NCBI GenBank assembly: GCA_028700655.1
Contig: JAQVSG010000001.1
Location: 40,507 to 104,506 of the forward strand
Length of the DNA: 64,000 nt
Origin: Caldisericia bacterium
GTDB lineage: Bacteria; Caldisericota; Caldisericia; UBA6126
Direction: 5' to 3'
Part shown: piece after piece, positions 1 to 64,000 of the stretch
Layout of the letters: every line of letters starts with the position of its first letter
Numbering within the stretch: the first letter of the stretch is position 1
Made by a program: the position numbers and the translations under genes
The notes under the pieces: model-generated
Seen by the model: only the letters and a program-made list of their open reading frames with translations
The model's database searches: none
What the model was told of the DNA's origin: nothing

Positions 1-1
1 T

Positions 2-2545
2 ATCAAGGGACGAACTATGGTCCCTTTGCGATGTATCGCCGATTGTTTTAGCGCTGATATTCAATGGGAGGGTTCAACCCAAGTCATTACACTAAAAGCG
101 TACCGTTTGCAACCCTCTCTATCGAAAAGCGATGTCGTTGTAATGCAATCGACGCCGTCTGCCACAACCCAAGAAATATTTACTTCCAAAGCCAATCTAC
201 CTTCTTATGTTTTATCCTGTCAAGAAAATGAAGAGGGTCTTTTCGTAGCCACAAAGTTTGGAATTCATCATTATAACAACGGAGAAGAAGTGTCTTTTAT
301 GTCTTATCCGGAAGAATTCAATAGCCAATTTTTATCCTATGATCCTGAAAAGTTTTTCTTTGCTGTTCACGAAGATTACTTTATAATTCCAAACCATCAG
401 GGTGTTTATCGGATGCACCGTGATACCCATGAATGCTCTCTTTTTCTTTCGCAAGAAGAAACCGATTTGTTGGTCGTGGCAAAAGACCATTATTACCGCA
501 TCGAAGAAATGCTCATTCACGATGATTTGTTGTACATTTTATGCGCACGTAATGGCATCATGGTATACAATGTTCATACCCAAGAATATCTTTATACACT
601 GGGTATTCTGTATGGAACTTCTATGGCCTTTTCAGACCCCTATCTTGTGATTACTACATTGTTTGGTGACTTAATGGTGTACAATGTGTCTGAAAAAACC
701 TTGCACACTTGTGAACTTCACAATCTCTACGAAAATGGGAAAGTAGCTTTTGAAAACGATACTACACTAGCGTTGTATGATTTATACGATGAAGAAGAAT
801 GGATTTCTCTTTCATTTGAAGAAGTTGTATCACAAGATTCTATAGATATGGAAGAATGGGAAGCAATATCTTCCTTTTCGCGCTTTCGTGGAGCTTTATG
901 TTATATTGCCAGTGGACCTTCTCATTATGGAATTGCTATGGATTCTACGGGAGGGGTGTTGGATTTCACAACCGAAATCGTTCAAGTTGATTTTAAAAAG
1001 GCCAAGATTGACTCTGTCATTGAGGACGATATTACGGATTGCAAACGGATTCGAAATTGGATCCCAAACCCTACAAATGTAAGAATCATAGCAGATTGCA
1101 ATCGACTGGTTTGTGCGCAAGATTCACCAGGGAACCAAGATACGGTGTTTTATACACAGGAAGACAAAATCACCCGTCACACCCTGAAAACCTCAAAGAA
1201 TCCTATGTTTTCTCAATCGTTTGGGTATGCTTGGAAAGACAATTCCTATTCAGCACTGAATCTTGATATTGATTTTGAAGGGGAGGAAATGATCTTGTAT
1301 TTATTGTTGGATGTGACTGATTTTAGTGAAGATAAGCCGAAGCACAAAGGCCCTTACAAAGTGAATGTTGGCACGGGAGATTTTTCGGTGTCTTCGTACG
1401 CATTTTCTGACGATTATTTGGTAATTCATGATGCCTTTAAGAATTCACTCCTTTGGTTTGATATTTCCTCCCATGATCTTGAAAACCGACAATATTGTAT
1501 ACCCCAGGACAAAAGGGATGTTCCACTTTCTATCTCCAACCTAACCATGGTAGATGACGTAGTGTACTTTCTAGACCCTGTAGGGAAAGCGATGTATTCT
1601 TCAACATTAGAAGAGGGCTTCACGAAAATAGTAGATTTATCTGCGCATACTCGTTTTCTAAAAGTGGACAACCTTGTCGTTGACGGGGAATTCTATTATA
1701 TATATGATGTGCTCTCCAATAGCATTATAAAATGCAATGATCGAGAAGTTTTGAGCTGGATTCCAGCCACATCCGTTGGGGCTTCCACTGTACAGTCTTT
1801 GGATATATCGGCATCACATATTCTGTACCATGATTCTTTGGCTGGTATTGTTGCTATGAGTACGTTTGACGATGCTACCGAAACGATACATTCCGACGAT
1901 GACATTTACTTTTCATCCAATGCCCTATTGTACGACTTTTACCCGGGCATGAAGAGTACTGAACATATAGGGGTATACGTGAAAAAACCCTTTAAAAATC
2001 TGCAAATAGAAACCAATAACAAAGAAATTCAAATCGGAGAGATCCAACAAAAACAATCCCAGATTCTTGCTTTGACAATCACTCCTACCCAAGAAAAAAA
2101 CCTGGAAATAAAAGTCATTGTTGATGGATTCGAGAAAGTTTTTCCCATACACATGAAGCAGAAAGAAATGTTTGTTACACTTTTTGACCAGTCTATTTTT
2201 ACCCATACTTGGAAAGGGTGCTGTTGGTCAAAAGTACCCTGTGTTATTCAAGAAAAACAACAGTTCTGTTGGATTGATATTGCCCTTATGGAACAATTGT
2301 TTCCTTGTGAGATTTATGCCAAAGAAGACGTGTACTTTCTTTCTTTTGAAGGTATTACGCTAGAAGCGCAACCAAATGAATCGTGGTACATTTATCAAAA
2401 CAAGGAAGGACAACGATATCGAAGAGATGGCGTCTTGTTTCAGAAAAATGACGACAATGTAACCATTGAGCCCACCCTATATACAACATATAGAAAAGGA
2501 AGAATCAAAAGAAGTACCCATTCTGTTACCATTTCCGGATTGTAA
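2..2545 (+). CDS. Surface protein, 5' end outside the window: CuAO-N-like domain, beta-propeller-like repeats, degenerate CuAO-N-like C-terminus
   Basis: The ORF track gives 17..2545, but the frame is open back to base 2. IKGRT-MVPLRCIADCFSADIQWEGSTQVITL is the second half of the NGRT(F/M)xPLRFxAExxGAxVxW motif. Blade-like motifs: LYILCARNGIMVYNV, FYYIYDVLSNSIIKCND, VVYFLDPVGKAMYSS. The C-terminal FCWIDIALMEQLFPCEIYAKEDVYFLSF parallels IWLSLQDLQTLFPMRYTIKEDTITIQT of the next protein. Confidence 0.75.
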   Translation: MKGRTMVPLRCIADCFSADIQWEGSTQVITLKAYRLQPSLSKSDVVVMQSTPSATTQEIFTSKANLPSYVLSCQENEEGLFVATKFGIHHYNNGEEVSFMSYPEEFNSQFLSYDPEKFFFAVHEDYFIIPNHQGVYRMHRDTHECSLFLSQEETDLLVVAKDHYYRIEEMLIHDDLLYILCARNGIMVYNVHTQEYLYTLGILYGTSMAFSDPYLVITTLFGDLMVYNVSEKTLHTCELHNLYENGKVAFENDTTLALYDLYDEEEWISLSFEEVVSQDSIDMEEWEAISSFSRFRGALCYIASGPSHYGIAMDSTGGVLDFTTEIVQVDFKKAKIDSVIEDDITDCKRIRNWIPNPTNVRIIADCNRLVCAQDSPGNQDTVFYTQEDKITRHTLKTSKNPMFSQSFGYAWKDNSYSALNLDIDFEGEEMILYLLLDVTDFSEDKPKHKGPYKVNVGTGDFSVSSYAFSDDYLVIHDAFKNSLLWFDISSHDLENRQYCIPQDKRDVPLSISNLTMVDDVVYFLDPVGKAMYSSTLEEGFTKIVDLSAHTRFLKVDNLVVDGEFYYIYDVLSNSIIKCNDREVLSWIPATSVGASTVQSLDISASHILYHDSLAGIVAMSTFDDATETIHSDDDIYFSSNALLYDFYPGMKSTEHIGVYVKKPFKNLQIETNNKEIQIGEIQQKQSQILALTITPTQEKNLEIKVIVDGFEKVFPIHMKQKEMFVTLFDQSIFTHTWKGCCWSKVPCVIQEKQQFCWIDIALMEQLFPCEIYAKEDVYFLSFEGITLEAQPNESWYIYQNKEGQRYRRDGVLFQKNDDNVTIEPTLYTTYRKGRIKRSTHSVTISGL

Positions 2546-2555
2546 CCCCTATAAT
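2526..2555 (+). promoter_or_regulatory. Candidate sigma-70-type promoter for the C25-peptidase gene
   Basis: TTACCA (2526-2531), an 18-nt spacer, then TATAAT (2550-2555), 33 nt upstream of the ATG at 2588. The -35 matches only 4 of 6 positions. Confidence 0.3.
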
Positions 2556-2587
2556 AGAAGTACCTTTTCCTATATTTGGAGGCTCTC

Positions 2588-5500
2588 ATGAAACGTGTAC
2601 AATCGTTTATTATTCTTGTATTGGTTTCATTGCTGTGTTTGTATCCTTTTTCTTTTGCAAATGCACAAGTAGACCCGTCCGTATTCTATGACATACTACC
2701 TTCTACATCCCAGGTGCATATACAAAGCACAAATCGACTGCGAACAAAAACGTTTCATCGAGTGTATTCTTCAGAACTTCTTGCGGTGGAGCCTTCTCAG
2801 CAAGGCAATCGAATTTCTTTAGGATCCCTACCTTCCTTCTATCAACCAGAACAACCCATTGTCCCTATGGATACCTTCCAAATACCTCTGCGTTCCAACG
2901 AGACTGTGTCCTATATTAAAACAGTTTCTATGAAGGTTCAAAAAATGCCTTTGTTAAATATTCCCTTAGAGGTTGCCCAAAAACCTGTGCCCATTCATGA
3001 GCTTGCTTCCCCTTATAACGGAGAGCCTTTTGGATACGATACTGGTTCACGAGTGTCTTCGCCAGAACGGCATGTGGTAACAGCCCAAGAGATTCAAACC
3101 GTATTTCCCAAAGATAACATTCAGTTCATTATTTCGGGTCATTCTTCAGATCGCTATGCACGTATTACTTGTTTTCCTGTTTTTCTATGCAAAGGAGATT
3201 TGTATTTAGTAGAAAAATATACATTTGAGATGGGAATTACCTCCAGCGTGTATACTACTTCCAAGGAATCGTCAAAAAAGGCAATCATACTCGCTCCTGA
3301 CGAGTTTCAAAAAGAAGCCCAAGAGCTACAGGAAATTCAAGAAGAACGAGGATATTCATCAAAAATTGTACTTTTGTCTAGCATACAAAGTTACCCTCCT
3401 CTAGAAGCGCCTAGTTACCCTTCTGTGTCGGGTTTTTTGGAAGTATCGGAATCGATTCGAAGCAGAGTTTCTTCTTACGACTACAAACTTGCTTTTAAAA
3501 TCCGATCCTATCTGAAAGAAACCCTAGAAGACGAAGGCATTGGTTACCTCACCATTCTAGGCGATGCTACCTGTGTCCCCCCCTCTTACTATATGCTTTC
3601 TCCCGACCGTAGAAACAGTTACGATCAATGGGTACCCACCGATATTTATTATGCATCCCCTCATGGAGATGGCATTGAAATACCTATGGAAATTGCTGTT
3701 GGAAGACTTCCTGTTCGAGACAAGAAAGAAGCTGCCGCTGTTGTTGAAAAACAAAAACTCTATTCTATGCTTTTGAACAAGGATTCTTCCTGGACTTCAA
3801 AGGCTACCATAATGGCTGGTGCTCCTTTTGGAGAACACTTTTTAGGAGAATTGGCAACCGCACGAAGCGTTAATCTAGGCTATTTTTCTTCTCTTCAAGT
3901 AGAAAAACTATATCGCACCGAAAATAAGTTCCATAAAGATGAATTTATGCGTGTGTTAAACGAAGGGAAAAGAGGTTTTTTATGGGCGTTTGGACATGGA
4001 TCTGGAGAAGGACTTGCCCTAGAACCAGGATATGCAAATGCCAAAGATATTTTATCCGTTCCTCAAAAATCCTCCTTACCCATTGTGTTAAGTGAAGCCT
4101 GTGGCAATGGAGCGTGGGACAATCGTTTGGCAAGCGCTCCCTTTAAAAACAACACCGACTATGCCTATCCCACAAGTTTTTCCGAGGCAGTTGTCCTGTC
4201 TAAAGGTGCAGGGATTGCTTATGTGGGCGGCGCTCGAGTGAATTATGCTGGGTGGTCTTTGTCCTATCAAAATGGAATTGCTCAGCTGAAGGCCATTCAT
4301 TATATGGATGCAATCTTGGAGTATTTCATGAAAGGTTTTTCAGAAGGTGAAGGTGCCTTGGGCGATTGGGCTCTGAAAGCCATGACATACTATGCTGACG
4401 AACAGTTAATGTGGGGAATGAATGGGGCCAATGTGAAGACCTATTTTGGATTTACTTTGCAAGGAGATCCCACCATTGAGTACCCCGATTTCGATCGAAA
4501 ATCGGATTCAAGCGTTCCCGCAATTCAACCTATTGAATCGCAACCACAGGACTATCGAAATTGGCCTTTGTTTTCCATTGACGATGGACAAGAAGTTCGA
4601 GTCCAATCCAATGAAGAGAGGTTGCGAGTTGTAATAGCCGATTATACAAATATGAGTACTCCTTTTGTAGAAGAAGCGGAATCCATTGAATGCAGCAATG
4701 GAATGCACCAACAGAAATTTGATGATTTTGATAAAAAAACGTATGCTCTTCGATTTATTACGCCCGATCAAAAAGAACAACGTATTGTTTTTCATGGTCG
4801 ATACAACCATGATGTTGTCATCCAACCTTCTGCTGTTCAATCTGTCATGCGGTTAGGAGAAACCCGTTCTCAGTATGCCGTTATTCGAAATGACGGAATT
4901 TACCCTGTTACAGAATGCGATATTGTATGCAAAGAAGATACTAAAGAAATACACAGAAAATCATTCACCTCAATTCCTGTTCTCTCTGAAAAACTATTTT
5001 ATTACACCATAGACTCCAGCAATGTGGGGCATAAGGCATTTCTCTTAGAGACACAGAACCTACAAAACGAATCCAATGAAGTGGACAATACCTACCAATG
5101 GGATGTTCAATGCACCGATCAACCCTTACTTCGTGTGGGTGTTCTTACCGATGAGTCTGGTGTCAATAGCGACTATGTCAAGAGTGCTCTTGATTTATCG
5201 ATGTTGAATGCGTACTTTGCAGAACAAAATGAAGCCATCGAAATTACGCAGGTACCTTTCCAGTTTTATGCAGATGGTTCTTTGTCTTTTGAATCTCTTG
5301 GTTACGATGTTGTGGTCTTGTATACCAATAATTTTTCCCCTACCAATCCTCTTCAATCTTGCCAGGCGGCCTTGGAGCGATTCACAGAGCATGGAGGGGT
5401 AGTCCTAGGGATGCTGTGTCTGGGTCAATCTAACAATGGAGTGAATTTACAATCGATACAATCTTTTTTTGGGATTGATCCCGAGGAATACTTTCAATTG

Positions 5501-8500
5501 TATCGAACCTCCGTATCCGACACTGAAATTGTATTGAAAGGAGAACACGAGACCTTCTCTTCAGCATATCAAATTCAAAACCGATATACCGTTTTACCAA
5601 AAGGAAGAAATTGGCATCAAATTCGTCGCGAAGATTCTACCGAATTGATTGCCATAGACGATAAAGGCTATGCTGCCTTGTTACGAAACAGAAACCGATG
5701 GTTCTATTCCGGATTTCTTTCACAAATTGATTTTAAAGACCAACCCGAATCACTTCATTTTTTCTTGGACCTTCTTCGTGCTGTTCGTAATGATTTTCCC
5801 AATGTTGCCCTCCAATCAGTCTCTGCAAATCCTCTTGTGCCTATTGTTGATGAAGATGTTGAGATTGTAGCCACCATTGTGAATACATCTCAGACAACCA
5901 TTAATTTCGGCACCATTCATGTGGGAGAGGCATACGTTGAGTTCCGACAACTGCTCCCCAGAGAGATTCGCGATGTATCTCTCTTCATCATCAATAAAGA
6001 AGTGGGGCAACACACCGAAAATGTTACAATAGACTGTATTCAAGATGAAGATAAAAGCGATAACGCCATGCAAATTGTATACCTTGTAGACAAGAAACCA
6101 GTAGCCTTGACAAAACCTTCTTTGGTGGTTGATGATATCTACGATTTCACCTCTTGTATGGAACTCTATGGAACGGTTCAACCTCCGGAAGCAACCGTGG
6201 TGTGGAACGGAAAATCGATCTCCTGCAATGACGATGGAAGTTTTGTGCTCGTTGTTGACCAAAAAGGTCTTGACCGTATTCTTTTACACCCCATGATGGG
6301 AGATATTGAAGGAGATACTGTGGAGGTTCCCTTGGAGTGGAACGAGGCACGTTCAATAGAAATGCACCTTCATGATAAAAGGGCCGTAGCAAATGGAACA
6401 CGAATCACTTTACAACAACCCTATCAGTTGGTGAGCGGACAGTCTTATTTTCCTCTACGAGATGTAGTAGAAGCATTGGGCGGATCTATTTCCTGGAACT
6501 CCGCCACAAGAATGGTTTCTATTCACATGGAACAGTCTGAGTTGCAATTTGTACCGGGCGAGGAAGAAATTGTTGTCAACGGGAGTGTCAAAACTCTTAC
6601 ATACTTGCCTCAAATTATGGATGGAACAACGATGGTAAGTATTGATTTGTTGATGCATCTTCCTGAATTAACGGCGACTGTGTACTCTCCTTCTCAAGCA
6701 TTGCGAATTTCATCATCGCTACGCATGCACCATGAAAACCCATCGATTGTCTTACACCCCAAACAATACCAACAAGAAAACAAGAACCCCCCCTCTTTTC
6801 TAGGACGAACCCAGTATCCTGTGTCGATGATAACATGTTTTGATGTGTATGAAGAGGATCTATATATAAGTACCCCAACAGGCATATACCATATACAAGA
6901 ACAATCGTATGAATGCATATTTGAATACCCTTCCTTTTTATACCAGCAAATGCCGTCTTTTCTTTCGTACAGTCATACTGTCAACTCTATGTTTTTCCGT
7001 ATTCATAAAGACTTTATCTTCCTTGTACTGGATACCACTATATACATCTTTGATCGAAGTTCATCGCAGCTACATACATCGATTCAAAAAATGTCTACTG
7101 AAGCTTTTCTAGAACCTATTGAACACTACTCCACCATTGTGGATGTTGAAGTGGTGGGAAACACGTTGTATGTGCTGGATATTTATCAAGGATTTCTTTT
7201 GTTTGATATTGTCACTGGAGACCTGCTATCAACCTATTACATACCAAGCTATTTATACAGTTTTGAAGTGGTTGAAGATACCATTTATGCCTGTTCTTAT
7301 TGGGGCTATTTAGTTACTCTTCACCTGGATGGTTCGCATCTGCAAGAACGCGAATTGCCTGTGTCCTACTGTTATCGACTCTATATGCTAGATGCAACAA
7401 CTTGCCTCATTGGCTCTCTTCGGAATCCTACCAAGTTGTATGTTTTTGATGTATCAAAAGAGCTTCTTCTTCAAAAAGAAGAGAAGGATTTACAACTTGG
7501 TTTTGATTGGATTGATCAAGTGTCCATGTTTGGCAACCAAATCCTTGCTTTGGGATATTCGTACCAGTCACAGAGAACACTTGCTTTGCAAAGCGGGTTG
7601 TTTTCTTTGGATCGAGACTTATCTCCGGCCTCTATATATAGATATCTGGAATCAGAAGCGCAAGAGGCAGAAAAGGATCCCCAATTTATTTCTCATGTTC
7701 GATCTCTTCATCCCATTCCAAACTCTCCCTATCTTTCCATCGAACAAGGATTTCCCTATAGCGACCAAAAAATACGATTGCTACATACGGAAACAGGAGA
7801 GATGAAAACTCTTTCTACAGGTTCCAGCCATCCTACGGTTGATTCCATATATGATACCTATTGGTTCCAAGATACTTATTCTATCTTGTTTTTAAATCAG
7901 GAAACCAGAGAGTACTGGTTCCGGCAATTCCAGATTACACAAGAGGGTAAAAAGCAAACACTTGTTTCTGAGAAGCTGCACATCGATTTTTCGTTGTTTC
8001 CTGATCAGTTGGCTGTGAATGCGAATGGATTTTGTATTTTAGATCAGTACCAATCCACTTTGTTTTGGTTTGATTTTGAAGGAAAAGTTTTAGATCGTTG
8101 TCGGTTGCAATCGGGTGAAGTTACAATCCAAATTCCTTTGTCGTTTGAACAGTTTGACCTGGACGATGCAGATCAAGCTTACATATTGGATCCTCACAGC
8201 AAAGGAATCTTTGTTTACGATACGGCGGGTTTCCTATCTTTTGAGTCGCTTGCTTTTATAGGGAATACCTCTCATTTGAGCAGTGTTCTTTATGATGAAA
8301 AGGAGCGTTCTTTGCTAGATCGCCAACGTTCCTCTTTATATACCGTTTCGGATCAAATGACGCATTCTGTTTTCTTTCCTCCAGCCGATTACACGTCCAT
8401 TGGATGCTTTTCTCATTATCCAGACCGTTGGACTGTGTACGATGAAAAAACAGGACAGCTTATGGTTTGTCCCAAAGATCTTCCACCCTCTCCCCCTACC

Positions 8501-9232
8501 CCTCTTTCTGCAGAAGATATTACCGTGTTCCCAGATCACTTATCGTTTCTGGTATACCCAAATAAAACTTCTTCTGTAGGGCATTTTTCTGTGTCCATCC
8601 CAAAGTCCTACTCTGCACTTACGGTTCACCTCCCCACAGGAATATCTAGTTATCAGAAGCGATTTAATAGGGGGACAGATTCATTGTCAGGAAAACAGAG
8701 CTCGTTTTCCGTTCAGTTTTCTATAGAGGGTCTTGATAGTTTCAAGGAAGAAACAACGCTTGATATCATTCTCGAAATGGATTCTGTGCAAAAGCATATT
8801 CCTATTCAGATACAAACTGTATATCCTGCATGGGAATTCATGAACGGAACTCCTTTATTCAGAATAGGGAAGGCGTGCGTTGTGGGGCAATTATGCTCCC
8901 TAGTAAAGGATGAGCAGATTTGGCTTTCTTTACAAGATTTGCAAACTCTTTTCCCTATGCGCTATACCATAAAGGAAGACACGATAACCATTCAAACCGA
9001 AGTAGGGGTGTTTGTTTCTCCCCTAGATGGAAGACAAGCCACTTTTACAAACAACCAGGGTTCACTAGAAGCTTTTCCCGAAACGTTTGTTCAACCCGTT
9101 GGAGACAAGCATTATCTTGTACGCGCAGACCTTATTTTCAAAACATTGGGAGCTCGTATGACGTATACGGATTCCACCCAAGAAACAGTCCTTGTAGAAG
9201 GTTGGGAACTTGTGAGTTCGCCTAAGGTCTAA
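2588..9232 (+). CDS. Giant secreted multidomain protein: C25 (gingipain-like) cysteine peptidase domain, CARDB-like domains, CuAO-N-like domain, beta-propeller-like region, degenerate CuAO-N-like C-terminus
   Basis: The track start at 2576 is TTG. The ATG at 2588 is preceded by GGAGG (2578-2582) and gives the signal peptide MKRVQSFIILVLVSLLCLYPFSFANAQ. C25 landmarks: KKAIILAPDEFQKEAQELQEIQEERGYSSKIVLLSSI, YLTILGDATCVPPSYY, TDIYYASPHGD...AVGRLPV, WAFGHGSGEG (His), VLSEACGNGAWD (Cys). CARDB-like: NVALQSVSANPLVPIVDEDVEIVATIVNTSQ...DEDKSDNAMQI. CuAO-N-like: GQSYFPLRDVVEALGGSISWNSATRMVSI. Confidence 0.85.
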   Translation: MKRVQSFIILVLVSLLCLYPFSFANAQVDPSVFYDILPSTSQVHIQSTNRLRTKTFHRVYSSELLAVEPSQQGNRISLGSLPSFYQPEQPIVPMDTFQIPLRSNETVSYIKTVSMKVQKMPLLNIPLEVAQKPVPIHELASPYNGEPFGYDTGSRVSSPERHVVTAQEIQTVFPKDNIQFIISGHSSDRYARITCFPVFLCKGDLYLVEKYTFEMGITSSVYTTSKESSKKAIILAPDEFQKEAQELQEIQEERGYSSKIVLLSSIQSYPPLEAPSYPSVSGFLEVSESIRSRVSSYDYKLAFKIRSYLKETLEDEGIGYLTILGDATCVPPSYYMLSPDRRNSYDQWVPTDIYYASPHGDGIEIPMEIAVGRLPVRDKKEAAAVVEKQKLYSMLLNKDSSWTSKATIMAGAPFGEHFLGELATARSVNLGYFSSLQVEKLYRTENKFHKDEFMRVLNEGKRGFLWAFGHGSGEGLALEPGYANAKDILSVPQKSSLPIVLSEACGNGAWDNRLASAPFKNNTDYAYPTSFSEAVVLSKGAGIAYVGGARVNYAGWSLSYQNGIAQLKAIHYMDAILEYFMKGFSEGEGALGDWALKAMTYYADEQLMWGMNGANVKTYFGFTLQGDPTIEYPDFDRKSDSSVPAIQPIESQPQDYRNWPLFSIDDGQEVRVQSNEERLRVVIADYTNMSTPFVEEAESIECSNGMHQQKFDDFDKKTYALRFITPDQKEQRIVFHGRYNHDVVIQPSAVQSVMRLGETRSQYAVIRNDGIYPVTECDIVCKEDTKEIHRKSFTSIPVLSEKLFYYTIDSSNVGHKAFLLETQNLQNESNEVDNTYQWDVQCTDQPLLRVGVLTDESGVNSDYVKSALDLSMLNAYFAEQNEAIEITQVPFQFYADGSLSFESLGYDVVVLYTNNFSPTNPLQSCQAALERFTEHGGVVLGMLCLGQSNNGVNLQSIQSFFGIDPEEYFQLYRTSVSDTEIVLKGEHETFSSAYQIQNRYTVLPKGRNWHQIRREDSTELIAIDDKGYAALLRNRNRWFYSGFLSQIDFKDQPESLHFFLDLLRAVRNDFPNVALQSVSANPLVPIVDEDVEIVATIVNTSQTTINFGTIHVGEAYVEFRQLLPREIRDVSLFIINKEVGQHTENVTIDCIQDEDKSDNAMQIVYLVDKKPVALTKPSLVVDDIYDFTSCMELYGTVQPPEATVVWNGKSISCNDDGSFVLVVDQKGLDRILLHPMMGDIEGDTVEVPLEWNEARSIEMHLHDKRAVANGTRITLQQPYQLVSGQSYFPLRDVVEALGGSISWNSATRMVSIHMEQSELQFVPGEEEIVVNGSVKTLTYLPQIMDGTTMVSIDLLMHLPELTATVYSPSQALRISSSLRMHHENPSIVLHPKQYQQENKNPPSFLGRTQYPVSMITCFDVYEEDLYISTPTGIYHIQEQSYECIFEYPSFLYQQMPSFLSYSHTVNSMFFRIHKDFIFLVLDTTIYIFDRSSSQLHTSIQKMSTEAFLEPIEHYSTIVDVEVVGNTLYVLDIYQGFLLFDIVTGDLLSTYYIPSYLYSFEVVEDTIYACSYWGYLVTLHLDGSHLQERELPVSYCYRLYMLDATTCLIGSLRNPTKLYVFDVSKELLLQKEEKDLQLGFDWIDQVSMFGNQILALGYSYQSQRTLALQSGLFSLDRDLSPASIYRYLESEAQEAEKDPQFISHVRSLHPIPNSPYLSIEQGFPYSDQKIRLLHTETGEMKTLSTGSSHPTVDSIYDTYWFQDTYSILFLNQETREYWFRQFQITQEGKKQTLVSEKLHIDFSLFPDQLAVNANGFCILDQYQSTLFWFDFEGKVLDRCRLQSGEVTIQIPLSFEQFDLDDADQAYILDPHSKGIFVYDTAGFLSFESLAFIGNTSHLSSVLYDEKERSLLDRQRSSLYTVSDQMTHSVFFPPADYTSIGCFSHYPDRWTVYDEKTGQLMVCPKDLPPSPPTPLSAEDITVFPDHLSFLVYPNKTSSVGHFSVSIPKSYSALTVHLPTGISSYQKRFNRGTDSLSGKQSSFSVQFSIEGLDSFKEETTLDIILEMDSVQKHIPIQIQTVYPAWEFMNGTPLFRIGKACVVGQLCSLVKDEQIWLSLQDLQTLFPMRYTIKEDTITIQTEVGVFVSPLDGRQATFTNNQGSLEAFPETFVQPVGDKHYLVRADLIFKTLGARMTYTDSTQETVLVEGWELVSSPKV
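3260..4500 (+). other. C25/gingipain-like catalytic domain (approximate limits) inside the 2588..9232 CDS
   Basis: The putative catalytic His codon is at 3995-3997 (GHGS). The Cys codon is at 4100-4102 (SEACGNG), 35 residues downstream. Order and spacing resemble the clan CD His-Cys dyad of gingipains. Confidence 0.7.
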
Positions 9233-9244
9233 GAGTATAGAGGA

Positions 9245-10669
9245 TTACTTTTCAGACGTTCGTGGGGTTTTTTCCCAAAATTCTCTTTTCGCAGAGTAGG
9301 GTTTGTTTTGGAGTTTTTGATAAACAGAGAGTAAACTCCCACATATAAAGGGCAGTCCATATAGAAAACTGAAAAATGGCAATACAGTGACCATGTAGAG
9401 AGTGAGAAGAAAGAACTGAAATAGTTCGCAGACAGACCATTTATTGTATTGCATATAACGACGATAGCGAAGATACAAGGATTGTATAAATACGATACTG
9501 GTGCCCAAAAACAAGAAATACGAAACATCAAAACTAGAAATCGGAACACTTATTTTTTGGAGTGTATGGGATAGATAAAAAATAGAAAGGATTCCATATA
9601 AATACCACTCAATAGGACCCAGCAGAAACACTTTCCACAGCATCCAAGAGCGTTCTTTTGGGGTATGAAAAAAGGATTTGTTGGCATGCAATAGAACATC
9701 TATAATCCCTTTCCCCCAACGATATCGTTGAACAAAATAACCACGGAAATTGGCAGGAGTTTGTTCAGTACATACAATGGGAAGGAATTTTGGAATTGTA
9801 TTCCATTGATCCCATATTCGAATTCCCATTTCTATATCTTCGGTAGCACATGTAGCTTGAAAACCATGTAGATCTTGAATCATTGAATAGGGAATGTGCA
9901 TATTGGTTCCTCCTAAGAAAGGAATCCAACGCAACAGAGAAGGGAGTGTATAATCGTGAGAGAAAGCTTGGGCTAGAGCTGCAATTTTTGAAAACAAAGA
10001 AAGGTGCTTAAAATTACGTACTTGAAGAGCAGGTCCTTGCCAAACAGGCAGAGGCTCCTTTTTTGATGTGTGTTCTTGGATATACGAAAAAATGGATTCT
10101 TCTGCGTGTGTTTCTGCGTCAAAAAAACTACAGTAATGGTATGGATGTGAAAAGGAATGAACCGACAATGCATAGTTTAGGGCTCTTCCCTTGGAGGAGG
10201 GGATGAATTGATTTTTGTAGGAACCTGGAATCGTACCATCGTAGGTAATAGGAACATCTAAAATGTATATAGAGGGGAATGAATCCCCTTCAAAAAAAGA
10301 CTGATTTTTATCTTTGCCACTATTGGTTGGGTTGCAATTTTTTTCAATCCAGCGTTCCACCACCTTTCGAGTGGATTCATTTTTGTGGGCAATCGTTTCT
10401 TTTTGGTCTGTAATGAGGATGATTTCCTGTTTGTTTCTTGAATATTGTATCTGTAGCATGTTTTTGAGAGTGTTTGTGATGACAGAAGCTTCTTCTTTGG
10501 CAGGAATTAGAATGCTAAAGAACAGTTGATCATGAAGAGAAGAATAGAGAATTCTCTTGTCCGTATTTTTTTGGTAGGTACCCATGAGTACAAAAAAGAA
10601 AAAACGGATCGAAACCAAAAAACCGATGCTTGATAGGACTATATAAAGAATGTTTTGCCATGTATTCAT
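9245..10669 (-). CDS. Membrane-bound processive family-2 glycosyltransferase (polysaccharide synthase-like)
   Basis: 474 aa. N-terminal TM segment, ILIPAKEEASVI, SKGRALNYAL, FFDAETH (DxD-like), QRYRWGKG (QxxRW), C-terminal TM helices, ending FWEKTPRTSEK. Convergent with the previous gene, with a 12-nt gap. Confidence 0.85.
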   Translation of the reverse strand: MNTWQNILYIVLSSIGFLVSIRFFFFVLMGTYQKNTDKRILYSSLHDQLFFSILIPAKEEASVITNTLKNMLQIQYSRNKQEIILITDQKETIAHKNESTRKVVERWIEKNCNPTNSGKDKNQSFFEGDSFPSIYILDVPITYDGTIPGSYKNQFIPSSKGRALNYALSVHSFSHPYHYCSFFDAETHAEESIFSYIQEHTSKKEPLPVWQGPALQVRNFKHLSLFSKIAALAQAFSHDYTLPSLLRWIPFLGGTNMHIPYSMIQDLHGFQATCATEDIEMGIRIWDQWNTIPKFLPIVCTEQTPANFRGYFVQRYRWGKGIIDVLLHANKSFFHTPKERSWMLWKVFLLGPIEWYLYGILSIFYLSHTLQKISVPISSFDVSYFLFLGTSIVFIQSLYLRYRRYMQYNKWSVCELFQFFLLTLYMVTVLPFFSFLYGLPFICGSLLSVYQKLQNKPYSAKREFWEKTPRTSEK

Positions 10670-10720
10670 ACCAAGAAGTGTATCAAAAAAAGTGGAAAGG
10701 AAGAATTTTTTCCTGATATC

Positions 10721-10728
10721 TGTATAAT
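10721..10728 (+). promoter_or_regulatory. Candidate -10 box (TG-TATAAT) for a possibly leaderless GAF-gene transcript
   Basis: TGTATAAT at 10721-10728, with TATAAT at 10723-10728. The ATG at 10736 starts 8 nt after the hexamer. There is no Shine-Dalgarno sequence in between, and the -35 is poor. Confidence 0.3.
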
Positions 10729-10735
10729 ACTTATC

Positions 10736-11215
10736 ATGAAAGCAAAATATGAGAAACTTTTAAAAACGATTTCCGAAACCATTTCTGCGAACACGATTTG
10801 GAGATACACCCTAAACGATGTTGTGTTTGATCTAAAAAATGGAAATTCACGATACGATTGGGTAGGAATTTACTTACTTGACGGAAACACTCTTCGCTTA
10901 GAAACTTTTCTAGGGCATCCCACCGAACATACACTTATTGATCTTCCTAAGGGTGTCTGTGGAGAATCTGCCCATACAAAAAAATCGATGATTGTGGATG
11001 ATGTTACAAGCTGTGACAATTATATTTCGTGTAGCTTGTACGTGAAATCTGAAATTGTAATTCCCATTTTGCGAAACAATGAAGTATTGGGTGTCATTGA
11101 CATTGATAGCCACACAAAAGCAGCATTTACAAACGCAGATCAAACGTTCCTTGAAAAAGTGGCTTCTTTGATTGCTGACAAGGCTCCTTTTGTGCAAAAA
11201 CAGACACACCTCTAA
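10736..11215 (+). CDS. GAF domain protein (free methionine-R-sulfoxide reductase-like family)
   Basis: The track ORF is 10655..11215. The internal ATG at 10736 gives MKAKYEKLLKTISE. Family motifs: YDWVGIYLLDGNTLRL, KGVCGESAHTKKSMIVDDV, SEIVIPILRNNEVLGVIDIDSH. Confidence 0.8.
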   Translation: MKAKYEKLLKTISETISANTIWRYTLNDVVFDLKNGNSRYDWVGIYLLDGNTLRLETFLGHPTEHTLIDLPKGVCGESAHTKKSMIVDDVTSCDNYISCSLYVKSEIVIPILRNNEVLGVIDIDSHTKAAFTNADQTFLEKVASLIADKAPFVQKQTHL

Positions 11216-11277
11216 CTTCTTTTCATTGCTTCCAATGTTCTCCTATGTTTCGTTCTTCTTTTTTTCTTTTTTTTCTT

Positions 11278-11306
11278 TGAACCTTTTCCACCCCTTACCC
11301 TATTAT
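11278..11306 (+). promoter_or_regulatory. Candidate ECF-type (autoregulatory) promoter upstream of the ECF sigma gene
   Basis: TGAACC (11278-11283), a 17-nt spacer, then TATTAT (11301-11306), 65 nt upstream of the sigma ATG. The same bipartite motif occurs at 22458-22487. Confidence 0.4.
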
Positions 11307-11370
11307 GAGTAGAAAACATAAGGCAGGTAAAGTATGAAATTGATCTTATCAGGGTTGATGAAGTAGTGTC

Positions 11371-11937
11371 ATGAATTTAACCCGTAAAGAAGAAAAAGAA
11401 TTAGTACTACGAGCAAAGCAAGGAGACTCAGAAGCTATGACTGTAATCTACAAAGAATTTGAACAAGAAATCTTACGAGCCGCTTATGGAGTTACAAAGA
11501 ATCCTGACGATGCACAAGATGTTGCAGCGGAAGCATTTATGACATTTTTTCAGACCATTGATCGTTTTAATACCGACTACCCCATCCGACCTTGGCTTCA
11601 TAGAATTATGCACAACCAGGCCAATTCTATGTTTCGGAAAAAGAATCGCGTTATCAGCAGTGGGGATTGTTTTGATAACTATACAATGGAACATTCTTCT
11701 CAAACCGATGAAAACCTTTTTGAAGAAGAAGACGTATCGTTGTTAAAGAAAGCATTGAATTTGTTGTCCATAGAAGAAAAGAAAATTTTAACTCTTTTCT
11801 ATATTGAAGACTTTTCCATCACAGATTTATCCGTCACACTCAACATTCCGGAAGGAACGGTGAAGAGCCGTTTGTTCAACAGCCGCAAAAAACTAGCAAA
11901 AAAAGTCCAACTTTGCAAAAAAGGGGGTGGATTTTGA
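11371..11937 (+). CDS. ECF (sigma-70 family, group IV) RNA polymerase sigma factor
   Basis: 188 aa. Region 2: DAQDVAAEAFMTFFQTIDRFNTDYPIRPWLHRIMHNQANSMFRKK. Region 4: LSIEEKKILTLFYIEDFSITDLSVTLNIPEGTVKSRLFNSRKKL. Confidence 0.92.
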   Translation: MNLTRKEEKELVLRAKQGDSEAMTVIYKEFEQEILRAAYGVTKNPDDAQDVAAEAFMTFFQTIDRFNTDYPIRPWLHRIMHNQANSMFRKKNRVISSGDCFDNYTMEHSSQTDENLFEEEDVSLLKKALNLLSIEEKKILTLFYIEDFSITDLSVTLNIPEGTVKSRLFNSRKKLAKKVQLCKKGGGF

Positions 11938-14177
11938 ACACCTGTAAACATGTAGAAAAATGGTTACGAGATCATCCTCAAGAGTCTTTGCCAAAATGGA
12001 TACAAAATCATATTCAAGGATGTTCTTCTTGTAAGCAGATTGTAGAGTCTTCTTCTCTTCTTCATACTTTTACCCCGGTTTCGCCTTCTTCAGCGCAATA
12101 CTCTTTCTCGCCAGAATTGGATTGGAAAATACGAAATTGTATCTATACAACGTCTGAAACGTTAAAAAACTCTCAAAGAATCGCGAAAAAAACAGTTTTC
12201 TATTTGCACCGAGGATTTGTCGCGACTTTATCGGCAATATGTTTAATAGTAGCTGTTTTTTTTATGGTACCTGTGGCCAACCAGAATACGACCTACTCTC
12301 TTTTGTTGAACGAGAAGTTTAAAGAAATGATGCAAACGCCTTCTTCTGTTTTTATGATGGAAGTAGATACCATGGAAACAATGGATGACCACTTGCAATT
12401 TGCACGTTACTATTGCGAAACAAAAGAAGAGCGGGAATTCTTATATAGCAATAATGAAGATAGTCGCAACAAACTCCTTTTTGTGAAGTTTTTAGGAATG
12501 CAGTCGGACGTATCGTATTTACAAATCTATCAATATGCACGAAATGATCTGTACTTTCAAGCTATACGAAAGGCCAAGCTTCCTCTTTGGAAAACTTGGA
12601 GAGAGTTTTCTTCCTATATTGAGCAATACACCTTGCTTCCGGGGCAACCCTTTGAATCTTTTGATGCCACTGTTTTGTCTGTGGATTATGCAACAGGAGC
12701 GATAAAAACGGATGTATTTACAGACCCCTTGTTTGCTGATTTTATTATCATGCAACAAGTAACTCCCTTTCGTACTTATCATTTCACAGTGAAAACAATA
12801 TCCTCACAAAACAACATTGTTGCTATTGATTTGCCTCGAGAAAACGATACTTCTTTGCAAGGAAAATTACTTTCTGTTACCAAAAATACAATACGACTGG
12901 AAGGATTCCCAGAGGATCTTTTTGTCAGTGAAAAAGTTCTTCATGATGAAACAGCAAATTCTTATCTTGAAAATGGGGAGTATGTATTTGTTCGTATTGC
13001 ACAAACCAACCAGAACCAGTGGGTTGTTACCTCTTTATCAGTATTACAAGAACCTTCTCCAAGAACTCTAACGGGAAAAATTGTTGAGGTGTACCGCAAC
13101 GGATTTGTCTTAGAGAACCTTGGAATGAGCTTTTTCTTTTCTTCTCCCACCACACCTACCATTTCTCAATATGATATTATTACTGTGCAAGGATTGGATT
13201 ATGGTTCCTTTTTCGTAGTTGAAAAGGTGCTTTCAATAGCCCCCTTCATAGAGGAAAAAGAAGACTATTATTTAGCTTCTCACAAGGAAGAAAAAACCAT
13301 TGCACGAGAGCCTGTTTTTACCCCTCCAAACAGATCCATATCGTCTCCTTCTCCTGTAAATCCTCCCGATCAAATGCCATTAGAAAGTGATATCGTCGTG
13401 GGTATCGATAAGGACCAGTATTATTTTTTAAGCGGGAAAACAGTTCCCAAAGATCAGCTTTCACAATCCCTATCCGCCGGTGAATCTATTCGATATCAGA
13501 GAGAGCAGAACAACATTACCATTCAACGACATTTTATGAATCAAACGCAAGTGGTGCAGTTTACTGTAGAATTTTTAGAACGGTTGCCCAATGGCATTGA
13601 AATTTATCATGCTCCACAAGATGGAAGTCGCATTTATGTCTTCCGCTCTTCTATGGCAGACAAAGGAAATGTTTCTGTGTTTCAAGGAAACGTGGTTTCC
13701 TATGGAACCATTCATATTGCTTTGGAATGGAGAATGTTTTCCTTATCCACTCTTGTCAACATTCAAGCTGTTGTTACTAAAGAAATTGAACGGAACTCTT
13801 TGTATCAATTGGATAATGGCTGTGTGCTAAAAATAGATGATTTCACAGAAATACAGGGCCATGTTCAAGTTGGGAAAACGGTAAAGATTTCGGGTCAATA
13901 TGATCAAAACGTTCTCCGTGGGTATATTGTCCGCGTGGAAAAAGAAATTTTTATGATGCAAGGAGAGATTGTTGATTGGAACAAGGAGCAAAAATGGTTT
14001 CTTTTAGACTCGGGTGTTGTCATTCAAATCCATGAAGCCACTATTTTTCATGGGCAGGGTGTATTAGGAGAGGGCATCTTTGTGTACTGCAAAGTATATC
14101 TGAAAGAAGGTCAATACGTTGCCTCCGATATTGCATGGGAAGAAAACTCAATTCCCGGAACAGGAGACCGCATATGA
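11934..14177 (+). CDS. Anti-sigma factor (zf-HC2 type) with one TM segment and a large extracytoplasmic domain
   Basis: The track start is TTG at 11913. I prefer the in-frame TTG at 11934, which follows AAGGGGGTGG (11921-11930) and overlaps the sigma stop as TTGA. N-terminal HIQGCSSC (Hx3Cx2C). TM segment FVATLSAICLIVAVFFMVPV. About 630 aa lie outside the membrane. Confidence 0.8.
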   Translation: MNTCKHVEKWLRDHPQESLPKWIQNHIQGCSSCKQIVESSSLLHTFTPVSPSSAQYSFSPELDWKIRNCIYTTSETLKNSQRIAKKTVFYLHRGFVATLSAICLIVAVFFMVPVANQNTTYSLLLNEKFKEMMQTPSSVFMMEVDTMETMDDHLQFARYYCETKEEREFLYSNNEDSRNKLLFVKFLGMQSDVSYLQIYQYARNDLYFQAIRKAKLPLWKTWREFSSYIEQYTLLPGQPFESFDATVLSVDYATGAIKTDVFTDPLFADFIIMQQVTPFRTYHFTVKTISSQNNIVAIDLPRENDTSLQGKLLSVTKNTIRLEGFPEDLFVSEKVLHDETANSYLENGEYVFVRIAQTNQNQWVVTSLSVLQEPSPRTLTGKIVEVYRNGFVLENLGMSFFFSSPTTPTISQYDIITVQGLDYGSFFVVEKVLSIAPFIEEKEDYYLASHKEEKTIAREPVFTPPNRSISSPSPVNPPDQMPLESDIVVGIDKDQYYFLSGKTVPKDQLSQSLSAGESIRYQREQNNITIQRHFMNQTQVVQFTVEFLERLPNGIEIYHAPQDGSRIYVFRSSMADKGNVSVFQGNVVSYGTIHIALEWRMFSLSTLVNIQAVVTKEIERNSLYQLDNGCVLKIDDFTEIQGHVQVGKTVKISGQYDQNVLRGYIVRVEKEIFMMQGEIVDWNKEQKWFLLDSGVVIQIHEATIFHGQGVLGEGIFVYCKVYLKEGQYVASDIAWEENSIPGTGDRI

Positions 14178-15835
14178 AAAGACTTTTTCAAATCATAACA
14201 ACAATCTATCTAACCGCACTCTTTTTCGTACCCATGCCTATGTCATTGCATGCAAACGAAGCTTCATCTGGATCGATTCGTCCTGTCCAAAAAACGCAGT
14301 GTAGGGTTTTGTTAAGCAATTACGAAAAAGGGGAGATAACCTCTATGGAATTTCGTCTTTCGCTTTCAGAAAACCCCATACTGGCCGAATCTTGGATTAC
14401 AATACTACTACCAGAATCGTACACGATCCCAGAATTGTTCCGGGAAGATTTTGTTTTCTCTGATACGGTTGCTTTACAGGTTCAAAGGAAGGGAAACAAT
14501 AACATACGAATTCAAACCCCTATCGATATTTCTGAAATCCTTACCATATCTATTTCTCACTATGCGGGGATTCAAAATCCATTGGAAGAAGATACTTTTG
14601 TATGTACTCTTCTTGTAGAATCTTGGGAGGAATTTTTTGAATCGGATTCTATACACCTTATTTCTCCTCAGAATTCCGTATTCTATGAAATACAAAACAA
14701 AATCAAAGCAAATCAACATGGATGGATGTCAGAAATACCAATCCTTCAATTGTATTCCAAAAAAGGAACCGAATTGTATGTTGCCTGGAATGAGGATGAA
14801 TTTCACAAATTGGAAAACCGTATTATTACAATACCCGAAGGGATTCATCGTTGTTCTTTTTATGGATTGCGCCCTTCTGGTCTAAAAGAAGAGATACAGT
14901 CTGTTCTTTGGAAAGTGGATCCGTATCCACCGTCCTGTATTGATGTTTCTCCTTCTCATCGAACCTGGATCAATACGCAAGATCCTTTGGTAAAATTTCA
15001 GATCACCTCCATTTCACCTGCTTTTCTTGTTATATCAGAAGAAGCATATCCTGTTCTAAACAATGAAGTGGAAATACCCTTGTCATTGAATCCTGGGAAG
15101 AATACTGTTTCTTACAGCATTGTCAATCAAGCGGGTCATAGTATCTCTGACGAACTCACTCTTTTTGTGGATATTACTCCTCCTGTTATTACCTTGTACT
15201 CCCCTTCAGAAGAACAGATATATTGCGGATACCATATGATTGTCAATGGAAAGACGGAGCCAGGATGCCTTTTATCTGTCAATGGGATAAAGTTAGAGAT
15301 GGACGCATATGGGAACTTTGCAACGGAAATTCCTATTGCGGAAGGAAAGAATAATGTTATTGTGCGCAGTGAAGATCGGGCAGGGAATGTTACGATCATC
15401 AGTAGAACCTTTTTTCACTATGCAGGGACTGTTTTTGAAATCCAATTGTCTCATCAGAAAGTTTTTTTGAATGAAAAGGAAATCTCGGTGGATCCATTTC
15501 CGTTTCGCGATCCCCAAAATGGCGAAATATATGCTTCCATTCGATTGTTTACGGAATCACTGGGGTATTCTTTACGATGGGATTCAAACTTAAATGCAGC
15601 TATACTAGACAAAAATGGAGTTTTGATTTATGTTCGACCCAATGATTCCATCATTAAAGTGTCTCAAGGAGACAATGTTGAAGAAATAGATATCTATTAT
15701 GCCCCCACCATTGTCGATGGCGTTATTTTTGTACCCATTGAATTTACGAAGAAAATACTTGGTTCCGAAGTAAAATACGATCCAAAACATGAATCTATTT
15801 TTATTATATTTTGTCCCGAAAGGAGTGAGAAATGA
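14174..15835 (+). CDS. Secreted surface protein: one FP-NP module plus the shared C-terminal cassette (OmpL47-like, Ig-like, CuAO-N pair)
   Basis: The ATG at 14174 (AGGAG at 14162-14166) overlaps the anti-sigma stop as ATGA. Signal peptide MKRLFQIITTIYLTALFFVPMPMSLHANE. Module exit ISHYAGIQNPLEEDTFVCTLLV. Ig-like DITPPVITLYSP...VIVRSEDRAGN. CuAO-N: GEIYASIRLFTESLGYSLRWD and DGVIFVPIEFTKKILGSEVKYD. Confidence 0.85.
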   Translation: MKRLFQIITTIYLTALFFVPMPMSLHANEASSGSIRPVQKTQCRVLLSNYEKGEITSMEFRLSLSENPILAESWITILLPESYTIPELFREDFVFSDTVALQVQRKGNNNIRIQTPIDISEILTISISHYAGIQNPLEEDTFVCTLLVESWEEFFESDSIHLISPQNSVFYEIQNKIKANQHGWMSEIPILQLYSKKGTELYVAWNEDEFHKLENRIITIPEGIHRCSFYGLRPSGLKEEIQSVLWKVDPYPPSCIDVSPSHRTWINTQDPLVKFQITSISPAFLVISEEAYPVLNNEVEIPLSLNPGKNTVSYSIVNQAGHSISDELTLFVDITPPVITLYSPSEEQIYCGYHMIVNGKTEPGCLLSVNGIKLEMDAYGNFATEIPIAEGKNNVIVRSEDRAGNVTIISRTFFHYAGTVFEIQLSHQKVFLNEKEISVDPFPFRDPQNGEIYASIRLFTESLGYSLRWDSNLNAAILDKNGVLIYVRPNDSIIKVSQGDNVEEIDIYYAPTIVDGVIFVPIEFTKKILGSEVKYDPKHESIFIIFCPERSEK

Positions 15836-18800
15836 AATCCATACGTTTATTTACAAAGATACGAACGGTTTTTTTCGTCGTTTTGTTTGTGTTCACCACT
15901 CTCATTCCATTGTATGCGAAAGCAGCCGTTACAAGAATCGAAGTAAGCCCCAATGTACAGTGTATAAAAATTGGCGAATCCGTTACTTTTACAGCAACTG
16001 CCTATGACGAAAATGGGTCGGTTGTACCAGAGGCGACATTTCGTTGGTACCAGGAAGGACCCGGAACGGGTTCTCCTTCTTCCAATACGCGTTCTTACAC
16101 TTTTCGGGCAACCAGTTCAGGTCAAGTCCAAATGTTTGTCTCCTCGGGGGACACAAAACTTGTTTTTCGATTTGATGTGGGAGCTACCCAAGTTCGCGAT
16201 GTTCAAATACGGGTGGAACCCAATACTGCCGGAGAACTAGCGAATTATACCGTCATGTTTTACACAGATGAATGTGGGAAATTAAGTCCTGGTGATAAAA
16301 TATATTTGGCTTTTCCCTATGGAACAACCTTTGCCCGTTATTCTGGGTGCGATGCAGTTACCGTGAACGGTATACCCGCTTCCTATTACGTGGAAACCGA
16401 TAAAAATGACAATCAAATTGTCTCGATCACGGTACCCAATTCCTACCCCGACACAACCCTTGTCTATATACGAATATGCCGCGTGCAAAATCCTCGAGGA
16501 GGAGCTTGCTATCGTATGGCTGCAGCCACTAGCAAGCAGCCTTATTGGGCTCTTTCCAACAGTTATGCGATTGTAGGCTCCATCATTACCACTCCCACCG
16601 TAGAAGTAGCCCCCGATATTGTAGGGGAAATAGCGGCATATACCATTCGATTTGAAACCTCTTCAACGGGACGATTGGGCAGTTGTTACGGGGGGTATAT
16701 CATGGTGGAGTTTCCTTATGGCACCAAAGTGCCTACCACTATTGCGGCGGAGCACATTTTGGTGAACGGACAGTATTGTAACGATGCCGACCCTGTTATA
16801 AACGGACGAGTTGTGAAAATATACCCAGGCATGGTTGTGCTAGAAGAGTCCGATGTAAAAGTAGAGTTTCTTTTAGAAGCCGGGATTACCAATCCAACAA
16901 GTTCGGATCAATATCGTTTGGTTGTGTGGACTAATGCCGACAATACAAGGGTCAATTCAAATTACTACAAAATACGCAACAGTGTTATCCAAGATGTAAA
17001 AGTATGGATTGACAAACCTTACATCAATACAAAATCGGAATGGAGAATCACTTTTCAAACTGGCTTAGTGGGGAGAATGAGAGAAAATGGAATCATTACG
17101 ATCTATTTTCCTTCTTCTGTTCGTTTCCCAGAATCATCAGTTCCTGGGGATATTAAGGTAAATGGGGTGCCCACCACAAAACCTGCCATTATCGAAGGAG
17201 CAGGGACATTGAAAATTCAAACCCCAGTTCTGTTTGAAGCACAGAGTCCCGTAGAGATTGTTATAAAGGAAGAGTTTGGTCTTACCAATCCTACATCGGT
17301 AGGTCGATACACCATTAAAGCGCACACAGGGAAAGAAGGAACCAATGTAGAATCCCAAGAATTTGAAATCGGTCCTAGCATGATTGGTGATCTGTCTGTT
17401 CGTATTGGATCTCCTTTTGTATCTGTGAATACATCGATTCAACTCACCTTTACAACGGGTGGTGGTGGTCAACTAACATCGGACAATGGGCAAGTGTATC
17501 TCATTATGCCCCAAGGAATGTATATCCCCAATACAATGGCAAAAGATAGTGTATTGATCAACAATGTTCCCATGAAAACAACACCTTTTTTGAAAAAGGC
17601 AGAGAATCGAATCATTCTCAATGTACCCATTGATATAGGTCCTGAAGCAGTAGTGACAGTCGACTTTTTACAAGAAGCAGGATTGCGAAATCCGGTCACA
17701 CCGGGTGAGTACATTTTTCGAGTGGCCACCAATCGAGAGGTATCTTACATTTCCTCTCCCAAAATTTGGATTCAAGAATCAAGGGTGCAAAATGTCTCTG
17801 TGGATGTTTTGTCCCGTACTGTTGAGCAACCAGCTTCTTTACATATTTCCTTCAAAACCGGCCCCGCTGGTTTTTTGAGTGCGGGAGAAAAAATATTTGT
17901 GTTTTTGGACACTCGTTTCCAGTTTCCCACCGATTATCAACACGGCATTCTATTCAATGAAATAAACGTAGACCTGTTTCCAGTTTTTCTAAAACCCAGC
18001 GAAGGCATGATACAGATTACCCTTCATGAAAACATCGAACCTCTCGAAACCGTTGTTATTCAAATCACTCCTGAAGCAGGCTTTGTGAATCCTTCACAAG
18101 AAGGTGCTTATACATTGGGTGTTTCTACGCAAAGTGAAACACAAACCGTAGCTTCTGAGCCTTTTTCGATTATTCCTTTACCAAAAACAAACATTACCAT
18201 TGAACCTACTTTCCCCGATGGAGATAACCAATGGTATGTGTCCAAGCCAAACATATCCTTCGATGTGTATTCCCAAGAACCAGAATCGATTCAAACCTGG
18301 TTTTCGTTAAATGGGGAAGATTGGATTTTGTATCAAGAGACTCTTGTTCTATCTTCTGGAATATACGAAATACGGTATTATTCGACACAAGGGGATGCAA
18401 AAGAGGAAATCCAATCCATACCCATTAAAATTGACACCTTCCCTCCCTATATACAACTACCCGAAGGCCCCATTTTTACCAATCAACCGATCTACCCATT
18501 TTCGGTTACTATTGTCGAATCTCATTTTCTTAAGGGTATGATTGGAGAGCATGAAGTACTCTCTCTTGTCGAGGGTCAAATGAAGGCGAACTTACGGCTT
18601 GAAGAAGGGGACAATGAATTCTCTATTTTGGTATATGACGAGGCGGGTCATCGAAGTGAAACAACGGTTGTTATAGTTTTAGATCAAACTCCTCCCACGC
18701 TTCAAATTAGCAAACCGTCTCCCTGGCAAAAAACAATTCGGAAAACAATTCCTATTGATGGATATACAGAATCAAATGTGGATGTAACCCTGAATGGAAA

Positions 18801-19317
18801 ACGTCTGTCTGTGGTAGATGGGAAATTTATGACGCAGTTTACCTGTACAAGTGGTATTAATGCTCTTGAGTTTATTGCAACGGATCTGTCTGGAAATGCA
18901 ACAAAGGCAATTGTTCCTGTGCAATACTACGAGAATTTCTGGGTACAATTCTCGATAGGTCAACAAATTGCCTCTTCCTCTATGGGAACACTGAATTTGG
19001 GGTCACCTATTTTTTTACAATCGTCTCATACTATGATTCCTTTAACTGTTTTTACATCTTTATTAGGCTGTGAAGTTGAGTACGAGCCCATTTTTCAAAT
19101 CATCACTGTGAGCAATCCTGATGGCAAAGTTATTCAAGCTCAAATTGGCAATACCACTGCCACTGTGAACGATGAAAAAAGAATTCTCCCAACTCCCCCT
19201 GTAATTCGCAATGGACGAACCTTCATTCCACTTCGATTCTTCGCTGAAGAATTCGGTTTTGTTGTACACTACATCAAAGAACAAAATGCTGTCAAAATGG
19301 AGTATCATGAGAGCTAA
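15832..19317 (+). CDS. Secreted surface protein: Big_2 domain, five FP-NP modules, shared C-terminal cassette
   Basis: 1,161 aa. The ATG overlaps the upstream stop as ATGA. Signal peptide MKSIRLF...LIPLYAKAAV. Big_2: RIEVSPNVQCIKIGESVTFTATAYDENG. Exit hallmarks: RVQNPRGGACY, AGITNPTSSDQY, FGLTNPTSVGRY, AGLRNPVTPGEY, AGFVNPSQEGAY. CuAO-N: VIRNGRTFIPLRFFAEEFGFVVHY. Confidence 0.9.
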   Translation: MKSIRLFTKIRTVFFVVLFVFTTLIPLYAKAAVTRIEVSPNVQCIKIGESVTFTATAYDENGSVVPEATFRWYQEGPGTGSPSSNTRSYTFRATSSGQVQMFVSSGDTKLVFRFDVGATQVRDVQIRVEPNTAGELANYTVMFYTDECGKLSPGDKIYLAFPYGTTFARYSGCDAVTVNGIPASYYVETDKNDNQIVSITVPNSYPDTTLVYIRICRVQNPRGGACYRMAAATSKQPYWALSNSYAIVGSIITTPTVEVAPDIVGEIAAYTIRFETSSTGRLGSCYGGYIMVEFPYGTKVPTTIAAEHILVNGQYCNDADPVINGRVVKIYPGMVVLEESDVKVEFLLEAGITNPTSSDQYRLVVWTNADNTRVNSNYYKIRNSVIQDVKVWIDKPYINTKSEWRITFQTGLVGRMRENGIITIYFPSSVRFPESSVPGDIKVNGVPTTKPAIIEGAGTLKIQTPVLFEAQSPVEIVIKEEFGLTNPTSVGRYTIKAHTGKEGTNVESQEFEIGPSMIGDLSVRIGSPFVSVNTSIQLTFTTGGGGQLTSDNGQVYLIMPQGMYIPNTMAKDSVLINNVPMKTTPFLKKAENRIILNVPIDIGPEAVVTVDFLQEAGLRNPVTPGEYIFRVATNREVSYISSPKIWIQESRVQNVSVDVLSRTVEQPASLHISFKTGPAGFLSAGEKIFVFLDTRFQFPTDYQHGILFNEINVDLFPVFLKPSEGMIQITLHENIEPLETVVIQITPEAGFVNPSQEGAYTLGVSTQSETQTVASEPFSIIPLPKTNITIEPTFPDGDNQWYVSKPNISFDVYSQEPESIQTWFSLNGEDWILYQETLVLSSGIYEIRYYSTQGDAKEEIQSIPIKIDTFPPYIQLPEGPIFTNQPIYPFSVTIVESHFLKGMIGEHEVLSLVEGQMKANLRLEEGDNEFSILVYDEAGHRSETTVVIVLDQTPPTLQISKPSPWQKTIRKTIPIDGYTESNVDVTLNGKRLSVVDGKFMTQFTCTSGINALEFIATDLSGNATKAIVPVQYYENFWVQFSIGQQIASSSMGTLNLGSPIFLQSSHTMIPLTVFTSLLGCEVEYEPIFQIITVSNPDGKVIQAQIGNTTATVNDEKRILPTPPVIRNGRTFIPLRFFAEEFGFVVHYIKEQNAVKMEYHES

Positions 19318-21142
19318 CTTCCTATATTCCTTGGCTTTTTTATGTTATGGAATCACATTTTTCCTTTTTATTCGTTTATTGATATGGAAAAAACTAAGTA
19401 AAAAATACTACTGGACAGCAAAATCGAAACTTTCACTTGCCGATGTAAAGATGATATCAGCTTTTGAGGACATACCACTTCCATTCATTTCTATTATGAT
19501 CCCTGCGAAAAACGAAAGCGCTGTCATCCGACACACTATTCACAATGCTATACACTTGAGTTATCCATCCCATCGATATGAGCTGCTTGTTATTGTAGAT
19601 GAAAGAGAACATATTGAAAATGAGAAGAGAATTGAAAAAGTATGGGAAGAAATTACCAAATGGAGAAAAGAAGTTGGGAATTCTCAACCATTTGATAAAA
19701 GAAGAGTAGATTTTTCTTTTAAATCCATTTCGAAAGAGTTACAACAAGCTGTATTGATGTACAAAATGAAGCATCTGTTATGGGGTCCTTTTTACCATGA
19801 ATTGTATGTAGAATTTTCGTCGACACTTTCTTATACATCCGATCCCTCTGTTTTGCATGCTCTGAAATGTTCTCTAGAAGAAGCGTTAAAGAAAATGCCC
19901 TACACTCGAAAAGATGTCAAAAAATGCTTAATGATATCCTTACAGAAAGCATTTCCCTCGACAGAACGTGTGGTTCTAAAGAAGATGATGTTGAAACTGG
20001 AAGAGACTATTTATTCTTTTGTGCATACAATTTCTATTCACGAATTGCAAGATATTACAAGAGACGACGTAAGAGATGCCTTTCCCACCACAAAGTCTAT
20101 AGCAGAAGATATGATGGAAGATGCTTCCAAACAAGGTGTAATGTTGAAGGTTGTTTCGGTTCCTACGAATTACACAGGCGTGTATCCTCGAACCTATACA
20201 AATCAGAATACCCATTCTACAAAAGGAAGAGCTCTAAATTATGCCCTAGACGAGGTAGATTCTTTGACAGATATAGTCGGGTTTTACGATGCCGAAAGTC
20301 GCCCGGACCACTCAGTTCTTCTGCACGTCGCCAAAGTATATTTGCAAAAGAAAGAAAACCTTCCCATTCTACAAGGACCTCTTTACCAAGTCCGAAACTA
20401 TTATACAATGGGTCTTGTTTCGCGCATTGGAGGTCTTTTTAAGGCCGTATCCCACGAGTGGTATCTTCCTATCATTTTTAAAAAAGTTCCGTTTGTAGGG
20501 GGTACCAATCTATTTGTTTCGAAAGCACTGCTGTTCAAAATTCACGGTTTTAACCCCGAGGCTTTAACCGAAGACTTGGATCTTGGGATTCGAGCCTATA
20601 TGATGCATAACGTTCATGTAGAGTTTCTGCCCGTGATTTCTACAGAGCAGACTCCTCCTTTTTGGAGTCAGTTTTTTAAACAACGATTGCGTTGGGCTTC
20701 AGGTCACCTGCAAGTGATGAGTGAGATACGAAAGACACACCGTGAATTATACTGGCAGTTGTTCTGGAAAGGACCTTTTGAGTGGGTTTTATACCAATTT
20801 TCTGCGATTGTTGTCATTCTTATGAATATCGGGTTTATAGTGTCTAAAATGGGGTGGATTCCAAAACAAATGATTCCTGTTAACCCTGTTTTACAAATGG
20901 TTCTTTTATTTATGAACATTCCTTACATTTTTTTCTCTTTTTACTGTTTTTATCACTACCAGTTCACTTTTGAAAAACATTTTCTATCACTGGATTCTTT
21001 TCCAGGAATGGAATGTATAAAACTAGTTTTATCGAGTGTGCTGGTGTTTCTTCTTCCTCTGCCCTATATCTGGGCGTTGATTCTTCACATTCTCGATAAA
21101 AAACCTAAAACCTGGGTGAAAACCCCAAGAACCTGTGAATAA
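19307..21142 (+). CDS. Membrane-bound processive family-2 glycosyltransferase, paralog of 9245..10669, with a large internal insertion
   Basis: The track start is 19211. I prefer the ATG at 19307 (MRANFLYSLAFLCYGITFF, a TM segment right after the start), which overlaps the upstream gene by 11 nt. 19286 is an alternative start. Motifs: IMIPAKNESAVI, STKGRALNYAL, FYDAESR, QRLRWASG, ending TWVKTPRTCE. Confidence 0.8.
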   Translation: MRANFLYSLAFLCYGITFFLFIRLLIWKKLSKKYYWTAKSKLSLADVKMISAFEDIPLPFISIMIPAKNESAVIRHTIHNAIHLSYPSHRYELLVIVDEREHIENEKRIEKVWEEITKWRKEVGNSQPFDKRRVDFSFKSISKELQQAVLMYKMKHLLWGPFYHELYVEFSSTLSYTSDPSVLHALKCSLEEALKKMPYTRKDVKKCLMISLQKAFPSTERVVLKKMMLKLEETIYSFVHTISIHELQDITRDDVRDAFPTTKSIAEDMMEDASKQGVMLKVVSVPTNYTGVYPRTYTNQNTHSTKGRALNYALDEVDSLTDIVGFYDAESRPDHSVLLHVAKVYLQKKENLPILQGPLYQVRNYYTMGLVSRIGGLFKAVSHEWYLPIIFKKVPFVGGTNLFVSKALLFKIHGFNPEALTEDLDLGIRAYMMHNVHVEFLPVISTEQTPPFWSQFFKQRLRWASGHLQVMSEIRKTHRELYWQLFWKGPFEWVLYQFSAIVVILMNIGFIVSKMGWIPKQMIPVNPVLQMVLLFMNIPYIFFSFYCFYHYQFTFEKHFLSLDSFPGMECIKLVLSSVLVFLLPLPYIWALILHILDKKPKTWVKTPRTCE

Positions 21143-21229
21143 AACAATCTTCTGAAAATCTCAGACATTTCCATATTCCCGCTATATTTTGCAAAAAGTA
21201 AAAATATTTCGATTTTTTTCTAATTTCTA

Positions 21230-21258
21230 TTGACACAAAGTAAAACTTTTTGTAAATT
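21230..21258 (+). promoter_or_regulatory. Sigma-70-type promoter for the AAA+ ATPase gene, likely giving a leaderless mRNA
   Basis: TTGACA (21230-21235), a 17-nt spacer, then TAAATT (21253-21258). The A of the ATG at 21265 is the 7th nt after the -10 hexamer. There is no Shine-Dalgarno sequence. Confidence 0.5.
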
Positions 21259-21264
21259 AAGCAT

Positions 21265-22455
21265 ATGCGAATAGATCGATTTAAGGAACGGGACATTTTA
21301 AAACAAGTTGAACCGTATCGTGAATCGAAAGAAGCAGTAATTATCACAGGTATGAGGAGGACCGGGAAGACTACTCTTTTACAGTATTTATTCGAGACAA
21401 CGGAATCAGAGAACAAGCTTCTACTAGATTTAGAAAATCCGTTAAATCGAAAGTATTTTGAAGAAGAGAATTTTGATAAAATACAGGCTTCTTTAGAAAT
21501 TCTCGGTATAAATTTTAGTGAGCCTTCGTACATTTTTTTGGATGAGATCCAGCTATTTAAGAATATTCCGAGTATTGTGAAGTATTTTATTGATCACTTC
21601 CAAACGAAGTTTTTCTTAACAGGATCAACAAACTACTATACAAGGAAGCAGTTTGAAGAATCGTTGGCTGGTCGAAAGGTTGTATTTGAGCTATATCCTC
21701 TTACCTTTAAAGAGTTTATAAAATTCAGTGGAAAAGGTTTGAATCCTCCCACCCAAAAAAGTAGTATTTCCAGGCCCATTTTCGAAAAACTTTCTACTTT
21801 GTACGATGAATATATTATGTTCGGGGGGTTTCCCGAAGTTGTTCTGAAGCAAAGTGTTACGGAAAAAAATGCTGCTTTGGACGATATATTTCGATCGTAT
21901 TTTAATCTAGAAGTTGTGCAAATGAGCAATTATCGAAAAAGTGCTGTTATCCGTGATTTAATGCTTCTTCTTATGAACCGAGCCGGGGAGAGAATTGATG
22001 TTCAGAATATTTCGCAGGAGCTTGGAATATCCAGAGCTACTACGTATTCTTATCTGGAATTCTTGGAAGGCTCCTATTTCATTAAACTTCTCAAGCCCTT
22101 TAATCTAGGATCTAAAATGGAGATTCGGAAATCGAACAAAATCTATATTTGTGATGTAGGTTTGGTTCGTCATTTTGCCCACGCGGCAGAAGATTGTTTG
22201 TTCGAGAACAGTGTTTTTCAAAATTTGCGCACAAAATGTGATATAAAATATTATGAGAGAAAAAGTGGTACACAAATACATTTCATTTGCGATGATCAAA
22301 ACAATAAAGTAGCCTACGATACAGCACTTCACCCTCGCAAGACAGACCTAACAAGACTGTCTAGAATTGCTAGTGAAATCAATGTTGATGAGTATTCTAT
22401 CATCTCAAAATACTATTGTGATTTAGAACACACAATGTACGGCTTTATGGTGTAA
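21265..22455 (+). CDS. AAA+ ATPase with a DUF4143-type C-terminal domain
   Basis: 396 aa. Walker A ITGMRRTGKTTLLQYL, Walker B YIFLDEIQ, and a C-terminal region typical of the AAA_14/DUF4143 family. It looks more AT-rich by eye than its neighbours (not computed). Confidence 0.8.
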   Translation: MRIDRFKERDILKQVEPYRESKEAVIITGMRRTGKTTLLQYLFETTESENKLLLDLENPLNRKYFEEENFDKIQASLEILGINFSEPSYIFLDEIQLFKNIPSIVKYFIDHFQTKFFLTGSTNYYTRKQFEESLAGRKVVFELYPLTFKEFIKFSGKGLNPPTQKSSISRPIFEKLSTLYDEYIMFGGFPEVVLKQSVTEKNAALDDIFRSYFNLEVVQMSNYRKSAVIRDLMLLLMNRAGERIDVQNISQELGISRATTYSYLEFLEGSYFIKLLKPFNLGSKMEIRKSNKIYICDVGLVRHFAHAAEDCLFENSVFQNLRTKCDIKYYERKSGTQIHFICDDQNNKVAYDTALHPRKTDLTRLSRIASEINVDEYSIISKYYCDLEHTMYGFMV

Positions 22456-22457
22456 CA

Positions 22458-22487
22458 TGAACCATTTGTATAACAAATCCGTATTAT
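22458..22487 (+). promoter_or_regulatory. Candidate ECF-type promoter upstream of the giant-protein genes
   Basis: TGAACC (22458-22463), an 18-nt spacer, then TATTAT (22482-22487). This can also be read as TGAACC-N16-CGTATTAT. It lies 41 nt upstream of the ATG at 22528, with AAAGGAGG at 22513-22520. Confidence 0.4.
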
Positions 22488-22527
22488 ATGAAATTCACGA
22501 GTTTCCTGCACTAAAGGAGGAACGACT

Positions 22528-25500
22528 ATGAAAAAAGGAATAGCCTTTATTGTCGCTTTTGTGTTAGCTCTTTCTCAGTTTGGTTTCTATACAGCCGTTA
22601 ATGCAATACATGCTATTGATGTTCTGGTTGTAAACCAAAGTGGCACAGACGATGTAGCCACAGGAGAAATTTCTGAATATACAATAGATTTTACTTTGGA
22701 TGAAGATGTAGCTCTTGATGATGTCATCAAGATCAAGTTTCCTACAGGTACCTCTTTTGTGAATGCAACCATCGACAAATCCAATGTTTTTGTGGACGGT
22801 ACCAATCCTACAAAAGATGCTACAGCATCGGGTACGATTCTTAGTATTCACACCCCTGCTGCCTACTCTGCGGGGGATATAATTTCTATCAATCTGCCCA
22901 TTGAAGCAGGTGTAAAAAATCCTTCCACCCAAAGCGGAAAATACAAACTGCAGGTGGGTACCTTTTTAGGGCCTAACGGGACAACGACCATCGAAAATTA
23001 TGACCAGTACTCCAACAATTACTATATTGGCCATCGATCGGAAGTTACGATTAGCCCCTCCGTAGATCCAAATTACAACACAGCAGGGGTTAAAAACATC
23101 AAAGAATTTGTAACGTGGACCATAAAGTGGAAAACTGGTAATCAGGGACACCTCACGGCTGGTAGCGATACAATAACCCTTGATTTTACTGGGAATACGA
23201 ACACTTTTCCAAAGCCAGATGGATGCTTTGACAACGGTTCTGGTGTTTATTTTATTCCGGCCACTTACATTCAAATTAACTCCAAAACACTAAAGAGTTC
23301 TGCCACTGCAACATTAAGCGGAGTTGCCCCAAACCAAACTCTTGATACAATCACCTTCACGATTCCCAATACACTTAGTGATATTTCTGCGAACGCAACC
23401 GTTACTATTATTCTGACCAATCAAGTAGGTATGTTTAACCCTCCCGCTGGGGATTATACTATCAAAGTAAATTCCAGCCGAGAAACAACCCCCATCTCGT
23501 CGCAGACAATTGCTGTTAATGATGCCGTATCATTTTATGATTTAGATGCCGTAAAAGCAGGTGTTCAGGGAGTTGTTGTAGATCCTCCCACAACGTCTAC
23601 CGTTGCCTCCTTCCAAATGGGAATCATTAACGACATCCCACTGTCCGTTGGCGTAGGTACAATAACCTTTGCCATGCCCATGACCATGACAGGAGTTCGC
23701 AACCCACCCATTACAGCAGTCCAATTTGAACATTCGATAGACGCTGGTGTAACCTGGGTTGAAACAACGTTAAAAACAGCTCCTATATTTACGGGTAGCA
23801 ATGTTGTTGTGACCGTTCCTTTAGATATTCCAGCCAACAGTCCTATCCGTGTTACTCTCACAAAAGATTTGAACATTAAAACACCCACCACCGCAGGCGC
23901 TTATAGTGTGCAAGCCATGACCTCGGCCCAACCCTATTACCGGAATTCTCCCACTTTTGCCATTGGTACAGGTGTATCGGGTGTAAAAGTAATTCCTTCT
24001 CCTGCCACCGATGATTCTGAAAATGTTCAGTATGTTGTTGAATGCAAATTAGGACAAAGTGGTGCTTTGTATAAAAGCACAGGGAAAATTTTTGTGGAAT
24101 TATTCCTCGGCAACGATCCTTTAACTTTCGATGGCATCACATTGTCCAATGGTTCTGTTTTCCTTGGAACTGGACAATATACAACCATTCCAACAGAAGT
24201 GGAAAGTCTTGGGGCAGGGATCTTTAAGTTTACGGTGTCTCCTCCACAAGACCTAAATGCCGGTGCCTCTGTAAAAATAACATTTAAACCCTCTGCAGGA
24301 TTCGTGAATCCTATTGCAGGTACATATAAAGGTATTGTTTACACCACGTCTGAGATGCTAGAATCCGAATCCGAATCGTATGAAATCCAAGATGCTATCA
24401 TGGTGGATGCGATTGATGTAGATCCTACCGCTGCAGGCGTAGATGCTGAATACACAATTACTGTGAGTATTGATGATAATCTTACCAAAAATATAGATAC
24501 TATATCTGTTGCTTTTCCTCAAGGACAAAGGCTTCCTACCACTATAACCCCGGGCGACATTTCCGTGGATGGTGTGGATGTCATATTATCCCCCAAGGTT
24601 TCCTCCAATGTCCTCACTTTTCATGTACCTATTGATATTCTCGCTGGTCCAACCTTTGATATTGTTTTGAAAAAATCTGCCAAAATTAAGAACCCAACAA
24701 CCGCTGGTATTTATAGACTGCAAGTAAATACATCCAAGCAAATTGCCTATCGCCTGTCCCCTCCCTTTAATATTGGAACCTCCGTAACGGGAATTGAAGT
24801 AATACCCTCTCCCGATACTGCCAACAGTGCCAATGTACAATACACAGTCAAATTCAAAATTGGTACCAACGGAGCGTTAACCGCAAACTCAGGCGATTTC
24901 ATATCCATTCAGTTACCCTTAGGAGAATTGCCAACGGCAGGCGCTTCTTCCATTACTGTGAACAATGATCGATGTATTGAAAACCCCACTATTACGGATC
25001 TTGGAGGAGGATTGTACGACCTTGAAGTGTATCCTCCCAAAGATTTGCGATCGGGTTCTCTTGTAACAGTAGTGTTTACAACTTCTGCTGGACTAAAAAA
25101 TCCGACGGAAGGAAACTATCGAATTACGGTCTTTACGAATAAAGAACCCATTCCTATGCAATCCGATATTTATTTAATCAAAAATGCCGTTGTCATCCAT
25201 TCTGTGGATGTAGAACCACCCGCTACAGGGGCAGAAGCAGAATACACAATAAGTATCGATATTGGGAAAAAACTGACAAAAGATATCGATACAATTACCA
25301 TTTCTTTTCCTCGCGAATCACGAATTCCTACCTCCATTAACAAGGGAAGTATTTCTATCGAAAACGATGGGGTTGTAAGAGATTTAACCCTTCCACCCAC
25401 CGTATCCAGTACTAGCATTACTCTAAAAGTTCCTGTAACCTATGATCCAACTCTCCCTGGGGCAGATCCTACTTTAATCATTGTTGTTAAACAATCTGCC

Positions 25501-28500
25501 AAAGTTCAGAACCCATCCACAGCTGGCATTTATACACTCCAAATATTGACGTCTTCGCAACCCTACTATCGAGTATCTCCCAATTATGCAATTGGTACTG
25601 CTGTAACCGACTTTAAAATTACGCCAAATCCAAAGTCCAAAAATACAGTAGATGTACAGTATAATTATGAGTTCAAAGTAGGTGCTAGCGGAGGGCTTAC
25701 GAAGAATGCAGATGAAATACATATCATCCAAAAAGTTGGTACCGCTGCTCCTCTTCCTATGCTACTACCAACATCGTCTGTAACTGTGAATGGAAAATAC
25801 ACTCAAGTTGCCACCGAAATCATTGAACCTACAAGTCCTCTTTATCCACCGGCGGCAGGATGGGTAGAAATTATTCTCCAAGTTCCCGAAGATATTCGAA
25901 ATAGCGGTACTGTAAAAATTGTGATAATGTCATCTGCAGGGCTTATTAACCCCACTGCTGGCAATTATAAGGGCGTGATATGGACCGACCAAGAGCCTAT
26001 TGCTGTTGAATCTGAATATTATCAAATTGAAGATACAATTCTGTTCTTAGGTCCTGTTATCGTAACTCCTCCTTCTGTGGGGCAGATTGCTGAATACGAA
26101 GTAAGTCTTCACTTGGATTTGGGCTTGCAAGCCAATCAAGGAACCATTACACTTGCTTTCCCAAGTGGAACTAAAGTCAATCGAACCATCCCCACCACAG
26201 GAATTACCATACAAATTGGTGCCGGTCCCGAACAAAATCTAAACATTGCTCCTCAAATATCGGGGACAAATATTACCATAACAACACCTTCCAATATTCC
26301 GGATGCAACCGATATTGTTCTTCGATTTAAAAAGAATGCAGGGGTAACAAACCCTACCACTGCGGGACTGTATCGACTGCAAGCAATGACCTCTTCACAG
26401 CCTTATTATGCCTTGTCCGAGTATTATGCAATCGGTAGTTCTATTACCGTTTTTGAAGTTACTCCTATGCCTAATAATATTGGTGGAGAAAGAGTTGTAT
26501 ACGTTGTCAAAATGAAAATCGGAGCCAATGGATTAATAGCAAACGAAGACCAGATATTCCTTAGCTTACCACTCGGTGCTCCTGCTGGAGCAGGCACTTT
26601 GCAGCCTAGCACAATCACTGTAAATGGTGAATTTACAACTCTGTCAACAAACTACCAAATTGATCCAACGTATGGTCCTCCCTATATCCAATTTGAAATA
26701 CCCACTCCTGTGGATGTGAAAGCGAATGCAGAACTCACGGTTGTTTTCTTGGAGTCGTGTGCCCTTACAAATCCTCTTACCGAAGGGATAAAATTTGGAT
26801 ATGCACACACTTCACAAGAAGATATTGAGATTAAGTCAAATCTTTACAATATTGTTGATTCTGTTGCTTTTCCAGGTATTAACCCACCTCTTGATATGCG
26901 ATCTGTGATCCCCAAATCCAACGGAATTTCTTTATCTGCTCAATATATGGTGCATTTCGTTACGTCACCTACGAAACCTCAACTCACGCAAAACTTAGAT
27001 CGTATCCATATTGTATTCCCCGATGGTACCACCGTACCATCCAGCATATCTCCAGGATCTATCTATATATCCACTGCCCCTATTTGGGGACCCGGAGACC
27101 CTGATTCTCTTACCTGTCCTCCACCCGTGGGAACAATTTTGAATCAATCCGTTACCATTACAGGACAAGAAGTATCCTTCCCTGTTCCCTTTACAGTTGC
27201 TCCTGGTTCCAATGTATATATTCTGTTTTGTAAAGATGCAGGACTGAAAAATCCTTCTAAACCACAAATTTACAATCTTTTGGTAAAAACGTCCACACAA
27301 CCCAACTATGGTATTTCACGTAACTACATTATTCGATCTACCATAACTCCTCCCGAAGTTTTCCCAGATCCACCTGTCATCAATCAAAATGCAGAATACA
27401 CAGTGCAGTTTACTCTTGGCGAAAGCGGTGCTATTACTGCAAACAATGATGATTTGTTTATAGGTTTTAACGGAGATGATTATCTAACTCCCGTAGGCAA
27501 CCTAGCTCCCTCCTCTGTGAAAGTGAATGGTGTGTATTGTACAACGTACTCCATAGTTACTGCAGGACCTGCTCTGCCGGGCAATGTTGACAATGCCCCT
27601 GGTTGGAACTTATATCGGTGGATACGAATACAATCACCAGTACATATAGAAAAAAGTTCTCAAGTAACCATTGAATTTTTACAGAGCGCCGGGTTTACTA
27701 ATCCCGCCGTTTCCAACAACTACACATGTATTGCATGGACCAATAAAGAACCCATTGCTATAGAGTCTTACCAATACACAATTGGTGATGCCGTACAAAG
27801 TTTGGAAGTACCCGCTACGCATCCCAACCCCAAAACAACTGGATCGTTTGCAGAATACCTTATTGAATTTGATCTTGGTGCAGATCCAGCTTCTCAATTG
27901 TATGCCAATACCAGTTCTATATCGGTCGAATTTCCAGAAGGTACAGCGGTTCCTTCCTATATCAACCCCGCCAATATTAAAATTGGATTTGGTGCTGTGT
28001 GCAATCCAACATTTTCTTCCGTACCTCCCATTACTGTTGAAGGGAATACCGTTACGTTCCGCGTTCCTGTTAATATTCCTGCGGGAGAACATGTTTGTGT
28101 GAAGTTTGAAAAGGGTTCTCAAATTGCCAATCCACAAGAACCAGGCTCTTATCAGTTAAAACTAAAAACTTCTTCACAACCAATTGCGGCCATTTCCAAT
28201 TACTATTCGATTCTTTCTACAAGCAGCATTCCTAGAGTTTCTGCAGCCCCACCTGCCATTAACGCCAAAAACGTTGCTTATGAAATACGTTTTAATACCG
28301 GAATCAATGGCAATATGCTGAAGGATACGGAAGACATAGTGATCGTGTTTGACCCAGCGTATATAGGAGACTATACCGTTGGTTTTGATCCCAACCCCTC
28401 TCCTTACCCAGCATTGACAACATCCATACCGCAAAATTCTGTCTATATCAATGGTATTGTGTTGAGTTCCATTCCTACTGTTGTCAATGATGCGGGAGAA

Positions 28501-31500
28501 TTAAAGTATATTAAACTGATTACTCCCGTTGATATAAGTGCAGAATCAGAAGTAGTAGTACAAATTACCAATATTGCAGGAATAAAGAATCCACCCACCG
28601 TGGGTCTGTATCGTTTGGCTGTGTTAACGTCTGTTGAGCCAACTCCTGTAGAGTCTCATGCTTTTAGCTTATTCTCTTCTGTTGGTGCTATTACTGTAGA
28701 GTTGGCCAAAGATGGTTTTGTAGAACCTGCGTTTCCTCCTGCCCCTGACCCAAGAGGTGCAACGCCAAATACGAATGCAGAATACATTATTCATTTCTCT
28801 ACCGGACCCTCGGGAAATTTGGTAAAAGATTTAGGAGCTATCACAATTGCTTTTCCTTATGATACCAAGCTACCCTCATCCATTTTACCAGGCTCTGTAC
28901 GATGTAAAATTACAAATACTATTCTTGGTGTTACGTTCGATGGGACTTTGTCACAAGCTCCCGTTGTTAACCAAGAAACCAATGAAATTGTGATCCGTGT
29001 TCCCGATGATGTTGAAGCCACAGATACTGTTGAAATCCGTTTTACAGAACTTGCCAATATTAAGAACCCGACACAATCTGGTACCTATTCCTTGGAAGTA
29101 TCTACTTCTTCAGAACCATTGTTAGTCCGATCCGATCCTTATTCAATTCTCGGACTATCGGCTGCGGACGTTTCTGTAGAACCTTGTTTACAACAACTAA
29201 CAGGTGCTGTAGTCAGTATCAATTTTACGACTGTGAATGCTTTAGCCATTGGAGATACTATTGACATAGAGTTTCCTTATGGTACTCGATTACCCTCTGT
29301 TATCGATGGAGATTTTGTAACCGTAAACAATCATCCTGCAAATATTGGGGCGTATCCCCAAGTGCAAGTTAATCAACAAATTGTATCGATCAAAGTACCC
29401 GAAGTCATTCAAGCATTGTCTACGGTACGGGTAGTATTTATTGAAAAAGCTCGTATACAAAACCCTTCCACTGGAATGTATTCTTTAAAAATCAAAGCGG
29501 GAGCAACAGATCCTGATCACCGATGGGTACATTCTAAAGACTACTTCATTTGTGGCGATTTTACATTGTATGCTGCCGAAATGATCCCTGATACTTTACT
29601 ACTCGGAAAGGGTCAAAGAAAACAGCTTGAAGTAATATCCTATGATGAAGATGGCAACGAGATACCAGCGGCTGGACTATCGTATTACTGGACAACGCAA
29701 GGGAATGCAGGTAGTTTAACAGATATAACGAAGAACAAAGCTACCTTAGTAGCCTCTCAAACGTCCGGTAGCGGTACGGTACAATGCGCTGTTACGTTTG
29801 GGAATACAACCATACAGGTAAGCGCTTCCGTTACCGTTTCTTCCACCACAGCACAATTGGTGATAAATCCTACGAGTGCCTCGATGTCTATTGGCGATAC
29901 AAAAACCTTTACCGCAGGAGCTTATAAACAAGATGGTAGTCCTCTTAACCTCACCTATAGCTGGAGGTTGGAAGGTGAATCCACCGGGACGTTGTCTCCA
30001 ACAACGGGACAAACAACCACGTTTACTGCTTCTTCTGCAGGAACCTCCAAAATTATCGTTTCTGCTACCTATGAAGGAGAAAAGCTTGAAGCGACTGCCA
30101 ACGTTACGGTTTCGGACAACGGAGGGCCTGGTCCTGGACCAGGCGACCAAGCTCCTATCCAAGCAACAATAACTCCAACAAGAGTGAATGCAAATCAAGG
30201 CGATGTTAACTTCAATTTTACGTTTACATCGGTGGCTGATATTTCGAATGGAACCATTGAGATCACTATTCCCTCTGGTTTCCCAGATCCTACCACAGCC
30301 CCTGGATCACAAGGTTATATAGCTGCATTGGCAGGAACAGGTGTGAATATTTCCAACCCTCCCAATATTCAAGGCAGAAAAATAATCTTTACAGTCATGA
30401 GTATGTCCATACGAAAAACATTCACAATGTCGTACTCAAAAGTATCTGCTCCTTCGACACCTGGTGAGTATATTTTCCAAGTACAAGGAAAACAAAACCA
30501 GGACAGTACCCTTGTGTCTGTAGAGGAACCTCCTGAAGTACTCGTTGTTTCAGTTGCTGACGGAAGTGGAAGAGCCAGTATTAATCCAAATCAAGCTTCC
30601 TCTGGAGCAACAGGGCAGCGATTCGAAATCTCCTATACCGCTGATGCACCTATGGACAGTGGAGCTGTACAAATCATCGTTCCACAGGGTTTCTCCAGAC
30701 CCTCTCTATCGTCCACTGCAGAAGGGTATGTTCGTCTAAAAGAGGATTCTCTAGACTTCGCGAATTCTCCCGAAGTGTTGGGCAATATCATTACTGTCCC
30801 TATTATGTCAATGGGTGTAAACGATAAGCTAACGATTATTTACGAAAATGTACGAATTCCTGCCCAACCCAATGTGTATACCTTTGTTGTCAAAAGCAAG
30901 GGGATGGGAGGCAGTTTTGTAGAGATTCCTTCAAGCCCCTCTGTCAATGTTAGCAATACAAGAATTTCCGATGCAAAAGTGGAAGTGGATCCCAATCAAA
31001 CATCCATGCCTGCAGAATATACCATATCGTTCCGAACCTCTGGTACTGGCTCTCTTCTGAGCGGAAAAGGGACCATCGAATTCATATATCCTGCCCAAAC
31101 GATCCTTCCCGATTCCATAAAGAGTAGTAACATTACAGTCAATGGTGAAGTCGTTACCTTACCACCCAATGTGGAATCTGTACGTAGTAAAATTACAATC
31201 ACTGTACCCAAAGATATCCCTTCGAATACCTTAGTGATTGTAAAATTTAGCATTGAAGCCAACATTGTGAATCCAGCAAAACCGGGGGACGAATACAAAA
31301 TATCCATTACTACCTCTTCCGATACCATACAAACATCAACAGATCCCTATACCATTGTTGTTTCAGAGCTTCGAAATATCAAAGTAGAAGTTTCTCCCAT
31401 ACAACCGGCTGCCATTGCAGAATATACAATTCGAATGAAAGTAGGAGGCGCGGGGGCTTTAAGTGTAAACCAAGACTCTATTACTGTCATCTTCCCGTCC

Positions 31501-33366
31501 GACACAGAATTGCCTTCTTCTATACCAGCGAATGCAATTCTTATAAATAGTACTCCCTTAATGACGCGACCTCAAGTTGACCTTGCACAGCGGAAAATCA
31601 TTATGGCTCTTCCGGTACGAATTGAAAATGACACTGACGTCAACATTGAGATAAAAACAGCTGCAATGATTAAAAACCCCACAAGGGATGGCATGTACAA
31701 ACTCAAAGTCTTTACATCCAAAGAAACCAAGCAAACAGAATCGGAAGCGTATCAAATTGGGACCTCACTTCTGGGTGATATCCGAGTATCTCTCTCTTCT
31801 CCTTTGGTGGACGAACAAGATGTTACCTATACCGTTCAGTTTAGAACCGGTGGATATGGACGCATTGAAGTGGGAGAAACCATCACGGTTACCTTTGATA
31901 GCCGCTACAATTTAGGGACTATTCAGTCTCACCATGTCACAGTAAATGGCGTTGTTTGTTCGGTGACTCCCGAAGTATCTGAAGGTGTTTCGGTTATTAT
32001 TAAATCACCTATTGCAATCGATGGAGAAAGCAATGTAACAGTCACTATTAGCAATATGCGTAACCCCTCGATATCCGGAGAGTATACCGTATCCGTATCA
32101 ACCCAAGCGGAGCCTATGCCCGTCGTATCGACTCCTTATACAGTGGGCATGATTCTGACCACAGAAATTACCGTCAATCCTTCTTCACCAAATGGTCTTT
32201 CGGGATGGTATAAAATTGCCCCCAATATTCTTTTCAACAACGACGTGGCGAGTGCTAAGATATTCTATGCATGGGATGAAGAACCCTTCCAGCGCTATAC
32301 AGGTTCAGCTATTACAGCGCCAGAAGGGATCCATACACTCAATTGGTATTCTGTTGCAGAAGGATTTTCCGATGAATCCAAGCAAGATATGCAGTTTAAA
32401 GTAGATACAAAAGCTCCTGAAGTGCATGTTAGCGAACCTAAAGATGGGGCTGTTTTGAACGAACCGCAAGTGAAAGTTGCAGGTGAGGTCTATGAAAACA
32501 ACTCCTTCACCGTAACGGTGAATGACAGACCAGCGACCCTAACAGAAAAACGCTTTACTTCAATTGTGTCTTTGAATCCAGGAGACAATTTGATTGATAT
32601 CATCGCCATTGATGAGGCTGGAAACCGAAGTGTTACACCTCGAATCCGCGTTAAATACGTGCAACCCTCCGATATCAAATTCAATATTCAATCTCCTCAA
32701 AGCCTATCGTCTGTATATCCCATTTTAGAAAAAGTAGATGACGAAAGACGGTTAATTGCAACCATTCCTATCCAAGGGAAAATAAATCCATCCACTGCCG
32801 ATACTGTGAACATTATCATCATGGATTTGATGGACAAACCTGTCACTCTACCCATCGACACAGAGGGTGTTTTCAAAGGCGACGTAAAAATGCCTGTAAT
32901 TGCTGGATTAAATGGGATTGTTTTTTCTGTCAAGGATCGTATAACAGGAAAAGAGTATTCCTCTTCTGCAACTGTGATTGCAAAGGTCATGATTGAATTG
33001 CAAATAGGGAATTCATTAGCCTTTATCAATGAACAAGAAAACAAATTGGATGCACCTCCCTATATCAAAGATGGCAGAACAATGCTTCCCATGCGATTTA
33101 TTGGAGAAGCCATTGGAGCTACCGTAGGGTGGATACCCGACAGCAAAACTGTTGTATATGACTTTGATACCATTCATATTGAACTGCAAATCGGTAGTAC
33201 AGAATCTCTAGTAAAACGCGGAGAAACGTCTGAAAAAATTGTCATGGATGTAGCTCCCGAAATTAAGAATGGTAGAACTTTTGTTCCGCTACGTTTTGTA
33301 ACAGAAACCTTAGGAGCTGAAGTGGAATGGATTCCAGAAACGAAAACTATAAAGGTTTCCAAATGA
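22528..33366 (+). CDS. Giant secreted surface protein (3,612 aa): 16 FP-NP modules, 2 Big_2, GPGPGPG linker, 2 divergent modules, 3 FP-NP modules, OmpL47-like, Ig-like domains, CuAO-N pair
   Basis: Uninterrupted ORF with a strong RBS. Signal peptide MKKGIAFIVAFVLALSQFGFYTAVNA. Repeated exit hallmarks such as SAKIKNPTTAGIYRLQVNTS and SAGLKNPTEGNYRITVFTN. C-terminal APPYIKDGRTMLPMRFIGEAIGATVGW and EIKNGRTFVPLRFVTETLGAEVEW. Confidence 0.93.
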   Translation: MKKGIAFIVAFVLALSQFGFYTAVNAIHAIDVLVVNQSGTDDVATGEISEYTIDFTLDEDVALDDVIKIKFPTGTSFVNATIDKSNVFVDGTNPTKDATASGTILSIHTPAAYSAGDIISINLPIEAGVKNPSTQSGKYKLQVGTFLGPNGTTTIENYDQYSNNYYIGHRSEVTISPSVDPNYNTAGVKNIKEFVTWTIKWKTGNQGHLTAGSDTITLDFTGNTNTFPKPDGCFDNGSGVYFIPATYIQINSKTLKSSATATLSGVAPNQTLDTITFTIPNTLSDISANATVTIILTNQVGMFNPPAGDYTIKVNSSRETTPISSQTIAVNDAVSFYDLDAVKAGVQGVVVDPPTTSTVASFQMGIINDIPLSVGVGTITFAMPMTMTGVRNPPITAVQFEHSIDAGVTWVETTLKTAPIFTGSNVVVTVPLDIPANSPIRVTLTKDLNIKTPTTAGAYSVQAMTSAQPYYRNSPTFAIGTGVSGVKVIPSPATDDSENVQYVVECKLGQSGALYKSTGKIFVELFLGNDPLTFDGITLSNGSVFLGTGQYTTIPTEVESLGAGIFKFTVSPPQDLNAGASVKITFKPSAGFVNPIAGTYKGIVYTTSEMLESESESYEIQDAIMVDAIDVDPTAAGVDAEYTITVSIDDNLTKNIDTISVAFPQGQRLPTTITPGDISVDGVDVILSPKVSSNVLTFHVPIDILAGPTFDIVLKKSAKIKNPTTAGIYRLQVNTSKQIAYRLSPPFNIGTSVTGIEVIPSPDTANSANVQYTVKFKIGTNGALTANSGDFISIQLPLGELPTAGASSITVNNDRCIENPTITDLGGGLYDLEVYPPKDLRSGSLVTVVFTTSAGLKNPTEGNYRITVFTNKEPIPMQSDIYLIKNAVVIHSVDVEPPATGAEAEYTISIDIGKKLTKDIDTITISFPRESRIPTSINKGSISIENDGVVRDLTLPPTVSSTSITLKVPVTYDPTLPGADPTLIIVVKQSAKVQNPSTAGIYTLQILTSSQPYYRVSPNYAIGTAVTDFKITPNPKSKNTVDVQYNYEFKVGASGGLTKNADEIHIIQKVGTAAPLPMLLPTSSVTVNGKYTQVATEIIEPTSPLYPPAAGWVEIILQVPEDIRNSGTVKIVIMSSAGLINPTAGNYKGVIWTDQEPIAVESEYYQIEDTILFLGPVIVTPPSVGQIAEYEVSLHLDLGLQANQGTITLAFPSGTKVNRTIPTTGITIQIGAGPEQNLNIAPQISGTNITITTPSNIPDATDIVLRFKKNAGVTNPTTAGLYRLQAMTSSQPYYALSEYYAIGSSITVFEVTPMPNNIGGERVVYVVKMKIGANGLIANEDQIFLSLPLGAPAGAGTLQPSTITVNGEFTTLSTNYQIDPTYGPPYIQFEIPTPVDVKANAELTVVFLESCALTNPLTEGIKFGYAHTSQEDIEIKSNLYNIVDSVAFPGINPPLDMRSVIPKSNGISLSAQYMVHFVTSPTKPQLTQNLDRIHIVFPDGTTVPSSISPGSIYISTAPIWGPGDPDSLTCPPPVGTILNQSVTITGQEVSFPVPFTVAPGSNVYILFCKDAGLKNPSKPQIYNLLVKTSTQPNYGISRNYIIRSTITPPEVFPDPPVINQNAEYTVQFTLGESGAITANNDDLFIGFNGDDYLTPVGNLAPSSVKVNGVYCTTYSIVTAGPALPGNVDNAPGWNLYRWIRIQSPVHIEKSSQVTIEFLQSAGFTNPAVSNNYTCIAWTNKEPIAIESYQYTIGDAVQSLEVPATHPNPKTTGSFAEYLIEFDLGADPASQLYANTSSISVEFPEGTAVPSYINPANIKIGFGAVCNPTFSSVPPITVEGNTVTFRVPVNIPAGEHVCVKFEKGSQIANPQEPGSYQLKLKTSSQPIAAISNYYSILSTSSIPRVSAAPPAINAKNVAYEIRFNTGINGNMLKDTEDIVIVFDPAYIGDYTVGFDPNPSPYPALTTSIPQNSVYINGIVLSSIPTVVNDAGELKYIKLITPVDISAESEVVVQITNIAGIKNPPTVGLYRLAVLTSVEPTPVESHAFSLFSSVGAITVELAKDGFVEPAFPPAPDPRGATPNTNAEYIIHFSTGPSGNLVKDLGAITIAFPYDTKLPSSILPGSVRCKITNTILGVTFDGTLSQAPVVNQETNEIVIRVPDDVEATDTVEIRFTELANIKNPTQSGTYSLEVSTSSEPLLVRSDPYSILGLSAADVSVEPCLQQLTGAVVSINFTTVNALAIGDTIDIEFPYGTRLPSVIDGDFVTVNNHPANIGAYPQVQVNQQIVSIKVPEVIQALSTVRVVFIEKARIQNPSTGMYSLKIKAGATDPDHRWVHSKDYFICGDFTLYAAEMIPDTLLLGKGQRKQLEVISYDEDGNEIPAAGLSYYWTTQGNAGSLTDITKNKATLVASQTSGSGTVQCAVTFGNTTIQVSASVTVSSTTAQLVINPTSASMSIGDTKTFTAGAYKQDGSPLNLTYSWRLEGESTGTLSPTTGQTTTFTASSAGTSKIIVSATYEGEKLEATANVTVSDNGGPGPGPGDQAPIQATITPTRVNANQGDVNFNFTFTSVADISNGTIEITIPSGFPDPTTAPGSQGYIAALAGTGVNISNPPNIQGRKIIFTVMSMSIRKTFTMSYSKVSAPSTPGEYIFQVQGKQNQDSTLVSVEEPPEVLVVSVADGSGRASINPNQASSGATGQRFEISYTADAPMDSGAVQIIVPQGFSRPSLSSTAEGYVRLKEDSLDFANSPEVLGNIITVPIMSMGVNDKLTIIYENVRIPAQPNVYTFVVKSKGMGGSFVEIPSSPSVNVSNTRISDAKVEVDPNQTSMPAEYTISFRTSGTGSLLSGKGTIEFIYPAQTILPDSIKSSNITVNGEVVTLPPNVESVRSKITITVPKDIPSNTLVIVKFSIEANIVNPAKPGDEYKISITTSSDTIQTSTDPYTIVVSELRNIKVEVSPIQPAAIAEYTIRMKVGGAGALSVNQDSITVIFPSDTELPSSIPANAILINSTPLMTRPQVDLAQRKIIMALPVRIENDTDVNIEIKTAAMIKNPTRDGMYKLKVFTSKETKQTESEAYQIGTSLLGDIRVSLSSPLVDEQDVTYTVQFRTGGYGRIEVGETITVTFDSRYNLGTIQSHHVTVNGVVCSVTPEVSEGVSVIIKSPIAIDGESNVTVTISNMRNPSISGEYTVSVSTQAEPMPVVSTPYTVGMILTTEITVNPSSPNGLSGWYKIAPNILFNNDVASAKIFYAWDEEPFQRYTGSAITAPEGIHTLNWYSVAEGFSDESKQDMQFKVDTKAPEVHVSEPKDGAVLNEPQVKVAGEVYENNSFTVTVNDRPATLTEKRFTSIVSLNPGDNLIDIIAIDEAGNRSVTPRIRVKYVQPSDIKFNIQSPQSLSSVYPILEKVDDERRLIATIPIQGKINPSTADTVNIIIMDLMDKPVTLPIDTEGVFKGDVKMPVIAGLNGIVFSVKDRITGKEYSSSATVIAKVMIELQIGNSLAFINEQENKLDAPPYIKDGRTMLPMRFIGEAIGATVGWIPDSKTVVYDFDTIHIELQIGSTESLVKRGETSEKIVMDVAPEIKNGRTFVPLRFVTETLGAEVEWIPETKTIKVSK
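23530..29570 (+). repeat. Protein-level tandem array with alternating A/B module subtypes (di-module period about 270-310 codons); limits approximate
   Basis: The NP hallmark codons start at 23881 (KTP variant), 24307, 24691, 25099, 25510, 25948, 26350, 26770, 27250, 27700, 28129, 28588, 29065 and 29461. The repeats are diverged at synonymous sites. Confidence 0.8.
29559..30117 (+). other. Two bacterial Ig-like group 2 (Big_2) domains inside the 3,612-aa protein
   Basis: MIPDTLLLGKGQRKQLEVISYDEDGNEIP...YYWTTQG...GTVQCAVTFGNTTIQVSASVTV and LVINPTSASMSIGDTKTFTAGAYKQDGSPL...YSWRLEG...SKIIVSATYEGEKLEATANVTV. These are followed by GGPGPGPGD at 30121-30146. Confidence 0.75.
32982..33363 (+). other. 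C-terminal pair of CuAO-N-like repeats (putative envelope anchor)
   Basis: IELQIGNSLAFINEQENKLDAPPYIKDGRTMLPMRFIGEAIGATVGWIPDSKTVVY and IELQIGSTESLV...APEIKNGRTFVPLRFVTETLGAEVEWIPETKTIKV. Confidence 0.85.
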
Positions 33367-33409
33367 CGACTTGTTGTAAAGTTTACTCCTACAACGAAGG
33401 AGGAAGGAC

Positions 33410-36400
33410 ATGAGCGCGAAAAAGATCATTAGTTTGTTGTTAGGATTTATGGTAATGTTCTCTATGGTTTCGGTTGGGTATTCCAGAATCACTACTTTTG
33501 TAAATGAACCCAACCCGAATACTGCAGGGACTCCTGCTAATCATACTTTAAAATTTACGAACACAGAAGAAATCCCTTTGGGAGGTCGTATTGAGATAGA
33601 GTTTCCCTCTGCTTTCGATTTATCGACTTTATCCATGGGAGCTCCTTTTGATGAGACAGATTTTGTGGTTACTTTACAAAAACCAGCAGCTTCTCCTACT
33701 CCTCCCGTTGTAAAGCCTGGATCTGTTATGCGTGATGGAAAGAAGTTGTCTTTTGAAATCGGCGACTCTAAAGTAGATCCTGGTTTTCAGAGAATTGAAA
33801 TCATCAATACAAAAATATTGAATCCCCCTACCCCAGGAAATTACACCATTCTACTACGAACCTACGATACGGCTGCGAATGGTCAAAGGCAGATTGAGTA
33901 TGCAACGTCTTCTCAATTTGAAATTGTAACAGAGATGAATCGTGCTTCTGTATACCCAGAACCAAACCGAGCGGGAGAAAGAGCCAAATACACAATTCGT
34001 TTCAAACTTGGAACGGGAACGAGTAGAAGTCTGTATGCTGGAGATCGTATTCGTATTCAGTGGGATGCCAATCTTGTACCCGGAGGCGATCCTACTAACG
34101 CTACGTTTATCCAAGCTCCCATTCCCAAAGAGTCTGTTACCGTAAACGGAGTGCATCCGCAAGTCGATCCACAATTTATCTCAGAAGGAATTCCAGAACC
34201 AAATCCCACAGGAAGTTTTTGTGAGATGGATGTTATTCTACCCAATAACATTAGTACGTCTTCTTCGTATGCTCCTGAAATTGTGATTGTGTTTGATCAA
34301 TCGGCAGGGATTATTAACCCCGATGGAGAATTGGACAATCGTACGATTGCAATCAGTGTCTACAGAAGCGATGGAATAACAGTGGTAGAGCCTGCTCTTG
34401 AATCCAATGCTTATTCTCTGAAAACATCCCTATTTGTTCCGGCTGTTTTTGTACAACCTGATAAAACAAATGCAGTCGCGGAATATCATGTTGCTTTCAA
34501 AGTAGGAGAGCAAGGGAAACTGATTGCGAATTCAGGAAAAATAACCGTTGAATTTCCTTCCGAAACCATTGTTCCCTCCACAATATCTGCATTTAGCATA
34601 AAAAATGCTTCTCCCCCTCCTGCTGTTGAACCTGTATTGCCCTATGCTGGTGGTACGGCAAACGCTCCTTATGATCCTCAAATCACAGGAAACAAGGTTT
34701 CTTTTGTGGTCCCAGAAACAGTTATGCCTGGTCAATACGTGTGTTTTATTTTTAAAACCGATGCAGGCATTCGCAACCCTGACAGAGAAGGTATTTATCA
34801 TTTAAAACTTTCAACATCGGCCGAACCTTCTGTGGTAACATCGCAGAATTATCGAATCCAGGGTTATAGTACAACAAGTGTTACCGTGGTTCCTAACAAA
34901 TCAGAAGAAGAAGCCGAATGGGATATCCGTTTTAAACTTGGATCTTCTGCTGGGTTGTATACATTTAACAACGATACTATTGCCATTACTTTTCCTCAAG
35001 GAACAGGTCTTCCTGCCATTGATATTCCTGCTGGGGATATCACCATCAATGGCGTTGCAACGACAGCACCAGCTGTGGTTACTCCGGCTACAAGGCAGGT
35101 TACCATCCTAGTACCGCAATCGATTGAACAAGGTTCCAATGTTGTAGTACGCTTTAAAAAACAAGCAAAAATAAACGTCCCCACCATTGATATAACCCCC
35201 AAATATTTTACGTTGAAAATTGTAGTTTCGACCGAAACAGATCCCTACATATCCGACCCTTTTGAAGTGTATACATCCATTGACAATCTGGTTGTATTAC
35301 TAAACGATCCAGGGGTTGGTGTTGTTTCTCAACAACAGGTTTCCTTTACACTAGGAGATGTGGATGAAGGATTGAAAGCCAATGAAAGCATTACGTTTGA
35401 GTATCCCGCAGGAACCAATATCCCTACTTTTGTCAATGCAGGGAATATTCGAATCTTGAACGTAACTTCTGCTGTGGAAATGAATCCATCGTCGGTACAA
35501 GCAAGTGGTCAGAAGATTAAAATTACTTTACCCACGACATTTCCTACTATTTTAGAGAAAGATCCTGTGCGTGTTACCTTCTTATCAAGCTGTGGTATTA
35601 CCAACCCAACCGAACCGGGATCCTATACTCTGAAAGCCTATACTTCGAAAGAAACCACGCCGGTTCAATCCGAATTCTATACGATTGGTACTGTCTCTGG
35701 AGCAGTTCAAATTTTCGTAGACCCAAAAGCATCTGGGTATTGTATCCCACAACCTACCATCCCCAAAAACAATAAAGGAGCAGAGTATACCATACAATTC
35801 CTAACCGGATCTAGTGGTGGTATCTCCAACGGTCAGTATGTGACAGTTGTATTCCCTCCTTCGTATGCCACGATTTTTAATACCAACTATCCGGCTCCTA
35901 CCAATATCATTCCTTCTGGTACCATTATGATCAACGATCAACCTGTAACCATGGGATCAAATATTGTGGATGCTCCTGCTTCCTATCCTCCTGGTTCCAA
36001 AATGGTTCAAATTCCTTTGCCTGTTTCAATTGGAACCAATGAAAAAGTGTCGATTCGATTTCTAGAATCAGCCGATATTGACAACCCTGTTGTTACAATC
36101 ACTCCGCAACCTTTTACTATCCATGTATTTACAGCCACAGAATCCTCCGCTGTATCGGGCACTTTTTATCTGTATTCTCAAATAGAAGGTATTGGGGGCA
36201 CGCCCATTAATAGCAATTTGCCCATCAATGTAACTTTATCGAATTATACCGCGGGGCGAGATTGCGGTATTGAGTTTGGTTTTAAAACTGGCCCAATAGG
36301 AGCTTTAAAAGCAAATTCCGATACAGTTTCTGTGATGCTTCCACAAGGCACACGACTTCCTTCCTATATCGCCTCTGGCACCATCGTGGTAGATCAAGAT

Positions 36401-39400
36401 GGTATTATAAGCGGAAACGAAGTAGCTGTCTTAAATCCTAAAATTGATCACAATATTGTGACATTTACAGTCCCATTTGATGTAGGAAATCTTGACGACC
36501 TGTATGTGTATTTTACAGAGCAAGTGGGAATGCTAAACCCCAGTGCTCCAGGGAATTACCAAGTGTTTGTCAAAACGTCTTCTGAAGAAAACTATATTGG
36601 ATCGCTAGAATACACTATTAATCCAGTTTCCTACACCATTCCTACGGTCACCATCAAACCTGCTTACATCGGTGTCGATGGCACCTATACAATTCGTTTT
36701 CAAACCGGTTCGTATGGAAACTTGAACATGGGCGATACCATCAATCTACGCTTTCCCCTAGATACTACTATTCCTGCTTCCTTAAACTCCTCCTATGTTC
36801 GCGTCAACAATGTTCGTTGTTCAATTAACCCGTTAACGAACCCTGCTGATCGAACCATACAAATTTATAGCCCCGTGGCCATCAATGGGAACTCGACCAT
36901 TGAAATCACTCTTCTCGAAGATGCCAAAGTGAAGAACCCAACGATAGCGGGCAAATACAACATGGAAATGTGGACCCTACGAGAAGGTTCTAAAAACAAT
37001 CCATTGATATCTAGCGAGTATGAGATTTATGCCAATACCAGCCCCCTTCATATTACTACCGATATTTCTCCTTGCACTCCCTATACCAATGCACAATACA
37101 CTTGTGAGTTTTATACCCCCGAGGCTATTGTTGCCAACACAACAGAAGTGGAAATCACCTTTCCAAATGGTACCTTTATTCCCTCTTCTCTCGATTCATA
37201 CACCATTATGTTTGGCTCTACATACTGTAGGACAACACCAACCGTGGCACAATATACCGTTACCTTGGTGTCTCCTATTGCGGTTGGGAAAAATGACCTT
37301 GTGAAGATAACCTTCACAAAAGAAGCCGATATCCAAAATACAAGCGAAGGGTCTCACAAAATGTATTTTGAAGTTGTTGGACCCGGATTGGTTCGTAGAG
37401 ATCTAGATGTATATATTTGTCCCGATTTAGATATAAACCGTGTAGAAATCACTCCCAATGATGTCCGAATTTCAGAAGGCAAATCGCAAACCTTTACCGC
37501 GTTTGCCTACGATGCCAATGGAAATCGAATTACTCGTGGTGTCGTATACCACTGGAGCTTGTCTGGTGGCATTGGCTGGCTAAGTAGCTTCAAAGAAGAA
37601 AGAACCGAATTCTACGCCAGTGATGTAGGCAAAGGAAGCGTTACCGTTACAGTATCATACGGTTCTCAATCGTCGATTACTGTGTCCTCTATGGTCACAG
37701 TAGTAGGTCCTTTGGATCGCATCGTGCTATCACCCACTTCCATTACCACTTCTCGTGGTAAAAAGACACGATTCATGGTGACTGCTTACGATGGACAAGG
37801 AGAAATGATCGACGATGTTACCTATACTTGGTCTGTCGAACCTTCTCTGGGAACAATTGATAAATTAACCAACCCCAACGAAATCGACTTTTTAGCCTCA
37901 TCAGAAGGTCGATGTACCTTGCATGTAACTGTTAAACAGAAAGATGTGTATCGAGAATCATCCGCCGATATTGAAATTCGAAACGGAGTTCATGATTTGC
38001 GTTTTGATCCTCCTTCGTATCCGGCCCCCTTTGAACCGTCCCAAATCATAGGACCCATTGTTGTAAAAATGGTCGATCAAAGTGGAAATCCCATTGTTCA
38101 AAATAGTATCTATACCATTACTCTGAAATCTTCCTCCACCACCACTCGATTTTCTTTGGATGGAGCCACATGGACGGAACAGCACACAATAGATGTGAAC
38201 GTATCCCCTAATTTTTCCGAATCGATGCCCTTTTATGTGTCTGACTTGGAACAGGGCAATATTTCTGTTACTGCTACATCCAAAGATTACAATGCTGCCA
38301 TTATGACGCTTAATATCCGGGGTATTAAAAAACGGTTGATGTTTCAGACTCCTCCTCGGCTTTTGCGTATTAACAAACCATCTGATCCCATCAAGGTACA
38401 GCTAGTTGATATCTTTGGTAATGCGTACAAAATGAACAAAGACATATTGATTGACGTCAAAGCCGACTCCCATACCGTGACTTTTTCAACCTTTTCTTCT
38501 GTAGAAGAATGGCTTCCTCAAAGTAGTATTTTGTTGAAAGCGGGAGAAGAGAATAAGGATTTTTATTGTATGGATTCGCGAGAAGGATCATTCAATATAA
38601 CAGTATCGCATCCCTTGTTTGGTAGCATTACTCAGATGGCAATGGTGGCTTCTCCAGGTTCTGTAAGTATGCCTGAAGTAACAGTAAACCCTTCCACCGT
38701 AGGTGCAAAAGCCACCTATGAAATTGGTTTTACTCTAGGACTTGATGGAAGCTTGGGTACAATATCCGATACGATTACCATCCAATTTCCCAAAGAAACC
38801 ATTCTTCCTAACTATCTGTCTGCACAAGATGTTCTCGTGAATGATAATCCAATGTTCACAACACCCTATATTGATGCTGCCAAGAAATTTATTCGCATTG
38901 TTCCCCCCATTGAGTTAAATGGAGGACAAAAAATTGAGATCGTGATCAAAGGGATCACCAATCCTTCGACAGAAAATGATTATCATATTACTGTCTTTAC
39001 CTCAAAACAAACGACACCTTCTCTTTCTTCTGCCTACCATATTGGTGTATCGTCCGTTACAGATGTAACTGTATCCCCTGACCCTGTAATTACAGGGGAA
39101 ATTGCCCTTTATGAAATTGCATTCCGAACGGGTGTGTCTGGTGCCTTAGAATCGGGAGATACAATTGTTATATTGTTTGATTACAATTTTACATTGCCCA
39201 AGAAAATTACCAGAAATACAGTGATGGTGAATGGAATCATTCCTTCAGCCGATCCCATTGTATCCGGAAAATCTGTAATTGTGAAAGTAGATCGAGCTAT
39301 TGGGATTAACACCAACGTGGAAATCGTTCTTACTAAAGAGGCAGGTATTGTAAATCCTGAATTTCCAGGTATGTATCAATGCAGACTCTACACATCCAAG

Positions 39401-41050
39401 GAAGAATCCAGTGTAGAATCAGAACCTTTCCAAATTGTAGATCGCTCTACTTTACAACGTATCAAAGTCCAATTGAAACCCGCTAGTATTGCTTCCGAAA
39501 CGCAAATTACCATCACTGGAAATCTAGGACCGTATGGTGCTTTAAACCGTGGAGAAAACATTTATGTTTCTTTACACCCGTTTATCATGCCAGAAGATCT
39601 ACATGGATCGTACGTTTCCGTAAACGGTATTCGGTTCAGTGGGACTCTAGAAGTTCAAAAGAAAGTTGTTTCGATACCTCTTTCCATGAATCTTTCCAAT
39701 GGAGCAGATATTACAATTACTTTCTACAACCAGGCAGGTATTATCAATCCAACAGTTCCTGGATACGATTATAGAATTAGTATGTGGACCGACAAAGAAC
39801 CAGCACAGGTGATGTCAGAACCATTTACGGTGGAGCCAAACCTAGAAATTGATTGTTTACTAACTCCGGATGCTCCCGATGGAATATCCAATTGGTATAT
39901 TACAGCCCCCACAGCTATTTTTACATCGAATGTGATGGGAACTTTCTATTACCGTATCGATAACAGTATTGAAAAAGAGTATACGAATCCAGTGTTGTTA
40001 AATCTTCCCGGAAAACACACCTTGTACTATCGTTTGGTAACCAATATGGGTACAGAATCAGAAGAATACAACGTAACTTTTGCATACGACGGAGACGGAC
40101 CGGAAATTCTTACGAATATTGAATCAGAAGTTGTCTATACGCGGGATCAGACATTTGCCTTGTCGATCCGTATCCAAGATATTTCTCCTGTTAAGGTGAC
40201 TGTGAATCAAAAGCCAATTACTCTCATTGAAAATACCTATTCCGCACTTTTGAATTTGCACAATGGAGAGAATATTCTTCAAATTAAAGCGGAAGATGAA
40301 GCTGGGAATATAACCTATGCCACTTACCGCATTATTGTGAAAGTGAATCCACCTATTCTCGTCTTGTCTTCCCCGCAACTTTATCAAACGGTGGAGGATG
40401 TGTATTTTTCCACTACACCCAATGGAAATGAACTGTATGCCAATATTCGAATAAAAGGCAGTACTGAAATGGGTATAGAGAAAGTACAAGTAATGACTCC
40501 TGCAAAACCTGATGAAACCTTTTTGCTCGATGTTGATCATATGGGAACCTTTGATCGAGTGGTGGGAATGTCGGTATTAGCAGGAGACAACATCTTAAAA
40601 GTACAAGTGGAAGATTTAGTTGGAAATACCAACAGTGTAACCATCTCTTTCATTGTACGATGTACTCTCAAATTGCGCATTGGAGTTGAAAAAGGGTATT
40701 TGAATGCAACACCACTTACGTTAGATGCAGCACCCTATCTGAAATACAATATGCACACCATGATACCCTTCCGATTGGTTGCAGAATCGTTTGGCGCTAA
40801 AGTTGGATGGCTTGAATCAGAAAGACGAGTTTCTTATGATTTCCGAGGGGTTCATATTGATTTATGGATTGATCAACTGAAAGCTGTGATTACAGAGTCG
40901 GATGGAAGAAAAACAACCAAAGCAATGCCTGCAGAACCCGAACTAAAAAATGGAAGAACCATGATACCTCTCCGTTTTGTGGCTGAATCTATGGGCATGA
41001 AAGTGGGTTGGGATGCAAAACTATGGGAGGCTTCTTTAAGCTATCCATAG
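33410..41050 (+). CDS. Giant secreted surface protein (2,546 aa): 9 FP-NP modules, 2 Big_2, 2 Ig-like domains, 3 FP-NP modules, OmpL47-like, Ig-like domains, CuAO-N pair
   Basis: Lies 43 nt after the previous stop, with RBS GAAGGAGGAAGG. Signal peptide MSAKKIISLLLGFMVMFSMVSVGYS. Hallmarks: KILNPPTPGNYTILLRT, AGIRNPDREGIYHLKLSTS, CGITNPTEPGSYTLKAYTS, VGMLNPSAPGNYQVFVKTS, AKVKNPTIAGKYNMEMWT, GITNPSTENDYHITVFTS, AGIVNPEFPGMYQCRLYTS, AGIINPTVPGYDYRISMWT. C-terminal ELKNGRTMIPLRFVAESMGMKVGW. Confidence 0.93.
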   Translation: MSAKKIISLLLGFMVMFSMVSVGYSRITTFVNEPNPNTAGTPANHTLKFTNTEEIPLGGRIEIEFPSAFDLSTLSMGAPFDETDFVVTLQKPAASPTPPVVKPGSVMRDGKKLSFEIGDSKVDPGFQRIEIINTKILNPPTPGNYTILLRTYDTAANGQRQIEYATSSQFEIVTEMNRASVYPEPNRAGERAKYTIRFKLGTGTSRSLYAGDRIRIQWDANLVPGGDPTNATFIQAPIPKESVTVNGVHPQVDPQFISEGIPEPNPTGSFCEMDVILPNNISTSSSYAPEIVIVFDQSAGIINPDGELDNRTIAISVYRSDGITVVEPALESNAYSLKTSLFVPAVFVQPDKTNAVAEYHVAFKVGEQGKLIANSGKITVEFPSETIVPSTISAFSIKNASPPPAVEPVLPYAGGTANAPYDPQITGNKVSFVVPETVMPGQYVCFIFKTDAGIRNPDREGIYHLKLSTSAEPSVVTSQNYRIQGYSTTSVTVVPNKSEEEAEWDIRFKLGSSAGLYTFNNDTIAITFPQGTGLPAIDIPAGDITINGVATTAPAVVTPATRQVTILVPQSIEQGSNVVVRFKKQAKINVPTIDITPKYFTLKIVVSTETDPYISDPFEVYTSIDNLVVLLNDPGVGVVSQQQVSFTLGDVDEGLKANESITFEYPAGTNIPTFVNAGNIRILNVTSAVEMNPSSVQASGQKIKITLPTTFPTILEKDPVRVTFLSSCGITNPTEPGSYTLKAYTSKETTPVQSEFYTIGTVSGAVQIFVDPKASGYCIPQPTIPKNNKGAEYTIQFLTGSSGGISNGQYVTVVFPPSYATIFNTNYPAPTNIIPSGTIMINDQPVTMGSNIVDAPASYPPGSKMVQIPLPVSIGTNEKVSIRFLESADIDNPVVTITPQPFTIHVFTATESSAVSGTFYLYSQIEGIGGTPINSNLPINVTLSNYTAGRDCGIEFGFKTGPIGALKANSDTVSVMLPQGTRLPSYIASGTIVVDQDGIISGNEVAVLNPKIDHNIVTFTVPFDVGNLDDLYVYFTEQVGMLNPSAPGNYQVFVKTSSEENYIGSLEYTINPVSYTIPTVTIKPAYIGVDGTYTIRFQTGSYGNLNMGDTINLRFPLDTTIPASLNSSYVRVNNVRCSINPLTNPADRTIQIYSPVAINGNSTIEITLLEDAKVKNPTIAGKYNMEMWTLREGSKNNPLISSEYEIYANTSPLHITTDISPCTPYTNAQYTCEFYTPEAIVANTTEVEITFPNGTFIPSSLDSYTIMFGSTYCRTTPTVAQYTVTLVSPIAVGKNDLVKITFTKEADIQNTSEGSHKMYFEVVGPGLVRRDLDVYICPDLDINRVEITPNDVRISEGKSQTFTAFAYDANGNRITRGVVYHWSLSGGIGWLSSFKEERTEFYASDVGKGSVTVTVSYGSQSSITVSSMVTVVGPLDRIVLSPTSITTSRGKKTRFMVTAYDGQGEMIDDVTYTWSVEPSLGTIDKLTNPNEIDFLASSEGRCTLHVTVKQKDVYRESSADIEIRNGVHDLRFDPPSYPAPFEPSQIIGPIVVKMVDQSGNPIVQNSIYTITLKSSSTTTRFSLDGATWTEQHTIDVNVSPNFSESMPFYVSDLEQGNISVTATSKDYNAAIMTLNIRGIKKRLMFQTPPRLLRINKPSDPIKVQLVDIFGNAYKMNKDILIDVKADSHTVTFSTFSSVEEWLPQSSILLKAGEENKDFYCMDSREGSFNITVSHPLFGSITQMAMVASPGSVSMPEVTVNPSTVGAKATYEIGFTLGLDGSLGTISDTITIQFPKETILPNYLSAQDVLVNDNPMFTTPYIDAAKKFIRIVPPIELNGGQKIEIVIKGITNPSTENDYHITVFTSKQTTPSLSSAYHIGVSSVTDVTVSPDPVITGEIALYEIAFRTGVSGALESGDTIVILFDYNFTLPKKITRNTVMVNGIIPSADPIVSGKSVIVKVDRAIGINTNVEIVLTKEAGIVNPEFPGMYQCRLYTSKEESSVESEPFQIVDRSTLQRIKVQLKPASIASETQITITGNLGPYGALNRGENIYVSLHPFIMPEDLHGSYVSVNGIRFSGTLEVQKKVVSIPLSMNLSNGADITITFYNQAGIINPTVPGYDYRISMWTDKEPAQVMSEPFTVEPNLEIDCLLTPDAPDGISNWYITAPTAIFTSNVMGTFYYRIDNSIEKEYTNPVLLNLPGKHTLYYRLVTNMGTESEEYNVTFAYDGDGPEILTNIESEVVYTRDQTFALSIRIQDISPVKVTVNQKPITLIENTYSALLNLHNGENILQIKAEDEAGNITYATYRIIVKVNPPILVLSSPQLYQTVEDVYFSTTPNGNELYANIRIKGSTEMGIEKVQVMTPAKPDETFLLDVDHMGTFDRVVGMSVLAGDNILKVQVEDLVGNTNSVTISFIVRCTLKLRIGVEKGYLNATPLTLDAAPYLKYNMHTMIPFRLVAESFGAKVGWLESERRVSYDFRGVHIDLWIDQLKAVITESDGRKTTKAMPAEPELKNGRTMIPLRFVAESMGMKVGWDAKLWEASLSYP
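33500..37420 (+). repeat. Protein-level tandem array of nine FP-NP modules (canonical and degenerate exits largely alternate); limits approximate
   Basis: Modules 1, 3, 5, 7 and 8 have canonical NP-x(2-4)-G-x-Y exits. Modules 2, 4, 6 and 9 are degenerate: IINPDGELDNRTIAISVY, INVPTIDITPKYFTLKI, IDNPVVTITPQPFTIHV, IQNTSEGSHKMYFEV. Confidence 0.7.
37427..37985 (+). other. Two Big_2 domains inside the 2,546-aa protein
   Basis: VEITPNDVRISEGKSQTFTAFAYDANGNRI...YHWSLSG...GSVTVTVSYGSQSSITVSSMVTV and IVLSPTSITTSRGKKTRFMVTAYDGQGEMI...YTWSVEP...CTLHVTVKQKDVYRESSADIEI. Confidence 0.75.
40661..41047 (+). other. C-terminal pair of CuAO-N-like repeats (putative envelope anchor)
   Basis: LKLRIGVEKGYLNATPLTLDAAPYLKYNMHTMIPFRLVAESFGAKVGWLESERRVSY and IDLWIDQLKAVI...EPELKNGRTMIPLRFVAESMGMKVGWDAKLWEASL. 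Confidence 0.85.
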
Positions 41051-41074
41051 AGAAATTCATCATTAAGTACATAG

Positions 41075-41108
41075 AAAAAAAGACTGCTTTTTAAGCAGTC
41101 TTTTTTTC
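41075..41108 (+). terminator. Rho-independent terminator closing the giant-gene transcription unit (symmetric, could act in both directions)
   Basis: An A-tract, then the stem AGACTGCTT (41081-41089) / AAGCAGTCT (41093-41101) with a 3-nt loop, then TTTTTTT (41101-41107). It lies 25 nt after the stop at 41050. Confidence 0.8.
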
Positions 41109-41112
41109 TACC

Positions 41113-41140
41113 TTGTAAAAAAAGCACGAAATGATACACT
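41113..41140 (+). promoter_or_regulatory. Candidate promoter with a TGn-extended -10 for trxA and the rimP-nusA-infB operon
   Basis: TTGTAA (41113-41118), a 16-nt spacer, TG (41132-41133), one nt, then TACACT (41135-41140). AGGAG at 41154-41158 and the ATG at 41166. Confidence 0.45.
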
Positions 41141-41165
41141 TGATAAAAATGATTAGGAGTTTTGA

Positions 41166-41492
41166 ATGAGTAATTATATTGAGATTAAATCAGTCGATGA
41201 TTTTCAGACACAAGTGCTGGACGCAGAAAAACCAGTTTTAGTTGATTTTTGGGCTCCCTGGTGTGGACCTTGCAGAATGGTTGCTCCTGTTCTAGAAGAG
41301 CTTGCTAAAGAATCGGACGGGAAGTATACCATTGCAAAAGTGAATACAGATGAAGTCCCTGATATCGCCATGAAGTATTCCATTGTCAGCATACCCACCT
41401 TGATTCTTTTTAAAAATGGAGCTGCCGTTGATAAGGTCATCGGTGCTTTGCCAAAAGAACAACTAAAGGCTTTTGTCGACAAAAATTCTTAA
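41166..41492 (+). CDS. trxA: Thioredoxin
   Basis: 108 aa with the WCGPC active site (VDFWAPWCGPCRMVAP), and PTLILFKNG. Confidence 0.95.
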   Translation: MSNYIEIKSVDDFQTQVLDAEKPVLVDFWAPWCGPCRMVAPVLEELAKESDGKYTIAKVNTDEVPDIAMKYSIVSIPTLILFKNGAAVDKVIGALPKEQLKAFVDKNS

Positions 41493-41495
41493 TGA

Positions 41496-41936
41496 ATGGA
41501 TAAAAAAACCTTTTTGGAGAATATCCAGTCTTTTGTTGTAAAGACTGGATATTTGCCCTTGGATATGAAAGTTCGTGTAAAAAACGAAACCTTGATGGTT
41601 TCTTTTGCCATATTTAAACAGGACTCTGATATTTCTTTGGAGGATTGTTCAAAGGTTACGTTGGTGGTTCGTGATTTTTTAAATATGTTGCTTGGAAGAG
41701 ACGCTGATTTTACTGTGGATGTATCTTCTCCTGGAGCCGATAGAAAATTGAAAACATGGCAAGAATTTTCTTTGTTTCAAGGGAAAAAGGCTATGATTAC
41801 ATACCAAGATGGTCAGTCTGTGAAAGCTGTATTGAAAGGTACATTGGAACCCGATAAAGTGGTCCTTTTTTGCGAAGATCAAGAAGTGATTGTTGTGTAT
41901 AGTGATATTGCACGTTGCCAATTAGTTTTATACTAG
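41496..41936 (+). CDS. rimP: Ribosome maturation factor RimP
   Basis: 146 aa. VDVSSPGADRKLKT motif. Located immediately upstream of nusA. Confidence 0.85.
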   Translation: MDKKTFLENIQSFVVKTGYLPLDMKVRVKNETLMVSFAIFKQDSDISLEDCSKVTLVVRDFLNMLLGRDADFTVDVSSPGADRKLKTWQEFSLFQGKKAMITYQDGQSVKAVLKGTLEPDKVVLFCEDQEVIVVYSDIARCQLVLY

Positions 41937-41945
41937 GAGTGAAAA

Positions 41946-43013
41946 GTGCCAGCTGGTAAAATTTTTCAAGCGATTGATATATATTGTAAAGAGCGTGAGA
42001 TCAAAAAGAAAGATGCAATATATAACGCCATTGAACAGGGAATATTGGCAGCTTATAAAAGAGCGTTTGGCAATATTCAGAATATTCGTGTTGTTATGAA
42101 TCCTCACATGCGGCTCTTAAAAGTATATGAAGCAAAAAAAGTAGTGATTACTCCTCAAAATGATGGTACTGAGATTTCTTTGGAAGAGGCACAGAAGATA
42201 AAACCAAACGTCGAAATTGGCGACACCGTTGAAATTGAACTCAATCTAAACAAATTGGATCGTATTCTTGCTGATGTTGTAAAGCAAGTAGTGATGCAGC
42301 ATATTCATAAAAACTACCAAGACGAGATTTTTGATGAATTTAAAACCCGTGAACATACAATGGTGATTGGCGAGGTGTCCAAAGTTACGCCATCACGTGT
42401 GTATGTGAAGATAAACAAAGCAGAAGGAATTCTTCCTCAAGACGAACAAATACCCAATGAACACTATCAAGTGGGAGAACAAATCCACTGCTATATATTT
42501 TATGTATATCGTTCGAAACGAGAACCTATCATTATGTTATCCAGAACCCACCCCAACTTGCTCAAAACGCTTATGGAGTTAGAAATACCAGAATTAGCCC
42601 AAGGATTGATTGAAGTCAAAAAAATAGTACGAGAAGCTGGCATCCGTGCGAAAGTTTCTGTGTTTTCTACAGAGCCAAAAATAGATCCTGTTGGAACTTG
42701 TATTGGAACCAAGGGTTCAAGAATAAATGCTGTCGGGAAACGATTATATGGTGAGAAAATTGATGTAATACGGTGGAGTGATGACATTGCCTCCTATATC
42801 GCCAACTCTCTTAGTCCTGCGAAGGTAGATCAAACCGACGTGAAAATTGATCAAAATTGTCATTTAGCCACTGTTTTAGTAAACCCACAATATTTTTCAT
42901 TGGCCATTGGACAAAAAGGGCTCAATGTTAAATTAGCTGCTCGATTAACCAGCTTTAAACTGGATGTTTTACAAAAAAACGAATCGCATGAACAGGAGAA
43001 TGTATCTTTATGA
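41946..43013 (+). CDS. nusA: Transcription termination/antitermination factor NusA
   Basis: 355 aa. GTG start after AGGAG. S1-like (GEVSKVTPSRVYVKI) and KH regions (DPVGTCIGTKGSRINAV, AIGQKGLNVKLAARL). Confidence 0.95.
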   Translation: MPAGKIFQAIDIYCKEREIKKKDAIYNAIEQGILAAYKRAFGNIQNIRVVMNPHMRLLKVYEAKKVVITPQNDGTEISLEEAQKIKPNVEIGDTVEIELNLNKLDRILADVVKQVVMQHIHKNYQDEIFDEFKTREHTMVIGEVSKVTPSRVYVKINKAEGILPQDEQIPNEHYQVGEQIHCYIFYVYRSKREPIIMLSRTHPNLLKTLMELEIPELAQGLIEVKKIVREAGIRAKVSVFSTEPKIDPVGTCIGTKGSRINAVGKRLYGEKIDVIRWSDDIASYIANSLSPAKVDQTDVKIDQNCHLATVLVNPQYFSLAIGQKGLNVKLAARLTSFKLDVLQKNESHEQENVSL

Positions 43014-44998
43014 GTGATAAGAAAGTTCGAGTGTACGAACTAGCCAAAGAATTGGGTGTTACTTCCCAAGTTTTAATGGTAATTTTGAAGGATTTAGGAG
43101 AATCTGTAAAAAGTTACTTGTCTACAATAGAGCAAGAAACTTCTGAAGCAGTGCAAGAAATCGTTCAGTCTCAAAACGAGGAACGGAAACGAAAAAAACA
43201 AGAAGAAGCGCTCAAAAAAGGCATTCCCATTGTCGTTACCGAACAAGTTTCTCATAAAGAGAGAAAAGAATCTGACCACGAAGAACAAAAACCGAAAGAG
43301 GACCTTGTATACTTCAATGCAGACCAGCTTTGTCGATTGATTCATATTGACTATCCAGAATTGCAGACCCGTCTTTTGAAATACGGTATTGTTTCTTATT
43401 CTCCTCAAGATTCCATTCCTGGTTTTGCCGTCAAATCTCTGTGTGAAATTTACGAAATACCCTTAGAATTTAACGTGGATGACAAAATTGACGATCGTTT
43501 TTTTAAAATGAGAGCGCCTGTTATAACGATTATGGGCCATGTTGATCACGGAAAAACAACTCTTCTTGATTACATTCGAAAGACTCGCGTTGCAGACAAA
43601 GAATTGGGGGGCATTACACAAGCTATTGGTGCCTATAGTGTATTATGCCATGACAAGCCCATTATTTTTATTGATACCCCTGGCCACGAAGCATTCACTG
43701 CGATGCGTGCAAAAGGATCCGAAATCACCGATATTGTAGTTCTTATTGTGGCAGCTGAAGATGGTGTCAAAGAAACAACTCTTGAAGCTATTGATCATGC
43801 GAAAGCTGCCAAAGTACCCATCATTGTTGCTATTAATAAAATAGACCTTGACAATGCAAATATAGAGAGAGTCAAAACACAATTGGCCGATCGCGGATTA
43901 AATCCAGAAGAATGGGGAGGAGACACTATTGTTGTACCCATATCTGCCAAAAAGGGAATTGGCGTTGATGATCTCCTTGAAATGATTCTCCTAAAAGCCG
44001 AGATGATTGAACTTCACACAAGCACATTGGCAGATTTTGCAGGAACTGTTATTGAATCCAATATTACCAAAACATTTGGATCGCAAGCAACCATTATAGT
44101 ACAAACCGGTACTCTTCGAAGAGGAGATGTGGTTACTGTCGATGGTAAAACAGAGTACAAAATTCGGGTTTTGAACGACGATCTGGGAGTAACCATTAAG
44201 AAAGCTTCGGCTTTAACCCCTGTTAACGTAAAAGGGTTACCTGAAATTCTAAAACCAGGTTCTATTGCTCGATCCGCTAAGAATTATGTACCCTACCAGG
44301 CCAGTGTTTTGCATGAAAAACCTGAAGAGATAACCTCACAAGAGGAAGAAGTTGATTGGGCTGAGGATTTCTTATCCGAAAAAGAAATCGTAGAACGGTT
44401 CAATATTATTATCAAAGCCGATGGTGAAGGCACCCTTGACGCTTTACAGGTGGCTTTGGAAAAAATGAAAGTCGAAGGTGTTGAACTGAATATCATTCGA
44501 CAAGGAGTCGGTATTATTACCGAAGACGATATCCTTTTAGCCTCTGTAAGCAAAGCCCATATTTTTGGTTTTAATAGTACTGCTAGCCCTGGCGCACGAG
44601 CCGAAGCAAAAAATAAATCCATTCGACTCAAAACCTACCGCATCATTTTTGAGCTTTTGGATGACATTAAGGCGGGAATGAAGGGTGTACTGACTCCCGA
44701 AGAAACAGAAGAAGTTCTTGGTACAGCAGAAGTAAAGCAAGTCTTTAAGGTACCTAGAGCAGGTTCTATTGCAGGGTGTATTGTTCGCTCAGGCATTATA
44801 CGAAGAAATGCCAAAGCTCGCATTATACGAGACCGCTCCATCCTTTTTGAATCCAAGGTTTCTTCTCTAAAACGGTTCAAAGAAGATGCGAAGGAAGTCC
44901 GTGAAGGATTTGAATGCGGCATTGGAGTAGAGAATTTTAACGATATCAAGGCGGGTGACACTATAGAAGTTTTCCAAATGGTGGAAAAACCCCAATAG
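43010..44998 (+). CDS. infB: Translation initiation factor IF-2
   Basis: 662 aa. ATGA overlap with nusA. G domain: [26 protein letters not shown]. Confidence 0.97.
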
Positions 44999-44999
44999 T

Positions 45000-45287
45000 A
45001 TGGCAGGCGAAATTGCTCTTCTCACCGTAGAGATGAGGTTGCCAGGTATTCAAAGTCTGAAGGAAAAGCGTAGAATTCTTCAGTCAATGATCCAAAAAAT
45101 GAAATCGAAGTTTAATGTAGCTGTTAGTGAAACAGATTTGCAAGATACATGGCAACGAGCAGAATTGTCTATCGTATCTATTAATACTTCATGGAATGAA
45201 CTTCAACGTACTATTGGGTATATCCAAAATTGGATACAAAGCCAATACGAGATTGAAGTGATTGAAGATAGGATTGAAAGATTATGA
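45000..45287 (+). CDS. DUF503 (YlxP-like) protein
   Basis: 95 aa. LPGIQSLKEKRRILQSMIQKMKSKFNVAVSETDLQDTWQRAELSIV. It sits in the conserved position between infB and rbfA. Confidence 0.85.
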   Translation: MAGEIALLTVEMRLPGIQSLKEKRRILQSMIQKMKSKFNVAVSETDLQDTWQRAELSIVSINTSWNELQRTIGYIQNWIQSQYEIEVIEDRIERL

Positions 45288-45706
45288 GAAGTTATCATAA
45301 AGAAAAATTAGAAAAACGAATCCGAGAAGCTTTAAGCCAAATTTTGGTATACGAAATAGAAGATCCAAGATTGCAAGCCTGTTTGATCAATCGAGTAGTG
45401 TGTTCGCCAGATTTTCGTCTTGCCAAGATATATATTAGTATTTTTGGTGGACCGGAAGCAGAAAAAGCAGGTCTTCAAGCGCTGCGAAGCGCCTCCAAAT
45501 TTCTCCAATCTCATTTGGCTTCTAAAATACAAGTGCGTTTTGTCCCTCTCCTTTCCTTTTTCTTGGAAGAAGATCCTGATAAAAGTCTCCAATCTATCAA
45601 AAGAGTATACAAAGTGTTAGAAGAAGAATCGGAGCTACATTCTCAAAATGAGGAAGAGGATACGTCTACAATCGAGGAAGATGAGATTCTAGAGGATACT
45701 CAGTAA
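45284..45706 (+). CDS. rbfA: Ribosome-binding factor A, with an acidic C-terminal tail
   Basis: 140 aa. ATGA overlap with the upstream gene. LEKRIREALSQILVYEIEDPRL, AKIYISIFG. Confidence 0.9.
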   Translation: MRSYHKEKLEKRIREALSQILVYEIEDPRLQACLINRVVCSPDFRLAKIYISIFGGPEAEKAGLQALRSASKFLQSHLASKIQVRFVPLLSFFLEEDPDKSLQSIKRVYKVLEEESELHSQNEEEDTSTIEEDEILEDTQ

Positions 45707-45710
45707 CCAA

Positions 45711-46670
45711 ATGTTACGATTCTTCTCTTCTCTAGGTTCCTCTACTTCCCTTGTATTATGTACGCACGAAAACCCTGATATTGACGGAGTAAGTTCTTTG
45801 GGAGTTTTGTCCCAATGGCTTGCTTCGTATGGATTTTCTGTGCAAAGTATTATTCAACCTCCTATTCCTGGGGTACAATATCTTCACGGGGTAAGTACTT
45901 CCCTTACCGATCCTTCCCAATTGAATTTGTCCCAACCACACATCGTTGTTTCATTGGATTGTGCCACTTTGCAGCGAATTTGGCCCCAATCCATACTTTC
46001 TTCTGCCTCTATGTGTGTAAACTTTGACCATCATATTGACAACCCTTTTTTTGGGGATCAGAATTACGTCGACCCCACCCTATCTTCTACTGCTGAATTG
46101 ATGTATGTGGAAATAAAGAAAATAGAACCAGTGATTCCTCTTACACTTTTGGAAAACTGTTATGCGGGGCTTTTGTTTGATACAGGAGGATTTCGGTATA
46201 GCAATACTACAGCCACTACATTACAGCATGCAACAGAGATGGTGCAAGCAGGAGTTTGCCCTGCTCTTGTAGCACAACGTGTATTCCAATCTTATTCAAG
46301 CCAAACATTCCAAGCCTTACAATGCTCTCTACAAAACTGTATATACGAGAAACAAACTCCTTCCTATATTTTTACTCATGTTTCGTATTCCATGGTGCAG
46401 GAATATCATTTAGCTCCTCATGACTTTGAAGGAGTTGTGGATATTCTTAGATTGCATCAAAATGCAGATATTATTGTTCTGGTTCGCGAATTGGGACCGA
46501 ATCAATGGAAAGGTAGCATTCGTAGCATTGAGAAATACTCCATACTAGCAGTTGCCCATTCTTTTTCCGGAGGGGGACATCACAATGCAGCTGGGTTTTC
46601 TTTCCAAGGAACATACGAAGAACTTCATACAAAAATTCTATCACAAATCAACTCCATAGCACCCCATTGA
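45711..46670 (+). CDS. DHH/DHHA1 family phosphoesterase (NrnA-like oligoribonuclease/pAp phosphatase)
   Basis: 319 aa. CTHENPDIDGVSS, NFDHHIDN and GGGHHNAAG motifs. Confidence 0.85.
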   Translation: MLRFFSSLGSSTSLVLCTHENPDIDGVSSLGVLSQWLASYGFSVQSIIQPPIPGVQYLHGVSTSLTDPSQLNLSQPHIVVSLDCATLQRIWPQSILSSASMCVNFDHHIDNPFFGDQNYVDPTLSSTAELMYVEIKKIEPVIPLTLLENCYAGLLFDTGGFRYSNTTATTLQHATEMVQAGVCPALVAQRVFQSYSSQTFQALQCSLQNCIYEKQTPSYIFTHVSYSMVQEYHLAPHDFEGVVDILRLHQNADIIVLVRELGPNQWKGSIRSIEKYSILAVAHSFSGGGHHNAAGFSFQGTYEELHTKILSQINSIAPH

Positions 46671-46684
46671 CCGAAAGGAACGTA

Positions 46685-47407
46685 ATGAATACTGAGTATT
46701 TCCCAACTCCCCATGTGAACGTTTCTGGACTCCTTCTTGTGAACAAACCAAAAGGAATTACTTCCTTTGATGTCATTCGTATTCTGCGTTCCAAAACAGG
46801 TCTGTCAAAGATGGGACACGGGGGCGTTTTGGATAAAAATGCAACAGGGCTTCTTATAGTGGGAGTTGGAAAAGCAACCAAGAAATTGTCCATCCTGTTA
46901 GAAGGATCCAAAAAGTATACTACCACTATTGTTATTGGGGCTGGATCTGATACTCATGATTGGTTGGGGCACCGTTGGGTTTATAAAAGCGTTCCCAAAA
47001 ATATTACCCTTTCGACGATTCAAGAACTCTTATCTACCTCTTTTACGGGAACCATTCAACAAAAACCACCCCTCTATTCAGCGTTAAAAAAAGAGGGGAA
47101 AAAGTATTATCAATATGCTCTTTCGGGTGAATCTCTAGAGATCTCCGCCAGAGAAGTCGATATTTTCTCTCTCCGATGTGTTTCGTATATACAAAAATCG
47201 TATCAAGCGCAACTGGTTTTATCCATTGAGTGTTCCAAAGGAACCTATATTCGATCTCTTGCTCGAGATATTGGACTACAACTAGGCAGTGTTGGAGTTG
47301 TAAAAGACCTTTGCAGAACCCATATAGGGAACTATTCTCTAGCCAATGCCATCCCGCTTTCCCGTATTACTTCTTTGGAAGATATTCAGAAGGCTGTTAT
47401 ATCATGA
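46685..47407 (+). CDS. truB: tRNA pseudouridine(55) synthase TruB
   Basis: The track start at 46667 is TTG. The ATG at 46685 follows GAAAGGAA. LLVNKPKGITSFDV, GHGGVLDKNATGLL, QKPPLYSALKKEGKKYY. Confidence 0.9.
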   Translation: MNTEYFPTPHVNVSGLLLVNKPKGITSFDVIRILRSKTGLSKMGHGGVLDKNATGLLIVGVGKATKKLSILLEGSKKYTTTIVIGAGSDTHDWLGHRWVYKSVPKNITLSTIQELLSTSFTGTIQQKPPLYSALKKEGKKYYQYALSGESLEISAREVDIFSLRCVSYIQKSYQAQLVLSIECSKGTYIRSLARDIGLQLGSVGVVKDLCRTHIGNYSLANAIPLSRITSLEDIQKAVIS

Positions 47408-48330
47408 ACCAGAGGCAGATTGGTTGCATTGGAAACTTTGATGGAGTACATGTTGGCCATCAAGAACTCATTCGAGTCACCAGGGATATTGCTGAAAAGG
47501 AAGACTTGAAACCCATCTTAGTTACCTTCCAAACACACACAAAAATTCTTGATGAGTGTTCCTATCTAACAACCTCTAGCGAAAAAAATCACATCATTCA
47601 TAATCTTGGGATTGAAAAGGTCGTACAATTGGATTTTCCAGGAATTATAGCGGACATGAGTCCCGATGAATTTGTTGAACACATCCTGATGCATTCTCTT
47701 CAAATGACCCACGTCATTGTGGGGGACAACTTTTGTTTTGGAAAGAATCGCTCTGGTAATAGCTCTACCTTAAAAATGATAGGAGAAAAAAGAAACATAG
47801 GGGTTACTGTTGTGCCCTTAAAAACGTACCAAGACGCACCCATTTGTAGTTCTAGTATACGAAAAGCAATTGATGAAGGGGATGTAACTCGAGCCAATGC
47901 GATGCTGGGATACCCCTTTTTTAATCAAGGCATCATTGTTCCTGGGAAAAAACGAGGACGAACAATGGGAATACCCACAGCAAACCTGCATCCTCGAAAT
48001 GCCATGAAAAAAAATCCCAAAGAAGGGGTCTATATTACCCATATTCTACTGAATGGAGAATTGTATCCCTCAATCACTCATATTGGCCCAAAGCCAACAT
48101 TTCAAGAAATGAATGATGGGATTGAAACGTACCTTCTTTCTCACAGTGGAAACTTTTATTCACAACGATTTGTGATTCTTTGGTTGGAGCGAATTCGAGA
48201 TGTCCAGTGCTTTTCCACCCAAGACGAATTGGTGCAGCAAATCCAAAGAGATATTCTACGTACCCAAACTTACTTTAAGGAACAAGAACCATCATGGTCC
48301 GGATTGCCCAACCTTCTTAGAAACCTTTAA
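47404..48330 (+). CDS. ribF: Bifunctional riboflavin kinase / FMN adenylyltransferase
   Basis: The track ORF begins at 47230 inside truB. The ATG at 47404 forms an ATGA overlap with the truB stop and gives MNQRQIGCIGNFDGVHVGHQ. The kinase part contains GKKRGRTMGIPTANL. Confidence 0.92.
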   Translation: MNQRQIGCIGNFDGVHVGHQELIRVTRDIAEKEDLKPILVTFQTHTKILDECSYLTTSSEKNHIIHNLGIEKVVQLDFPGIIADMSPDEFVEHILMHSLQMTHVIVGDNFCFGKNRSGNSSTLKMIGEKRNIGVTVVPLKTYQDAPICSSSIRKAIDEGDVTRANAMLGYPFFNQGIIVPGKKRGRTMGIPTANLHPRNAMKKNPKEGVYITHILLNGELYPSITHIGPKPTFQEMNDGIETYLLSHSGNFYSQRFVILWLERIRDVQCFSTQDELVQQIQRDILRTQTYFKEQEPSWSGLPNLLRNL

Positions 48331-48346
48331 AAATATGCTTGAAGGG

Positions 48347-50746
48347 TTATTTCTTTGAGGTTTCTTTAGAATTCTCTTTTGTGTTTTTGGATTCTTCATC
48401 CCCAAAGATTTCTCTGTACATTTGATCCTCGGAAGAGTTATCTCTGACGGAGTGTTCTTTATTTTCCACCGATTCTTTTTGGGTCTTCTTTACTTCATTT
48501 TCATGGAAGAATTTTTTTTCTAGAGCAGGGAGCAGGGTTTTTTCTAAAAAACGTTTGTTAATTTCTTTGTTGGAGTCGTAGATGATTTGTCCCTGTGAAA
48601 CAGCAATTTGAATATCTTCATCGGTAGGAAACCCATTAATAAACTGATCTCCAGGGGTTGGATAGGGTTCGATACCGGAAAAGGGAAATCCAGTTTGCAT
48701 TTGGAACGGTGTTTTTTGATCGTTGGATGCGGATGCTGTGGGGGTGGGAGTAGAAACAGATGGATCGGGGTCTTTCCTTTTTTGTTCTTGTTCTTCTCGT
48801 TCTTTTTCTTCTTTTTCCCTTTTTTGTTGCATTGCATATTCTTCAAACAAGGGATTTTTCGATTTTTCTTCGGGTGTTAACTCTCGAATTCGGCTTAAAA
48901 TTTCTTCCAATTCCATCCCACTAACGGTTTCTTTTTCACTTAACAATATAGCAATTTCTTTGATTTCTTTGTGTTTTTCTCTGACAATGTTCTGGGCATT
49001 TTCGTAGGCTTCATCAATCAGGGCTTTTATCTCCATGTCGATGGTTTGTCCGGTTTCTTCACTATAGTCTCTTTCAGAGGTAAGCGATTTTCCTAAAAAG
49101 ATCGCTCCTCCTTCTTTTCCAAATGTACGTTGGCCAAGTTTTGAGCTCATCCCAAATTTGGTAACCATACTAGTGGCTACTTCTGTTACTTTTTCAAGGT
49201 CGTTTGCTGCTCCGGTGGAAACATCATGCAAGAAAAACTGTTCGGCAGCTCTTCCACCAAGCAGGCCTGATAGAGTATGGATGAGTTCTTTTCGGGTTCG
49301 TAAAAAGCGATCTTCAATAGGAAGTTGCATGGTATATCCAAGCGCTCTTCCACGAGAAACAACAGAAATTTTATGAACGGGTTCTAAATCCTTGTAATAG
49401 CGAAGAACCGTAGCGTGACCTGTTTCGTGAATAGCAATGGCCCATTTTTCAGGGGGTGTAATTTGTCGGCTTTTCTTTTCAGGACCTGCTACAATGCGAT
49501 CAATGGAATCTTCAATTTCATCGTGATGAATAAAGGATTTGTTTCTTCGAGCTGCTAGTATAGCTGATTCATTGAGTAGGTTTTCCAGGTCGGCTCCCGT
49601 AAAACCAGCGGTTTGTTTAGATATGATAGGGATGTTCACATCTTTTCCTAACGGTTTGTTTTTGGCATGCAGTGTCAGGATTTCTTGTCTTTCGGAGGAA
49701 TCGGGAAGATCAATAAACATTTGACGATCAAAACGTCCTGGTCGAAGAAGGGCTGGATCTAAAATATCGGGTCGGTTGGTGGCGGCAATAATGATGACAC
49801 CTGAGTTGGCAGCAAAACCATCCATTTCGACCAAAATCTGGTTGAGGGTTTGCTCTCTTTCGTCGTGTCCTCCACCCAGACCGGCACCTCGTTGTCTTCC
49901 CACGGCATCAATCTCATCAATAAAAATAATGGCGGGTGCAAACTTTTTGGCTTGTGTAAATAAATCTCGCACTCGGGATGCACCAACACCTACGAACATC
50001 TCTACAAATTCCGATCCAGAAACCGTGAAAAAAGGGGCTTTCGCTTCGCCAGAAATGGCCCGCGCAATCAATGTTTTACCACAACCCGGAGGGCCTACTA
50101 AAAGGATCCCTTTGGGTATTTTCGCACCAATTTTATTGAATTTGTCAGGATTTTTCAGGAAATCAATAATTTCCTGTATCTCTGTTTTTACTTCATTGAG
50201 ACCAGCAACATCCTTTAGTGTAACGCGAGGATGATTGTCCATAAACAATTTGGCGGTGCTTTTGCCAAAATTAAATACTTGTCCCCCACCACTGCTTTGC
50301 ATACTTCTACTAAGCAACATCCAAAAAAGGAAAATGATCAGAATGGTGGATCCAAAGTTAAGAACATATCCCCACACTTCGGAGTTATTGGGAATCACCA
50401 TGTTTGTGGGAATACTATTGTCCAGAAGAATGGCAGTAACATCTTCAATTTGAGAGGGGAAAATAACTACTTTAAACTGCGTACTACCTTCCACGGTACC
50501 TGGTTTTAAAACACCTATGATTTCGGTTTCATGGACTTTCGCAGATTCAATTTTCTGCTCGGTTGCAAGTCGTTGAAATTCGTTGATGGTAAGTTCTGTT
50601 GGAGAGGGTGCATTGGCAGAATTAAAAAGGAAAGAGGATAGGAGAATGACAAACACAATGCCCAGAATCCACATAAAGCTGAAATTTGGTGTTCCTTTGG
50701 GGGGAGTTTTTTTTTGGGAAGGTCTTGGGTATTTTGGTTCCGGCAT
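48347..50746 (-). CDS. ftsH: ATP-dependent zinc metalloprotease FtsH with a ~180-aa C-terminal extension
   Basis: 799 aa. Two N-terminal TM segments, [33 protein letters not shown]. The tail runs from about [10 protein letters not shown] to the end. Confidence 0.97.
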
Positions 50747-50748
50747 AA

Positions 50749-51291
50749 TTATTCCTTTTCTTCATTTATTATGGCGACATAGGGAAGGCAACGATGCTGT
50801 TCTTTTGCATCAAGCCCATAGCCAACGACAAAATGATTGGGTATGGTAAACCCACAAAAATCTATATTCAACGGCACTTCTCTTCGATCTTTCTTATCCA
50901 AAAAAGTACACACATATATCTTTTTAGCACCTTTCAGAGCAAAGTATTGTTGCAAAAATACCATCGAATGACCTGAATCGATGATATCCTCTACAAGGAT
51001 AATGCTTCGTCCAAAAACAGACAAAGAAATATCTTTCTTGATTGTAATATTCCCAGAACTACAAAGATTTTGCCCATAGCTTGAAATTTGAATAAAATCA
51101 ACAGCAATATCTCTTTGAATTCTTCGACATAAATCGGATAAAAAGATAAACGCTCCATTCAAAACCCCAATCATCAAAAGGGGTTCGTTGGTTGGGAATG
51201 TATTTGATATTTCCAATGCGACACGTTCCACACCACTTTGTATTTGATCCTCGTTAAGCAAAATATCCGATGGATGAATATTCCATGACAT
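50749..51291 (-). CDS. hpt: Hypoxanthine phosphoribosyltransferase
   Basis: The track start at 51300 is TTG. The ATG at 51291 lies 1 nt after the tilS stop. IILVEDIIDSGHSM (PRPP-binding site) and FVVGYGLD. Confidence 0.92.
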   Translation of the reverse strand: MSWNIHPSDILLNEDQIQSGVERVALEISNTFPTNEPLLMIGVLNGAFIFLSDLCRRIQRDIAVDFIQISSYGQNLCSSGNITIKKDISLSVFGRSIILVEDIIDSGHSMVFLQQYFALKGAKKIYVCTFLDKKDRREVPLNIDFCGFTIPNHFVVGYGLDAKEQHRCLPYVAIINEEKE

Positions 51292-51292
51292 A

Positions 51293-52291
51293 TCACACAA
51301 CCTCGTTGATCCTAAAGTTTATAACTTCATTCTCTCGTTCTACGTTCATTTTTGAATCCGAATATAAGATAGCATTCTTTTGAGGATGTGAAAGGATACT
51401 GTTTCGAATTGTTTCCACCGAGGCAAATGAAAAATCCTCGCGATGACCAACAAGCATGCCTCGTATCTGAAGAATCGATCTTCTTTGAAGAGCTTTATGC
51501 AAGGTAGAAAAAAGAGAGCGAGGAACCCGAATGCTACAAGAGGAGATTTTCCATGTTGCCATTGTGTCTTGTACTGCTTTTTCAATCCAGTCATTTTCTC
51601 CTGATAAAACAGTCTGAAATCGCAGTACAGAAGATGAAAAACGTGGATTTAATCGGAGTATTTCTGGAAGAATATTGTTTCGTATGCGATTTCTAGAAAA
51701 CTGTACATCCTGGTTGGTGGCATCTTCTCGGAAAGGAATCTGGTAAAAAGAAGCATAGTGTCGTATTTTATCTCTTGAATAGAGAAGAAGGGGTCGAAAA
51801 ATAGTCGTTTTTGGGTCCCAGATAGGGAGTATACTGGACAATTTCTCGGGGCTGGAGCCTCGAATGAAATTGAACAAGAACGTTTCGCACAAATCGTCTT
51901 GATTGTGTCCAATCACGCTGACGTCAAAAGAATTCTTTGCACACATTTTTGCAAGGGTTTGTTTGCGAAGTTTTCTTGCTTTTTCTTCCACCCCAGTACC
52001 TGTAACAGATTCCCAATCAGAGGGATGAAAATGGACAATTTCTACCGGCACATGATGTTCTTTGCAAAAGGAGGCTACTACATTCTGATCCTCGTCACTA
52101 GCAGAACCACGTAGGTGATGATTCATATGAAGAGCTGCAAAGGTAGTTTTTAAAAGAGGTTGGGTCGAAACAAAAAGGTGGAGTAAAACCATAGAATCAG
52201 CCCCTCCAGATACAGAAAGCAAAAAAGTAGTGGAGGGAAGGAAAGGAAATGTTCTAAAAGTTGTAATAAATTGCTGTGTTACTATATTCAT
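51293..52291 (-). CDS. tilS: tRNA(Ile)-lysidine synthetase
   Basis: 332 aa. PP-loop VSGGADSMVL, and GHNQDDLCETFLFNFIRG. Confidence 0.92.
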   Translation of the reverse strand: MNIVTQQFITTFRTFPFLPSTTFLLSVSGGADSMVLLHLFVSTQPLLKTTFAALHMNHHLRGSASDEDQNVVASFCKEHHVPVEIVHFHPSDWESVTGTGVEEKARKLRKQTLAKMCAKNSFDVSVIGHNQDDLCETFLFNFIRGSSPEKLSSILPIWDPKTTIFRPLLLYSRDKIRHYASFYQIPFREDATNQDVQFSRNRIRNNILPEILRLNPRFSSSVLRFQTVLSGENDWIEKAVQDTMATWKISSCSIRVPRSLFSTLHKALQRRSILQIRGMLVGHREDFSFASVETIRNSILSHPQKNAILYSDSKMNVERENEVINFRINEVV

Positions 52292-52299
52292 AAAAAAAG

Positions 52300-52373
52300 T
52301 AGCGGCACAGGGATTCGAACCCCGGACAACACGGGTATGAGCCGTGTGCTCTGACCAACTGAGCTATACCGCC
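52300..52373 (-). tRNA. tRNA with CAT anticodon, elongator type (tRNA-Met most likely; tRNA-Ile2 not excluded); no encoded CCA
   Basis: Minus-strand read: GGCGGTA TA GCTC AGTTGGTCA GAGC A CACGG CTCATAC CCGTG TTGTC CGGGG TTCGAAT CCCTG TGCCGCT A. This gives a cloverleaf with a G1-U72 wobble, C11-G24 (elongator-like) and the anticodon loop CUCAUAC. Confidence 0.9.
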
Positions 52374-52379
52374 AAGTAG

Positions 52380-52661
52380 TTATTGAGACGTAAACTTTAT
52401 AACAAAATCTCCTGGTTTTGCAAGATCCGATTCTTCTCTTGCTATTTTTTCAATGAAAAAATCCGTTTCTGCATATTGAATCTTATTTTTCAATTCTTCA
52501 ATCTGTTCCTTAAATACTCTTTGATCTCTTTCAAGAGACTGTAAATAAACAGAAAGCTTCCCATACTGAATCATTTTAAAACTAATGAATACAACGACAC
52601 AGAATATGACGATTCGCACTACCATTGTAAGAAGATTGGGTCGCGTTCGTTTCTTTTTCAT
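52380..52661 (-). CDS. Septum formation initiator (FtsB/DivIC family) protein
   Basis: 93 aa. N-terminal TM segment VVRIVIFCVVVFISF, a coiled coil, and IEKIAREESDLAKPGDFVIKF. Confidence 0.8.
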   Translation of the reverse strand: MKKKRTRPNLLTMVVRIVIFCVVVFISFKMIQYGKLSVYLQSLERDQRVFKEQIEELKNKIQYAETDFFIEKIAREESDLAKPGDFVIKFTSQ

Positions 52662-52662
52662 G

Positions 52663-53241
52663 TTATGTTCGAGCTTTCAGCACTTCTTTCACAATTTCTT
52701 CCGCAGTGGATGCGGTATTGCCCTGGAGTCGAAGACGTTTCAATATTGTTTTGCTTTCCAAGGGGCTTAAACCCATTTCTACTAACAAATCATGAGCTTC
52801 TTCATAGCAAGAAGGTTCGTTTTCCATGTCTTGCATAGGAATGTCATCTTTCCATTTTTCGCTCAAGTAGAGATGGATTTTTTTGGCTGTTGTAGCTCCA
52901 ATGCCAGGTGTTTTGGAAAGGGCTTCCGGAACCCCTTCAGAAATGGTTTGAAACAGATCTTGCAATGAAAATGCAGACAAAATGCTAAGAGCCATTTTGG
53001 CACCAACTTTTGGAATCGATAGAAGAGTGATAAAAACTTTCTCGTGCGAAACGGTGGGAAAACCATATAGAGAAATGTTGTTCTCTCGCACCACCATGTG
53101 GGTATATAAGCGAACCGAATCACCAATAGTATATTCACTAGGTGTTGGAACAAATACTTGCAATCCGATGCCTTTTACAGCTTCGATAACAATGTACTGA
53201 TCTGCTGTGCTAATGATAGATCCTTCAAGCTGTTTAATCAT
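52663..53241 (-). CDS. ruvA: Holliday junction branch migration complex subunit RuvA
   Basis: 192 aa. MIKQLEGSI...GIGLQVFVP, and HhH motifs LLSIPKVGAKMAL and LSKTPGIGATTAKKI. Confidence 0.93.
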   Translation of the reverse strand: MIKQLEGSIISTADQYIVIEAVKGIGLQVFVPTPSEYTIGDSVRLYTHMVVRENNISLYGFPTVSHEKVFITLLSIPKVGAKMALSILSAFSLQDLFQTISEGVPEALSKTPGIGATTAKKIHLYLSEKWKDDIPMQDMENEPSCYEEAHDLLVEMGLSPLESKTILKRLRLQGNTASTAEEIVKEVLKART

Positions 53242-53729
53242 AGTATATCACCCCAATCACAATTGTAAGCATGACAAAGACTAACCGCAACTGCATCGCA
53301 CGCATCGTCTGAAGTGGGTAAGGCCATATTCAAGAGGGATTCCGACACAAGTTTCACTTCCATTTTTGAAGCCTGTCCATAATGAGTAAGTGTTTTTTTG
53401 ATTTGAAGAGGGGTATATTGAATTAGTTTTAAGTCTTGCTGAGCGGAAAGCAACATTAGAGATCCTCGCACTTCTTCAACAACAAGGGCTGTTTTTACAT
53501 TCTTTGAAAAAAACAAACGTTCCATTGCCATACAGTCGGGATGATAGGTTAAAATAAGCTGCTGGAAAAACTCGTATATTCTCTTGATACGGTATTCAGC
53601 AGGACCTTTTTGGGTAACAAAAACACCAACGTCCAATAAGCGAAACGTGTCTTCTAGGCATAGAAGACACGCATATCCCGTATTTGCTATTCCAGGATCA
53701 ACCCCCAGAATGATGGTGTTATTTTCCAC
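53238..53729 (-). CDS. ruvC: Crossover junction endodeoxyribonuclease RuvC
   Basis: 163 aa. ILGVDPGIANTGYA. ATGA overlap with ruvA. Confidence 0.93.
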   Translation of the reverse strand: MENNTIILGVDPGIANTGYACLLCLEDTFRLLDVGVFVTQKGPAEYRIKRIYEFFQQLILTYHPDCMAMERLFFSKNVKTALVVEEVRGSLMLLSAQQDLKLIQYTPLQIKKTLTHYGQASKMEVKLVSESLLNMALPTSDDACDAVAVSLCHAYNCDWGDIL

Positions 53730-53735
53730 GAAAAA

Positions 53736-54491
53736 TTAACTATTTAAGAAGATTTCAAATTCTTCGTCTGCAATATCGTAATTGGAAAAGAGTTTTGTTA
53801 CATCATCACTATCTTCCAACTCGTTTAAAAGACGAAGCATTTTTTGAGCCTTATCACCAACGAGTTTTACGTAGGTGTTGGGTACTTTATCCAGTTCAGC
53901 ATTTTCAATTTCAATGCCTTCTTGCTCAAGTATTTCTTTGGCAGAGTATAAGGACTTGGGCTCAACGGTGAGGTTCCATCCATTTTCTTCTTTTACAAAG
54001 TCTTCGGCTTCACATTTTGTGGCAATTTCAAAGACTTGATCCTCTGTGAGATCGGAATCTTTTAGTGTAATATTACCAACGGTTTTAAACATCCAGGAAA
54101 CACAACCTTGTTCCCCCATGCTACCACCAAATTTGCTAAATATTTTACGGACTTCTGCAGAGGTTCGGTTCTTGTTGTCGGTAGCCACTTCTACCAATAT
54201 GGCGGTACCTTCAGGACCATATCCCTCATAGGCGAGTTCAAGAATTTCAAAGCCATCTTTCAATTCTCCAGTTCCTCGCTTCACTGCTCTTTCAATATTA
54301 TTGTTGGGCATACCACCCGCTTTTGCTTTTTCAATAGCACTTCGAAGACGTGGATTGGAATCGATATTCCCGCCTCCTTCTCGGGCTGCTATTGATAATT
54401 CTTTGCCTAATTTTGTAAACAGTTTTCCTCTTTTTGCATCCTCTGCTTGTTTTTTACCTTTAATATTGTGCCATTTAGAGTGTCCGGACAT
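53736..54491 (-). CDS. yebC: YebC/PmpR family DNA-binding transcriptional regulator
   Basis: 251 aa. MSGHSKWHNIKGKKQAEDAKRGKLFTKL, and NPRLRSAIEKAKAGGMPNNNIERAVKRG. Confidence 0.93.
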   Translation of the reverse strand: MSGHSKWHNIKGKKQAEDAKRGKLFTKLGKELSIAAREGGGNIDSNPRLRSAIEKAKAGGMPNNNIERAVKRGTGELKDGFEILELAYEGYGPEGTAILVEVATDNKNRTSAEVRKIFSKFGGSMGEQGCVSWMFKTVGNITLKDSDLTEDQVFEIATKCEAEDFVKEENGWNLTVEPKSLYSAKEILEQEGIEIENAELDKVPNTYVKLVGDKAQKMLRLLNELEDSDDVTKLFSNYDIADEEFEIFLNS

Positions 54492-54502
54492 ACTACTTCC
54501 TC

Positions 54503-55069
54503 CTAGGTTATAGATTGAATAAACATGGAATGAATACGGTCGTCATTTCCAATTTCTGGGTGAAATGTGAGACCGAATATATTATCTTGCCGTACAAAGA
54601 TAGGATTGTGTTCTCTATCTTCGGACAAAATGGAAATGTTTGGGTTTAATGAGCGGACAATGGGGGCTCGTATGAAAACCGCTCGAAATTTCTCCGTAAA
54701 GCCTTCAATGCATACCTCCTCTACAAAACTAAAAAATTGCGGGCCGTAGCCATTTCTAGAAACAACAACGTCTAGAAGATGCAAGGCCTCCTGTTTTGTA
54801 TTGTCTATAGTTTGTGAAAGCAAAACCACTCCCGCGCATGTAGCAAGGGTTGGTAAGCCTTTCTGAATGACCTTTCGAAGAGGATCCCATAAGGCATTGA
54901 AATGGAGCAAACGAAGCATATGCGTACTTTCTCCACCAGGAAGAACAATACCATCAATGTCCTCTAGATCTTGCGGTGTTTTCACACGTTTCGTCGCGAT
55001 AGAAAGTCTTCTAAATACACACTCATGTTCTTCGATAGAACCCTGGAATCCCAGGATACCAATTTTCAC
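54503..55069 (-). CDS. pdxT: Pyridoxal 5'-phosphate synthase, glutaminase subunit PdxT
   Basis: 188 aa. KIGILGFQGSIEEH, LPGGESTHM, TCAGVVLL (Cys nucleophile), FHPE. Confidence 0.93.
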   Translation of the reverse strand: MKIGILGFQGSIEEHECVFRRLSIATKRVKTPQDLEDIDGIVLPGGESTHMLRLLHFNALWDPLRKVIQKGLPTLATCAGVVLLSQTIDNTKQEALHLLDVVVSRNGYGPQFFSFVEEVCIEGFTEKFRAVFIRAPIVRSLNPNISILSEDREHNPIFVRQDNIFGLTFHPEIGNDDRIHSMFIQSIT

Positions 55070-55072
55070 TAA

Positions 55073-55954
55073 TTATATACCCCTGTCTGAAAGTCTATCT
55101 TTGTCATCGATAAGATGAATATCCAAACCTTTCATAGCGTCTCCAAGACCTACAGAAACGTTTGCAATGATGTTTGGTTCATTCCAATGGGCGACGGCTT
55201 CAACAATAGCTTTTGCCATAACGGAGGGATTTTGCGATTTGAAAATACCAGATCCCACAAATACACCATCAGCGCCTAATAACATCATGAGAGCGGCATC
55301 GGACGGTGTGGCTACACCCCCTGCCGCAAAGTTTACGACAGGAAGTTTTTTCATTTCTTTTACTTCTCTAAGCAAACTTGCAGGGACTTGCCATTCTTTG
55401 GCGGCAGTATAGAGTTCATCGTCGGCCATGGAAACAATTTGACGAATTTGAGCTTGCACTTTACGCATGTGTCGTACAGCTTCAACAACGTTGCCGGTGC
55501 CAGCTTCTCCTTTGGTTCGAATCATGGAAGCGCCCTCCGATATTCTTCGAAGTGCTTCCCCTATATTTCGGCAACCGCAAACAAAAGGAATTGTAAATGC
55601 AGTTTTATCAATGTGGTTTTCTTCATCTGCAGGAGTTAGAACTTCACTTTCATCGATATAGTCTACATGAAGAGATTCTAGCACTCTTGCTTCTACAATG
55701 TGACCAATACGGCATTTTGCCATAACTGGAATGGTAACTGCTTTTTGAATTTCTTTGACTTTTAATGGGTCGCACATTCTAGCAACCCCGCCAGCTTTTC
55801 GAATATCCGCTGGCACACGTTCCAGAGCCATCACAGCAACGGCACCTGCTTCTTGAGCTATTGTAGCTTGTTGGGCGGTAGTAACATCCATAATTACTCC
55901 ACCTTTTAACATTTGGGCTAGCCCTCGATTTGTAATAACTCTGTCTTTATCCAT
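55073..55954 (-). CDS. pdxS: Pyridoxal 5'-phosphate synthase, lyase subunit PdxS
   Basis: 293 aa. [42 protein letters not shown], and [10 protein letters not shown]. Confidence 0.96.
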
Positions 55955-55986
55955 GCAAGTACACTCCTAAATGGATTTTTATAAAT

Positions 55987-56015
55987 AGTATATCACCAAA
56001 ATAATATAGTATTAA
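55987..56015 (-). promoter_or_regulatory. Candidate promoter with a TGn-extended -10 for the pdxS-headed minus-strand operon
   Basis: Minus-strand read: TTAATA (56015-56010), a 17-nt spacer containing TG (55995-55994), then TATACT (55992-55987). RBS TAGGAG lies before the ATG at 55954. Confidence 0.4.
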
Positions 56016-56060
56016 AAAATTTGGGAAATACGCAATATTTCGTTTCATTTCCTTGCCTTT

Positions 56061-57533
56061 TTAATTTTTTTTGATCCATTCTTCTGCTTCTTGTTTTGTT
56101 GTAATATTTCCAACACTTTGCTCTTCCAGAATTTTCTTTTGAAGTTCGCCTACTTTTTTCCCCGGCAAGAGACCTGTAATCTCCATAATTGCATGGCCAT
56201 CCAGTAAGGGTGTTTGGGTATAGATACCGGGAGTAAACACATACTGCAACATGTTCTTGACGAAAGCTTCGTATTGGGGAAGTTCATGCAAAGGAACCAT
56301 TCTTGTTGCATAGGCATCCGCTAAGGCAATCAAAAGAATGGGGATGGAATGGGGAGTGGTGTCACGGAAAAAACGATATTGAGCGCGTAGAGATAAATTT
56401 TCTACTTGGGACAAATTGTGAGGTCGCATATGCCATTGGATGATGTCTGCAATAAATCGAGTTTCTTTGGAAGAAAAACTCATTGCGTGAAGATAATTTC
56501 TAGCTGCCTTTACACCTACATTTTCGTGCTCAAAAAAACGAAGACGATCCTTCACCACCCGAAGAGTATCTGGTTTTCCTATATCGTGGAGGAGAATCGC
56601 AATTTTCATAGAGACTTCTATCGTGCTATCTCCTGCAAGAGATGTTTTTAAAATCAATTGCAATTCTTCTGCAAAGGGGAAATCACCTGCATGGATTCGC
56701 TGGAAAATACCCTCCAAATATTGCAGTCCCGCTTTGACATGGTCTTTTAGTTGCAACCAAGATGTATAGCATTGATCGACTTCAACAAACCATTCAAAAA
56801 AGGGAAAAAACTGTGAGAGAATGCCCACTTCTTCCATGGCAAAAATAGAAATATAACTTTTTGGGTGGGATAAAATTTTTATAAATTCTTCTCGAACTCT
56901 TTCACGAGAACATTGTTGCAATCCTTTTTTGTCCTCTATCATTTGCTGGTATGTGATGGGATCAATGGTTCCTTGAATTTGAGAAGCAATGCGATACGCT
57001 CTTAGAATTCGCAAGGGATCTTCTTGAAAAGTTGAGGGATTGTGCGCTCGAATATTTTTGTAAACAAGATCTGTGGATCCATTGAACAAGTCGATAACAG
57101 GTACTTGTGCAGGGTTGGTTTTTGCATGGTGTAGAAAGAGCGATAGGGGAGTGTACAGAGAGTTGATGGAAAAATCTCTTTGAAAAACATCATCTATGCA
57201 TTCTTCCCCTCGCATACCATTCAGGTCAAACTGAAGAGCATCTGCTTGGATTCGATATATGGAGCGTTCTTCGTCCAAGGGGAAAAAATGACTCTCCATT
57301 AAGGTGGCCAAGGACTGCGTTGCAAACTTTGTTTTTTCCAAGGGTTGAATCATAAAATCCAGGTCTAAACGAGATTTTTTTACATAGAGAGCGGAATCCC
57401 GCAAACATCCACCCACCAAAAAGGGTTCAATATGTTCATCCAAACAATGTTGTGCCCACTTTTCAAGATAGGCAAAACCTTCATTTTCTGTAAGGGTGGT
57501 TACTAGTTGAGTAAGGTCGATTGTTGTTTTCAT
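56061..57533 (-). CDS. cca: CCA-adding enzyme / tRNA nucleotidyltransferase family protein with an HD domain
   Basis: The track start is 57551. I prefer the ATG at 57533 (MKTTIDL), which forms an ATGA overlap with the upstream stop and follows AGGAG. Motifs: GGCLRDS, DLDF, LRILRAYRIASQ, HDIGKP. Confidence 0.85.
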   Translation of the reverse strand: MKTTIDLTQLVTTLTENEGFAYLEKWAQHCLDEHIEPFLVGGCLRDSALYVKKSRLDLDFMIQPLEKTKFATQSLATLMESHFFPLDEERSIYRIQADALQFDLNGMRGEECIDDVFQRDFSINSLYTPLSLFLHHAKTNPAQVPVIDLFNGSTDLVYKNIRAHNPSTFQEDPLRILRAYRIASQIQGTIDPITYQQMIEDKKGLQQCSRERVREEFIKILSHPKSYISIFAMEEVGILSQFFPFFEWFVEVDQCYTSWLQLKDHVKAGLQYLEGIFQRIHAGDFPFAEELQLILKTSLAGDSTIEVSMKIAILLHDIGKPDTLRVVKDRLRFFEHENVGVKAARNYLHAMSFSSKETRFIADIIQWHMRPHNLSQVENLSLRAQYRFFRDTTPHSIPILLIALADAYATRMVPLHELPQYEAFVKNMLQYVFTPGIYTQTPLLDGHAIMEITGLLPGKKVGELQKKILEEQSVGNITTKQEAEEWIKKN

Positions 57534-58444
57534 TCCAACTCCTGTGTCCATCCATTTGTAAAACCAAGGGAGTCAAGGGTTGCTGTAACAGTACCCCATT
57601 CTTCATGGGAGATAGTTCTGTCTAAAGGAGGGTTTTCAAATGCTTTCCATGTAGGAAAATATTGACTCATAAGACTAATGTATACCTTATTTCCTACGAT
57701 TCTGTGAAGAGTATGCAAAAGGGCTACGCACTCGTGTGCATAACCAGGTAAAACGAGCAATCGAAGGAGAACCCCTTTTTGCATTAGACCGTCTTCAAAA
57801 CAATCGTTGGGTTGGATGTCTCGAGCGAGACGGATAATGGTTTCATTGATGGTTGTGTACTGGGTTGCTTTGGAATACCGATAGGCTGTATCATCATTAC
57901 TATACCGTGCATCCAATAAAAAAATATCGCAGAAGTAACGAGACAGTTGGAAAATAGATGGATTTTCCCACCCACTAGAGTTCCATACAACAGGGATTCG
58001 AAGACCTTTTTCTCGCGCTATGAGCAAGGCTTCAAAAGCGTGCGGAAGAAACTGTGTGGGGCTAACCCAGTTCAGATTGTGACAGCCTTGTTGTTGAAGC
58101 CAAAGATAGACGAGTGCCAGTTCTTCGACAGAGTAATCTTTTCCATTGTGTTCTTGGGAAAAAGGGAAATTCTGACAATAACAACATTGCAAAGTACAAT
58201 GGGCAAAAAAAACAGTACCCGAGCCTTTTGTTCCTGAAATAGGGGGCTCTTCTCCTGTATGAACCATGTAGTTTCCAAGCCTAGTTTGTAAACCCGCTTT
58301 GCAAAACCCTTTTTCACCCTTTTGACGGTGTATATTGCATTTTCGTGGGCACAACTGACAATGTTGTAATTCTTCGGTAAGCTGTTCTTGAATCCGATGC
58401 AATTCTTCAAGAGAATAGGAAAGGTAATTAGGCAGATTTTTCAA
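57530..58444 (-). CDS. Radical SAM protein (PflX-like activating-enzyme family)
   Basis: 304 aa with a CX3CX2C cluster in FFAHCTLQCCYCQNF. Overlaps the upstream gene by 17 nt. Confidence 0.8.
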   Translation of the reverse strand: MKNLPNYLSYSLEELHRIQEQLTEELQHCQLCPRKCNIHRQKGEKGFCKAGLQTRLGNYMVHTGEEPPISGTKGSGTVFFAHCTLQCCYCQNFPFSQEHNGKDYSVEELALVYLWLQQQGCHNLNWVSPTQFLPHAFEALLIAREKGLRIPVVWNSSGWENPSIFQLSRYFCDIFLLDARYSNDDTAYRYSKATQYTTINETIIRLARDIQPNDCFEDGLMQKGVLLRLLVLPGYAHECVALLHTLHRIVGNKVYISLMSQYFPTWKAFENPPLDRTISHEEWGTVTATLDSLGFTNGWTQELE

Positions 58445-59057
58445 GACAATCGGCTACATTTCGAAACAGGGAGGAAAGACTATCTACAGAATTCGACTGC
58501 ATTTGTTTGGCTTCGTGTAAAAGCTTGGTTGTAAAATCTTCATCTTTGATAGAGTTTGCGTTGATGATTACGTTCAGATATGCGCTATTGATGGCAGAAG
58601 AAAGGAGAGTGCTGGCGGCACCTAAATCACTAAGCATGTTCTCTTTTACGTCATCTCTTAACATCATCATATATTTTGTACCAATACTACAGGCTTGTAA
58701 TGTTTGGAAAGGGATATCGGCCGCTTTCTTTAATGCGTTTTGCATGGCTTCTTTTCGCTCTTTTTTTTCATCGGGTGTTGATTTTGGCATTTTCATGGTC
58801 TTCATAAATGCATTAAAAGATTCAGCATCTTCATCAATGAGAGAAATTAATTTGTTTTTTTCTTCCTTTAAGGCATCCAAAATGGAGCGTAATTTTTCTT
58901 GATCTTCGGCATAATTACCAACCATTAGCACCAAACTCAAACCAAGTGCTCCCGCCGCCGCAGCAGCAGAACCACCACCAGGTGTTGGGTTTTTGGAAGC
59001 GAGCTCTTTGCAAAAGTCATGAATAGAAAGATCTTTTAGATTCATCGTTAACTCCAA
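58428..59057 (-). CDS. Cyclodeaminase/cyclohydrolase family protein (FTCD C-terminal-like)
   Basis: 209 aa. FCKELASKNPTPGGGSAAAAAGALGLSLVLMVGNY. Confidence 0.85.
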   Translation of the reverse strand: MELTMNLKDLSIHDFCKELASKNPTPGGGSAAAAAGALGLSLVLMVGNYAEDQEKLRSILDALKEEKNKLISLIDEDAESFNAFMKTMKMPKSTPDEKKERKEAMQNALKKAADIPFQTLQACSIGTKYMMMLRDDVKENMLSDLGAASTLLSSAINSAYLNVIINANSIKDEDFTTKLLHEAKQMQSNSVDSLSSLFRNVADCLEKSA

Positions 59058-59063
59058 TTTATT

Positions 59064-59072
59064 TGGTATACT
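59064..59072 (+). promoter_or_regulatory. Candidate TGn-extended -10 element for der
   Basis: TGGTATACT at 59064-59072, 48 nt upstream of the ATG at 59120. The -35 is weak. It sits in a 62-nt divergent intergenic region. Confidence 0.35.
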
Positions 59073-59119
59073 CTTAATAGAACGTATCCTTTATTATAAC
59101 GAAAGAAGAGAACATTAAA

Positions 59120-60421
59120 ATGGTAAAGATATTTTTGATCGGACGATACTCGGTTGGTAAATCATCGTTGTTTAATAGTATCACAAAACAGAGAAACATT
59201 GTTCTAGAAGAAAAAGCTACGACTCGAGATATCATTCGATACGAAATGGAATGGGGTCAAAAGAGCATTCGTGTGGCGGATTCAGCAGGCTTAGAAGATG
59301 TTTCATCTGTGCGTGAACTCGATGAACAACAAAAATTAATGGTGGATGAAATGCAAAAGTCAGATGTTATTCTGATGGTTGTTGATGGAGCACATGGCGT
59401 GCATCCACAAGATGAACAGCTAGTCGCATTTCTTCGCAAAGTTGGTCTCTATGAGCGGACTATACTGGTTGTGAATAAAGCGGACAAAAAGAAGAATTAT
59501 GATGAAAATGACTTCTACCGCCTTGGTTTTCAAGATATTTATCCAGTATCTGCTGTATCCAATTACGGTGTATACGAGCTTCTTGATGCTTGTGTTGAAA
59601 AAGGACAGGAATCGCCTATTCCCGAAGAAGAACCCGAGGAATTTCCCGCTATTGCTTTGCTGGGGAAACCAAATGTAGGGAAGTCCACTTTGTTTAATAG
59701 TGTCCTAGGGCAAATACGTTCTTATGTACAAAATGAAGAGTTTACAACCCGAGATCCTATCCAAGAACGCACGATTTACAAGGGACAAGAATACAAGTTC
59801 ATTGACACCGCAGGAATTCGATCCAAATGGATGCATGAATTTGGCCCGATCTATCTGAGTATGAAACGAGCGGAAGGCATTGTAAAAACAGCAGACATTG
59901 CTTTGCTGATGGTCGATGGAACCGAAGCCATTAGCAGAGAAGATCAGAAAATTGCACAAACCATACAAGCCAATGGAAAAGCATGCATTATTTTAGTCAA
60001 CAAAAAAGATCAGATAGGCGATCCCCATGAAGTGTTGTGGAACATTCGAACCCGCCTTCGATTTTTAGCCTATTCTCCCGTTGTTTTTATTTCTGCAAAA
60101 CAGGGACAAGGCATGGACGAAATGTTTGCCACAATTCAAAAAACCTATACTTCGTATTCAACCCGACTCACTACACATGAAGTCAACAAAATGATTCGTA
60201 GAATCATTGTGGACAATCCCATTCAAATGGGAGAACGAAAAATCCTGTATGTTACTCAATATGCTTCAAAACCCCCACGGTTTGTATTTTTTGTGAATCG
60301 ACCCAAAATGTTTACACAACCCTATATTAATTTTTTCAAGAACAAGATTATAGAAACCATGAAGCTTACAGGAACACCTGTTGTGATTCGCATTCGAGAT
60401 CGGAAAGGCGAGAATGAATGA
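59120..60421 (+). CDS. der: Ribosome biogenesis GTPase Der (EngA)
   Basis: 433 aa with two G domains (GRYSVGKSSLFN ... NKAD; GKPNVGKSTLFN ... DTAGIR ... NKKD) and a KH-like C-terminus. Confidence 0.93.
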   Translation: MVKIFLIGRYSVGKSSLFNSITKQRNIVLEEKATTRDIIRYEMEWGQKSIRVADSAGLEDVSSVRELDEQQKLMVDEMQKSDVILMVVDGAHGVHPQDEQLVAFLRKVGLYERTILVVNKADKKKNYDENDFYRLGFQDIYPVSAVSNYGVYELLDACVEKGQESPIPEEEPEEFPAIALLGKPNVGKSTLFNSVLGQIRSYVQNEEFTTRDPIQERTIYKGQEYKFIDTAGIRSKWMHEFGPIYLSMKRAEGIVKTADIALLMVDGTEAISREDQKIAQTIQANGKACIILVNKKDQIGDPHEVLWNIRTRLRFLAYSPVVFISAKQGQGMDEMFATIQKTYTSYSTRLTTHEVNKMIRRIIVDNPIQMGERKILYVTQYASKPPRFVFFVNRPKMFTQPYINFFKNKIIETMKLTGTPVVIRIRDRKGENE

Positions 60422-61422
60422 ACCCCTCTGCTATTTCAGTTCTTGGTGCAGGGGCATGGGGAACAACAATGGGGCGGTTGTTAGCCAAAAAAGGAGTTCC
60501 CATCACTTTGTGGACACACGAAAGTGCCGTTGAACAAGAGATTAACCAGCACCATGAGAATAGAAGCTATCTACAAGGCGTCCCATTGCCTAAGGAAATG
60601 GTTTGTACAACATCGATCGAAGAGGCTGTACAAAACAAACATTTAATCCTCATTGCGCAACCTTCCAAGTTTATACCCGCTCTTGTTTCTCAAATGAAAC
60701 CTTTCCTTTCGCCAAAAACCTCCATTACGATTCTTACTAAAGGTTTGATACATGGACAGAAAGTGCAGCTTCTTGCCGACTATTTTGCCGCAGAAACGTC
60801 TCTGTCCATGGATCGTATCTTTGTTCTTTCAGGACCCAATTTTGCCATTGAAATTGCCCATGATTTACCCGCTTGCACCACGCTAGCGGGAGTCCATCAA
60901 GCTCGTTTGGAAGAATTCCAAACTCTTTTTTCTCAACCCCAATTCCGTGTATATGCCAACACAGATATGATTGGAGTGCAACTTGGTGGACCTATGAAAA
61001 ATGTGATCGCGGTTGTGGCTGGCATTCTTGCTGGCATGAACATCGGCCAAAACATTCATGCAGCACTTCTAATTCGCGGAACACAAGAAATGAAAAGACT
61101 TTTAAGTGCTATTGGAGCTAACGACGAAACAATTTATGGATTGGCTTGTTTAGGAGATTTAATCCTAACAAGTTCTTCTTCAAAAAGCCGGAATTATTGG
61201 GCAGGGCTTCAGTTGGCACAAGGTACTTCTCCCGAATATCTTGTCAAAGAATCTGGGAAAACCATAGAAGGCATCGATAATTTGGAAGCTCTTATTTCAT
61301 TGGCGGAATCATTTCACGTTGAAATGCCTATCTCGATGATGTTACAGAATGTCCTTTTTCATGAGAAAAACCCACAAGAAGGTATATACGATTTAATGAA
61401 TCGACAATTGAAATACGAGTAG
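60418..61422 (+). CDS. gpsA: NAD(P)H-dependent glycerol-3-phosphate dehydrogenase
   Basis: 334 aa. ATGA overlap with der. VLGAGAWGTTMG, GPNFAIEIA, GGPMKNVIAV. Confidence 0.93.
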   Translation: MNPSAISVLGAGAWGTTMGRLLAKKGVPITLWTHESAVEQEINQHHENRSYLQGVPLPKEMVCTTSIEEAVQNKHLILIAQPSKFIPALVSQMKPFLSPKTSITILTKGLIHGQKVQLLADYFAAETSLSMDRIFVLSGPNFAIEIAHDLPACTTLAGVHQARLEEFQTLFSQPQFRVYANTDMIGVQLGGPMKNVIAVVAGILAGMNIGQNIHAALLIRGTQEMKRLLSAIGANDETIYGLACLGDLILTSSSSKSRNYWAGLQLAQGTSPEYLVKESGKTIEGIDNLEALISLAESFHVEMPISMMLQNVLFHEKNPQEGIYDLMNRQLKYE

Positions 61423-61437
61423 TATTTGCTTTTTTTT
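61411..61437 (+). terminator. Weak candidate rho-independent terminator overlapping the gpsA stop
   Basis: AAATAC (61411-61416) / GTATTT (61422-61427), a 5-nt loop, then GC and T8 (61430-61437). The stem is short and AT-rich. Confidence 0.3.
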
Positions 61438-61479
61438 CGATTTGGATATAATGAAATACGTGTTTTCAACAATTACCGT

Positions 61480-61557
61480 CGGAGCGTGGCGCAGTTTGGC
61501 TAGCGCACCAGCATGGGGTGCTGGGGGTCGGAAGTTCGAATCTTCTCGCTCCGACCA
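61480..61557 (+). tRNA. tRNA-Pro (anticodon GGG) with genomically encoded 3' CCA
   Basis: CGGAGCG TG GCGC AGTTTGGCTA GCGC A CCAGC ATGGGGT GCTGG GGGTC GGAAG TTCGAAT CTTCT CGCTCCG A CCA. Confidence 0.93.
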
Positions 61558-61579
61558 TCTTTCTTTCCTATTTCAATTT

Positions 61580-61653
61580 CGGGGAGTGGCTCAGTTTGGT
61601 AGAGCGCTTGGTTCGGGATCAAGAGGTCGGAAGTTCAAATCTTCTCTCCCCGA
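61580..61653 (+). tRNA. tRNA-Pro (anticodon CGG), no encoded CCA
   Basis: CGGGGAG TG GCTC AGTTTGGTA GAGC G CTTGG TTCGGGA TCAAG AGGTC GGAAG TTCAAAT CTTCT CTCCCCG A, followed by TAT. Confidence 0.93.
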
Positions 61654-61761
61654 TATCTCTTCGGAATTCTCTTTTTTCCATCCTGCATTTTTTGGAATTT
61701 GGCCTATACTATTGCCATACTTGAATATAATATTGTCCCTACGACTGAAAGGAGATTGGGC

Positions 61762-63519
61762 ATGAGTAGCGAAAATCATTCTTTAGAAGCGTTGCGTCAC
61801 TCTGCTTCCCATGTATTGGCGCAAGCAGTAAAACGTTTGTATCCGGAGGTGAAATTGGGCATTGGCCCCTCCACAGATACAGGTTTCTACTATGATTTTG
61901 ATCGAGACATCTCCTTTGTTCCAGAAGACCTTGAGAGGATTCAGGAAGAAATGGAAAAAATCGTGAAAGAAAACATACCCATCCAGCGAAGCGAGCTTTC
62001 ACGGGACGACGCAAAAAAACAACTAGAAGAACAGGGCGAGACATATAAACTAGAACTTCTTCAAGACATTCCCGACGATGAAACCATTGGAATGTATACA
62101 CAAGGAGAATTTACCGATATGTGTAAGGGCCCCCATCTATCTTCTACGGGGCACGTACGGTATTTTCAATTGTTGTCTCTGGCAGGAGCTTATTGGAGAG
62201 GAAAAGAAACCAATCCGATGTTGCAAAGAATCTATGGGACGGCTTTTTTTGACAAAAAAGAATTAAAGCACCACTTAGCCATGCTAGAAGAAGCAAAAAA
62301 GCGCGACCACCGAAAAGTTGGCAAAGAATTAAAGATATTCATTTTTGAAGAACAAGTCGGTGCAGGATTTCCTATCTGGCTGCCAAAAGGAGCGTCTCTA
62401 CTGGGGATGATTGAGGAGTACGATAAGAAAAAACATATTGAAGCTGGTTATCAGGAAGTACGCACACCACACCTAGGGCTTGTCGATTTATGGAAAACCT
62501 CGGGCCATTATGATCATTATCTAGAAACCATGTTTCCTCCCATGGAGAGAGACCACCAGACATTTATGGTAAAACCCATGAATTGTCCTTTTCACCTAAC
62601 CGTCTATAAATCAGAACTTCGAAGCTATCGAGAATTGCCTATACGGTATTTTGAGTTAGCCAATGTATATCGGTATGAAAAGTCGGGTGTTTTACACGGG
62701 CTTCTACGTGTTCGGAGTTTTGAACAAGATGATGCCCACGTATTTTGCACTCCCGATCAACTGGAAACCGAACTCAACAGCATTCGAAAATTTTCTATTG
62801 ATCTATTCAAAGATTTTGGGTTCACCGATTTACAAATTTTTGTAAGTGTTCGGGATCAAGCTCACATAGATGCTGGAAAATATACAGGCGATCCGGAACA
62901 ATGGGATCATATTGAAAAAGAGTTTATCTCGATTGTAGAGCGAATGGGAATTCCATACCAAATTGATCCAGGGGAAGCAAAATTTTATGGCCCCGCCATT
63001 GATATTAAAGTAAAAGATGCACTGGGAAGATTATGGCAGTGTACAACCATTCAGGTTGATTTTAACCTTCCCCAAAAATTTGGCTTAACCTATGTTGGAG
63101 AAGATGGACAAGAGCATGTTCCCTATATGCTTCATACCGCTACTTTGGGGTCTATGGAACGCTTCATTGCGATTCTATTAGAACAATATGCCGGGAATCT
63201 GCCCTTGTGGATTTCTCCCGAACAAGCGCGTATTATTCCCATTTCAGATGACGTTATACCCTATGCTCAACAGGTATGTGCAATGCTTCGCAAGCACAAT
63301 ATTCGCGTGATTGTGGATGAGAATAATGAAAGAATGAACGCGAAAGTTCGTAAAGGAGAAATGGAAAAAGTACCCTACTTGTTGATTGTTGGGAAAAGCG
63401 AAGAAGAACAGCAAACCGTGTCTGTTCGAAAACGCCACAGAAACAACCTCGGAACGATGTCTATAGAAGATATTGTGAAAAGGATATTACAAGACATTGA
63501 AGAAAAGGCTATTTCCTAG
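61762..63519 (+). CDS. thrS: Threonine--tRNA ligase lacking the N-terminal TGS domain
   Basis: The ATG at 61762 follows AAAGGAG (61748-61754). The protein begins MSSENHSLEALRHSASHVLAQAVKRLYPEVKLGIGPSTDTGFYYDF (editing-domain HxxxH region). Class II core: KRDHRKVGKEL, RVRSFEQDDAHVF, HTATLGSMERF. Confidence 0.93.
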   Translation: MSSENHSLEALRHSASHVLAQAVKRLYPEVKLGIGPSTDTGFYYDFDRDISFVPEDLERIQEEMEKIVKENIPIQRSELSRDDAKKQLEEQGETYKLELLQDIPDDETIGMYTQGEFTDMCKGPHLSSTGHVRYFQLLSLAGAYWRGKETNPMLQRIYGTAFFDKKELKHHLAMLEEAKKRDHRKVGKELKIFIFEEQVGAGFPIWLPKGASLLGMIEEYDKKKHIEAGYQEVRTPHLGLVDLWKTSGHYDHYLETMFPPMERDHQTFMVKPMNCPFHLTVYKSELRSYRELPIRYFELANVYRYEKSGVLHGLLRVRSFEQDDAHVFCTPDQLETELNSIRKFSIDLFKDFGFTDLQIFVSVRDQAHIDAGKYTGDPEQWDHIEKEFISIVERMGIPYQIDPGEAKFYGPAIDIKVKDALGRLWQCTTIQVDFNLPQKFGLTYVGEDGQEHVPYMLHTATLGSMERFIAILLEQYAGNLPLWISPEQARIIPISDDVIPYAQQVCAMLRKHNIRVIVDENNERMNAKVRKGEMEKVPYLLIVGKSEEEQQTVSVRKRHRNNLGTMSIEDIVKRILQDIEEKAIS

Positions 63520-63539
63520 ATTTATGAAACGACGATCGC

Positions 63540-63568
63540 TTGACTTTATAAGGAAGTTTTTGTAAAAC
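63540..63568 (+). promoter_or_regulatory. Candidate promoter for infC
   Basis: TTGACT (63540-63545), a 17-nt spacer, then TAAAAC (63563-63568) preceded by TG. It lies about 30 nt upstream of the infC start. Confidence 0.4.
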
Positions 63569-63599
63569 TATTAAGAATTTATTTGCATGGAGGTATTAT

Positions 63600-64000
63600 A
63601 TTAAACATCAGCATAGAATTAATGGAAGCATTGGCGCAAGACAGGTCAGGTTAATCGATGAAGACGGAGGCCAAGTCGGAATCGTAGACACAATATCCGC
63701 GCTCAATATGGCTAGAAATCGAGGTTATGATCTTGTTGAAATTGCACCAGATGCAAAACCTCCCGTTTGCAAAATTATGGATTATGGCAAGTTTGTCTAT
63801 GATTTGGCTAAGAAAAACCGGGAAGCAAAGAAAAAACAAGTTCATAATGATTTAAAAATCTGCAAAATTGGTTTAAACATAGCAGAAGGAGACTTTGACG
63901 TCAGAATGAAACGGGTTTCAAAATTTCTCCAAAATGGAGATAAGGTGAAGCTTATTGTGATGTTCAGAGGAAGAGAGATTATCTACAAGAAGCAAGGTTT
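63600..64000 (+). CDS. infC: Translation initiation factor IF-3, ATT start codon, 3' end outside the window
   Basis: Not in the ORF track because it has no ATG/GTG/TTG start. GGAGG at 63589-63593 is followed 6 nt later by ATT (63600). The frame reads (M)KHQHRINGSIGARQVRLIDEDGGQVGIVDTISALNMARNRGYDLVEIAPDAKPPVCKIMDYGKFVYD...LIVMFRGREIIYKKQG. Confidence 0.9.
   Translation, partial: MKHQHRINGSIGARQVRLIDEDGGQVGIVDTISALNMARNRGYDLVEIAPDAKPPVCKIMDYGKFVYDLAKKNREAKKKQVHNDLKICKIGLNIAEGDFDVRMKRVSKFLQNGDKVKLIVMFRGREIIYKKQG

Follow-up and report, generated by a model that had tools for sequence, protein, structure and literature searches.

Whether a large protein encoded beside genes for giant secreted proteins acts specifically on those neighbours or more generally at the cell surface was the question raised by a 64,000-nucleotide stretch of DNA from an uncultured Caldisericota bacterium (the window). 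The gene concerned, preceded by GGAGG, encodes a product identical over its full length (100%) to database protein P0001. At its N-terminal end this product is a genuine relative of the gingipains (family C25), and probably an active one. It is an unusual arrangement of a known enzyme family rather than a novel type of system, and its homologues already carry a C25-peptidase label from automatic annotation.

Table 1. Positions of the C25 gene, its encoded domains and adjacent genes in the window (CuAO-N, Cu_amine_oxidN1).
Feature	Residues	Coordinates	Strand	Basis or remark
Upstream tandem paralogue, 3' part	last 847 codons	2..2545	+	ORF 17-2545; window edge cuts gene
Complete gene, C25-family multidomain protein	2,214 aa	2588..9232	+	ATG 2588, stop ends 9232
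Sec-type signal peptide	1-27 (MKRVQSFIILVLVSLLCLYPFSFANA, then Q)	2588..2668	+	judged by reading of sequence; helix 2-18 in model
N-terminal beta-sandwich, probably C25-type propeptide	~40-220	2705..3247	+	model, BLASTP collinearity
C25 catalytic domain	231-632	3278..4483	+	Pfam, profile vs PDB, Foldseek
Predicted catalytic His (GHGSG)	470	3995..3997	+	CAT; aligns with RgpB His211 in family profile
Predicted catalytic Cys (SEACGNG)	505	4100..4102	+	TGT; aligns with RgpB Cys244 in family profile
Ig-like beta-sandwich, same place as gingipain IgSF domain	660-750	4565..4837	+	model
CARDB-like beta-sandwich 1	753-830	4844..5077	+	model; PF07705 in paralogue
Conserved alpha/beta (flavodoxin-like) domain	835-1066	5090..5785	+	model, alignment A4, conservation
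CARDB-like beta-sandwich 2	1073-1168	5804..6091	+	PF07705 in paralogues; weak profile match
Glucodextran_B-like beta-sandwich	1178-1260	6119..6367	+	weak direct match, E=0.035
CuAO-N domain	1265-1379	6380..6724	+	Pfam PF07833, profile match
Beta-propeller 1, ~six blades	1417-1686	6836..7645	+	model, Foldseek, profile
Beta-propeller 2, ~six blades, NHL-like	1704-1970	7697..8497	+	model, Foldseek, profile
Beta-sandwich	1979-2079	8522..8824	+	model
Degenerate CuAO-N-like C-terminal domain	2081-2204	8828..9199	+	hhalign
Membrane GT2 glycosyltransferase, convergent		9245..10669	-	Pfam; syntenic with C25 pair in L001-L005

A preliminary description of the locus had proposed a clan CD cysteine peptidase of family C25 with a His-Cys pair spaced similarly to that of RgpB, and this proposal was borne out by profile and structure searches alike. 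Thus, the Pfam Peptidase_C25 model (PF01364) matched residues 233-631 over model positions 2-373 of 374 with an E value of 4.6e-41 and a score of 141.7 bits (cut-off 23), far beyond chance. In a search of the PDB with the family profile, RgpB was the best match (1.8e-10) and PorU the third among sequence matches (2.9e-8), and in Foldseek comparisons of the AlphaFold model (pLDDT 85) the best matches were RgpB (E=1.8e-17, TM 0.64) and Kgp (E=5.8e-16), with alignments of 527-537 columns that took in both the catalytic and IgSF domains. Identity in the structural alignment was merely 12-13%, and a single-sequence phmmer search with the product returned nothing, the kinship with gingipains being detectable by profile only. 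The motifs IILAPDEF (starting at residue 233), ILGD (323), GRLP (372), GHGS (469) and SEACGNG (502) appeared in the proposed order, with the His and Cys codons where they had been placed and a spacing between these residues of 35 as opposed to 33 in RgpB. In the model, His470 lies directly after strand 464-468 and Cys505 after strand 499-502, and mean pLDDT values for the 10-residue blocks around them were 88 and 90, respectively. The domain is predicted to be active because His470, Cys505 and Glu421 were invariant in 35 homologues as well as in distant archaeal and planctomycete relatives, and because it is the most conserved of the protein, with identities of 40-53% between paralogues compared with 15-20% for the C-terminal modules.

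Cleavage of the signal peptide was read between ANA and Q. The N-terminal domain of approximately 200 residues that follows, in which the model has a disordered loop at 140-159, is probably a C25 propeptide, an assignment made transitively through relatives. Thus, residues ~70-220 were collinear in single BLASTP HSPs with the PF08126 regions of P0034, P0035, P0037, P0038 and P0040; a Pfam search of the product gave no direct match for this domain, and hhalign gave a probability of 25% for a C25 propeptide. The Ig-like domain was second in conservation after C25. The closest relatives outside Caldisericota were short proteins of 570-1,100 aa with propeptide and C25 (and in some cases Ig) domains from archaea, Planctomycetota, Spirochaetota and Cloacimonadota (such as P0037, P0038 and P0040; L019-L033), which aligned at 27-35% identity over residues ~70-730, collinear with the N-terminal, C25 and Ig-like domains of the product. 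They retain only the propeptide, C25 and Ig parts of this architecture and have neither the alpha/beta domain nor CuAO-N nor the two propellers, although some bear beta-helix, Laminin_G or CARDB modules instead; literature searches revealed no characterised member. Among the homologues found, the family of the product itself was confined to Caldisericota-type MAGs, and one MAG can carry several copies.

Approximately 1,500 of the 2,214 residues (~70%) form non-catalytic, binding-type folds in the AlphaFold model and Foldseek comparisons. These follow C25 in the order Ig-like, CARDB-like 1, alpha/beta, CARDB-like 2, Glucodextran_B-like and CuAO-N, and then two propellers, a beta-sandwich and a degenerate CuAO-N domain; a disordered linker at 1383-1401 separates two units, each with CuAO-N at its end (model and hhalign). 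Every module that the preliminary description had named after C25 found support, including both CARDB-like domains, CuAO-N, the propeller-like region and the degenerate C-terminus. Thus, PF07705 was present in paralogue P0023 at 728-812, which corresponds roughly, by residue number, to CARDB-like 1, and in P0007 (1062-1157) and P0019 at about the position of CARDB-like 2, which also weakly matched the profile of 2l0d ('cell surface protein'); a Pfam search of the product gave no direct CARDB match. PF09136 was noted in P0019 and P0023 at roughly the Glucodextran_B-like position, and no match to the alpha/beta domain resulted from Pfam and PDB sequence searches. The internal CuAO-N domain scored 67.6-68.8 bits with PF07833 over residues 1268-1355, and its profile matched the N-terminal domain of E. 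coli amine oxidase (E=6.5e-7). Foldseek indicated a resemblance of the propeller region to tandem-propeller proteins. Propeller 1 contained 24 strands in sets of four and weakly matched a PQQ-propeller profile, propeller 2 matched NHL-repeat profiles (E~1e-3), and the three motifs quoted earlier for this region were located at residues 1527, 1815 and 1864. Pfam searches gave neither a family for the beta-sandwich at 1979-2079 nor a direct match for the C-terminal domain, which was aligned with the internal CuAO-N domain by hhalign of family sub-profiles (probability 95%, E=4.1e-8; negative control 0.8%). The propeptide-like, alpha/beta and Glucodextran_B-like domains were absent from the preliminary description.

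The gene had been placed at the head of its locus, but another C25 gene precedes it in tandem and is cut by the start of the window. The frame of this first gene is open from base 2 and is 100% identical to residues 1252-2098 of P0029; by its sequence, it is a second C25 and CuAO-N protein of roughly 2,100-2,200 aa, complete in L001 (2,205 aa, PF01364 and PF07833) and in L003. The pair is kept in related Caldisericota MAGs. In L001-L005 the order is C25-A, C25-B, GT2 (minus strand), GAF, ECF sigma, anti-sigma and CuAO-N proteins of 566 and 1161 aa; the cluster start is also present in L004 and L016, where contig ends interrupt it, and orthologues with identities down to ~42% keep the gene order. 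CuAO-N is common to every large secreted protein of the locus, and signal peptides were read on all of the large proteins. The Glucodextran_B and CuAO-N module of the C25 protein recurs in the giants at 22528-41050 and is terminal in the 566-, 1161-, 3612- and 2546-aa neighbours. CuAO-N thus lies at the C-terminus of these neighbours, as Cu_amine_oxidN1 ('copper amine oxidase-like') domains do in other secreted proteins of this kind, whereas in the C25 protein the canonical copy is internal and a degenerate second copy terminal.

Compared with gingipains RgpB and Kgp of Porphyromonas gingivalis (MEROPS C25, clan CD; PDB 1CVR, 4IEF, 4RBM), the product has the same order of prodomain-like, catalytic and Ig-like domains. 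RgpA and Kgp precursors are likewise large, with long non-catalytic C-terminal extensions. These extensions consist of haemagglutinin/adhesin repeats as opposed to the CARDB, alpha/beta, CuAO-N and propeller modules noted here, and gingipains, from Bacteroidota rather than Caldisericota, end in a T9SS C-terminal domain instead of a CuAO-N-like one. PorU, the T9SS C-terminal signal peptidase/sortase (PDB 6ZA2), also combines a C25 catalytic domain with a surface location and is a precedent for a C25 enzyme that acts as a transpeptidase on co-secreted cargo, but its architecture is unrelated beyond that domain. PorU serves T9SS, of which there was no sign in the product and its neighbours, Pfam searches having reported no T9SS CTD family on any of them; in line with this, the related cultured species C. 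exile is without BamA.

The explanation that we favour, and consider reasonably probable, is that the protein is a cysteine endopeptidase of family C25 (clan CD), exported by Sec as a zymogen, retained at the envelope and controlled by its propeptide, and that it functions as a general surface protease. The propeptide would keep the enzyme latent until its removal after export, as in gingipains, the CuAO-N modules would attach the protein to the cell envelope by non-covalent contacts, and the propellers and beta-sandwiches would contact substrates or partners in the envelope. So placed, the enzyme might cleave extracellular or envelope proteins and possibly itself, like RgpA/Kgp polyproteins. 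Cell anchoring is plausible on the assumption of envelope attachment through CuAO-N, for which the literature searched contained no paper demonstrating such a role. Membership of a tandem pair and of a multi-copy family in Caldisericota-type MAGs argues for a general protease rather than a dedicated maturase of the adjacent giants.

Synteny of the orthologues with the tandem paralogue, GT2, ECF sigma/anti-sigma and CuAO-N genes nevertheless leaves room for a locus-specific role. Thus, the C25 pair might process the giant CuAO-N proteins, or ligate them in the manner of PorU, either with one another or with a glycan made by the GT2, and so build the non-lipid outer layer of the Caldisericota envelope. 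We regard such a maturase or transpeptidase role, which was also raised in the preliminary description, as unlikely. The conserved cluster order, the module common to the giants and the C25 protein, and the presence of PorU among the top PDB sequence matches are consistent with it. On the other hand, distant paralogues of the same architecture stand alone amid housekeeping genes (in L012 and L014, guaA, recO, alanine racemase, a GH3 enzyme and similar genes), and the neighbours, inspected by eye, end directly in CuAO-N with no obvious cleavable sorting tag. In addition, PorU ranked below RgpB, the score with the NCBIfam PorU model (NF033707), 32.4 bits, fell far short of the cut-off of 420, which rejects the product as PorU, and no evidence of a transpeptidation acceptor was noted. 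A dedicated maturase or ligase role is therefore weakly supported, by circumstantial evidence such as the conserved gene order.

Since ~70% of the protein is non-catalytic, its main role could instead be structural or adhesive, as part of a sheath, S-layer-like coat or adhesin in which C25 only cuts its own polyprotein into associated pieces, as in RgpA/Kgp adhesin complexes. The division into two units that each end in CuAO-N, the several copies per MAG and the signal peptides on the large locus proteins would fit such a role, which we nonetheless hold to be quite improbable: conservation is by far highest in the catalytic domain, and the putative structural modules have diverged rapidly, the opposite of what is expected of a lattice-forming protein, and only propeptide, C25 and Ig are kept outside Caldisericota. 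That C25 is a dead pseudo-enzyme retained solely as a binding scaffold appears highly improbable. In the clade of this protein, Ala replaces the acidic residue 412, which most paralogues have as Asp, but His470, Cys505, Glu421 and the motifs around them do not vary anywhere in the family, and residue 412 varies in distant relatives as well and is therefore not a defining residue.

The open reading frame listed at 2576-9232 of the forward strand contained an ATG at 2588, with GGAGG 6 bases before it, and encoded from that codon a secreted product of 2,214 residues (here called the C25 protein) that was 100% identical to a database protein, P0001, over its full and equal length. The preliminary description had proposed a gingipain-like peptidase on the basis of several motifs, all of which were located in the sequence: IILAPDEF at residue 233, ILGD at 323, GRLP at 372, GHGS at 469 and SEACGNG at 502, with His470 encoded by CAT at 3995-3997 and Cys505 by TGT at 4100-4102. 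This observation was confirmed by a match far above chance to Pfam PF01364, Peptidase_C25 (E=4.6e-41, 141.7 bits versus a cut-off of 23), between residues 233 and 631 and model positions 2-373 of 374, i.e., across the whole catalytic domain. A single-sequence phmmer search of the C25 region against PDB sequences returned no relevant match, and kinship to gingipains is therefore remote. The best PDB matches of a family profile of the C25 domain (A3; 27 sequences, archaeal and planctomycete relatives included) were RgpB (4ief_B, E=1.8e-10; 1cvr_A, E=7.9e-10) and PorU (6za2_A, E=2.9e-8), with GHGSG aligned to RgpB YTGHGS (His211) and SEACxNG to RgpB DVACVNG (Cys244).

Resemblance to gingipains was also evident when residues 1-1180 were modelled with AlphaFold2 from 35 family sequences (mean pLDDT 85.3). 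Thus, the top Foldseek match of the predicted structure in the PDB was RgpB (4ief, E=1.8e-17, target TM 0.64), followed by the catalytic and IgSF domains of Kgp (4rbm, E=5.8e-16, TM 0.58), and the catalytic domain is predicted to adopt a caspase/gingipain-like alpha/beta fold. His470 and Cys505 each directly followed a beta-strand of the model (464-468 and 499-502, respectively) in 10-residue blocks of mean pLDDT 88 and 90, a predicted placement compatible with an active site of clan CD. Both residues were unchanged in 35 of 35 homologues and in 26 wider relatives, and Glu421 was likewise unchanged in the wider set. Position 412 (codon 3821-3823), which lies in a GGDPF motif ahead of Glu421 and near the predicted active-site loop (block pLDDT 72), was considered as a third catalytic residue and rejected, as it varies across clades whereas Glu421 does not. 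Most paralogues have Asp at this position, the C25 protein and its nearest orthologues (P0001-P0006) have Ala, and distant relatives vary, so that it is no conserved member of a triad. Candidate structural counterparts in RgpB were Glu152, Glu161 and Asp163, none of which was singled out by sequence alignment. Conservation was highest in the C25 domain (identity of 89% with the nearest orthologues and of 40-53% with distant paralogues, compared with only 15-20% for the propellers and CuAO-N modules of the same distant paralogues), a pattern that fits a working enzyme. By HMM match, dyad and predicted fold, the C25 protein belongs to Pfam/MEROPS family C25, clan CD.

The domain map was assembled from two predicted models, Pfam scans of the C25 protein and its paralogues, profile-to-PDB comparisons, Foldseek and hhalign. 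The domains listed in the preliminary description were essentially right, although the N-terminal, alpha/beta and Glucodextran_B-like domains had been omitted. Its CuAO-N assignment was borne out by a match to Cu_amine_oxidN1 (PF07833, residues 1268-1355, 68.8 bits versus a gathering score of 24.2), and the proposed degenerate C-terminal copy was recovered by hhalign against the internal copy (probability 95%, E=4e-8; control 0.8%); profile-profile comparison alone detected this second copy, which the per-domain Pfam scan of the C25 protein did not match. No match to PF07705 (CARDB) was found in the C25 protein by whole-protein or per-domain Pfam scans; this family was above threshold at roughly corresponding positions of the paralogues P0007, P0019 and P0023, where the model contained beta-sandwiches. 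The three motifs quoted for the propeller region were present (residues 1527, 1815 and 1864), and the region itself held up as propellers of the NHL/YWTD type at the level of predicted fold only, with two sets of approximately 24 strands in four-stranded blades, with Foldseek matches to tandem-propeller proteins (E~1e-15) and NHL profile matches (E~1e-3). The alpha/beta domain at 835-1066, for which profile searches of PDB sequences and per-member Pfam scans gave noise-level matches only, was the third most conserved module, and every ~2,200-aa relative has it together with the C25 domain.

Features of the C25 protein and its surroundings (residues are those of the C25 protein; positions and strands are those of the window)
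Feature	Residues	Position	Strand	Basis or remark
3' end of second C25 + CuAO-N paralogue, roughly 2,100-2,200 aa		2-2545	+	Frame, P0029 identity
Signal peptide	1-27			Ends FSFANA/Q
N-terminal beta-sandwich	~40-220			Model
C25 catalytic domain	231-632			Pfam, A3 profile vs PDB, Foldseek
Ig-like domain	660-750			Model and Foldseek
CARDB-like domain 1	753-830			PF07705 at roughly corresponding position in P0023
Alpha/beta domain (flavodoxin-like)	835-1066	5090-5785	+	Model
CARDB-like domain 2	1073-1168			PF07705 in P0007 and P0019
Glucodextran_B-like domain	1178-1260			Pfam on C25 protein and paralogues
Canonical CuAO-N domain	1265-1379			Pfam
Disordered linker	1383-1401			Model
Beta-propeller 1, roughly six-bladed	1417-1686			24 strands in model, weak PQQ-propeller profile match, Foldseek
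Beta-propeller 2, roughly six-bladed	1704-1970			24 strands in model, NHL-type profile matches, Foldseek
Beta-sandwich	1979-2079			Model
Degenerate CuAO-N-like domain	2081-2204			hhalign vs internal copy
GT2 no. 1 (Glyco_trans_2_3)		9245-10669	-	Convergent with C25 gene, 12 nt apart; kept in orthologous loci
ECF sigma (188 aa), then overlapping 754-aa protein		11371-14177	+	
Four secreted proteins, 566, 1161, 3612 and 2546 aa		14135-19317, 22528-33366, 33410-41050	+	
GT2 no. 2 (Glyco_trans_2_3)		19211-21142	+	Within surface-protein cluster
AAA_14/DUF4143 ATPase		21265-22455	+	Between GT2 no. 2 and giants
tRNA-Met (CAT)		52299-52373	-	
Two adjacent tRNA-Pro (GGG, CGG)		61480-61654	+	

Judging from sequence comparisons within the family, the N-terminal domain probably represents a propeptide of the C25 type. 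Single unbroken BLASTP HSPs from residue ~70 to ~635 crossed above-threshold PF08126 (Propeptide_C25) regions in five relatives, and for nearly all of the 150 relatives listed, the start of the C25 domain lay near residue 200-250. Direct searches were less informative: Pfam found no PF08126 match in the C25 protein and a weak one in 1 of 10 family members (E=0.018), hhalign against the relative P0034 was weak (probability 25%), and profile searches of PDB sequences and per-member Pfam scans gave only noise-level matches.

The C25 gene had been placed at the head of its locus but proved to be the second gene of a tandem pair, the first of which is cut by the window edge. The upstream open reading frame, listed at 17-2545 of the same strand, might be taken for an independent gene of 842 aa, a paralogue of the C-terminal third of the C25 protein. 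Two results ruled this out: the frame is open from base 2, and the product matches the C-terminal part of two C25 + CuAO-N database proteins, P0029 (2,098 aa; residues 1252-2098, 100% identity) and P0027 (2,205 aa; residues 1358-2205, 63% identity). Some 110 residues are apparently missing from the N-terminus of P0029. A complete paralogue of 2,205-2,210 aa occupied the immediately upstream position in orthologous loci and was matched in locus L001 by PF01364 (E=1e-41) as well as PF07833, from which the position of the C25 gene as second of a pair follows. The paired giants are divergent (about 25% identical) with the dyad kept in both, and their genes, being only 42 nt apart, are probably co-transcribed. 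The pair was kept in five loci (L001, L003, L004, L005 and L016).

Gingipains are major virulence factors and PorU is a sortase-like enzyme. To our knowledge, and in agreement with literature searches, every characterized C25 peptidase, namely the gingipains and PorU, is from Bacteroidota and T9SS-dependent. Like gingipains, the C25 protein possesses a core of (probable) propeptide, catalytic and Ig-like domains with an intact dyad, but its host belongs to Caldisericota, a deep-branching and barely cultured phylum, and identity with gingipains in structural alignment was 12-13%. Gingipains proper carry a C-terminal T9SS sorting domain and have a Bacteroidota host, neither of which applies here: Pfam did not report any T9SS CTD family in the C25 protein, which ends instead in the degenerate CuAO-N domain, and the locus yielded no T9SS sorting domain. 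Equivalence to PorU was ruled out by the score of NCBIfam NF033707, 32.4 bits versus a cut-off of 420 and confined to residues 366-514. The C25 protein is thus neither a gingipain in the narrow sense nor PorU. Literature searches for Caldisericota C25 peptidases, non-Bacteroidota C25 enzymes and CuAO-N anchoring returned nothing directly relevant and no characterized example of this architecture or setting. Novelty lies in the architecture, in the tandem duplication and in a setting outside Bacteroidota and the T9SS. Homologues already carry automatic C25 annotations, and some full-length relatives are named 'C25 family cysteine peptidase' at NCBI.

This is a small subfamily. Among 1.84 billion representative proteins searched, 513 matched at E≤1e-3 and 153 at E≤1e-30, and relatives in genome contigs, not found by a single-protein scan, were found by an alignment-based scan. 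Full-length relatives (~2,200 aa) of the same layout came only from Caldisericota/Caldisericia MAGs, with the exception of one MAG of the same synteny labelled Calditrichota; several MAGs hold two or three paralogues. The Calditrichota-labelled MAG (DAIMET01) contained three Caldisericota-type C25 paralogues, in loci L005, L013 and L015, with the gene order of the window kept in L005 at 61% identity, and its label is probably a taxonomic misassignment. Beyond the phylum, only the core of putative propeptide, C25 and Ig-like domains was common (27-35% identity), in archaea (Thermoplasmatales, Methanobacteriota, Altarchaeum and Bathyarchaeia), Planctomycetota, Spirochaetales and Cloacimonadales.

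The gene order in L001-L005 was the C25 pair, a convergent membrane glycosyltransferase (GT2), a GAF protein, an ECF sigma factor, a single-pass anti-sigma-like protein and two CuAO-N proteins, with the start of the cluster kept also in L004 and L016, both truncated at contig ends. In L001, the pair is preceded by aspS and two unknown ORFs. Further along the window locus lie a second GT2, an AAA_14/DUF4143 ATPase and the giants (proteins of 3,612 and 2,546 aa), followed by nusA and infB. The two GT2s, ~35% identical to each other, suggest surface-glycan synthesis or protein glycosylation. The 754-aa protein encoded after the ECF sigma, and syntenic with it in L001-L005, resembles an anti-sigma factor and could control the surface-protein cluster; its N-terminus is Cys-rich (HIQGCSSCKQ), a single transmembrane segment lies near residues 100-120, and a large portion is extracytoplasmic. 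All large proteins of the locus carry signal peptides, and an obvious cleavable C-terminal sorting motif, sought by eye, was absent from all of them. The four secreted neighbours each end in Glucodextran_B + Cu_amine_oxidN1, a module that is internal in the C25 protein, and the giants also match DUF2808 and, weakly, PKD, Y_Y_Y and BslA.

To the domains, dyad, predicted fold and conservation pattern observed, the reading that we consider reasonably probable adds zymogen control, anchoring and a substrate range. Thus, the C25 protein would be exported by the Sec pathway and held latent by a gingipain-style N-terminal propeptide, cleavage of which would activate it. The CuAO-N modules would retain the protein on the envelope, where the enzyme would cleave extracellular or envelope proteins, with binding supplied by the propellers and sandwiches. 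The preliminary description had proposed, among other roles, processing or maturation of the neighbouring giants and had called a ligase-like role conceivable. A dedicated maturase or PorU-like transpeptidase serving the neighbouring giants would accord with the synteny of orthologues and with the modules common to the C25 protein and the giants. It is nevertheless unlikely, considering that stand-alone paralogues exist (distant ones of the same architecture, in L012 and L014, sit among unrelated housekeeping genes), that no obvious sorting tag was seen by eye in the neighbours and that the PorU model failed (32 bits versus 420).

A chiefly structural or adhesive protein that processes only itself is distinctly unlikely, given that the catalytic domain is the part most conserved, and a dead C25 pseudo-enzyme is scarcely credible. 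More speculatively, the tandem C25 giants, GT2s, ECF sigma/anti-sigma and CuAO-N giants might together form an undescribed assembly system for the 'outer-membrane-like' but BamA-less Caldisericota envelope, an idea to which we give little weight. The C25 domains would then both cleave and cross-link sheath proteins as PorU-like transpeptidases, in a T9SS-independent, possibly monoderm counterpart of gingipain/PorU chemistry. If the C25 protein were a mere nutritional surface protease, a known family would simply gain another ordinary member. The C25 core of Caldisericota is, at any rate, joined to a module set that is both unique and conserved, occurs as a tandem duplicate, and would offer a tractable route to the role of C25 enzymes beyond Bacteroidota and to how the odd envelope of this phylum is made and kept up.

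Besides the tRNAs, no family reached gathering score in an Rfam search of the window. As listed, the second GT2 frame begins ~106 nt before the 1161-aa frame ends (overlap 19211-19317), and its true start codon probably lies further downstream. A 24%-identical homologue of the AAA_14/DUF4143 ATPase (L013, 258-1301) was located directly upstream of another C25 paralogue, an adjacency that may reflect coincidence or a recurrent association.

Follow-up and report, generated by a model that had tools for sequence, protein, structure and literature searches.

An ECF sigma factor and its putative anti-sigma factor form a conserved gene unit with two surface proteins and a GT2 synthase in Caldisericota

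In the SigW-RsiW system of Bacillus subtilis, a zinc-binding, single-pass anti-sigma factor is subject to regulated intramembrane proteolysis, first by PrsW and then by RasP, and the ECF sigma factor is thereby set free. Class I, or ZAS, anti-sigma factors have a standard layout, with a single transmembrane helix and an N-terminal C...HxxxCxxC motif, and the promoters of ECF sigma factors usually combine a GAAC-containing -35 element with a spacer that is fixed in length and free in sequence. To our knowledge, hardly any Caldisericota have been cultured, and descriptions of their cell envelope are essentially lacking; literature searches on the subject returned nothing usable. ECF groups are defined by conserved genomic context, as illustrated by the Spirochaetes group ECF208, which is described as 'associated to glycosyl transferases' (Casas-Pastor et al., 2021, PMC7826278). 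Its main text contains no mention of Caldisericota.

Here, we describe a locus in a 64,000-nucleotide stretch of DNA (the window) from a Caldisericia bacterium (GenBank assembly GCA_028700655.1, contig JAQVSG010000001.1, positions 40,507 to 104,506 of the forward strand), in which genes for an ECF sigma factor, a putative anti-sigma factor, two surface proteins (SurfA and SurfB) and a GT2 glycosyltransferase follow each other (Table 1). The locus resembles SigW-RsiW in several respects, including an overlapping sigma/anti-sigma gene pair, a single transmembrane helix in the anti-sigma factor, a candidate promoter with a GAAC-type -35 element and fixed spacer, and an M50 site-2 protease whose gene lies on the same contig. 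Moreover, the sigma factor is close to SigW (5wuq_A, 9.5e-17), which together with 8z6g_B represents its closest solved structures (~1e-16), and RsiW heads the profile matches of the anti-sigma factor, though without reaching significance. Unlike the short ectodomain of RsiW, its counterpart here comprises 633 aa with predicted helical and OB-like barrel domains; in addition, no PrsW-type site-1 protease was found in the genome, the cut-offs of the SigW equivalogs are not reached, and the operon includes structural coat genes and a synthase. As in the context-defined ECF groups, which are recognised by conserved context together with a promoter specific to the group, a putative anti-sigma factor is combined with a conserved neighbouring glycosyltransferase. 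The locus differs from ECF208, as described there, in belonging to another phylum and in that its GT2 is a predicted processive membrane synthase, whereas that of ECF208 is IDEAL-fused.

Table 1. Positions of the genes and sequence elements discussed in the text (window coordinates)
Feature	Coordinates	Strand	Details
Paralogous GT2	9245..10669	-	Divergent, 474 aa, without insertion; Pfam
GAF-only protein gene	10655..11215	+	Pfam GAF
Candidate ECF-type autoregulatory promoter	11278..11306	+	TGAACC (11278-11283), N16, CTATTAT
uORF	11334..11366	+	10 codons, own AGGCAGG ribosome site; ends 4 nt before sigma ATG
ECF sigma	11371..11937	+	ATG 11371, TGA 11935-11937, 188 aa
Anti-sigma	11934..14177	+	TTG 11934, 747 aa
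SurfA	14174..15835	+	ATG 14174, 553 aa
SurfB	15832..19317	+	ATG 15832, TAA 19315-19317, 1161 aa
GT2	19307..21142	+	ATG 19307, 611 aa
Promoter motif TGAACC-N17-GTATT	22458..22485	+	Separated by 42 nt from the 3612-aa giant gene downstream
Two tandem giant predicted wall-anchored proteins	22528..41050	+	3612 and 2546 aa, 43-nt gap; Pfam Cu_amine_oxidN1, DUF2808

The original prediction had described five same-strand genes that overlap at every junction, and all of its coordinates hold. The stop codon TGA of the sigma gene and the TTG start of the anti-sigma gene overlap as TTGA, the anti-sigma and SurfA stop codons each overlap the following start as ATGA, and the TAA of SurfB lies inside the GT2 frame, producing an 11-nt overlap. 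The sequence AAGGGGGTG is located 6 nt 5' of the anti-sigma TTG. While the longest possible open reading frames would begin further 5' (at 11913, 14135 and 19211), the starts given in Table 1 were fixed on the basis of ortholog alignments, which show an invariant M1 for A1, A2 and A5 and an ATG in relatives at the position of the window's TTG. The gene classes proposed earlier were likewise borne out by Pfam, with matches to Sigma70_r2 and r4_2 in the sigma factor, Glucodextran_B and Cu_amine_oxidN1 in both surface proteins, and Glyco_trans_2_3 in the GT2. On the plus strand, no terminator-like sites splitting the block were found beyond the level of shuffled sequence. In a crude gene set of the genome, overlap-type junctions occur in 321 of 1009 same-strand neighbour pairs (32%), and there are five runs of at least four such junctions. 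Against this background, the run of overlaps is statistically unremarkable and was dropped as a special signal; because about one third of same-strand neighbours overlap, the informative result is the conservation of the block, not the overlaps as such.

The five-gene arrangement indeed proved to be conserved, with the same order and tight junctions, in three Caldisericota families, whose sigma factors share 36-49% identity. The extended order GAF, sigma, anti-sigma, SurfA, SurfB, GT2 is kept in four genera from two families (f1 and f2), and the same five-gene order recurs in the third (f6). A 4-nt overlap of the sigma and anti-sigma genes was seen at every one of the 11 f1/f2 loci and at one locus of f6, and the overlap between SurfB and GT2 amounts to 8-17 nt in each of the ten f1/f2 loci that have this junction. 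Successive junctions of -4, -4, +4 and +3 were seen at one f6 locus, and the range over all loci compared is -17 to +29 nt. The genes around the block (GT2 paralog, AAA/DUF4143, M6 peptidase, NTP transferase) vary between relatives, while the five-gene order persists in the three families. The combination of tight junctions and an order retained in every relative examined is what exceeds chance, and these comparisons support the view that the sigma/anti-sigma pair and its cargo constitute a single compact unit of ancient conservation.

The sigma gene lacks a Shine-Dalgarno sequence of its own. The uORF preceding it shows invariant AGGCAGG and ATGAA sequences throughout the genus, its peptide is unconserved, and its end always lies at or just 5' of the sigma start, a pattern suggesting that the uORF and sigma would be translationally coupled. 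Throughout the taxonomic order, the GAF gene is linked to sigma on its 5' side, the distance being 38-155 nt in g1, in g3 and in one g2 genome and 1-2.7 kb, with inserted genes, elsewhere. In the two genera in which it lies 38-70 nt 5' of sigma, it may head the unit. In g2, g3 and f2, sigma is preceded either by a GAF gene with a sigma-70-like TATAAT promoter (g2 and g3) or by other genes.

As proposed originally, the sigma factor is a bona fide ECF protein, since its 188 residues contain regions 2 and 4 alone (Sigma70_r2, 3e-13; r4_2, 3e-12; no region 3 or 1.1 in Pfam) and it scores above the cut-off on TIGR02937 (80.9 versus 42.9 bits). No cut-off was reached for any of the NCBIfam equivalogs. 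At least two other ECF-size sigma factors are encoded in the genome. Within the candidate autoregulatory promoter, TTGAACC and a TATT box are invariant upstream of sigma at six loci of the genus, with variable flanks. At two f6 loci, TGAACC-N17-GTATT occupies the same place 5' of sigma, with unrelated spacers and as the sole hit in 16-19 kb. The window's site has CTATT instead of GTATT, and because a sigma-70-like pattern also fits it, at 9/12, we can only infer which sigma factor reads it. No such motif was found upstream of sigma in g2, g3 or f2; in g2, it is located within the sigma gene.

Apart from sigma, the motif precedes the 3612-aa giant gene, where TGAAC is invariant in seven loci from three genera with divergent spacers, and, on another contig, the gene for a 2206-aa protein, where it was found in 11 of 11 orthologous loci from three genera. 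There are 12 strict hits in the 1.95-Mb genome, among which those at these three genes are the clean ones (at most 66 nt from the gene start). The motif is absent upstream of two other ECF sigma genes, and it is missing from most of the giant genes (77 of the 79 open reading frames of at least 900 aa in the genome). A further hit, on contig C120, was rejected as a fourth regulon member, as it sits within a reading frame running uninterrupted from the contig edge; looser versions (TGAAC-N16-18-CGTA, 37 hits; TGAACC-N16-18-TATT[AT], 19 hits) were mostly intragenic and not used. The presence of the motif upstream of sigma and two giant surface-protein loci, with unconserved spacers, suggests an autoregulated ECF regulon that is larger than the operon. 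Its recurrence in a distant family fits the notion that sigma is autoregulated and that cargo output would rise with sigma activity. The original prediction that the regulator is hard-wired to its own cargo is therefore partly supported, namely with regard to the conserved unit and the motif upstream of sigma. It requires amendment with regard to its extent, as the regulon probably reaches past 9.8 kb to the tandem giant genes and the 2206-aa protein, and the GAF gene may stand at the head of the unit.

The anti-sigma factor consists of a cytoplasmic helical domain, a single transmembrane helix (residues 96-114) and an ectodomain whose 633 aa agree with the approximately 630 aa anticipated. 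Its Cys/His motif, C-x21-H-x3-C-x2-C, is invariant in 11 orthologs (C4, H26, C30, C33), and HxxxCxxC is present in the f6 counterparts, too. An AF2 model (pLDDT 72.9) places N-terminal helices at residues 2-13, 21-29, 31-44 and 60-111, followed on the outside by a helical domain (120-231) and by small barrels, three of them (241-436) before and four (484-735) after a Pro-rich linker (440-479). Overall, the model gives the ectodomain a helical domain and about seven OB-like (DUF5666-type) barrels. Foldseek matched the model to OB-fold arrays and CusF; DUF5666 (PF18914) itself scores 24-25 bits (24.4-25.4), under its cut-off of 27, and the anti-sigma family profile matches an 8xDUF5666 protein at 6e-7. 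We know of no ECF system in which a string of DUF5666/OB-like barrels serves as an input domain.

The earlier label of a zf-HC2 anti-sigma factor requires amendment. Pfam zf-HC2 (PF13490) gave no match to the isolated N-terminal 117 residues, even at E 10. The label draws support from the Cys/His motif, from a weak alignment of the anti-sigma profile with RsiW, its best PDB match at a non-significant E of 0.31, in which HxxxCxxC falls at an identical residue number, and from transitive matches: the N-terminus of the family profile matches small single-pass proteins, and of nine such proteins one passed zf-HC2 and two gave sub-threshold scores. A PDB match to GH88 was discarded as a chance-level sequence match. 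The positional counterpart in f6 has 750-760 aa, HxxxCxxC, a transmembrane helix and DUF5666 (48.7 bits in P0077). Alignment-based orthology was rejected in this case, because hhalign against the family profile gave just out-of-register barrel similarity (40%), so that the f6 assignment rests on position and architecture. Between genera, the ectodomain shows 21-28% identity, as compared with 42-51% for SurfB and GT2, and it is unalignable in f6, with its architecture retained.

SurfA comprises a signal peptide, approximately four Ig-like sandwiches, a Glucodextran_B domain and a C-terminal Cu_amine_oxidN1 wall module; Foldseek matched its AF2 model (pLDDT 87.7) to tandem-Ig rods and to two S-layer proteins of Bacillus anthracis, EA1 and Sap. 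SurfB combines a signal peptide, DUF2808/BslA-like modules as found in the adjacent giants (23-29% identity to modules of the 3612-aa protein), Glucodextran_B and Cu_amine_oxidN1. Both proteins have N-terminal signal-type helices, and both exceed the cut-off of 24.2 bits for Cu_amine_oxidN1 (PF07833), with scores of 57.5 (SurfA) and 82.5 bits (SurfB). The C-terminal wall module is common to about 20 loci of the genome, and PF07833 proteins have been detected in a Gram-positive surfaceome (PMC4137172). SurfA and SurfB are therefore best described, from domain content and modelling, as putative Ig-rod proteins, predicted to be wall-anchored via the Glucodextran_B plus Cu_amine_oxidN1 module usual in this lineage. 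Within f1/f2, SurfB ties with GT2 as the best-conserved cargo (47-49% versus 42-51% across genera and families); its identity in f6 is only about 26%.

The assignment of the last gene as a GT2 synthase was confirmed by the presence of D, DAE, TED and QRxRW motifs of the processive type (D98, D328-A-E330, T421-E-D423, Q459-R-x-R-W463), which are invariant in 11 sequences, and by hydrophobic transmembrane helices, one N-terminal and three C-terminal, which flank the GT-A domain and could form a channel. These features, including the DxD-like DAE, are shared with the synthase-dependent exopolysaccharide systems BcsA and PgaC/IcaA, and BcsA cellulose synthases are the best solved relatives in a profile search of the PDB (2e-4); the single sequence gave no match there. 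Scores of 52.2 bits on PgaC_IcaA (TIGR03937, PNAG synthase; cut-off 422.3) and 31.2 bits on CelA (TIGR03030, cellulose synthase; cut-off 699.1) are far below both curated cut-offs, and we therefore classify the protein as neither a PNAG nor a cellulose synthase. In contrast to these systems, it lacks PilZ, its operon lacks BcsB/PgaB-type partners and instead encodes Ig-rod wall proteins, and about 160 aa (residues ~104-262) are inserted as a helical segment within the GT-A domain. The insertion is absent in g2 and in the paralogous GT2, which shares 34% identity with the operon enzyme and is found at the same position across the genus.

We consider it likely that the locus encodes an ECF sigma/membrane anti-sigma signalling pair that forms one unit with part of the coat under its control. 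In the resting state, the cytoplasmic zinc-type helical domain would keep sigma at the membrane, with the outer part of the anti-sigma factor, as modelled, most likely reading the state of the wall or coat. BamA/Omp85 is undetectable in the genome, and the organism is thus probably monoderm. Upon activation, a site-1 protease would cut the anti-sigma factor, after which the M50 site-2 protease would release sigma. As judged from the conserved motifs, free sigma would then transcribe from TGAACC-N16/17-(G/C)TATT promoters, acting on its own operon, with positive feedback as well as production of SurfA, SurfB and GT2, and on the genes for the downstream tandem giants and the 2206-aa wall-anchored protein elsewhere in the genome. 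The overlapping start and stop codons would keep the five products and the leader uORF translationally linked, GT2 would act as a processive, membrane-embedded beta-glycan synthase, and SurfA and SurfB would be Ig-rods attached to the wall by their C-terminal modules.

Several other readings need to be weighed against this model. The locus could be a generic envelope-stress switch merely adjoining coat genes, with internal or housekeeping promoters driving most of the cargo expression and the spacing reflecting genome compaction only. The frequency of overlap-type junctions and of runs of them in the genome, the position of the g2 and g3 sigma genes behind a GAF gene with a sigma-70-like promoter and the compatibility of the block's sequence with internal promoters are in its favour, but the persistence of the five-gene order in three families amid changing neighbours, with closely spaced junctions at all loci, makes it quite improbable. 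It is also unlikely that TGAACC-N17-GTATT is read by the housekeeping sigma factor, by way of an unusual -35 element, or by another ECF factor, which would leave the giants and the 2206-aa gene outside this regulon. The motif is found 5' of this sigma gene in two distant lineages and not 5' of the two other ECF genes, and its GAAC-containing -35 element, fixed spacer length and free spacer sequence correspond to the usual ECF layout, even though it has an AT-rich, sigma-70-like -10 part, the window's site fits a sigma-70 promoter at 9/12, and further ECF-size sigma factors are available as readers. With 12 strict hits, it is far too rare to represent a housekeeping promoter.

The 747-aa protein, finally, might mainly be a structural or assembly part of the coat, a membrane-anchored string of barrels that has no part in regulating sigma and whose Cys/His motif is otherwise used. 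Its ectodomain is long and modular, as in the surrounding surface proteins, and Pfam zf-HC2 does not match it. Yet, its gene overlaps the sigma stop codon by 4 nt across f1/f2 and at one f6 locus, its size, single transmembrane helix and invariant N-terminal C...HxxxCxxC, positioned as in RsiW, conform to the class I/ZAS layout, and its N-terminal profile matches are small single-pass proteins, some of them zf-HC2; we regard a purely structural role as extremely improbable. Returning to the signalling pair, a more specific variant, which we put forward tentatively and consider rather doubtful, is that it acts as a coat-assembly checkpoint and not as a generic stress switch. The OB-like barrels might then bind nascent GT2 glycan or the SurfA/SurfB lattice, and sigma might be freed only if the coat is missing or damaged, switching on its own operon and selected giants via TGAACC-N17-GTATT. 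If so, the fast divergence of the ectodomain relative to SurfB and GT2 would stem from co-evolution with a surface ligand that is itself variable.

Collectively, our results describe an envelope control unit that is well supported yet of a fairly ordinary type. To the ECF field, it probably adds one more context-defined group and is therefore useful for annotation, without being conceptually new. For the Caldisericota, it offers a concrete regulatory circuit, comprising a sigma factor, a putative anti-sigma factor and a defined promoter motif with at least three candidate target loci, as well as a candidate type of sensor domain in the string of DUF5666/OB-like barrels. Moreover, the linkage of a predicted processive glycan synthase to Ig-rod wall proteins may describe how the outer coat is built in this lineage.

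The coordinates by which the original prediction joined five genes into one operon hold at every junction, both in the ORF listing and on direct reading of the sequence (Table), and the classes assigned to these genes are confirmed by Pfam and NCBIfam. The longest possible ORFs begin farther upstream, at 11913, 14135 and 19211; the initiator methionine is invariant at the predicted starts in ortholog alignments, and the TTG start of the anti-sigma gene, which on direct reading follows a strong ribosome site (AAGGGGGTG) 6 nt upstream, is an ATG in relatives. No terminator-like site beyond shuffle level splits the block. Taken alone, the run of four overlaps is unremarkable in this genome: in a crude gene set for its 1.95 Mb, 321 of 1009 same-strand neighbor pairs show overlap-type junctions, and there are five runs of at least four. 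The leader additionally contains an upstream ORF (uORF) whose position and ribosome site, but not peptide, are conserved in the genus, and which in one relative (L020) crosses the sigma start codon. With a uORF running up to the sigma start, a sigma gene that lacks its own ribosome site, and four overlaps farther along, the sequence suggests translational coupling across the entire unit, uORF included.

Table. Features of the operon and its relatives, with the spacing (nt) of the corresponding junctions across loci.
Feature	Position	Strand	Detail	Spacing in relatives
Leader uORF	11334-11366	+	own AGGCAGG ribosome site; ends 4 nt before sigma ATG	
Sigma gene (sigma/anti-sigma junction)	11371-11937	+	TGA overlaps anti-sigma TTG at 11934	-4 in 11/11 loci
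Anti-sigma stop / SurfA start	ATG 14174	+	ATGA overlap	-4, or +1 in family f2
SurfA stop / SurfB start	ATG 15832	+	ATGA overlap	-4 to +29
SurfB stop TAA / GT2 start	19315-19317 / ATG 19307	+	stop 11 nt inside GT2 frame	-11 in 8/10 loci; -17 and -8 in genus g2
M6 peptidase / sugar-nucleotidyl transferase inserts	L022:1335-3008, L024:610-2262, L024:2277-3254		loci of relatives	

The five-gene arrangement, whose conservation had been put forward as a check, is kept in ten loci of the order and in a distant third family, f6. Gene calls in relatives were ORF-based. In the ten loci, the order GAF gene, sigma, anti-sigma, SurfA, SurfB, GT2 is usually followed by an AAA/DUF4143 gene and then a giant wall-anchored protein. 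Identity between genera is 21-28% for the anti-sigma factor, 28-30% for SurfA, 42-49% for the sigma factor, 42-51% for GT2 and 47-49% for SurfB. Of the 93 genomes of the phylum, 14 have detectable anti-sigma homologs, and these 14 belong to two families of one order; when 1.84 billion representatives were searched exhaustively with the profile, just 18 proteins reached E <= 1e-10; the carriers are labelled Caldisericota or Caldisericia MAGs, save one 'Calditrichota bacterium' and one plain 'bacterium'. Family f6 has GT2 orthologs and also the entire module, comprising a sigma factor (36% identity), an anti-sigma counterpart of 750-760 aa with an HxxxCxxC motif, one transmembrane helix and a significant DUF5666 match, SurfA-like and SurfB-like proteins and GT2, with junctions of -4, -4, +4 and +3 in L058, the sole f6 locus in which all four were read. 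Because this anti-sigma protein does not align with the family profile beyond the barrel repeats, it is best regarded as a positional and architectural counterpart. The flanks differ among lineages (GT2 paralog, AAA/DUF4143, M6 peptidase with dockerin, NTP transferase, Mrr-like gene), and the conserved core, as judged from these loci, is the five operon genes.

The sigma factor consists of regions 2 and 4 and no others; it passes the ECF superfamily model, reaches no NCBIfam equivalog model, and has SigW among its best solved relatives. Its partner had been labelled a zf-HC2 anti-sigma factor. Residues C4, H26, C30 and C33 are invariant in 11 orthologs within an otherwise variable cytoplasmic domain, a single transmembrane helix spans residues 96-114, and the best PDB profile match, though a non-significant one (E 0.31), is RsiW, aligned on the motif. 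Pfam zf-HC2 gives no match; in profile searches the N-terminal part weakly matches small proteins with one membrane pass, a few of them recognized by zf-HC2. The protein is thus ZAS-like by motif and layout rather than a demonstrated Pfam member. Its AF2 model (mean pLDDT 72.9; barrels 80-89), built like the other structure models on an alignment of 10-11 sequences, places in the ectodomain a helical domain (120-231), three small barrels, a disordered proline-rich linker (440-479) and four more barrels. Foldseek matches of this region to OB-fold arrays (bS1, Unr cold-shock domains, EF-P) and the periplasmic OB protein CusF agree with its sub-threshold DUF5666 matches. Elsewhere in the genome, a second ECF sigma gene (189 aa; C18:30039-31849, equivalent to L045:3039-4849, minus strand) shares a stop/start overlap with a downstream 413-aa gene lacking a family match, probably forming another sigma/anti-sigma pair.

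Among the cargo proteins, SurfA has a confident AF2 model (pLDDT 87.7) in which Ig-like sandwiches form a chain terminated by the wall module. By Foldseek, it resembles tandem-Ig rods and the Bacillus anthracis S-layer proteins EA1 and Sap. SurfB is assembled from DUF2808/BslA-like modules that it has in common with the giants. The fast evolution of SurfA and the anti-sigma ectodomain is compatible with the proposal that cargo forms part of the sensing complex, and equally with simple surface exposure. GT2 has invariant D, DAE, TED and QRxRW motifs, one N-terminal and three C-terminal transmembrane helices, and BcsA as its best solved relative by profile; it scores far below the NCBIfam cut-offs for PNAG and cellulose synthases. 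A helical insertion of ~160 aa in its GT-A domain (residues about 104-262) is present in the window's genus, g3, f2 and f6, but g2 and the paralog at 9245-10669 lack it. The two GT2 paralogs end alike in a conserved W-x-KT-x-RT-x-E tail.

A candidate ECF-type promoter motif would link the operon to the giants. Upstream of sigma, TTGAACC with a TATT box 16 nt downstream is invariant in six loci of the genus, within an otherwise variable T-rich spacer. TGAACC-N17-GTATT precedes the 3612-aa giant; there, across seven loci from three genera, the TGAAC never varies and the spacers diverge. The strict motif, TGAACC-N16/17-(G/C)TATT, has 12 matches in the genome, where base composition predicts about 5.5. 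Just three of the 12 lie between genes and no more than 66 nt from a gene start; they precede sigma, the giant and, on contig C106, the gene for a 2206-aa protein with Glucodextran_B + Cu_amine_oxidN1. At the last gene, TGAACC-N16/17-GTATT occupies the same place in 11 of 11 orthologous loci from three genera, with unconserved spacers. In f6, which took no part in defining the motif, TGAACC-N17-GTATT lies directly upstream of the sigma genes as the sole match in each locus of 16-19 kb, with an estimated chance, from base composition, of about 1e-4 per 200-nt upstream region. The motif is absent upstream of the genome's two other ECF-size sigma genes and accompanies only 2 of 79 ORFs of at least 900 aa. 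Together, these comparisons provide good comparative evidence for a predicted autoregulated ECF promoter with certain giant surface proteins in its regulon. No motif precedes sigma in g2, g3 and f2; what lies 38-70 nt upstream of it in g2 and g3 is the GAF gene, which has a sigma-70-like promoter. Both g2 genomes carry a strict TGAACC-N17-GTATT within the sigma coding sequence (L022:3402-3429 and L025:3450-3477), about 240 nt before the anti-sigma start, which may be a relocated sigma-dependent promoter driving only the anti-sigma gene and cargo.

The operon sits within a surface-protein island, between a 2218-aa C25 peptidase fusion, the divergent GT2 paralog and the GAF gene upstream and the AAA/DUF4143 gene and two giants (3612 and 2546 aa) downstream. 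In the source MAG (89% complete; window at C44:40507-104506), Omp85/BamA is undetectable, with control genomes giving the expected results; the organism is therefore probably monoderm and its secreted proteins wall-associated. A C-terminal Glucodextran_B + Cu_amine_oxidN1 module, common to about 20 loci in the genome, is a general anchor of the lineage; PF07833 proteins are known from a Gram-positive surfaceome and among wall hydrolases (PMC4137172). The 79 ORFs of at least 900 aa, nine exceeding 1900 aa, take up an unusually large coding share of the genome and are spread over contigs C29, C127, C44, C106 and others; relatives hold similar sets, with dozens of frames of 2000-3700 aa. The AAA_14/DUF4143 ATPase gene (21265-22455) is far better conserved than its neighbors: identity is 58-61% between genera and 98.5% to the copy of one relative, where the anti-sigma stands at 70%. 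A near-consensus sigma-70 promoter (TTGACA-17-TAAATT) stops 6 nt short of the ATPase ATG. The gene has about ten diverged paralogs scattered in the genome and is absent from the f6 module. The longest ORF of the GAF gene overlaps the start of the divergent GT2 paralog by 15 nt (10655-10669); ortholog alignments begin at residues 7-26, so that the real start probably lies 20-75 nt farther downstream.

We liken the working of the operon to SigW-RsiW and other ECF envelope modules. That the pair binds, how it is cleaved, what it senses and which sigma factor reads the motif are inferred. The anti-sigma factor would retain sigma through its zinc-type domain until its string of barrels senses a change in wall or coat, leading to its cleavage; site-2 cleavage would fall to an M50 protease, for which a gene lies on the same contig, and the freed sigma would direct transcription of the giant loci as well as of its own operon. 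A PrsW site-1 protease was not found in the genome. The interval between the GAF gene and sigma encodes, in g2 and f2, a secreted metallopeptidase of the M6 (immune inhibitor A-like) type with a dockerin domain, joined in f2 by a sugar-nucleotidyl transferase; conceivably, the former is a site-1 protease candidate and the latter a precursor supplier.

ECF groups with conserved glycosyltransferase neighbors, such as ECF208, have already been described (PMC7826278). What sets the present module apart is a candidate sensor domain of DUF5666/OB barrels, a constant cargo made up of Ig-rod wall proteins and a processive synthase, a predicted reach to the genes of giant surface rods, and its phylum, the Caldisericota.

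Follow-up and report, generated by a model that had tools for sequence, protein, structure and literature searches.

The proteins A, B, C and D, encoded at one locus of a Caldisericia bacterium, are paralogs which carry 1, 5, 21 and 12 copies, respectively, of an Ig-like module of ca. 130 residues in front of one common C-terminal cassette, and these module numbers are frozen in orthologs of other genera. As the probable explanation we propose that A–D are wall-retained Ig rods of fixed and graded lengths, and that their arrays are functional as a structural or adhesive coat. The adjective “adhesive” is only a guess, as no adhesive or ligand-binding domain was found in A–D by Pfam or NCBIfam. 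The DNA originates from a metagenome-assembled genome (MAG) of 1.95 Mb and 89% completeness, and all positions refer to the analysed stretch of 64,000 nucleotides, termed the window. Caldisericota, the phylum concerned, are widespread anaerobes.

The genes and the domain layouts of their products are compiled in Table 1. Across the family the locus is syntenic and consists of GAF, ECF sigma factor, anti-sigma factor, A, B, GT2, AAA_14, C, D, rimP and nusA. Read from its sequence, the anti-sigma factor appears to span the membrane once near residues 103–121 and to possess an outer domain of ca. 630 aa. Its stop codon overlaps the start of A (ATGA), and for this reason, together with a GGAG 7 nt upstream, position 14174 is preferred as start of A over the first ATG at 14135. 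The GT2 glycosyltransferase, for which a sequence search of the PDB returned no relative, is a candidate for the synthesis of a wall or surface glycan, and the AAA_14/DUF4143 ATPase probably stands outside the system. Promoter-like matches were rarer than in shuffled sequence and terminator-like matches about as frequent, and both scans were therefore left unused. Each of the proteins A–D starts with a Sec-type signal peptide as its sole hydrophobic segment and is acidic (pI 4.7–5.1); neither an LPXTG motif nor a C-terminal transmembrane span or hydrophobic tail was detected in the four sequences.

Table 1. Genes of the A–D locus and segments of the encoded proteins (window positions).
Feature	Position	Strand	Remarks
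ECF-type sigma factor gene	11371..11937	+	Pfam Sigma70_r2, r4_2, Sigma70_ECF; heads the A–B sub-operon; syntenic in relatives
ZAS-type anti-sigma factor gene	11913..14177	+	HxxxCxxC motif; kept upstream of A in relatives
Protein A gene	14174..15835	+	553 aa counted from 14174; begins with signal peptide
A, one module	14294-14668	+	
A, cassette	14669-15832	+	
A, CuAO-N	15467-15805	+	
Protein B gene	15832..19317	+	1161 aa; ATGA overlap with A; begins with signal peptide
B, Big-like N-terminal Ig domain	15916-16194	+	
B, five modules	16195-18180	+	
B, cassette	18181-19314	+	
Membrane GT2 glycosyltransferase gene	19211..21142	+	Pfam Glyco_trans_2_3; between the A–B and C–D pairs; place kept in relatives
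AAA_14/DUF4143 ATPase gene	21265..22455	+	between B/GT2 and C
Protein C gene	22528..33366	+	3612 aa; begins with signal peptide
C, N-terminal part, 16 modules	22630-29559	+	
C, N-terminal part, Big_2-like pair	29560-30150	+	
C, C-terminal part, two divergent modules	30151-30909	+	BslA-like
C, C-terminal part, three modules	30967-32154	+	
C, cassette	32155-33363	+	
C, CuAO-N	33025-33354	+	
Protein D gene	33410..41050	+	2546 aa; begins with signal peptide
D, N-terminal part, nine modules	33491-37381	+	
D, insert	37382-38665	+	Big_2-like pair and two other Ig-like domains
D, C-terminal part, three modules	38666-39841	+	
D, cassette	39842-41047	+	
D, CuAO-N	40700-41026	+	

The cassette comprises ca. 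390 aa. It is, as claimed in the initial annotation of the window, colinear in A–D: the last 480 residues of any two of the proteins are significantly related (six pairs, blastp E 1e-15 to 1e-66, 20–31% identity). It is composed, in this order, of a small barrel, two BIg/Glucodextran_B Ig domains and a double repeat of PF07833, referred to as CuAO-N. Pfam recognises Glucodextran_B (PF09136) in all four proteins with 31.7–49.5 bits (gathering cut-off 27) and Cu_amine_oxidN1 (PF07833) at their extreme C-termini with 57.5 (A), 82.5 (B), 110.2 (C) and 88.9 bits (D) against a cut-off of 24.2. An alignment of 52 cassette sequences is characterised by a conserved WY...G.H...Y block, two Ig domains each ending with A.D.AGN and, as its last block, a double L.IG...A.VNG...LD..P.I.NGRT.VPLRF repeat. 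The first of these blocks substantiates the conserved segment previously described as OmpL47-like but not its name: the OmpL47 barrel model (NCBIfam NF047446) reaches 20.2–24 bits in B, C and D, below the curated cut-off of 40, and A matches only the full-length OmpL47 model with 19.7 bits versus a cut-off of 250. On sequence scores the label thus denotes a resemblance only. The AlphaFold2 model of the C cassette is a string of β domains (mean pLDDT 94.9), and its whole-model Foldseek matches are generic multi-Ig strings; the S-layer proteins of H. volcanii, B. anthracis (Sap) and D. radiodurans (HPI) are weakly represented among the best global folds (TM ca. 0.2–0.27). In the PDB, the profile of the cassette Ig domains matches glucodextranase and the BIg repeats of SiiE, Lap and Bap, the latter with E values of 3e-9 to 6e-8.

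An HMM seeded on the five repeats of B and then iterated reproduced the module numbers stated earlier, with 12 in D and 19 plus two divergent ones (residues 2542–2795) in C. Gaps between consecutive modules mostly amount to 0–4 residues, and the one to 21 tandem modules correspond to the repeated stalk domains that are a feature of fibrillar adhesins. The modules are 15–37% identical to each other, and Tandem Repeats Finder detected no tandem repeats at the DNA level, which rules out a recent expansion by slippage or recombination. A single module is modelled as an Ig-like sandwich (pLDDT 97.8), which among solved structures is closest to BslA, YcnI and domains of Gram-positive pilins and MSCRAMMs (TM ca. 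0.5, <15% identity), with BslA (PDB 4bhu) on top (Foldseek TM 0.54, 9% identity). A pilin-like isopeptide-bond mechanism was dropped since the module consensus contains no conserved Lys. The BslA hydrophobin family (PF17735) matches C with 21 bits, below the Pfam cut-off of 38.7. DUF2808 (PF10989) reaches 51.6 bits as a summed match in C (cut-off 25.3), single modules scoring 20–22.5 bits and covering model positions 80–133 only. DUF2808 and BslA therefore appear to be the nearest named relatives of the module, both being marginal or remote; unlike A–D, they are single-domain proteins and not arrays. The module profile found nothing significant among PDB sequences (best E 0.04), and the module has no curated family in the Pfam release used; precomputed annotations of its relatives carry PF27071 and PF27332.

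C and D share a layout consisting of an array, a Big_2-like pair, two further Ig domains, three modules and the cassette, and homology connects their Big_2-like pairs with one another as well as with the N-terminal domain of B. A one-to-one correspondence between the modules of C and D is not apparent. Modules 3–12 of C alternate between two subtypes, odd grouping with odd and even with even (≤52% identity), which shows a di-module duplication within C. The module tree as a whole is poorly resolved (27 of 50 branches unsupported) and was used solely for the odd/even clades of C and the colinearity of E18 and F84.

The family is larger than the four members first described at the locus, as two further proteins of the genome combine four modules with the full cassette (C18:16477-19521 and C84:15059-17992). 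Four other ORFs contain one or two modules. The cassette is common to all four proteins of the locus, but its end parts do not mark the module-array family specifically, since CuAO-N and Glucodextran_B recur elsewhere in the genome on unrelated proteins. PF07833 has 77 matches in 63 ORFs, in 51 of which CuAO-N lies at most 15 aa from the stop codon, and Glucodextran_B directly precedes the tail in 17 of 39 other CuAO-N proteins sampled. The N-terminal parts of the 39 scanned proteins include β-propellers, HYDIN-type Ig, BACON and cohesin domains and a C25 peptidase. In one membrane Ser/Thr kinase the outer part ends with CuAO-N, the corresponding place in PknB-type kinases being held by PASTA domains. 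The expansion of PF07833 extends to all 31 analysed genomes of the class. The situation resembles that of SLH- or CWB2-anchored proteins of monoderms, where one non-covalent terminal module is attached to dozens of unrelated passengers; here, in contrast, the module is PF07833 with a putative wall ligand, and SLH is restricted to three ORFs of the genome, none of them encoding A–D.

The polarity of the domain order is the same in A–D, with the signal peptide and the array at the N-terminal side and CuAO-N at the end. Among 1.84 billion proteins, the module profile retrieved 2,573 representative proteins of several phyla at E ≤ 1e-3, including candidate division KSB1 (“T9SS type A sorting domain-containing protein”), Bacteroidota, Tepidibacillus and other Bacillota. 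Of the best 150 of these, 53 end with CuAO-N and 53 with a T9SS-like tail, the remainder being mostly fragments, and module numbers cluster at 4, 5, 12 and 21–25 in the CuAO-N class and at 10 in the T9SS class. The arrays of KSB1 and Bacteroidota (MDZ7269160.1, MBX7150246.1) correspond to A–D in the module family, its N-terminal position and the fixed numbers, ca. 10 modules recurring in many clusters whose mutual identity is <50%. They differ in ending with a T9SS type A sorting domain (FlgD_ig/Por_Secre_tail), undetected in A–D by Pfam, and in lacking the barrel-BIg-CuAO-N cassette. The occurrence of either a T9SS tail or CuAO-N on the same array suggests that the terminal sorting domain has been swapped according to envelope type. 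This supports the previous supposition of a C-terminus facing the cell, which is the likely orientation also in view of the terminal location of CuAO-N in the 51 ORFs and of the N-terminal signal peptide as sole hydrophobic segment. The different N-terminal tips postulated at the same time were not found: the arrays of A, C and D begin right after the signal peptide, as do those of the best 150 profile matches, and only B contains a non-module Ig domain in front.

The graded lengths are a stable property of the family. Five relatives belonging to three genera possess the counts of 1/5/21/12 and the gene order found here (43–90% identity; in G010 the single module of A is below threshold, and for G006 only C and D are present on the contig piece read), and orthologs at 43–48% identity keep exactly these numbers; A orthologs fall to 28%. 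The copy-number variation between homologous loci envisaged in the initial annotation is thus not observed among these relatives. Orthologs align colinearly from end to end. A genome of another family encodes 1/5/12 modules and a contig-cut protein with at least 13, more distant families show 26/12 or 5/3/5/2 modules, and some near-complete genomes of the class (G029, G023 and G024) contain only 2–6. Conservation is even along the rods without a variable distal end, except for the more variable N-terminal Ig domain of B. Relative to the closest relative, dN/dS amounts to ca. 0.05 for C, 0.04 for D, 0.06 for B and 0.17 for A, compared to 0.025 for nusA, values which are rough because dS (1.2–1.6) is near saturation. 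The rods are under purifying selection over their whole length.

Based on these data we propose that A–D are Sec-secreted, non-enzymatic and rod-like surface proteins of a host without BamA-type outer membrane or sortase, a sortase match being absent from this genome. Each protein would form an unbroken string of β-sandwich domains, the N-terminal array being followed by the cassette. At an assumed rise of ca. 4 nm per domain, extended rods would measure ca. 20 (A), 40 (B), 80 (D) and 110 nm (C). The CuAO-N tail would serve as the general C-terminal retention module of the lineage and would most probably hold the proteins non-covalently at the wall by a putative binding to peptidoglycan or an associated glycan. 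From the wall-held tail the arrays would project outward, and the functional part would be the arrays and not any terminal tips, the dimensions of the coat being under selection. Wall binding by CuAO-N is presumed, with the C-terminal position in 51 ORFs as indirect support. PF07833 is frequent in wall hydrolases and only predicted to bind walls (PMC4137172), a CuAO-N probe failed to label Paenibacillus thiaminolyticus cells (bioRxiv 10.64898/2026.09.23.753664), and in PaSOD, which nonetheless remained cell-associated, a CuAO-N half-domain drives homodimerisation (PMC10432803).

Alternatively, A–D might be classical fibrillar adhesins in the manner of SiiE, Bap, SasG or LapA, in which the arrays are passive stalks and the function is the binding of particles, polymers or cells in biofilms and granules. 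We regard this as possible but rather unlikely. The homology of the cassette Ig domains to the BIg repeats of SiiE, Lap and Bap and the pilin and MSCRAMM domains among the fold neighbours of the module are consistent with it, as are the more variable N-terminal Ig domain of B and the provenance of the relatives, B orthologs being found on records of uncultured Caldisericota/Caldisericia MAGs from bioreactor and sediment. However, an adhesive head domain could not be recognised in A, C or D, the repeats are old and not tandemly repeated at the DNA level, the copy number is constant unlike that of typical adhesin stalks, and the distal end is not more variable. The giant BIg adhesins of Salmonella (SiiE, 2yn3), Marinomonas/Pseudomonas (Lap-type, 6xi3) and Acinetobacter (Bap, 7dm0) share with A–D the organisation as secreted, non-enzymatic Ig strings with very short linkers, in addition to the homologous BIg domains. 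Their stalks are nevertheless made of near-identical repeats, with T1SS as the export route and retention at an outer membrane, whereas A–D are built from divergent copies of an unnamed module in fixed number and possess a Sec signal peptide and a CuAO-N tail.

A second alternative starts from the envelope. Caldisericum exile is reported to possess an outer-membrane-like envelope and no BamA (PMC4104836), MurT/GatD of the Gram-positive type has been reported (PMC11915815), and we found Omp85/BamA in none of the 31 genomes of the class, 22 of which are at least 90% complete. The rods could be struts, i.e. rulers or lattice parts of the outer membrane-like layer or sheath, anchored inward by CuAO-N and carrying or constituting outer layers at defined distances, which we consider unlikely. 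In its favour are the missing BamA, the module numbers frozen across genera, the evolution of C and D almost as slowly as that of NusA, the S-layer proteins among the weak global cassette matches and the ability of CuAO-N to mediate protein-protein association (PMC10432803). The fold matches are, however, generic for multi-Ig proteins, and a single spacer is hard to reconcile with four to six different lengths. Moreover, the envelope of the whole phylum cannot depend on long rods, given the near-complete genomes with only 2–6 modules and the differing counts in other families; long arrays are hence not essential for it. The specific version in which the entire rod set (1, 4, 4, 5, 12 and 21 modules) acts as molecular rulers that build or space the BamA-less envelope, with CuAO-N pointing inward, appears slightly less likely still. 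The layered surface architecture proposed earlier for rods of graded height, which corresponds to this strut alternative, is a conjecture, which is weakened by the same genomes with 2–6 modules. A related case is Omp-α of Thermotoga, a rod-like spacer of fixed length that attaches to the wall through a binding domain at its end; the lineage, too, is deep-branching, related to thermophiles and surrounded by an atypical outer layer. Omp-α forms a coiled coil which carries an SLH domain and is membrane-anchored in the toga, while A–D are Ig arrays devoid of a distal membrane anchor.

It is very improbable that CuAO-N oligomerises instead of anchoring and that shed A–D proteins self-assemble into a BslA-like biofilm coat, as might be deduced from the fold neighbourhood to BslA, the dimerised PaSOD and the negative wall labelling cited above, because the BslA likeness is weak in score and identity, the tail also occurs on enzymes and on a membrane kinase ectodomain for which retention fits better than coat assembly, homologous arrays carry T9SS tails as surface-sorting signals, and PaSOD, a signal-peptide protein with PF07833, was not detected in the medium of the culture (PMC10432803).

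Caldisericota look diderm by microscopy and yet lack BamA, and A–D are concrete candidates for what lies beyond the wall. The stalk module of ca. 130 aa has no curated family and is present in several phyla (ca. 2,600 representative proteins), and its fixation in number per ortholog over long evolutionary distances is unusual among surface proteins built from repeats. For C-terminal surface retention, PF07833 is the dominant candidate in a whole class. If the improbable ruler function were true, the outer compartment of the Caldisericota would be defined by a protein scaffold of Ig rods instead of a lipid outer membrane.

A translational coupling extends from an anti-sigma factor gene through A into B, as indicated by ATGA overlaps between the successive reading frames. 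The large outer domain of the anti-sigma factor weakly matches DUF5666. Given this linkage, A and B, the shortest two rods of the locus, probably respond to an envelope signal. The start of the window, upstream of the A–D genes, encodes two other large secreted proteins with a CuAO-N domain, terminal in the first and internal in the second, a C25 (gingipain-like) peptidase, as well as a second GT2 gene.

Features discussed in the text (window coordinates unless a contig is named)
Feature	Position	Strand	Properties
Large secreted protein	2-2545		CuAO-N at end
C25 peptidase	2576-9232		2218 aa
Second GT2 gene	9245-10669	minus	
Anti-sigma factor	11913-14177		754 aa; HxxxCxxC (ZAS) motif, one TM, ~630-aa outer domain
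AAA_14/DUF4143 ATPase gene	21265-22455		between B/GT2 and C
C modules 3-10	23560-26862	plus	
C module 12	27346-27792	plus	
Tandem Ser/Thr-kinase-like membrane protein (locus L042)	C67:13165-16329 (outside the window)	minus	1055 aa; single TM, residues 787-809

A CuAO-N domain also closes the outer region of a kinase-like membrane protein encoded on another contig of the same genome (locus L042). In PknB-type kinases the corresponding position is taken by PASTA repeats. The protein is a candidate wall-sensing kinase making use of CuAO-N.

The AAA_14/DUF4143 ATPase gene shares 98.5% identity with its counterpart in the relative's genome G005, whereas the flanking genes reach only 79-90%, and its dS is 0.57 compared to 1.2-1.9 in the other genes compared. 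This pattern may reflect either a recent exchange or an exceptionally strong constraint.

In C, modules 3-10 belong to two subtypes in strict odd/even alternation and thus constitute a di-module super-repeat; module 12 clusters with the even subtype, and the best match of a module is always of the same parity (identity up to 52%). An orthologue of B with 80% identity and neighbours as in Caldisericota MAGs is found on DAIMET010000010.1 (locus L030), whose label, 'Calditrichota bacterium', is probably wrong. The module-array proteins of other phyla include a large class (P0023-P0059) whose members are ca. 1600 aa long, invariably have 10 modules, end in a T9SS-like tail and are spread across many clusters with less than 50% identity between them. 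As the number of ten persists across such divergent clusters, a constant module number also occurs outside Caldisericota and is therefore not specific to this phylum.

Follow-up and report, generated by a model that had tools for sequence, protein, structure and literature searches.

Two tandem giant secreted proteins of a Caldisericia bacterium are built from a chained Ig-like module with candidate relatives in DUF2808 and BslA

BslA is the self-assembling coat hydrophobin of Bacillus subtilis biofilms. It is an extracellular protein with a single Ig-like sandwich domain of about 180 aa, which carries a leucine cap (L76, L77, L79, L119, L121, L123, L124, L153, and I155) and a CxC tail. The 'BslA-like' literature was found to cover Bacillus orthologues only. 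The DUF2808 (PF10989) proteins are small, single-domain, secreted, and mostly cyanobacterial; no functional data were found in the literature on DUF2808 or PF10989. The fibrillar adhesins (AgI/II, PrgB, Bap, SasG/Aap, and SiiE-type) combine a signal peptide, a long beta-sandwich array, a tip domain, and a surface-attachment module, either LPXTG or a T1SS retention module. The repeats of adhesin stalks are usually near-identical and variable in number; some conserved giant adhesins do have diverged repeats. Earlier papers describe the Cu_amine_oxidN1 domain (PF07833) both in hydrolases of the wall and in a Syntrophomonas protein of S-layer-like type (PMC4137172, PMC3582634); the domain was predicted to be a wall-binding module of monoderm hydrolases and surface proteins (bioRxiv 10.64898/2026.09.23.753664). 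The secreted protein Swol_0133 (Syntrophomonas wolfei) has this domain at its C-terminus; it is abundant and envelope-associated (PMC3582634), and an S-layer role was only proposed there. Electron micrographs of the Caldisericota show a second layer in the envelope, yet the phylum has no LPS genes, no BamA, and no predicted outer-membrane proteins (PMC4104836, PMC5007114).

The locus compared here with these systems lies in a 64,000-nucleotide stretch of DNA (the window) from a Caldisericia bacterium. Two same-strand ORFs, 43 nt apart, fill 18.5 kb or 29% of the window; these figures were given in a preliminary description and hold, with both frames intact. The first gene (22528..33366, +) is an intact ORF encoding a protein of 3,612 aa (386 kDa, pI 4.7). 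The second (33410..41050, +) is an uninterrupted ORF encoding a protein of 2,546 aa (278 kDa, pI 4.9). Sec-type signal peptides had also been proposed for both giants, and the translations agree on direct inspection, with MKKGIAFIVAFVLALSQFGFYTAVNA and MSAKKIISLLLGFMVMFSMVSVGYS at the two N-termini. In the 3,612-aa protein, the putative peptide covers aa 1-26 (22528..22605, +), read by eye as MKK, a hydrophobic core, and AVNA. Both genes have an AAGGAGG-type Shine-Dalgarno sequence 6-8 nt 5' of the ATG, and their codon usage equals that of the housekeeping genes in the window. No terminator or promoter signals above background were found around the giant genes. In the best explanation, both genes are real and expressed-looking, and probably encode non-enzymatic cell-surface proteins.

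The genes come from metagenome data, and very long repetitive ORFs are well known to be at risk of misassembly. The two genes might be regarded as chimeric or misassembled repeats, or as decaying pseudogenes, with no functional feature. However, no DNA-level repeats were found in the giant genes, so assembly collapse or expansion of repeats is of no concern. The frames are without interruption, and orthologues of the identical 3,612-aa length occur in independent assemblies. The 3,612-aa gene has a dN/dS of 0.06 at a dS of about 1.1, with zero indels over 2,263 codons, which shows purifying selection, and the orthologue alignment forms a single gapless block of 2,270 residues with 72% identity. 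Similarly, the orthologue P0010 of the 2,546-aa protein is also 2,546 aa long (89.8% identity, 0 gaps), and the orthologue P0014 has 2,518 aa at 45% identity. An assembly artefact is excluded as the origin of the giant ORFs; the explanation by artefact or pseudogene decay has a negligible probability and is already refuted.

A module profile was iterated from one module (codons 612-747) until convergence. In the window it detected 39 modules, whose individual domain E-values range from 1e-14 to 1e-43. The 3,612-aa protein contains 21 modules (16, then 2 divergent, then 3), and the 2,546-aa protein contains 12 (9 + 3). Earlier counts by eye, 21 (19 + 2 divergent), 12, 5, and 1 for the two giants and two smaller paralogues, were exactly reproduced. 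Three sequence landmarks described before were recovered as well. The consensus of 27 aligned modules reads V.V.P...A.Y.I.F..G..G.L at the entry, I...FP..T..P..I....I.VN in the middle, and AGI.NP...G.Y.L...TS.E.....S..Y at the exit.

In the 3,612-aa protein, modules 1-16 cover aa 35-2339 (22630..29544, +) in the HMM domain table. Modules 4-14 form an A-B super-repeat that switches between two subtypes, with 36% identity at lag 2 vs 26% at lag 1. A pair of bacterial Ig-like domains follows (29545..30159, +; PKD E 1.5e-4 and Invasin_D3 E 7.8e-4, both under the Pfam cut-offs). The next segment (30160..30897, +) holds the two divergent modules at aa 2545-2659 and 2682-2790 (module HMM E 5e-18 and 2e-14), which are the most BslA-like copies. 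Modules 19-21 cover aa 2803-3204 (30934..32139, +; module HMM). The C-terminal cassette (32140..33363, +) consists of a weak OmpL47-type barrel-like stretch (NCBIfam, 23 bits vs the 40-bit cut-off), a Glucodextran_B Ig-like domain at aa 3297-3368 on the same + strand (Pfam E 3.4e-12), and Cu_amine_oxidN1 at aa 3500-3609 (33025-33354, +; Pfam E 4.4e-49), a putative wall anchor. The 2,546-aa protein has a similar layout. Modules 1-9 cover aa 26-1318 (33485..37363, +), and modules 10-12 cover aa 1751-2139 (38660..39826, +), both by the module HMM. Between them lies a non-module Ig-like region (37364..38659, +), which matches Big_1 (E 9.4e-6) and Big_2 (25.3 bits vs the 22.8-bit cut-off). The cassette (39827..41047, +) contains Glucodextran_B and then Cu_amine_oxidN1 (aa 2431-2539; 40700-41026, +; Pfam), in the same order as in the 3,612-aa protein. 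The preliminary description spoke of a Big_2 pair. An Ig-like pair is indeed present, but its likeness to Big_2 is only marginal in view of these matches, and 'bacterial Ig-like pair' is the safe label.

The inference of a beta-sandwich building block was borne out by AF2 modelling. The single-module model (pLDDT 94.8) is all-beta with an Ig-like beta-sandwich, and the three-module model has a pLDDT of 91.7 and a pTM of 0.68. In the latter, the exit strand is followed by about 3 residues and then by the entry strand of the next module. With the three-module model, Foldseek retrieved integrin legs, mastigonemes, and surface proteins with tandem Ig domains, among them AgI/II and PrgB. The module had also been set apart from FN3, cadherin, Big_2, PKD, Cna-B, and cohesin, and none of these was found at the Pfam cut-off in 27 window modules and 63 diverse modules. 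Isolated single-module matches to Big_5, Big_8, and Cadherin-like (E 0.002-0.02) occurred in the same two sets. NCBIfam has no model for the module, and nothing below E 1e-3 was found for its fold in a viral structure library. PDB sequence-profile matches to formylmethanofuran dehydrogenase and to phage spike and baseplate beta-helices (E 0.002-0.05) are at chance level, and involve only the short I.I.FP...I.VNG segment. PF27071 and PF27332, which appear in the precomputed tables of two homologues, can both be discarded as the module family, since each is present in no more than 1-2 of 53 homologues. Pilin-type isopeptide or ester cross-links were set aside on inspection of the consensus, in which N, P, Y, T, and S are conserved but neither Lys nor Gln is.

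A scaffoldin-like platform might also be built from beta-sandwich modules. In this case, cohesin-type docking modules would organise secreted enzymes, such as the neighbouring C25 peptidase, at the cell surface. There is a weak Foldseek match to a cohesin-like module of C. perfringens (2jh2, E 8e-3, TM 0.43), and the giant peptidase encoded in the cluster shares the anchor domain. However, the 2jh2 match is no better than those to many other beta-sandwiches. Pfam cohesin gave 0 matches in about 90 modules scanned, and no dockerin-like partner was identified. We consider docking of enzymes by these modules to be hardly credible.

The sole recurrent Pfam match of the modules is DUF2808. It was found in 12 of the 27 window modules at E < 1, with a best single-module E of 1.1e-5, and in 12 of the 63 diverse modules at E < 0.1 (best E 5.4e-6); module 5 scored 23.5 bits (E 6.2e-5). 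The alignment of one module extends over profile positions 9-127 of 146, and the strongest matching part is the exit landmark AGI.NP...G.Y. Against the cut-off of 25.3 bits, the scores were 51.6 bits for the 3,612-aa protein, 21.6 for the 1,161-aa paralogue, and 19.0 for the 2,546-aa protein, and PF10989 is annotated in 10 of 53 homologues in precomputed tables. However, most single modules fall under the cut-off. Whereas DUF2808 proteins have one domain, the Caldisericia proteins (553-3,612 aa) chain 1-21 modules. The preliminary description had called the module apparently unnamed. That view has to be amended for the recurrent DUF2808 match and a weaker link to the characterised BslA family. 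Since DUF2808 is itself uncharacterised, its score in the 3,612-aa protein is not a match to a characterised family.

The link to BslA comes from both structure and sequence. In the Foldseek search with the single module, BslA/YweA were the nearest small single-domain solved folds (4bhu: E 5.7e-4, TMq 0.53, TMt 0.58; 5mkd: TM 0.49-0.52), and pilin and CBM2 sandwiches had scores similar to that of 4bhu. The module and BslA are also similar in size. The hhalign comparison of the 63-module profile with the BslA sequence (E 4.9e-5, probability 68%) placed the landmarks in register, with FP.G on LPSG, VNG on LNG, and NP..G.Y on LPAAGTY. The Pfam BslA model (PF17735) matched 2 of the 63 diverse modules at E < 0.1; its best match is a divergent module at aa 2553-2657 of the 3,612-aa protein (21.0 bits, E 3.5e-4). 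These comparisons suggest that the module is a distant relative of DUF2808 and BslA, although the links are weak. The three probably belong to one Ig-fold superfamily.

The same evidence might suggest a hydrophobic coat of the BslA type, in which chained hydrophobin-type modules would self-assemble and cover the filament or biofilm with a water-repellent film. However, the best PF17735 match is far under the 38.7-bit cut-off of that model. Of the 7 alignable cap positions, only 2 consistently have a hydrophobic residue in the modules; at the other 5, A, S, G, P, or K predominate, and the loop alignment is uncertain at such a distance. The giants have chained domains and a wall-anchor cassette instead of a single domain with a CxC tail, and no conserved Cys was found in the module consensus. 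The GRAVY of the giant proteins is also about 0, and their pI is 4.7-4.9. A water-repellent film is judged very improbable.

Exhaustive profile searching, together with a homologue search with the 1,161-aa paralogue, was used to survey the module family. Clustering at 50% identity gives 2,363 clusters, and 460 of these are at E <= 1e-30. The module is not rare. When the module profile was used in a word-indexed search, the only homologues returned were 2 fragments. Among the best 150 representatives of the family, a Cu_amine_oxidN1-like domain is present in 51 (at the extreme C-terminus in 49), another 49 have a T9SS-sorting-like domain as their last domain, and the two domain types never occur together.

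The module arrays are strictly conserved between species. Module counts and lengths are unchanged among orthologues down to 45-51% identity, where the differences amount to only about 3% gapped residues. By comparison, paralogous modules within the window have a mean pairwise identity of about 25%, with a maximum of 48.5%. The modules are old and diverged. These properties bear on the possibility that the giants are classical fibrillar adhesins, in which a passive module stalk would present an adhesive N-terminal tip to other cells, to syntrophic partners, or to surfaces, whether mineral or organic. The order of signal peptide, long tandem Ig array, and putative surface anchor is that of such adhesins. 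The best multi-domain Foldseek matches include the Gram-positive adhesins AgI/II, PrgB, Bap, and Sdr/Clf. Divergence from the profile is greatest in the three N-terminal modules, which might be specialised, and there are homologues with T9SS tails, as is typical of surface adhesins. However, adhesin repeats are usually near-identical, whereas those of the giants are about 25% identical, with a copy number fixed across species to about 50% orthologue identity. The adhesins have LPXTG or a T1SS retention module, whereas the giants have Cu_amine_oxidN1. No tip domain was found: the arrays begin just behind the signal peptides, at aa 35 in the larger giant and aa 26 in the smaller, and the distal end has no adhesive or lectin domain recognisable by Pfam or NCBIfam. 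The N-terminal module shows 59-87% identity between species, similar to the other modules, with no sign of diversifying selection. Because conserved giant adhesins with diverged repeats exist, adhesion is compatible with a fixed architecture. An adhesin stalk is nevertheless considered rather unlikely here.

The module number, order, and loop lengths are frozen between species at about 25% identity within a protein, which argues for fixed-length structural elements. In our preferred reading, which we hold to be somewhat probable, the giants are structural rods or coat proteins of fixed length, with the C-terminal Cu_amine_oxidN1 fixing them to the wall, and not variable adhesin stalks. Following Sec export, this domain would retain the protein on the cell wall. 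It lies at the extreme C-terminus in 4 of 4 paralogues (E 1e-25 to 1e-49); no SLH domain was matched in the giant proteins, and Cu_amine_oxidN1 is the candidate anchor. Judging from the three-module model, the linkers between successive modules have only about 3 residues, and a head-to-tail chain of 21 or 12 such Ig-like modules may form a long stiff rod. By analogy with typical Ig arrays (4-5 nm per domain), full extension would give rods of about 100 nm or more for the larger protein and about 80 nm for the smaller. Such elements could form a fibrillar coat, a spacer, or a sheath-like layer of the envelope, possibly by co-assembly with the 1-module and 5-module paralogues.

These paralogues and other conserved genes lie upstream of the giants. 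The 1,161-aa paralogue (15832..19317, +) has a signal peptide, an Ig-like domain, 5 modules, and a C-terminal cassette as in the giants; its 15 orthologues (46-84% identity) have 5 modules in 15 of 15 cases. The smallest paralogue (14135..15835, +) has 566 aa from the first ATG, and the length of 553 aa given earlier applies from the second Met; it contains a signal peptide, 1 module, Glucodextran_B, and Cu_amine_oxidN1. An ECF sigma factor gene (11371-11937, +; Pfam Sigma70_r2/r4) overlaps that of a 754-aa anti-sigma-like protein with an HxxxCxxC motif and one TM helix in its translation. The pair (11371..14177, +) lies directly 5' of the module genes, is kept in orthologous loci, and might control their expression. 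Two family-2 glycosyltransferases were assigned by domain matches and orthologous loci, one in the conserved cluster (9245..10669, -) and one between the 1,161-aa and 3,612-aa genes (19211..21142, +); they may glycosylate the giants. A 2,218-aa C25-family peptidase (2576..9232, +), identified by domain matches and synteny, contains an internal Cu_amine_oxidN1. An AAA_14/DUF4143 ATPase gene (21265..22455, +) lies directly 5' of the 3,612-aa gene, and is kept in those related MAG loci that reach that far. The entire cluster, with the glycosyltransferases, the C25 peptidase, and the ECF sigma/anti-sigma pair, is syntenic in six MAGs.

An adhesin, S-layer, or sheath role, as suggested before from the sequence, is plausible in view of the architecture and the source organism. 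Several features are compatible with an S-layer, including the acidic pI, a Thr/Ser/Val/Ile-rich composition, the clustered glycosyltransferases, and a predicted wall-binding-type domain. Swol_0133 is similar in export and C-terminal domain, but is much smaller than the giants. A rod of at least 100 nm would far exceed the typical S-layer thickness, which counts against an S-layer. A more specific proposal is that the four paralogues (1, 5, 12, and 21 modules) are building blocks of the 'outer membrane-like' envelope of the Caldisericota. In this scheme, the outer layer would be a proteinaceous sheath, in which covalently chained self-assembling domains of the BslA/DUF2808 type would form rods of invariant length that fix the distance to the wall. 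Such a sheath is a speculative and unlikely possibility at present.

In summary, the module defines a large extracellular family without a dedicated model; DUF2808 picks up only about 1/5 of its modules, with weak scores. A dedicated profile would allow giant surface proteins to be annotated by the thousand in Caldisericota, Cryosericota, KSB1, and further lineages that bear a T9SS. The relationship would join two formerly isolated families, DUF2808 from cyanobacteria and BslA from the Bacillus coat, and the BslA link may provide the first functional lead for DUF2808, namely surface-layer or coat assembly. The giants are unusually rigid in evolution, over thousands of residues without indels. 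They are therefore concrete candidates for the outer-layer material of Caldisericum.

The two giant ORFs lie on the + strand at 22528-33366 (3,612 aa) and 33410-41050 (2,546 aa), with a gap of 43 nt between them and an AAGGAGG-type ribosome-binding site upstream of each. A typical Sec signal peptide was read from the start of both translations, and the giant proteins are predicted to be exported. A module profile, seeded with one module and iterated on the proteins of the window, converged after one round and returned 39 modules (per-module E 1e-14 to 1e-43). The 3,612-aa protein contains 21 modules (16, then two divergent ones, then three), and the 2,546-aa protein contains 12 (nine, then three). 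The paralogues of 1,161 aa (15832-19317) and 553/566 aa (14135-15835) contain five modules and one module, respectively. The ORF calls and translations agree with the preliminary description of two adjacent genes with signal peptides; its module counts were returned exactly, and its three sequence landmarks reappear in the consensus of the module alignment. In the wider family, the median length of a full-length module is 138 aa (5-95% range, 131-154 aa). Paralogous modules share 25% identity on average (maximum 48.5%) and are old. No repeats at the DNA level were found in the giant-gene region; misassembly of the giant ORFs is therefore no concern. In the 3,612-aa protein, modules 4-14 (23944-28665) show two subtypes in alternation, a feature absent from the preliminary description, with 34-36% identity at lags 2 and 4 versus 26% at lags 1 and 3. 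This pattern implies an A-B super-repeat, which expanded by duplication of a two-module unit, and perhaps a two-module structural period.

Comparison with orthologues showed that the giant genes are real and under tight constraint. An 84%-identical orthologue of the 1,161-aa paralogue was found in the independent assemblies ERZ27252306, ERZ27252292, and SRR10872672; in these contigs, too, the called length of the next large gene is exactly 3,612 aa. The first 2,263 codons of the two 3,612-aa genes align without any indel, with 88.8% amino-acid identity, dS of ~1.1, dN of 0.067, and dN/dS of 0.06. In the alignment with a 72%-identical orthologue, one gapless block still spans 2,270 residues, and each module in it is 59-84% conserved. 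The 2,546-aa protein has a 1:1 orthologue of the same length with 89.8% identity and 0 gaps (P0010). More distant 1:1 orthologues of the two giants are P0003 (3,580 aa, 50.6% identity, 106 gapped residues) and P0014 (2,518 aa, 45% identity). The codon usage and GC3 of the giant genes resemble those of the housekeeping genes in the window. An artefact has practically no chance of being the explanation, given the independent assemblies with a 3,612-aa orthologue, the low dN/dS, and the absence of DNA repeats. The earlier reservation that the ORFs might prove broken on resequencing is removed by the same-length orthologues, this ratio, and the indel-free alignment.

The module had been described as an apparently unnamed β-sandwich building block distinct from the classical named repeats. 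Pfam and NCBIfam scans were run on whole proteins and on single modules. No single module matched FN3, cadherin, Big_2, PKD, Cna-B, or cohesin at the Pfam cut-off, and no NCBIfam model matched the module in either type of scan. The distinction from classical repeats thus holds, and the predicted structure is all-beta. The word "unnamed" does not hold, since the module is a distant relative of DUF2808 and BslA, and its family is large. PF10989 (DUF2808) is the sole recurrent Pfam match, with 51.6 bits for the 3,612-aa protein (cut-off 25.3 bits), E < 1 for 12/27 window modules, and E < 0.1 for 12/63 diverse family modules (best E 5.4e-6). One module covers profile positions 9-127 of 146, and precomputed tables already assign PF10989 to 10/53 homologues. 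The literature mentioning DUF2808 merely lists the family and gives no function; a search for "PF10989" found nothing. PF27071 and PF27332 are assigned in the same kind of tables to the homologues P0171, P0177, and P0197.

The link to BslA recurs in three independent ways: Pfam score, Foldseek match, and hhalign. BslA matches the divergent module at aa 2553-2657 with a Pfam E of 3.5e-4. The BslA sequence, confirmed against 4bhu, aligns to the 63-module profile in hhalign with E 4.9e-5 and 68% probability, placing FP.G on LPSG, VNG on LNG, and NP..G.Y on LPAAGTY; the register is unchanged with the 27-module profile (E 0.0096). In Foldseek, BslA/YweA matches with TMq 0.53 and TMt 0.58. The module, DUF2808, and BslA probably form one superfamily, and the module appears to lie outside both families as now modelled. 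A BslA-like hydrophobic film would be one reading of this relationship; it is improbable, because the hydrophobic cap is not kept in the modules (consistently hydrophobic at just 2/7 alignable positions).

AlphaFold2 gave models of high confidence; that of a single module, based on an alignment of 27 paralogous modules, has a pLDDT of 94.8 and a pTM of 0.87. Its Foldseek matches in the PDB are all weak (E 3e-4 to 1e-3), and include an EbpB pilin domain and a CLIPPER domain besides BslA/YweA; this makes the predicted fold an Ig-like sandwich of generic type, without a close solved relative. In the three-module model (pLDDT 91.7, pTM 0.68), the exit strand (S..Y.I) joins the entry strand of the next module via ~3 residues, and the model suggests that the array is stiff. 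In the PDB, the three-module model matches tandem-Ig surface proteins, integrin legs, and mastigonemes, with low TM (~0.25).

Both giants share one domain order: signal peptide, module array, Ig-like insert, three modules, and C-terminal cassette. The insert starts with a marginal PKD/Invasin/Big_1/Big_2-type pair, followed by two divergent modules in the 3,612-aa protein and by more Big_1/Big_2-type domains in the 2,546-aa protein. The cassette consists of an OmpL47-type barrel-like stretch, which is weak (23-24 bits versus the 40-bit NCBIfam cut-off), Glucodextran_B, and Cu_amine_oxidN1 (E 1e-25 to 1e-49); the last two also form the C-termini of the one-module and five-module paralogues. The giants have an acidic pI (4.7-4.9), with Thr, Ser, Val, Ile, and Pro as abundant residues. 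Chained Ig-like modules make up almost the whole of them, and no catalytic or ligand-binding domain is recognisable. Cu_amine_oxidN1 occurs in wall hydrolases (PMC4137172) and in a Syntrophomonas protein that is abundant and S-layer-like (PMC3582634), and is treated as a predicted wall-binding module (bioRxiv 10.64898/2026.09.23.753664, a 2026 preprint). The giants end in this domain, which monoderm bacteria carry on cell-wall hydrolases and on surface proteins. They probably bind the wall through this C-terminus, with the module array projecting as a rod of ~100 nm or more (3,612 aa) or ~80 nm (2,546 aa), assuming 4-5 nm per domain.

The invariant module number, order, and loop length, together with the deep divergence between positions, suggest contacts specific to each position, an arrangement more in keeping with a defined supramolecular structure than with an adjustable stalk. 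On modest balance, the giants are probably structural components of fixed length in a coat, spacer, or sheath; the clustered GT2 enzymes possibly glycosylate them, and the ECF pair next to the module genes possibly regulates them. The chief alternative, though an unlikely one, is that they are classical adhesin stalks; a role as scaffoldins is very improbable.

Scanning genomes with the 1,161-aa paralogue identified six loci (65-85% identity), five labelled Caldisericota or Caldisericia and the sixth a "Calditrichota" MAG. The latter, L007 (DAIMET010000010.1), carries the full Caldisericia cluster at 80% protein identity and has probably been mis-binned or mislabelled in the public record. Gene order is kept in the six loci and in metagenome contigs, as far as each contig reaches: a C25 peptidase with a Cu_amine_oxidN1 domain, a GT2 on the opposite strand, a GAF protein, an ECF sigma factor, an anti-sigma-like protein (HxxxCxxC motif and TM helix), the one-module and five-module proteins, a second GT2, an AAA_14/DUF4143 ATPase, and the giant gene. 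The C25-family (gingipain-like) peptidase at the conserved cluster head (2576-9232, 2,218 aa) carries internally a Cu_amine_oxidN1 domain, the putative wall-binding module that also ends the giants, and could process the module proteins or be displayed alongside them. At 11371-14177, directly upstream of the module genes, the ECF gene overlaps the start of the gene for a 754-aa anti-sigma-like protein, with a zinc-finger motif and one TM helix, whose extracytoplasmic part (~630 aa) has no Pfam match; the pair is kept in orthologous loci. The ATPase, which has an HTH (21265-22455), stands between the glycosyltransferase and the giant gene in all related Caldisericia loci reaching that far, and is an odd companion of envelope genes. 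An 842-aa ORF at the window start (17-2545) matches none of the Pfam families at E <= 0.01 and contains no module copy by the module profile. Downstream of the giant genes are a thioredoxin gene, rimP, nusA, infB, and more housekeeping genes; the locus is therefore core chromosome. This remainder of the window (41166-64000) also holds genes for a DHH phosphoesterase, ribF, ftsH, tilS, pdxS, cca, der, gpsA, and thrS, a tRNA-Met (52299-52373, - strand), and two tRNA-Pro genes (61480-61654).

An exhaustive profile search revealed a large family: 2,363 clusters (50% identity) at E <= 1e-3, 460 of them at E <= 1e-30. Some relatives carry the name Candidatus Cryosericum. The best 150 of the 2,363 clusters have 3-24 modules per protein (median 7). 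Among these 150 representatives, a Cu_amine_oxidN1-like domain occurs in 51 (extreme C-terminal in 49), a T9SS-sorting-like domain ends 49 (one named from candidate division KSB1), and none has both. Surface proteins thus use the module widely as a building unit, in combination with different attachment systems. Besides these two groups, the representatives (P0003-P0152) include a third, of module proteins of ~1,900-2,500 aa with Arg-rich N-termini and a common C-terminal motif, ...T(V/I)xIYNxxG....VDVxGW(Y/F), which marks a putative attachment or sorting domain.

[quoted passage not shown] The phylum has no core LPS genes (PMC5007114), and is among the lineages discussed as having become monoderm (bioRxiv 10.1101/2021.05.31.446380; see also PMC7203096). 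The conserved cluster, with its giant, putatively wall-anchored proteins whose modules are related to a self-assembling coat protein, is a concrete candidate for the source of this outer layer, though a speculative and unlikely one. Giant tandem-Ig surface proteins are already known as a kind; those described here differ in a module family that existing models cover poorly and in an unusual evolutionary rigidity.
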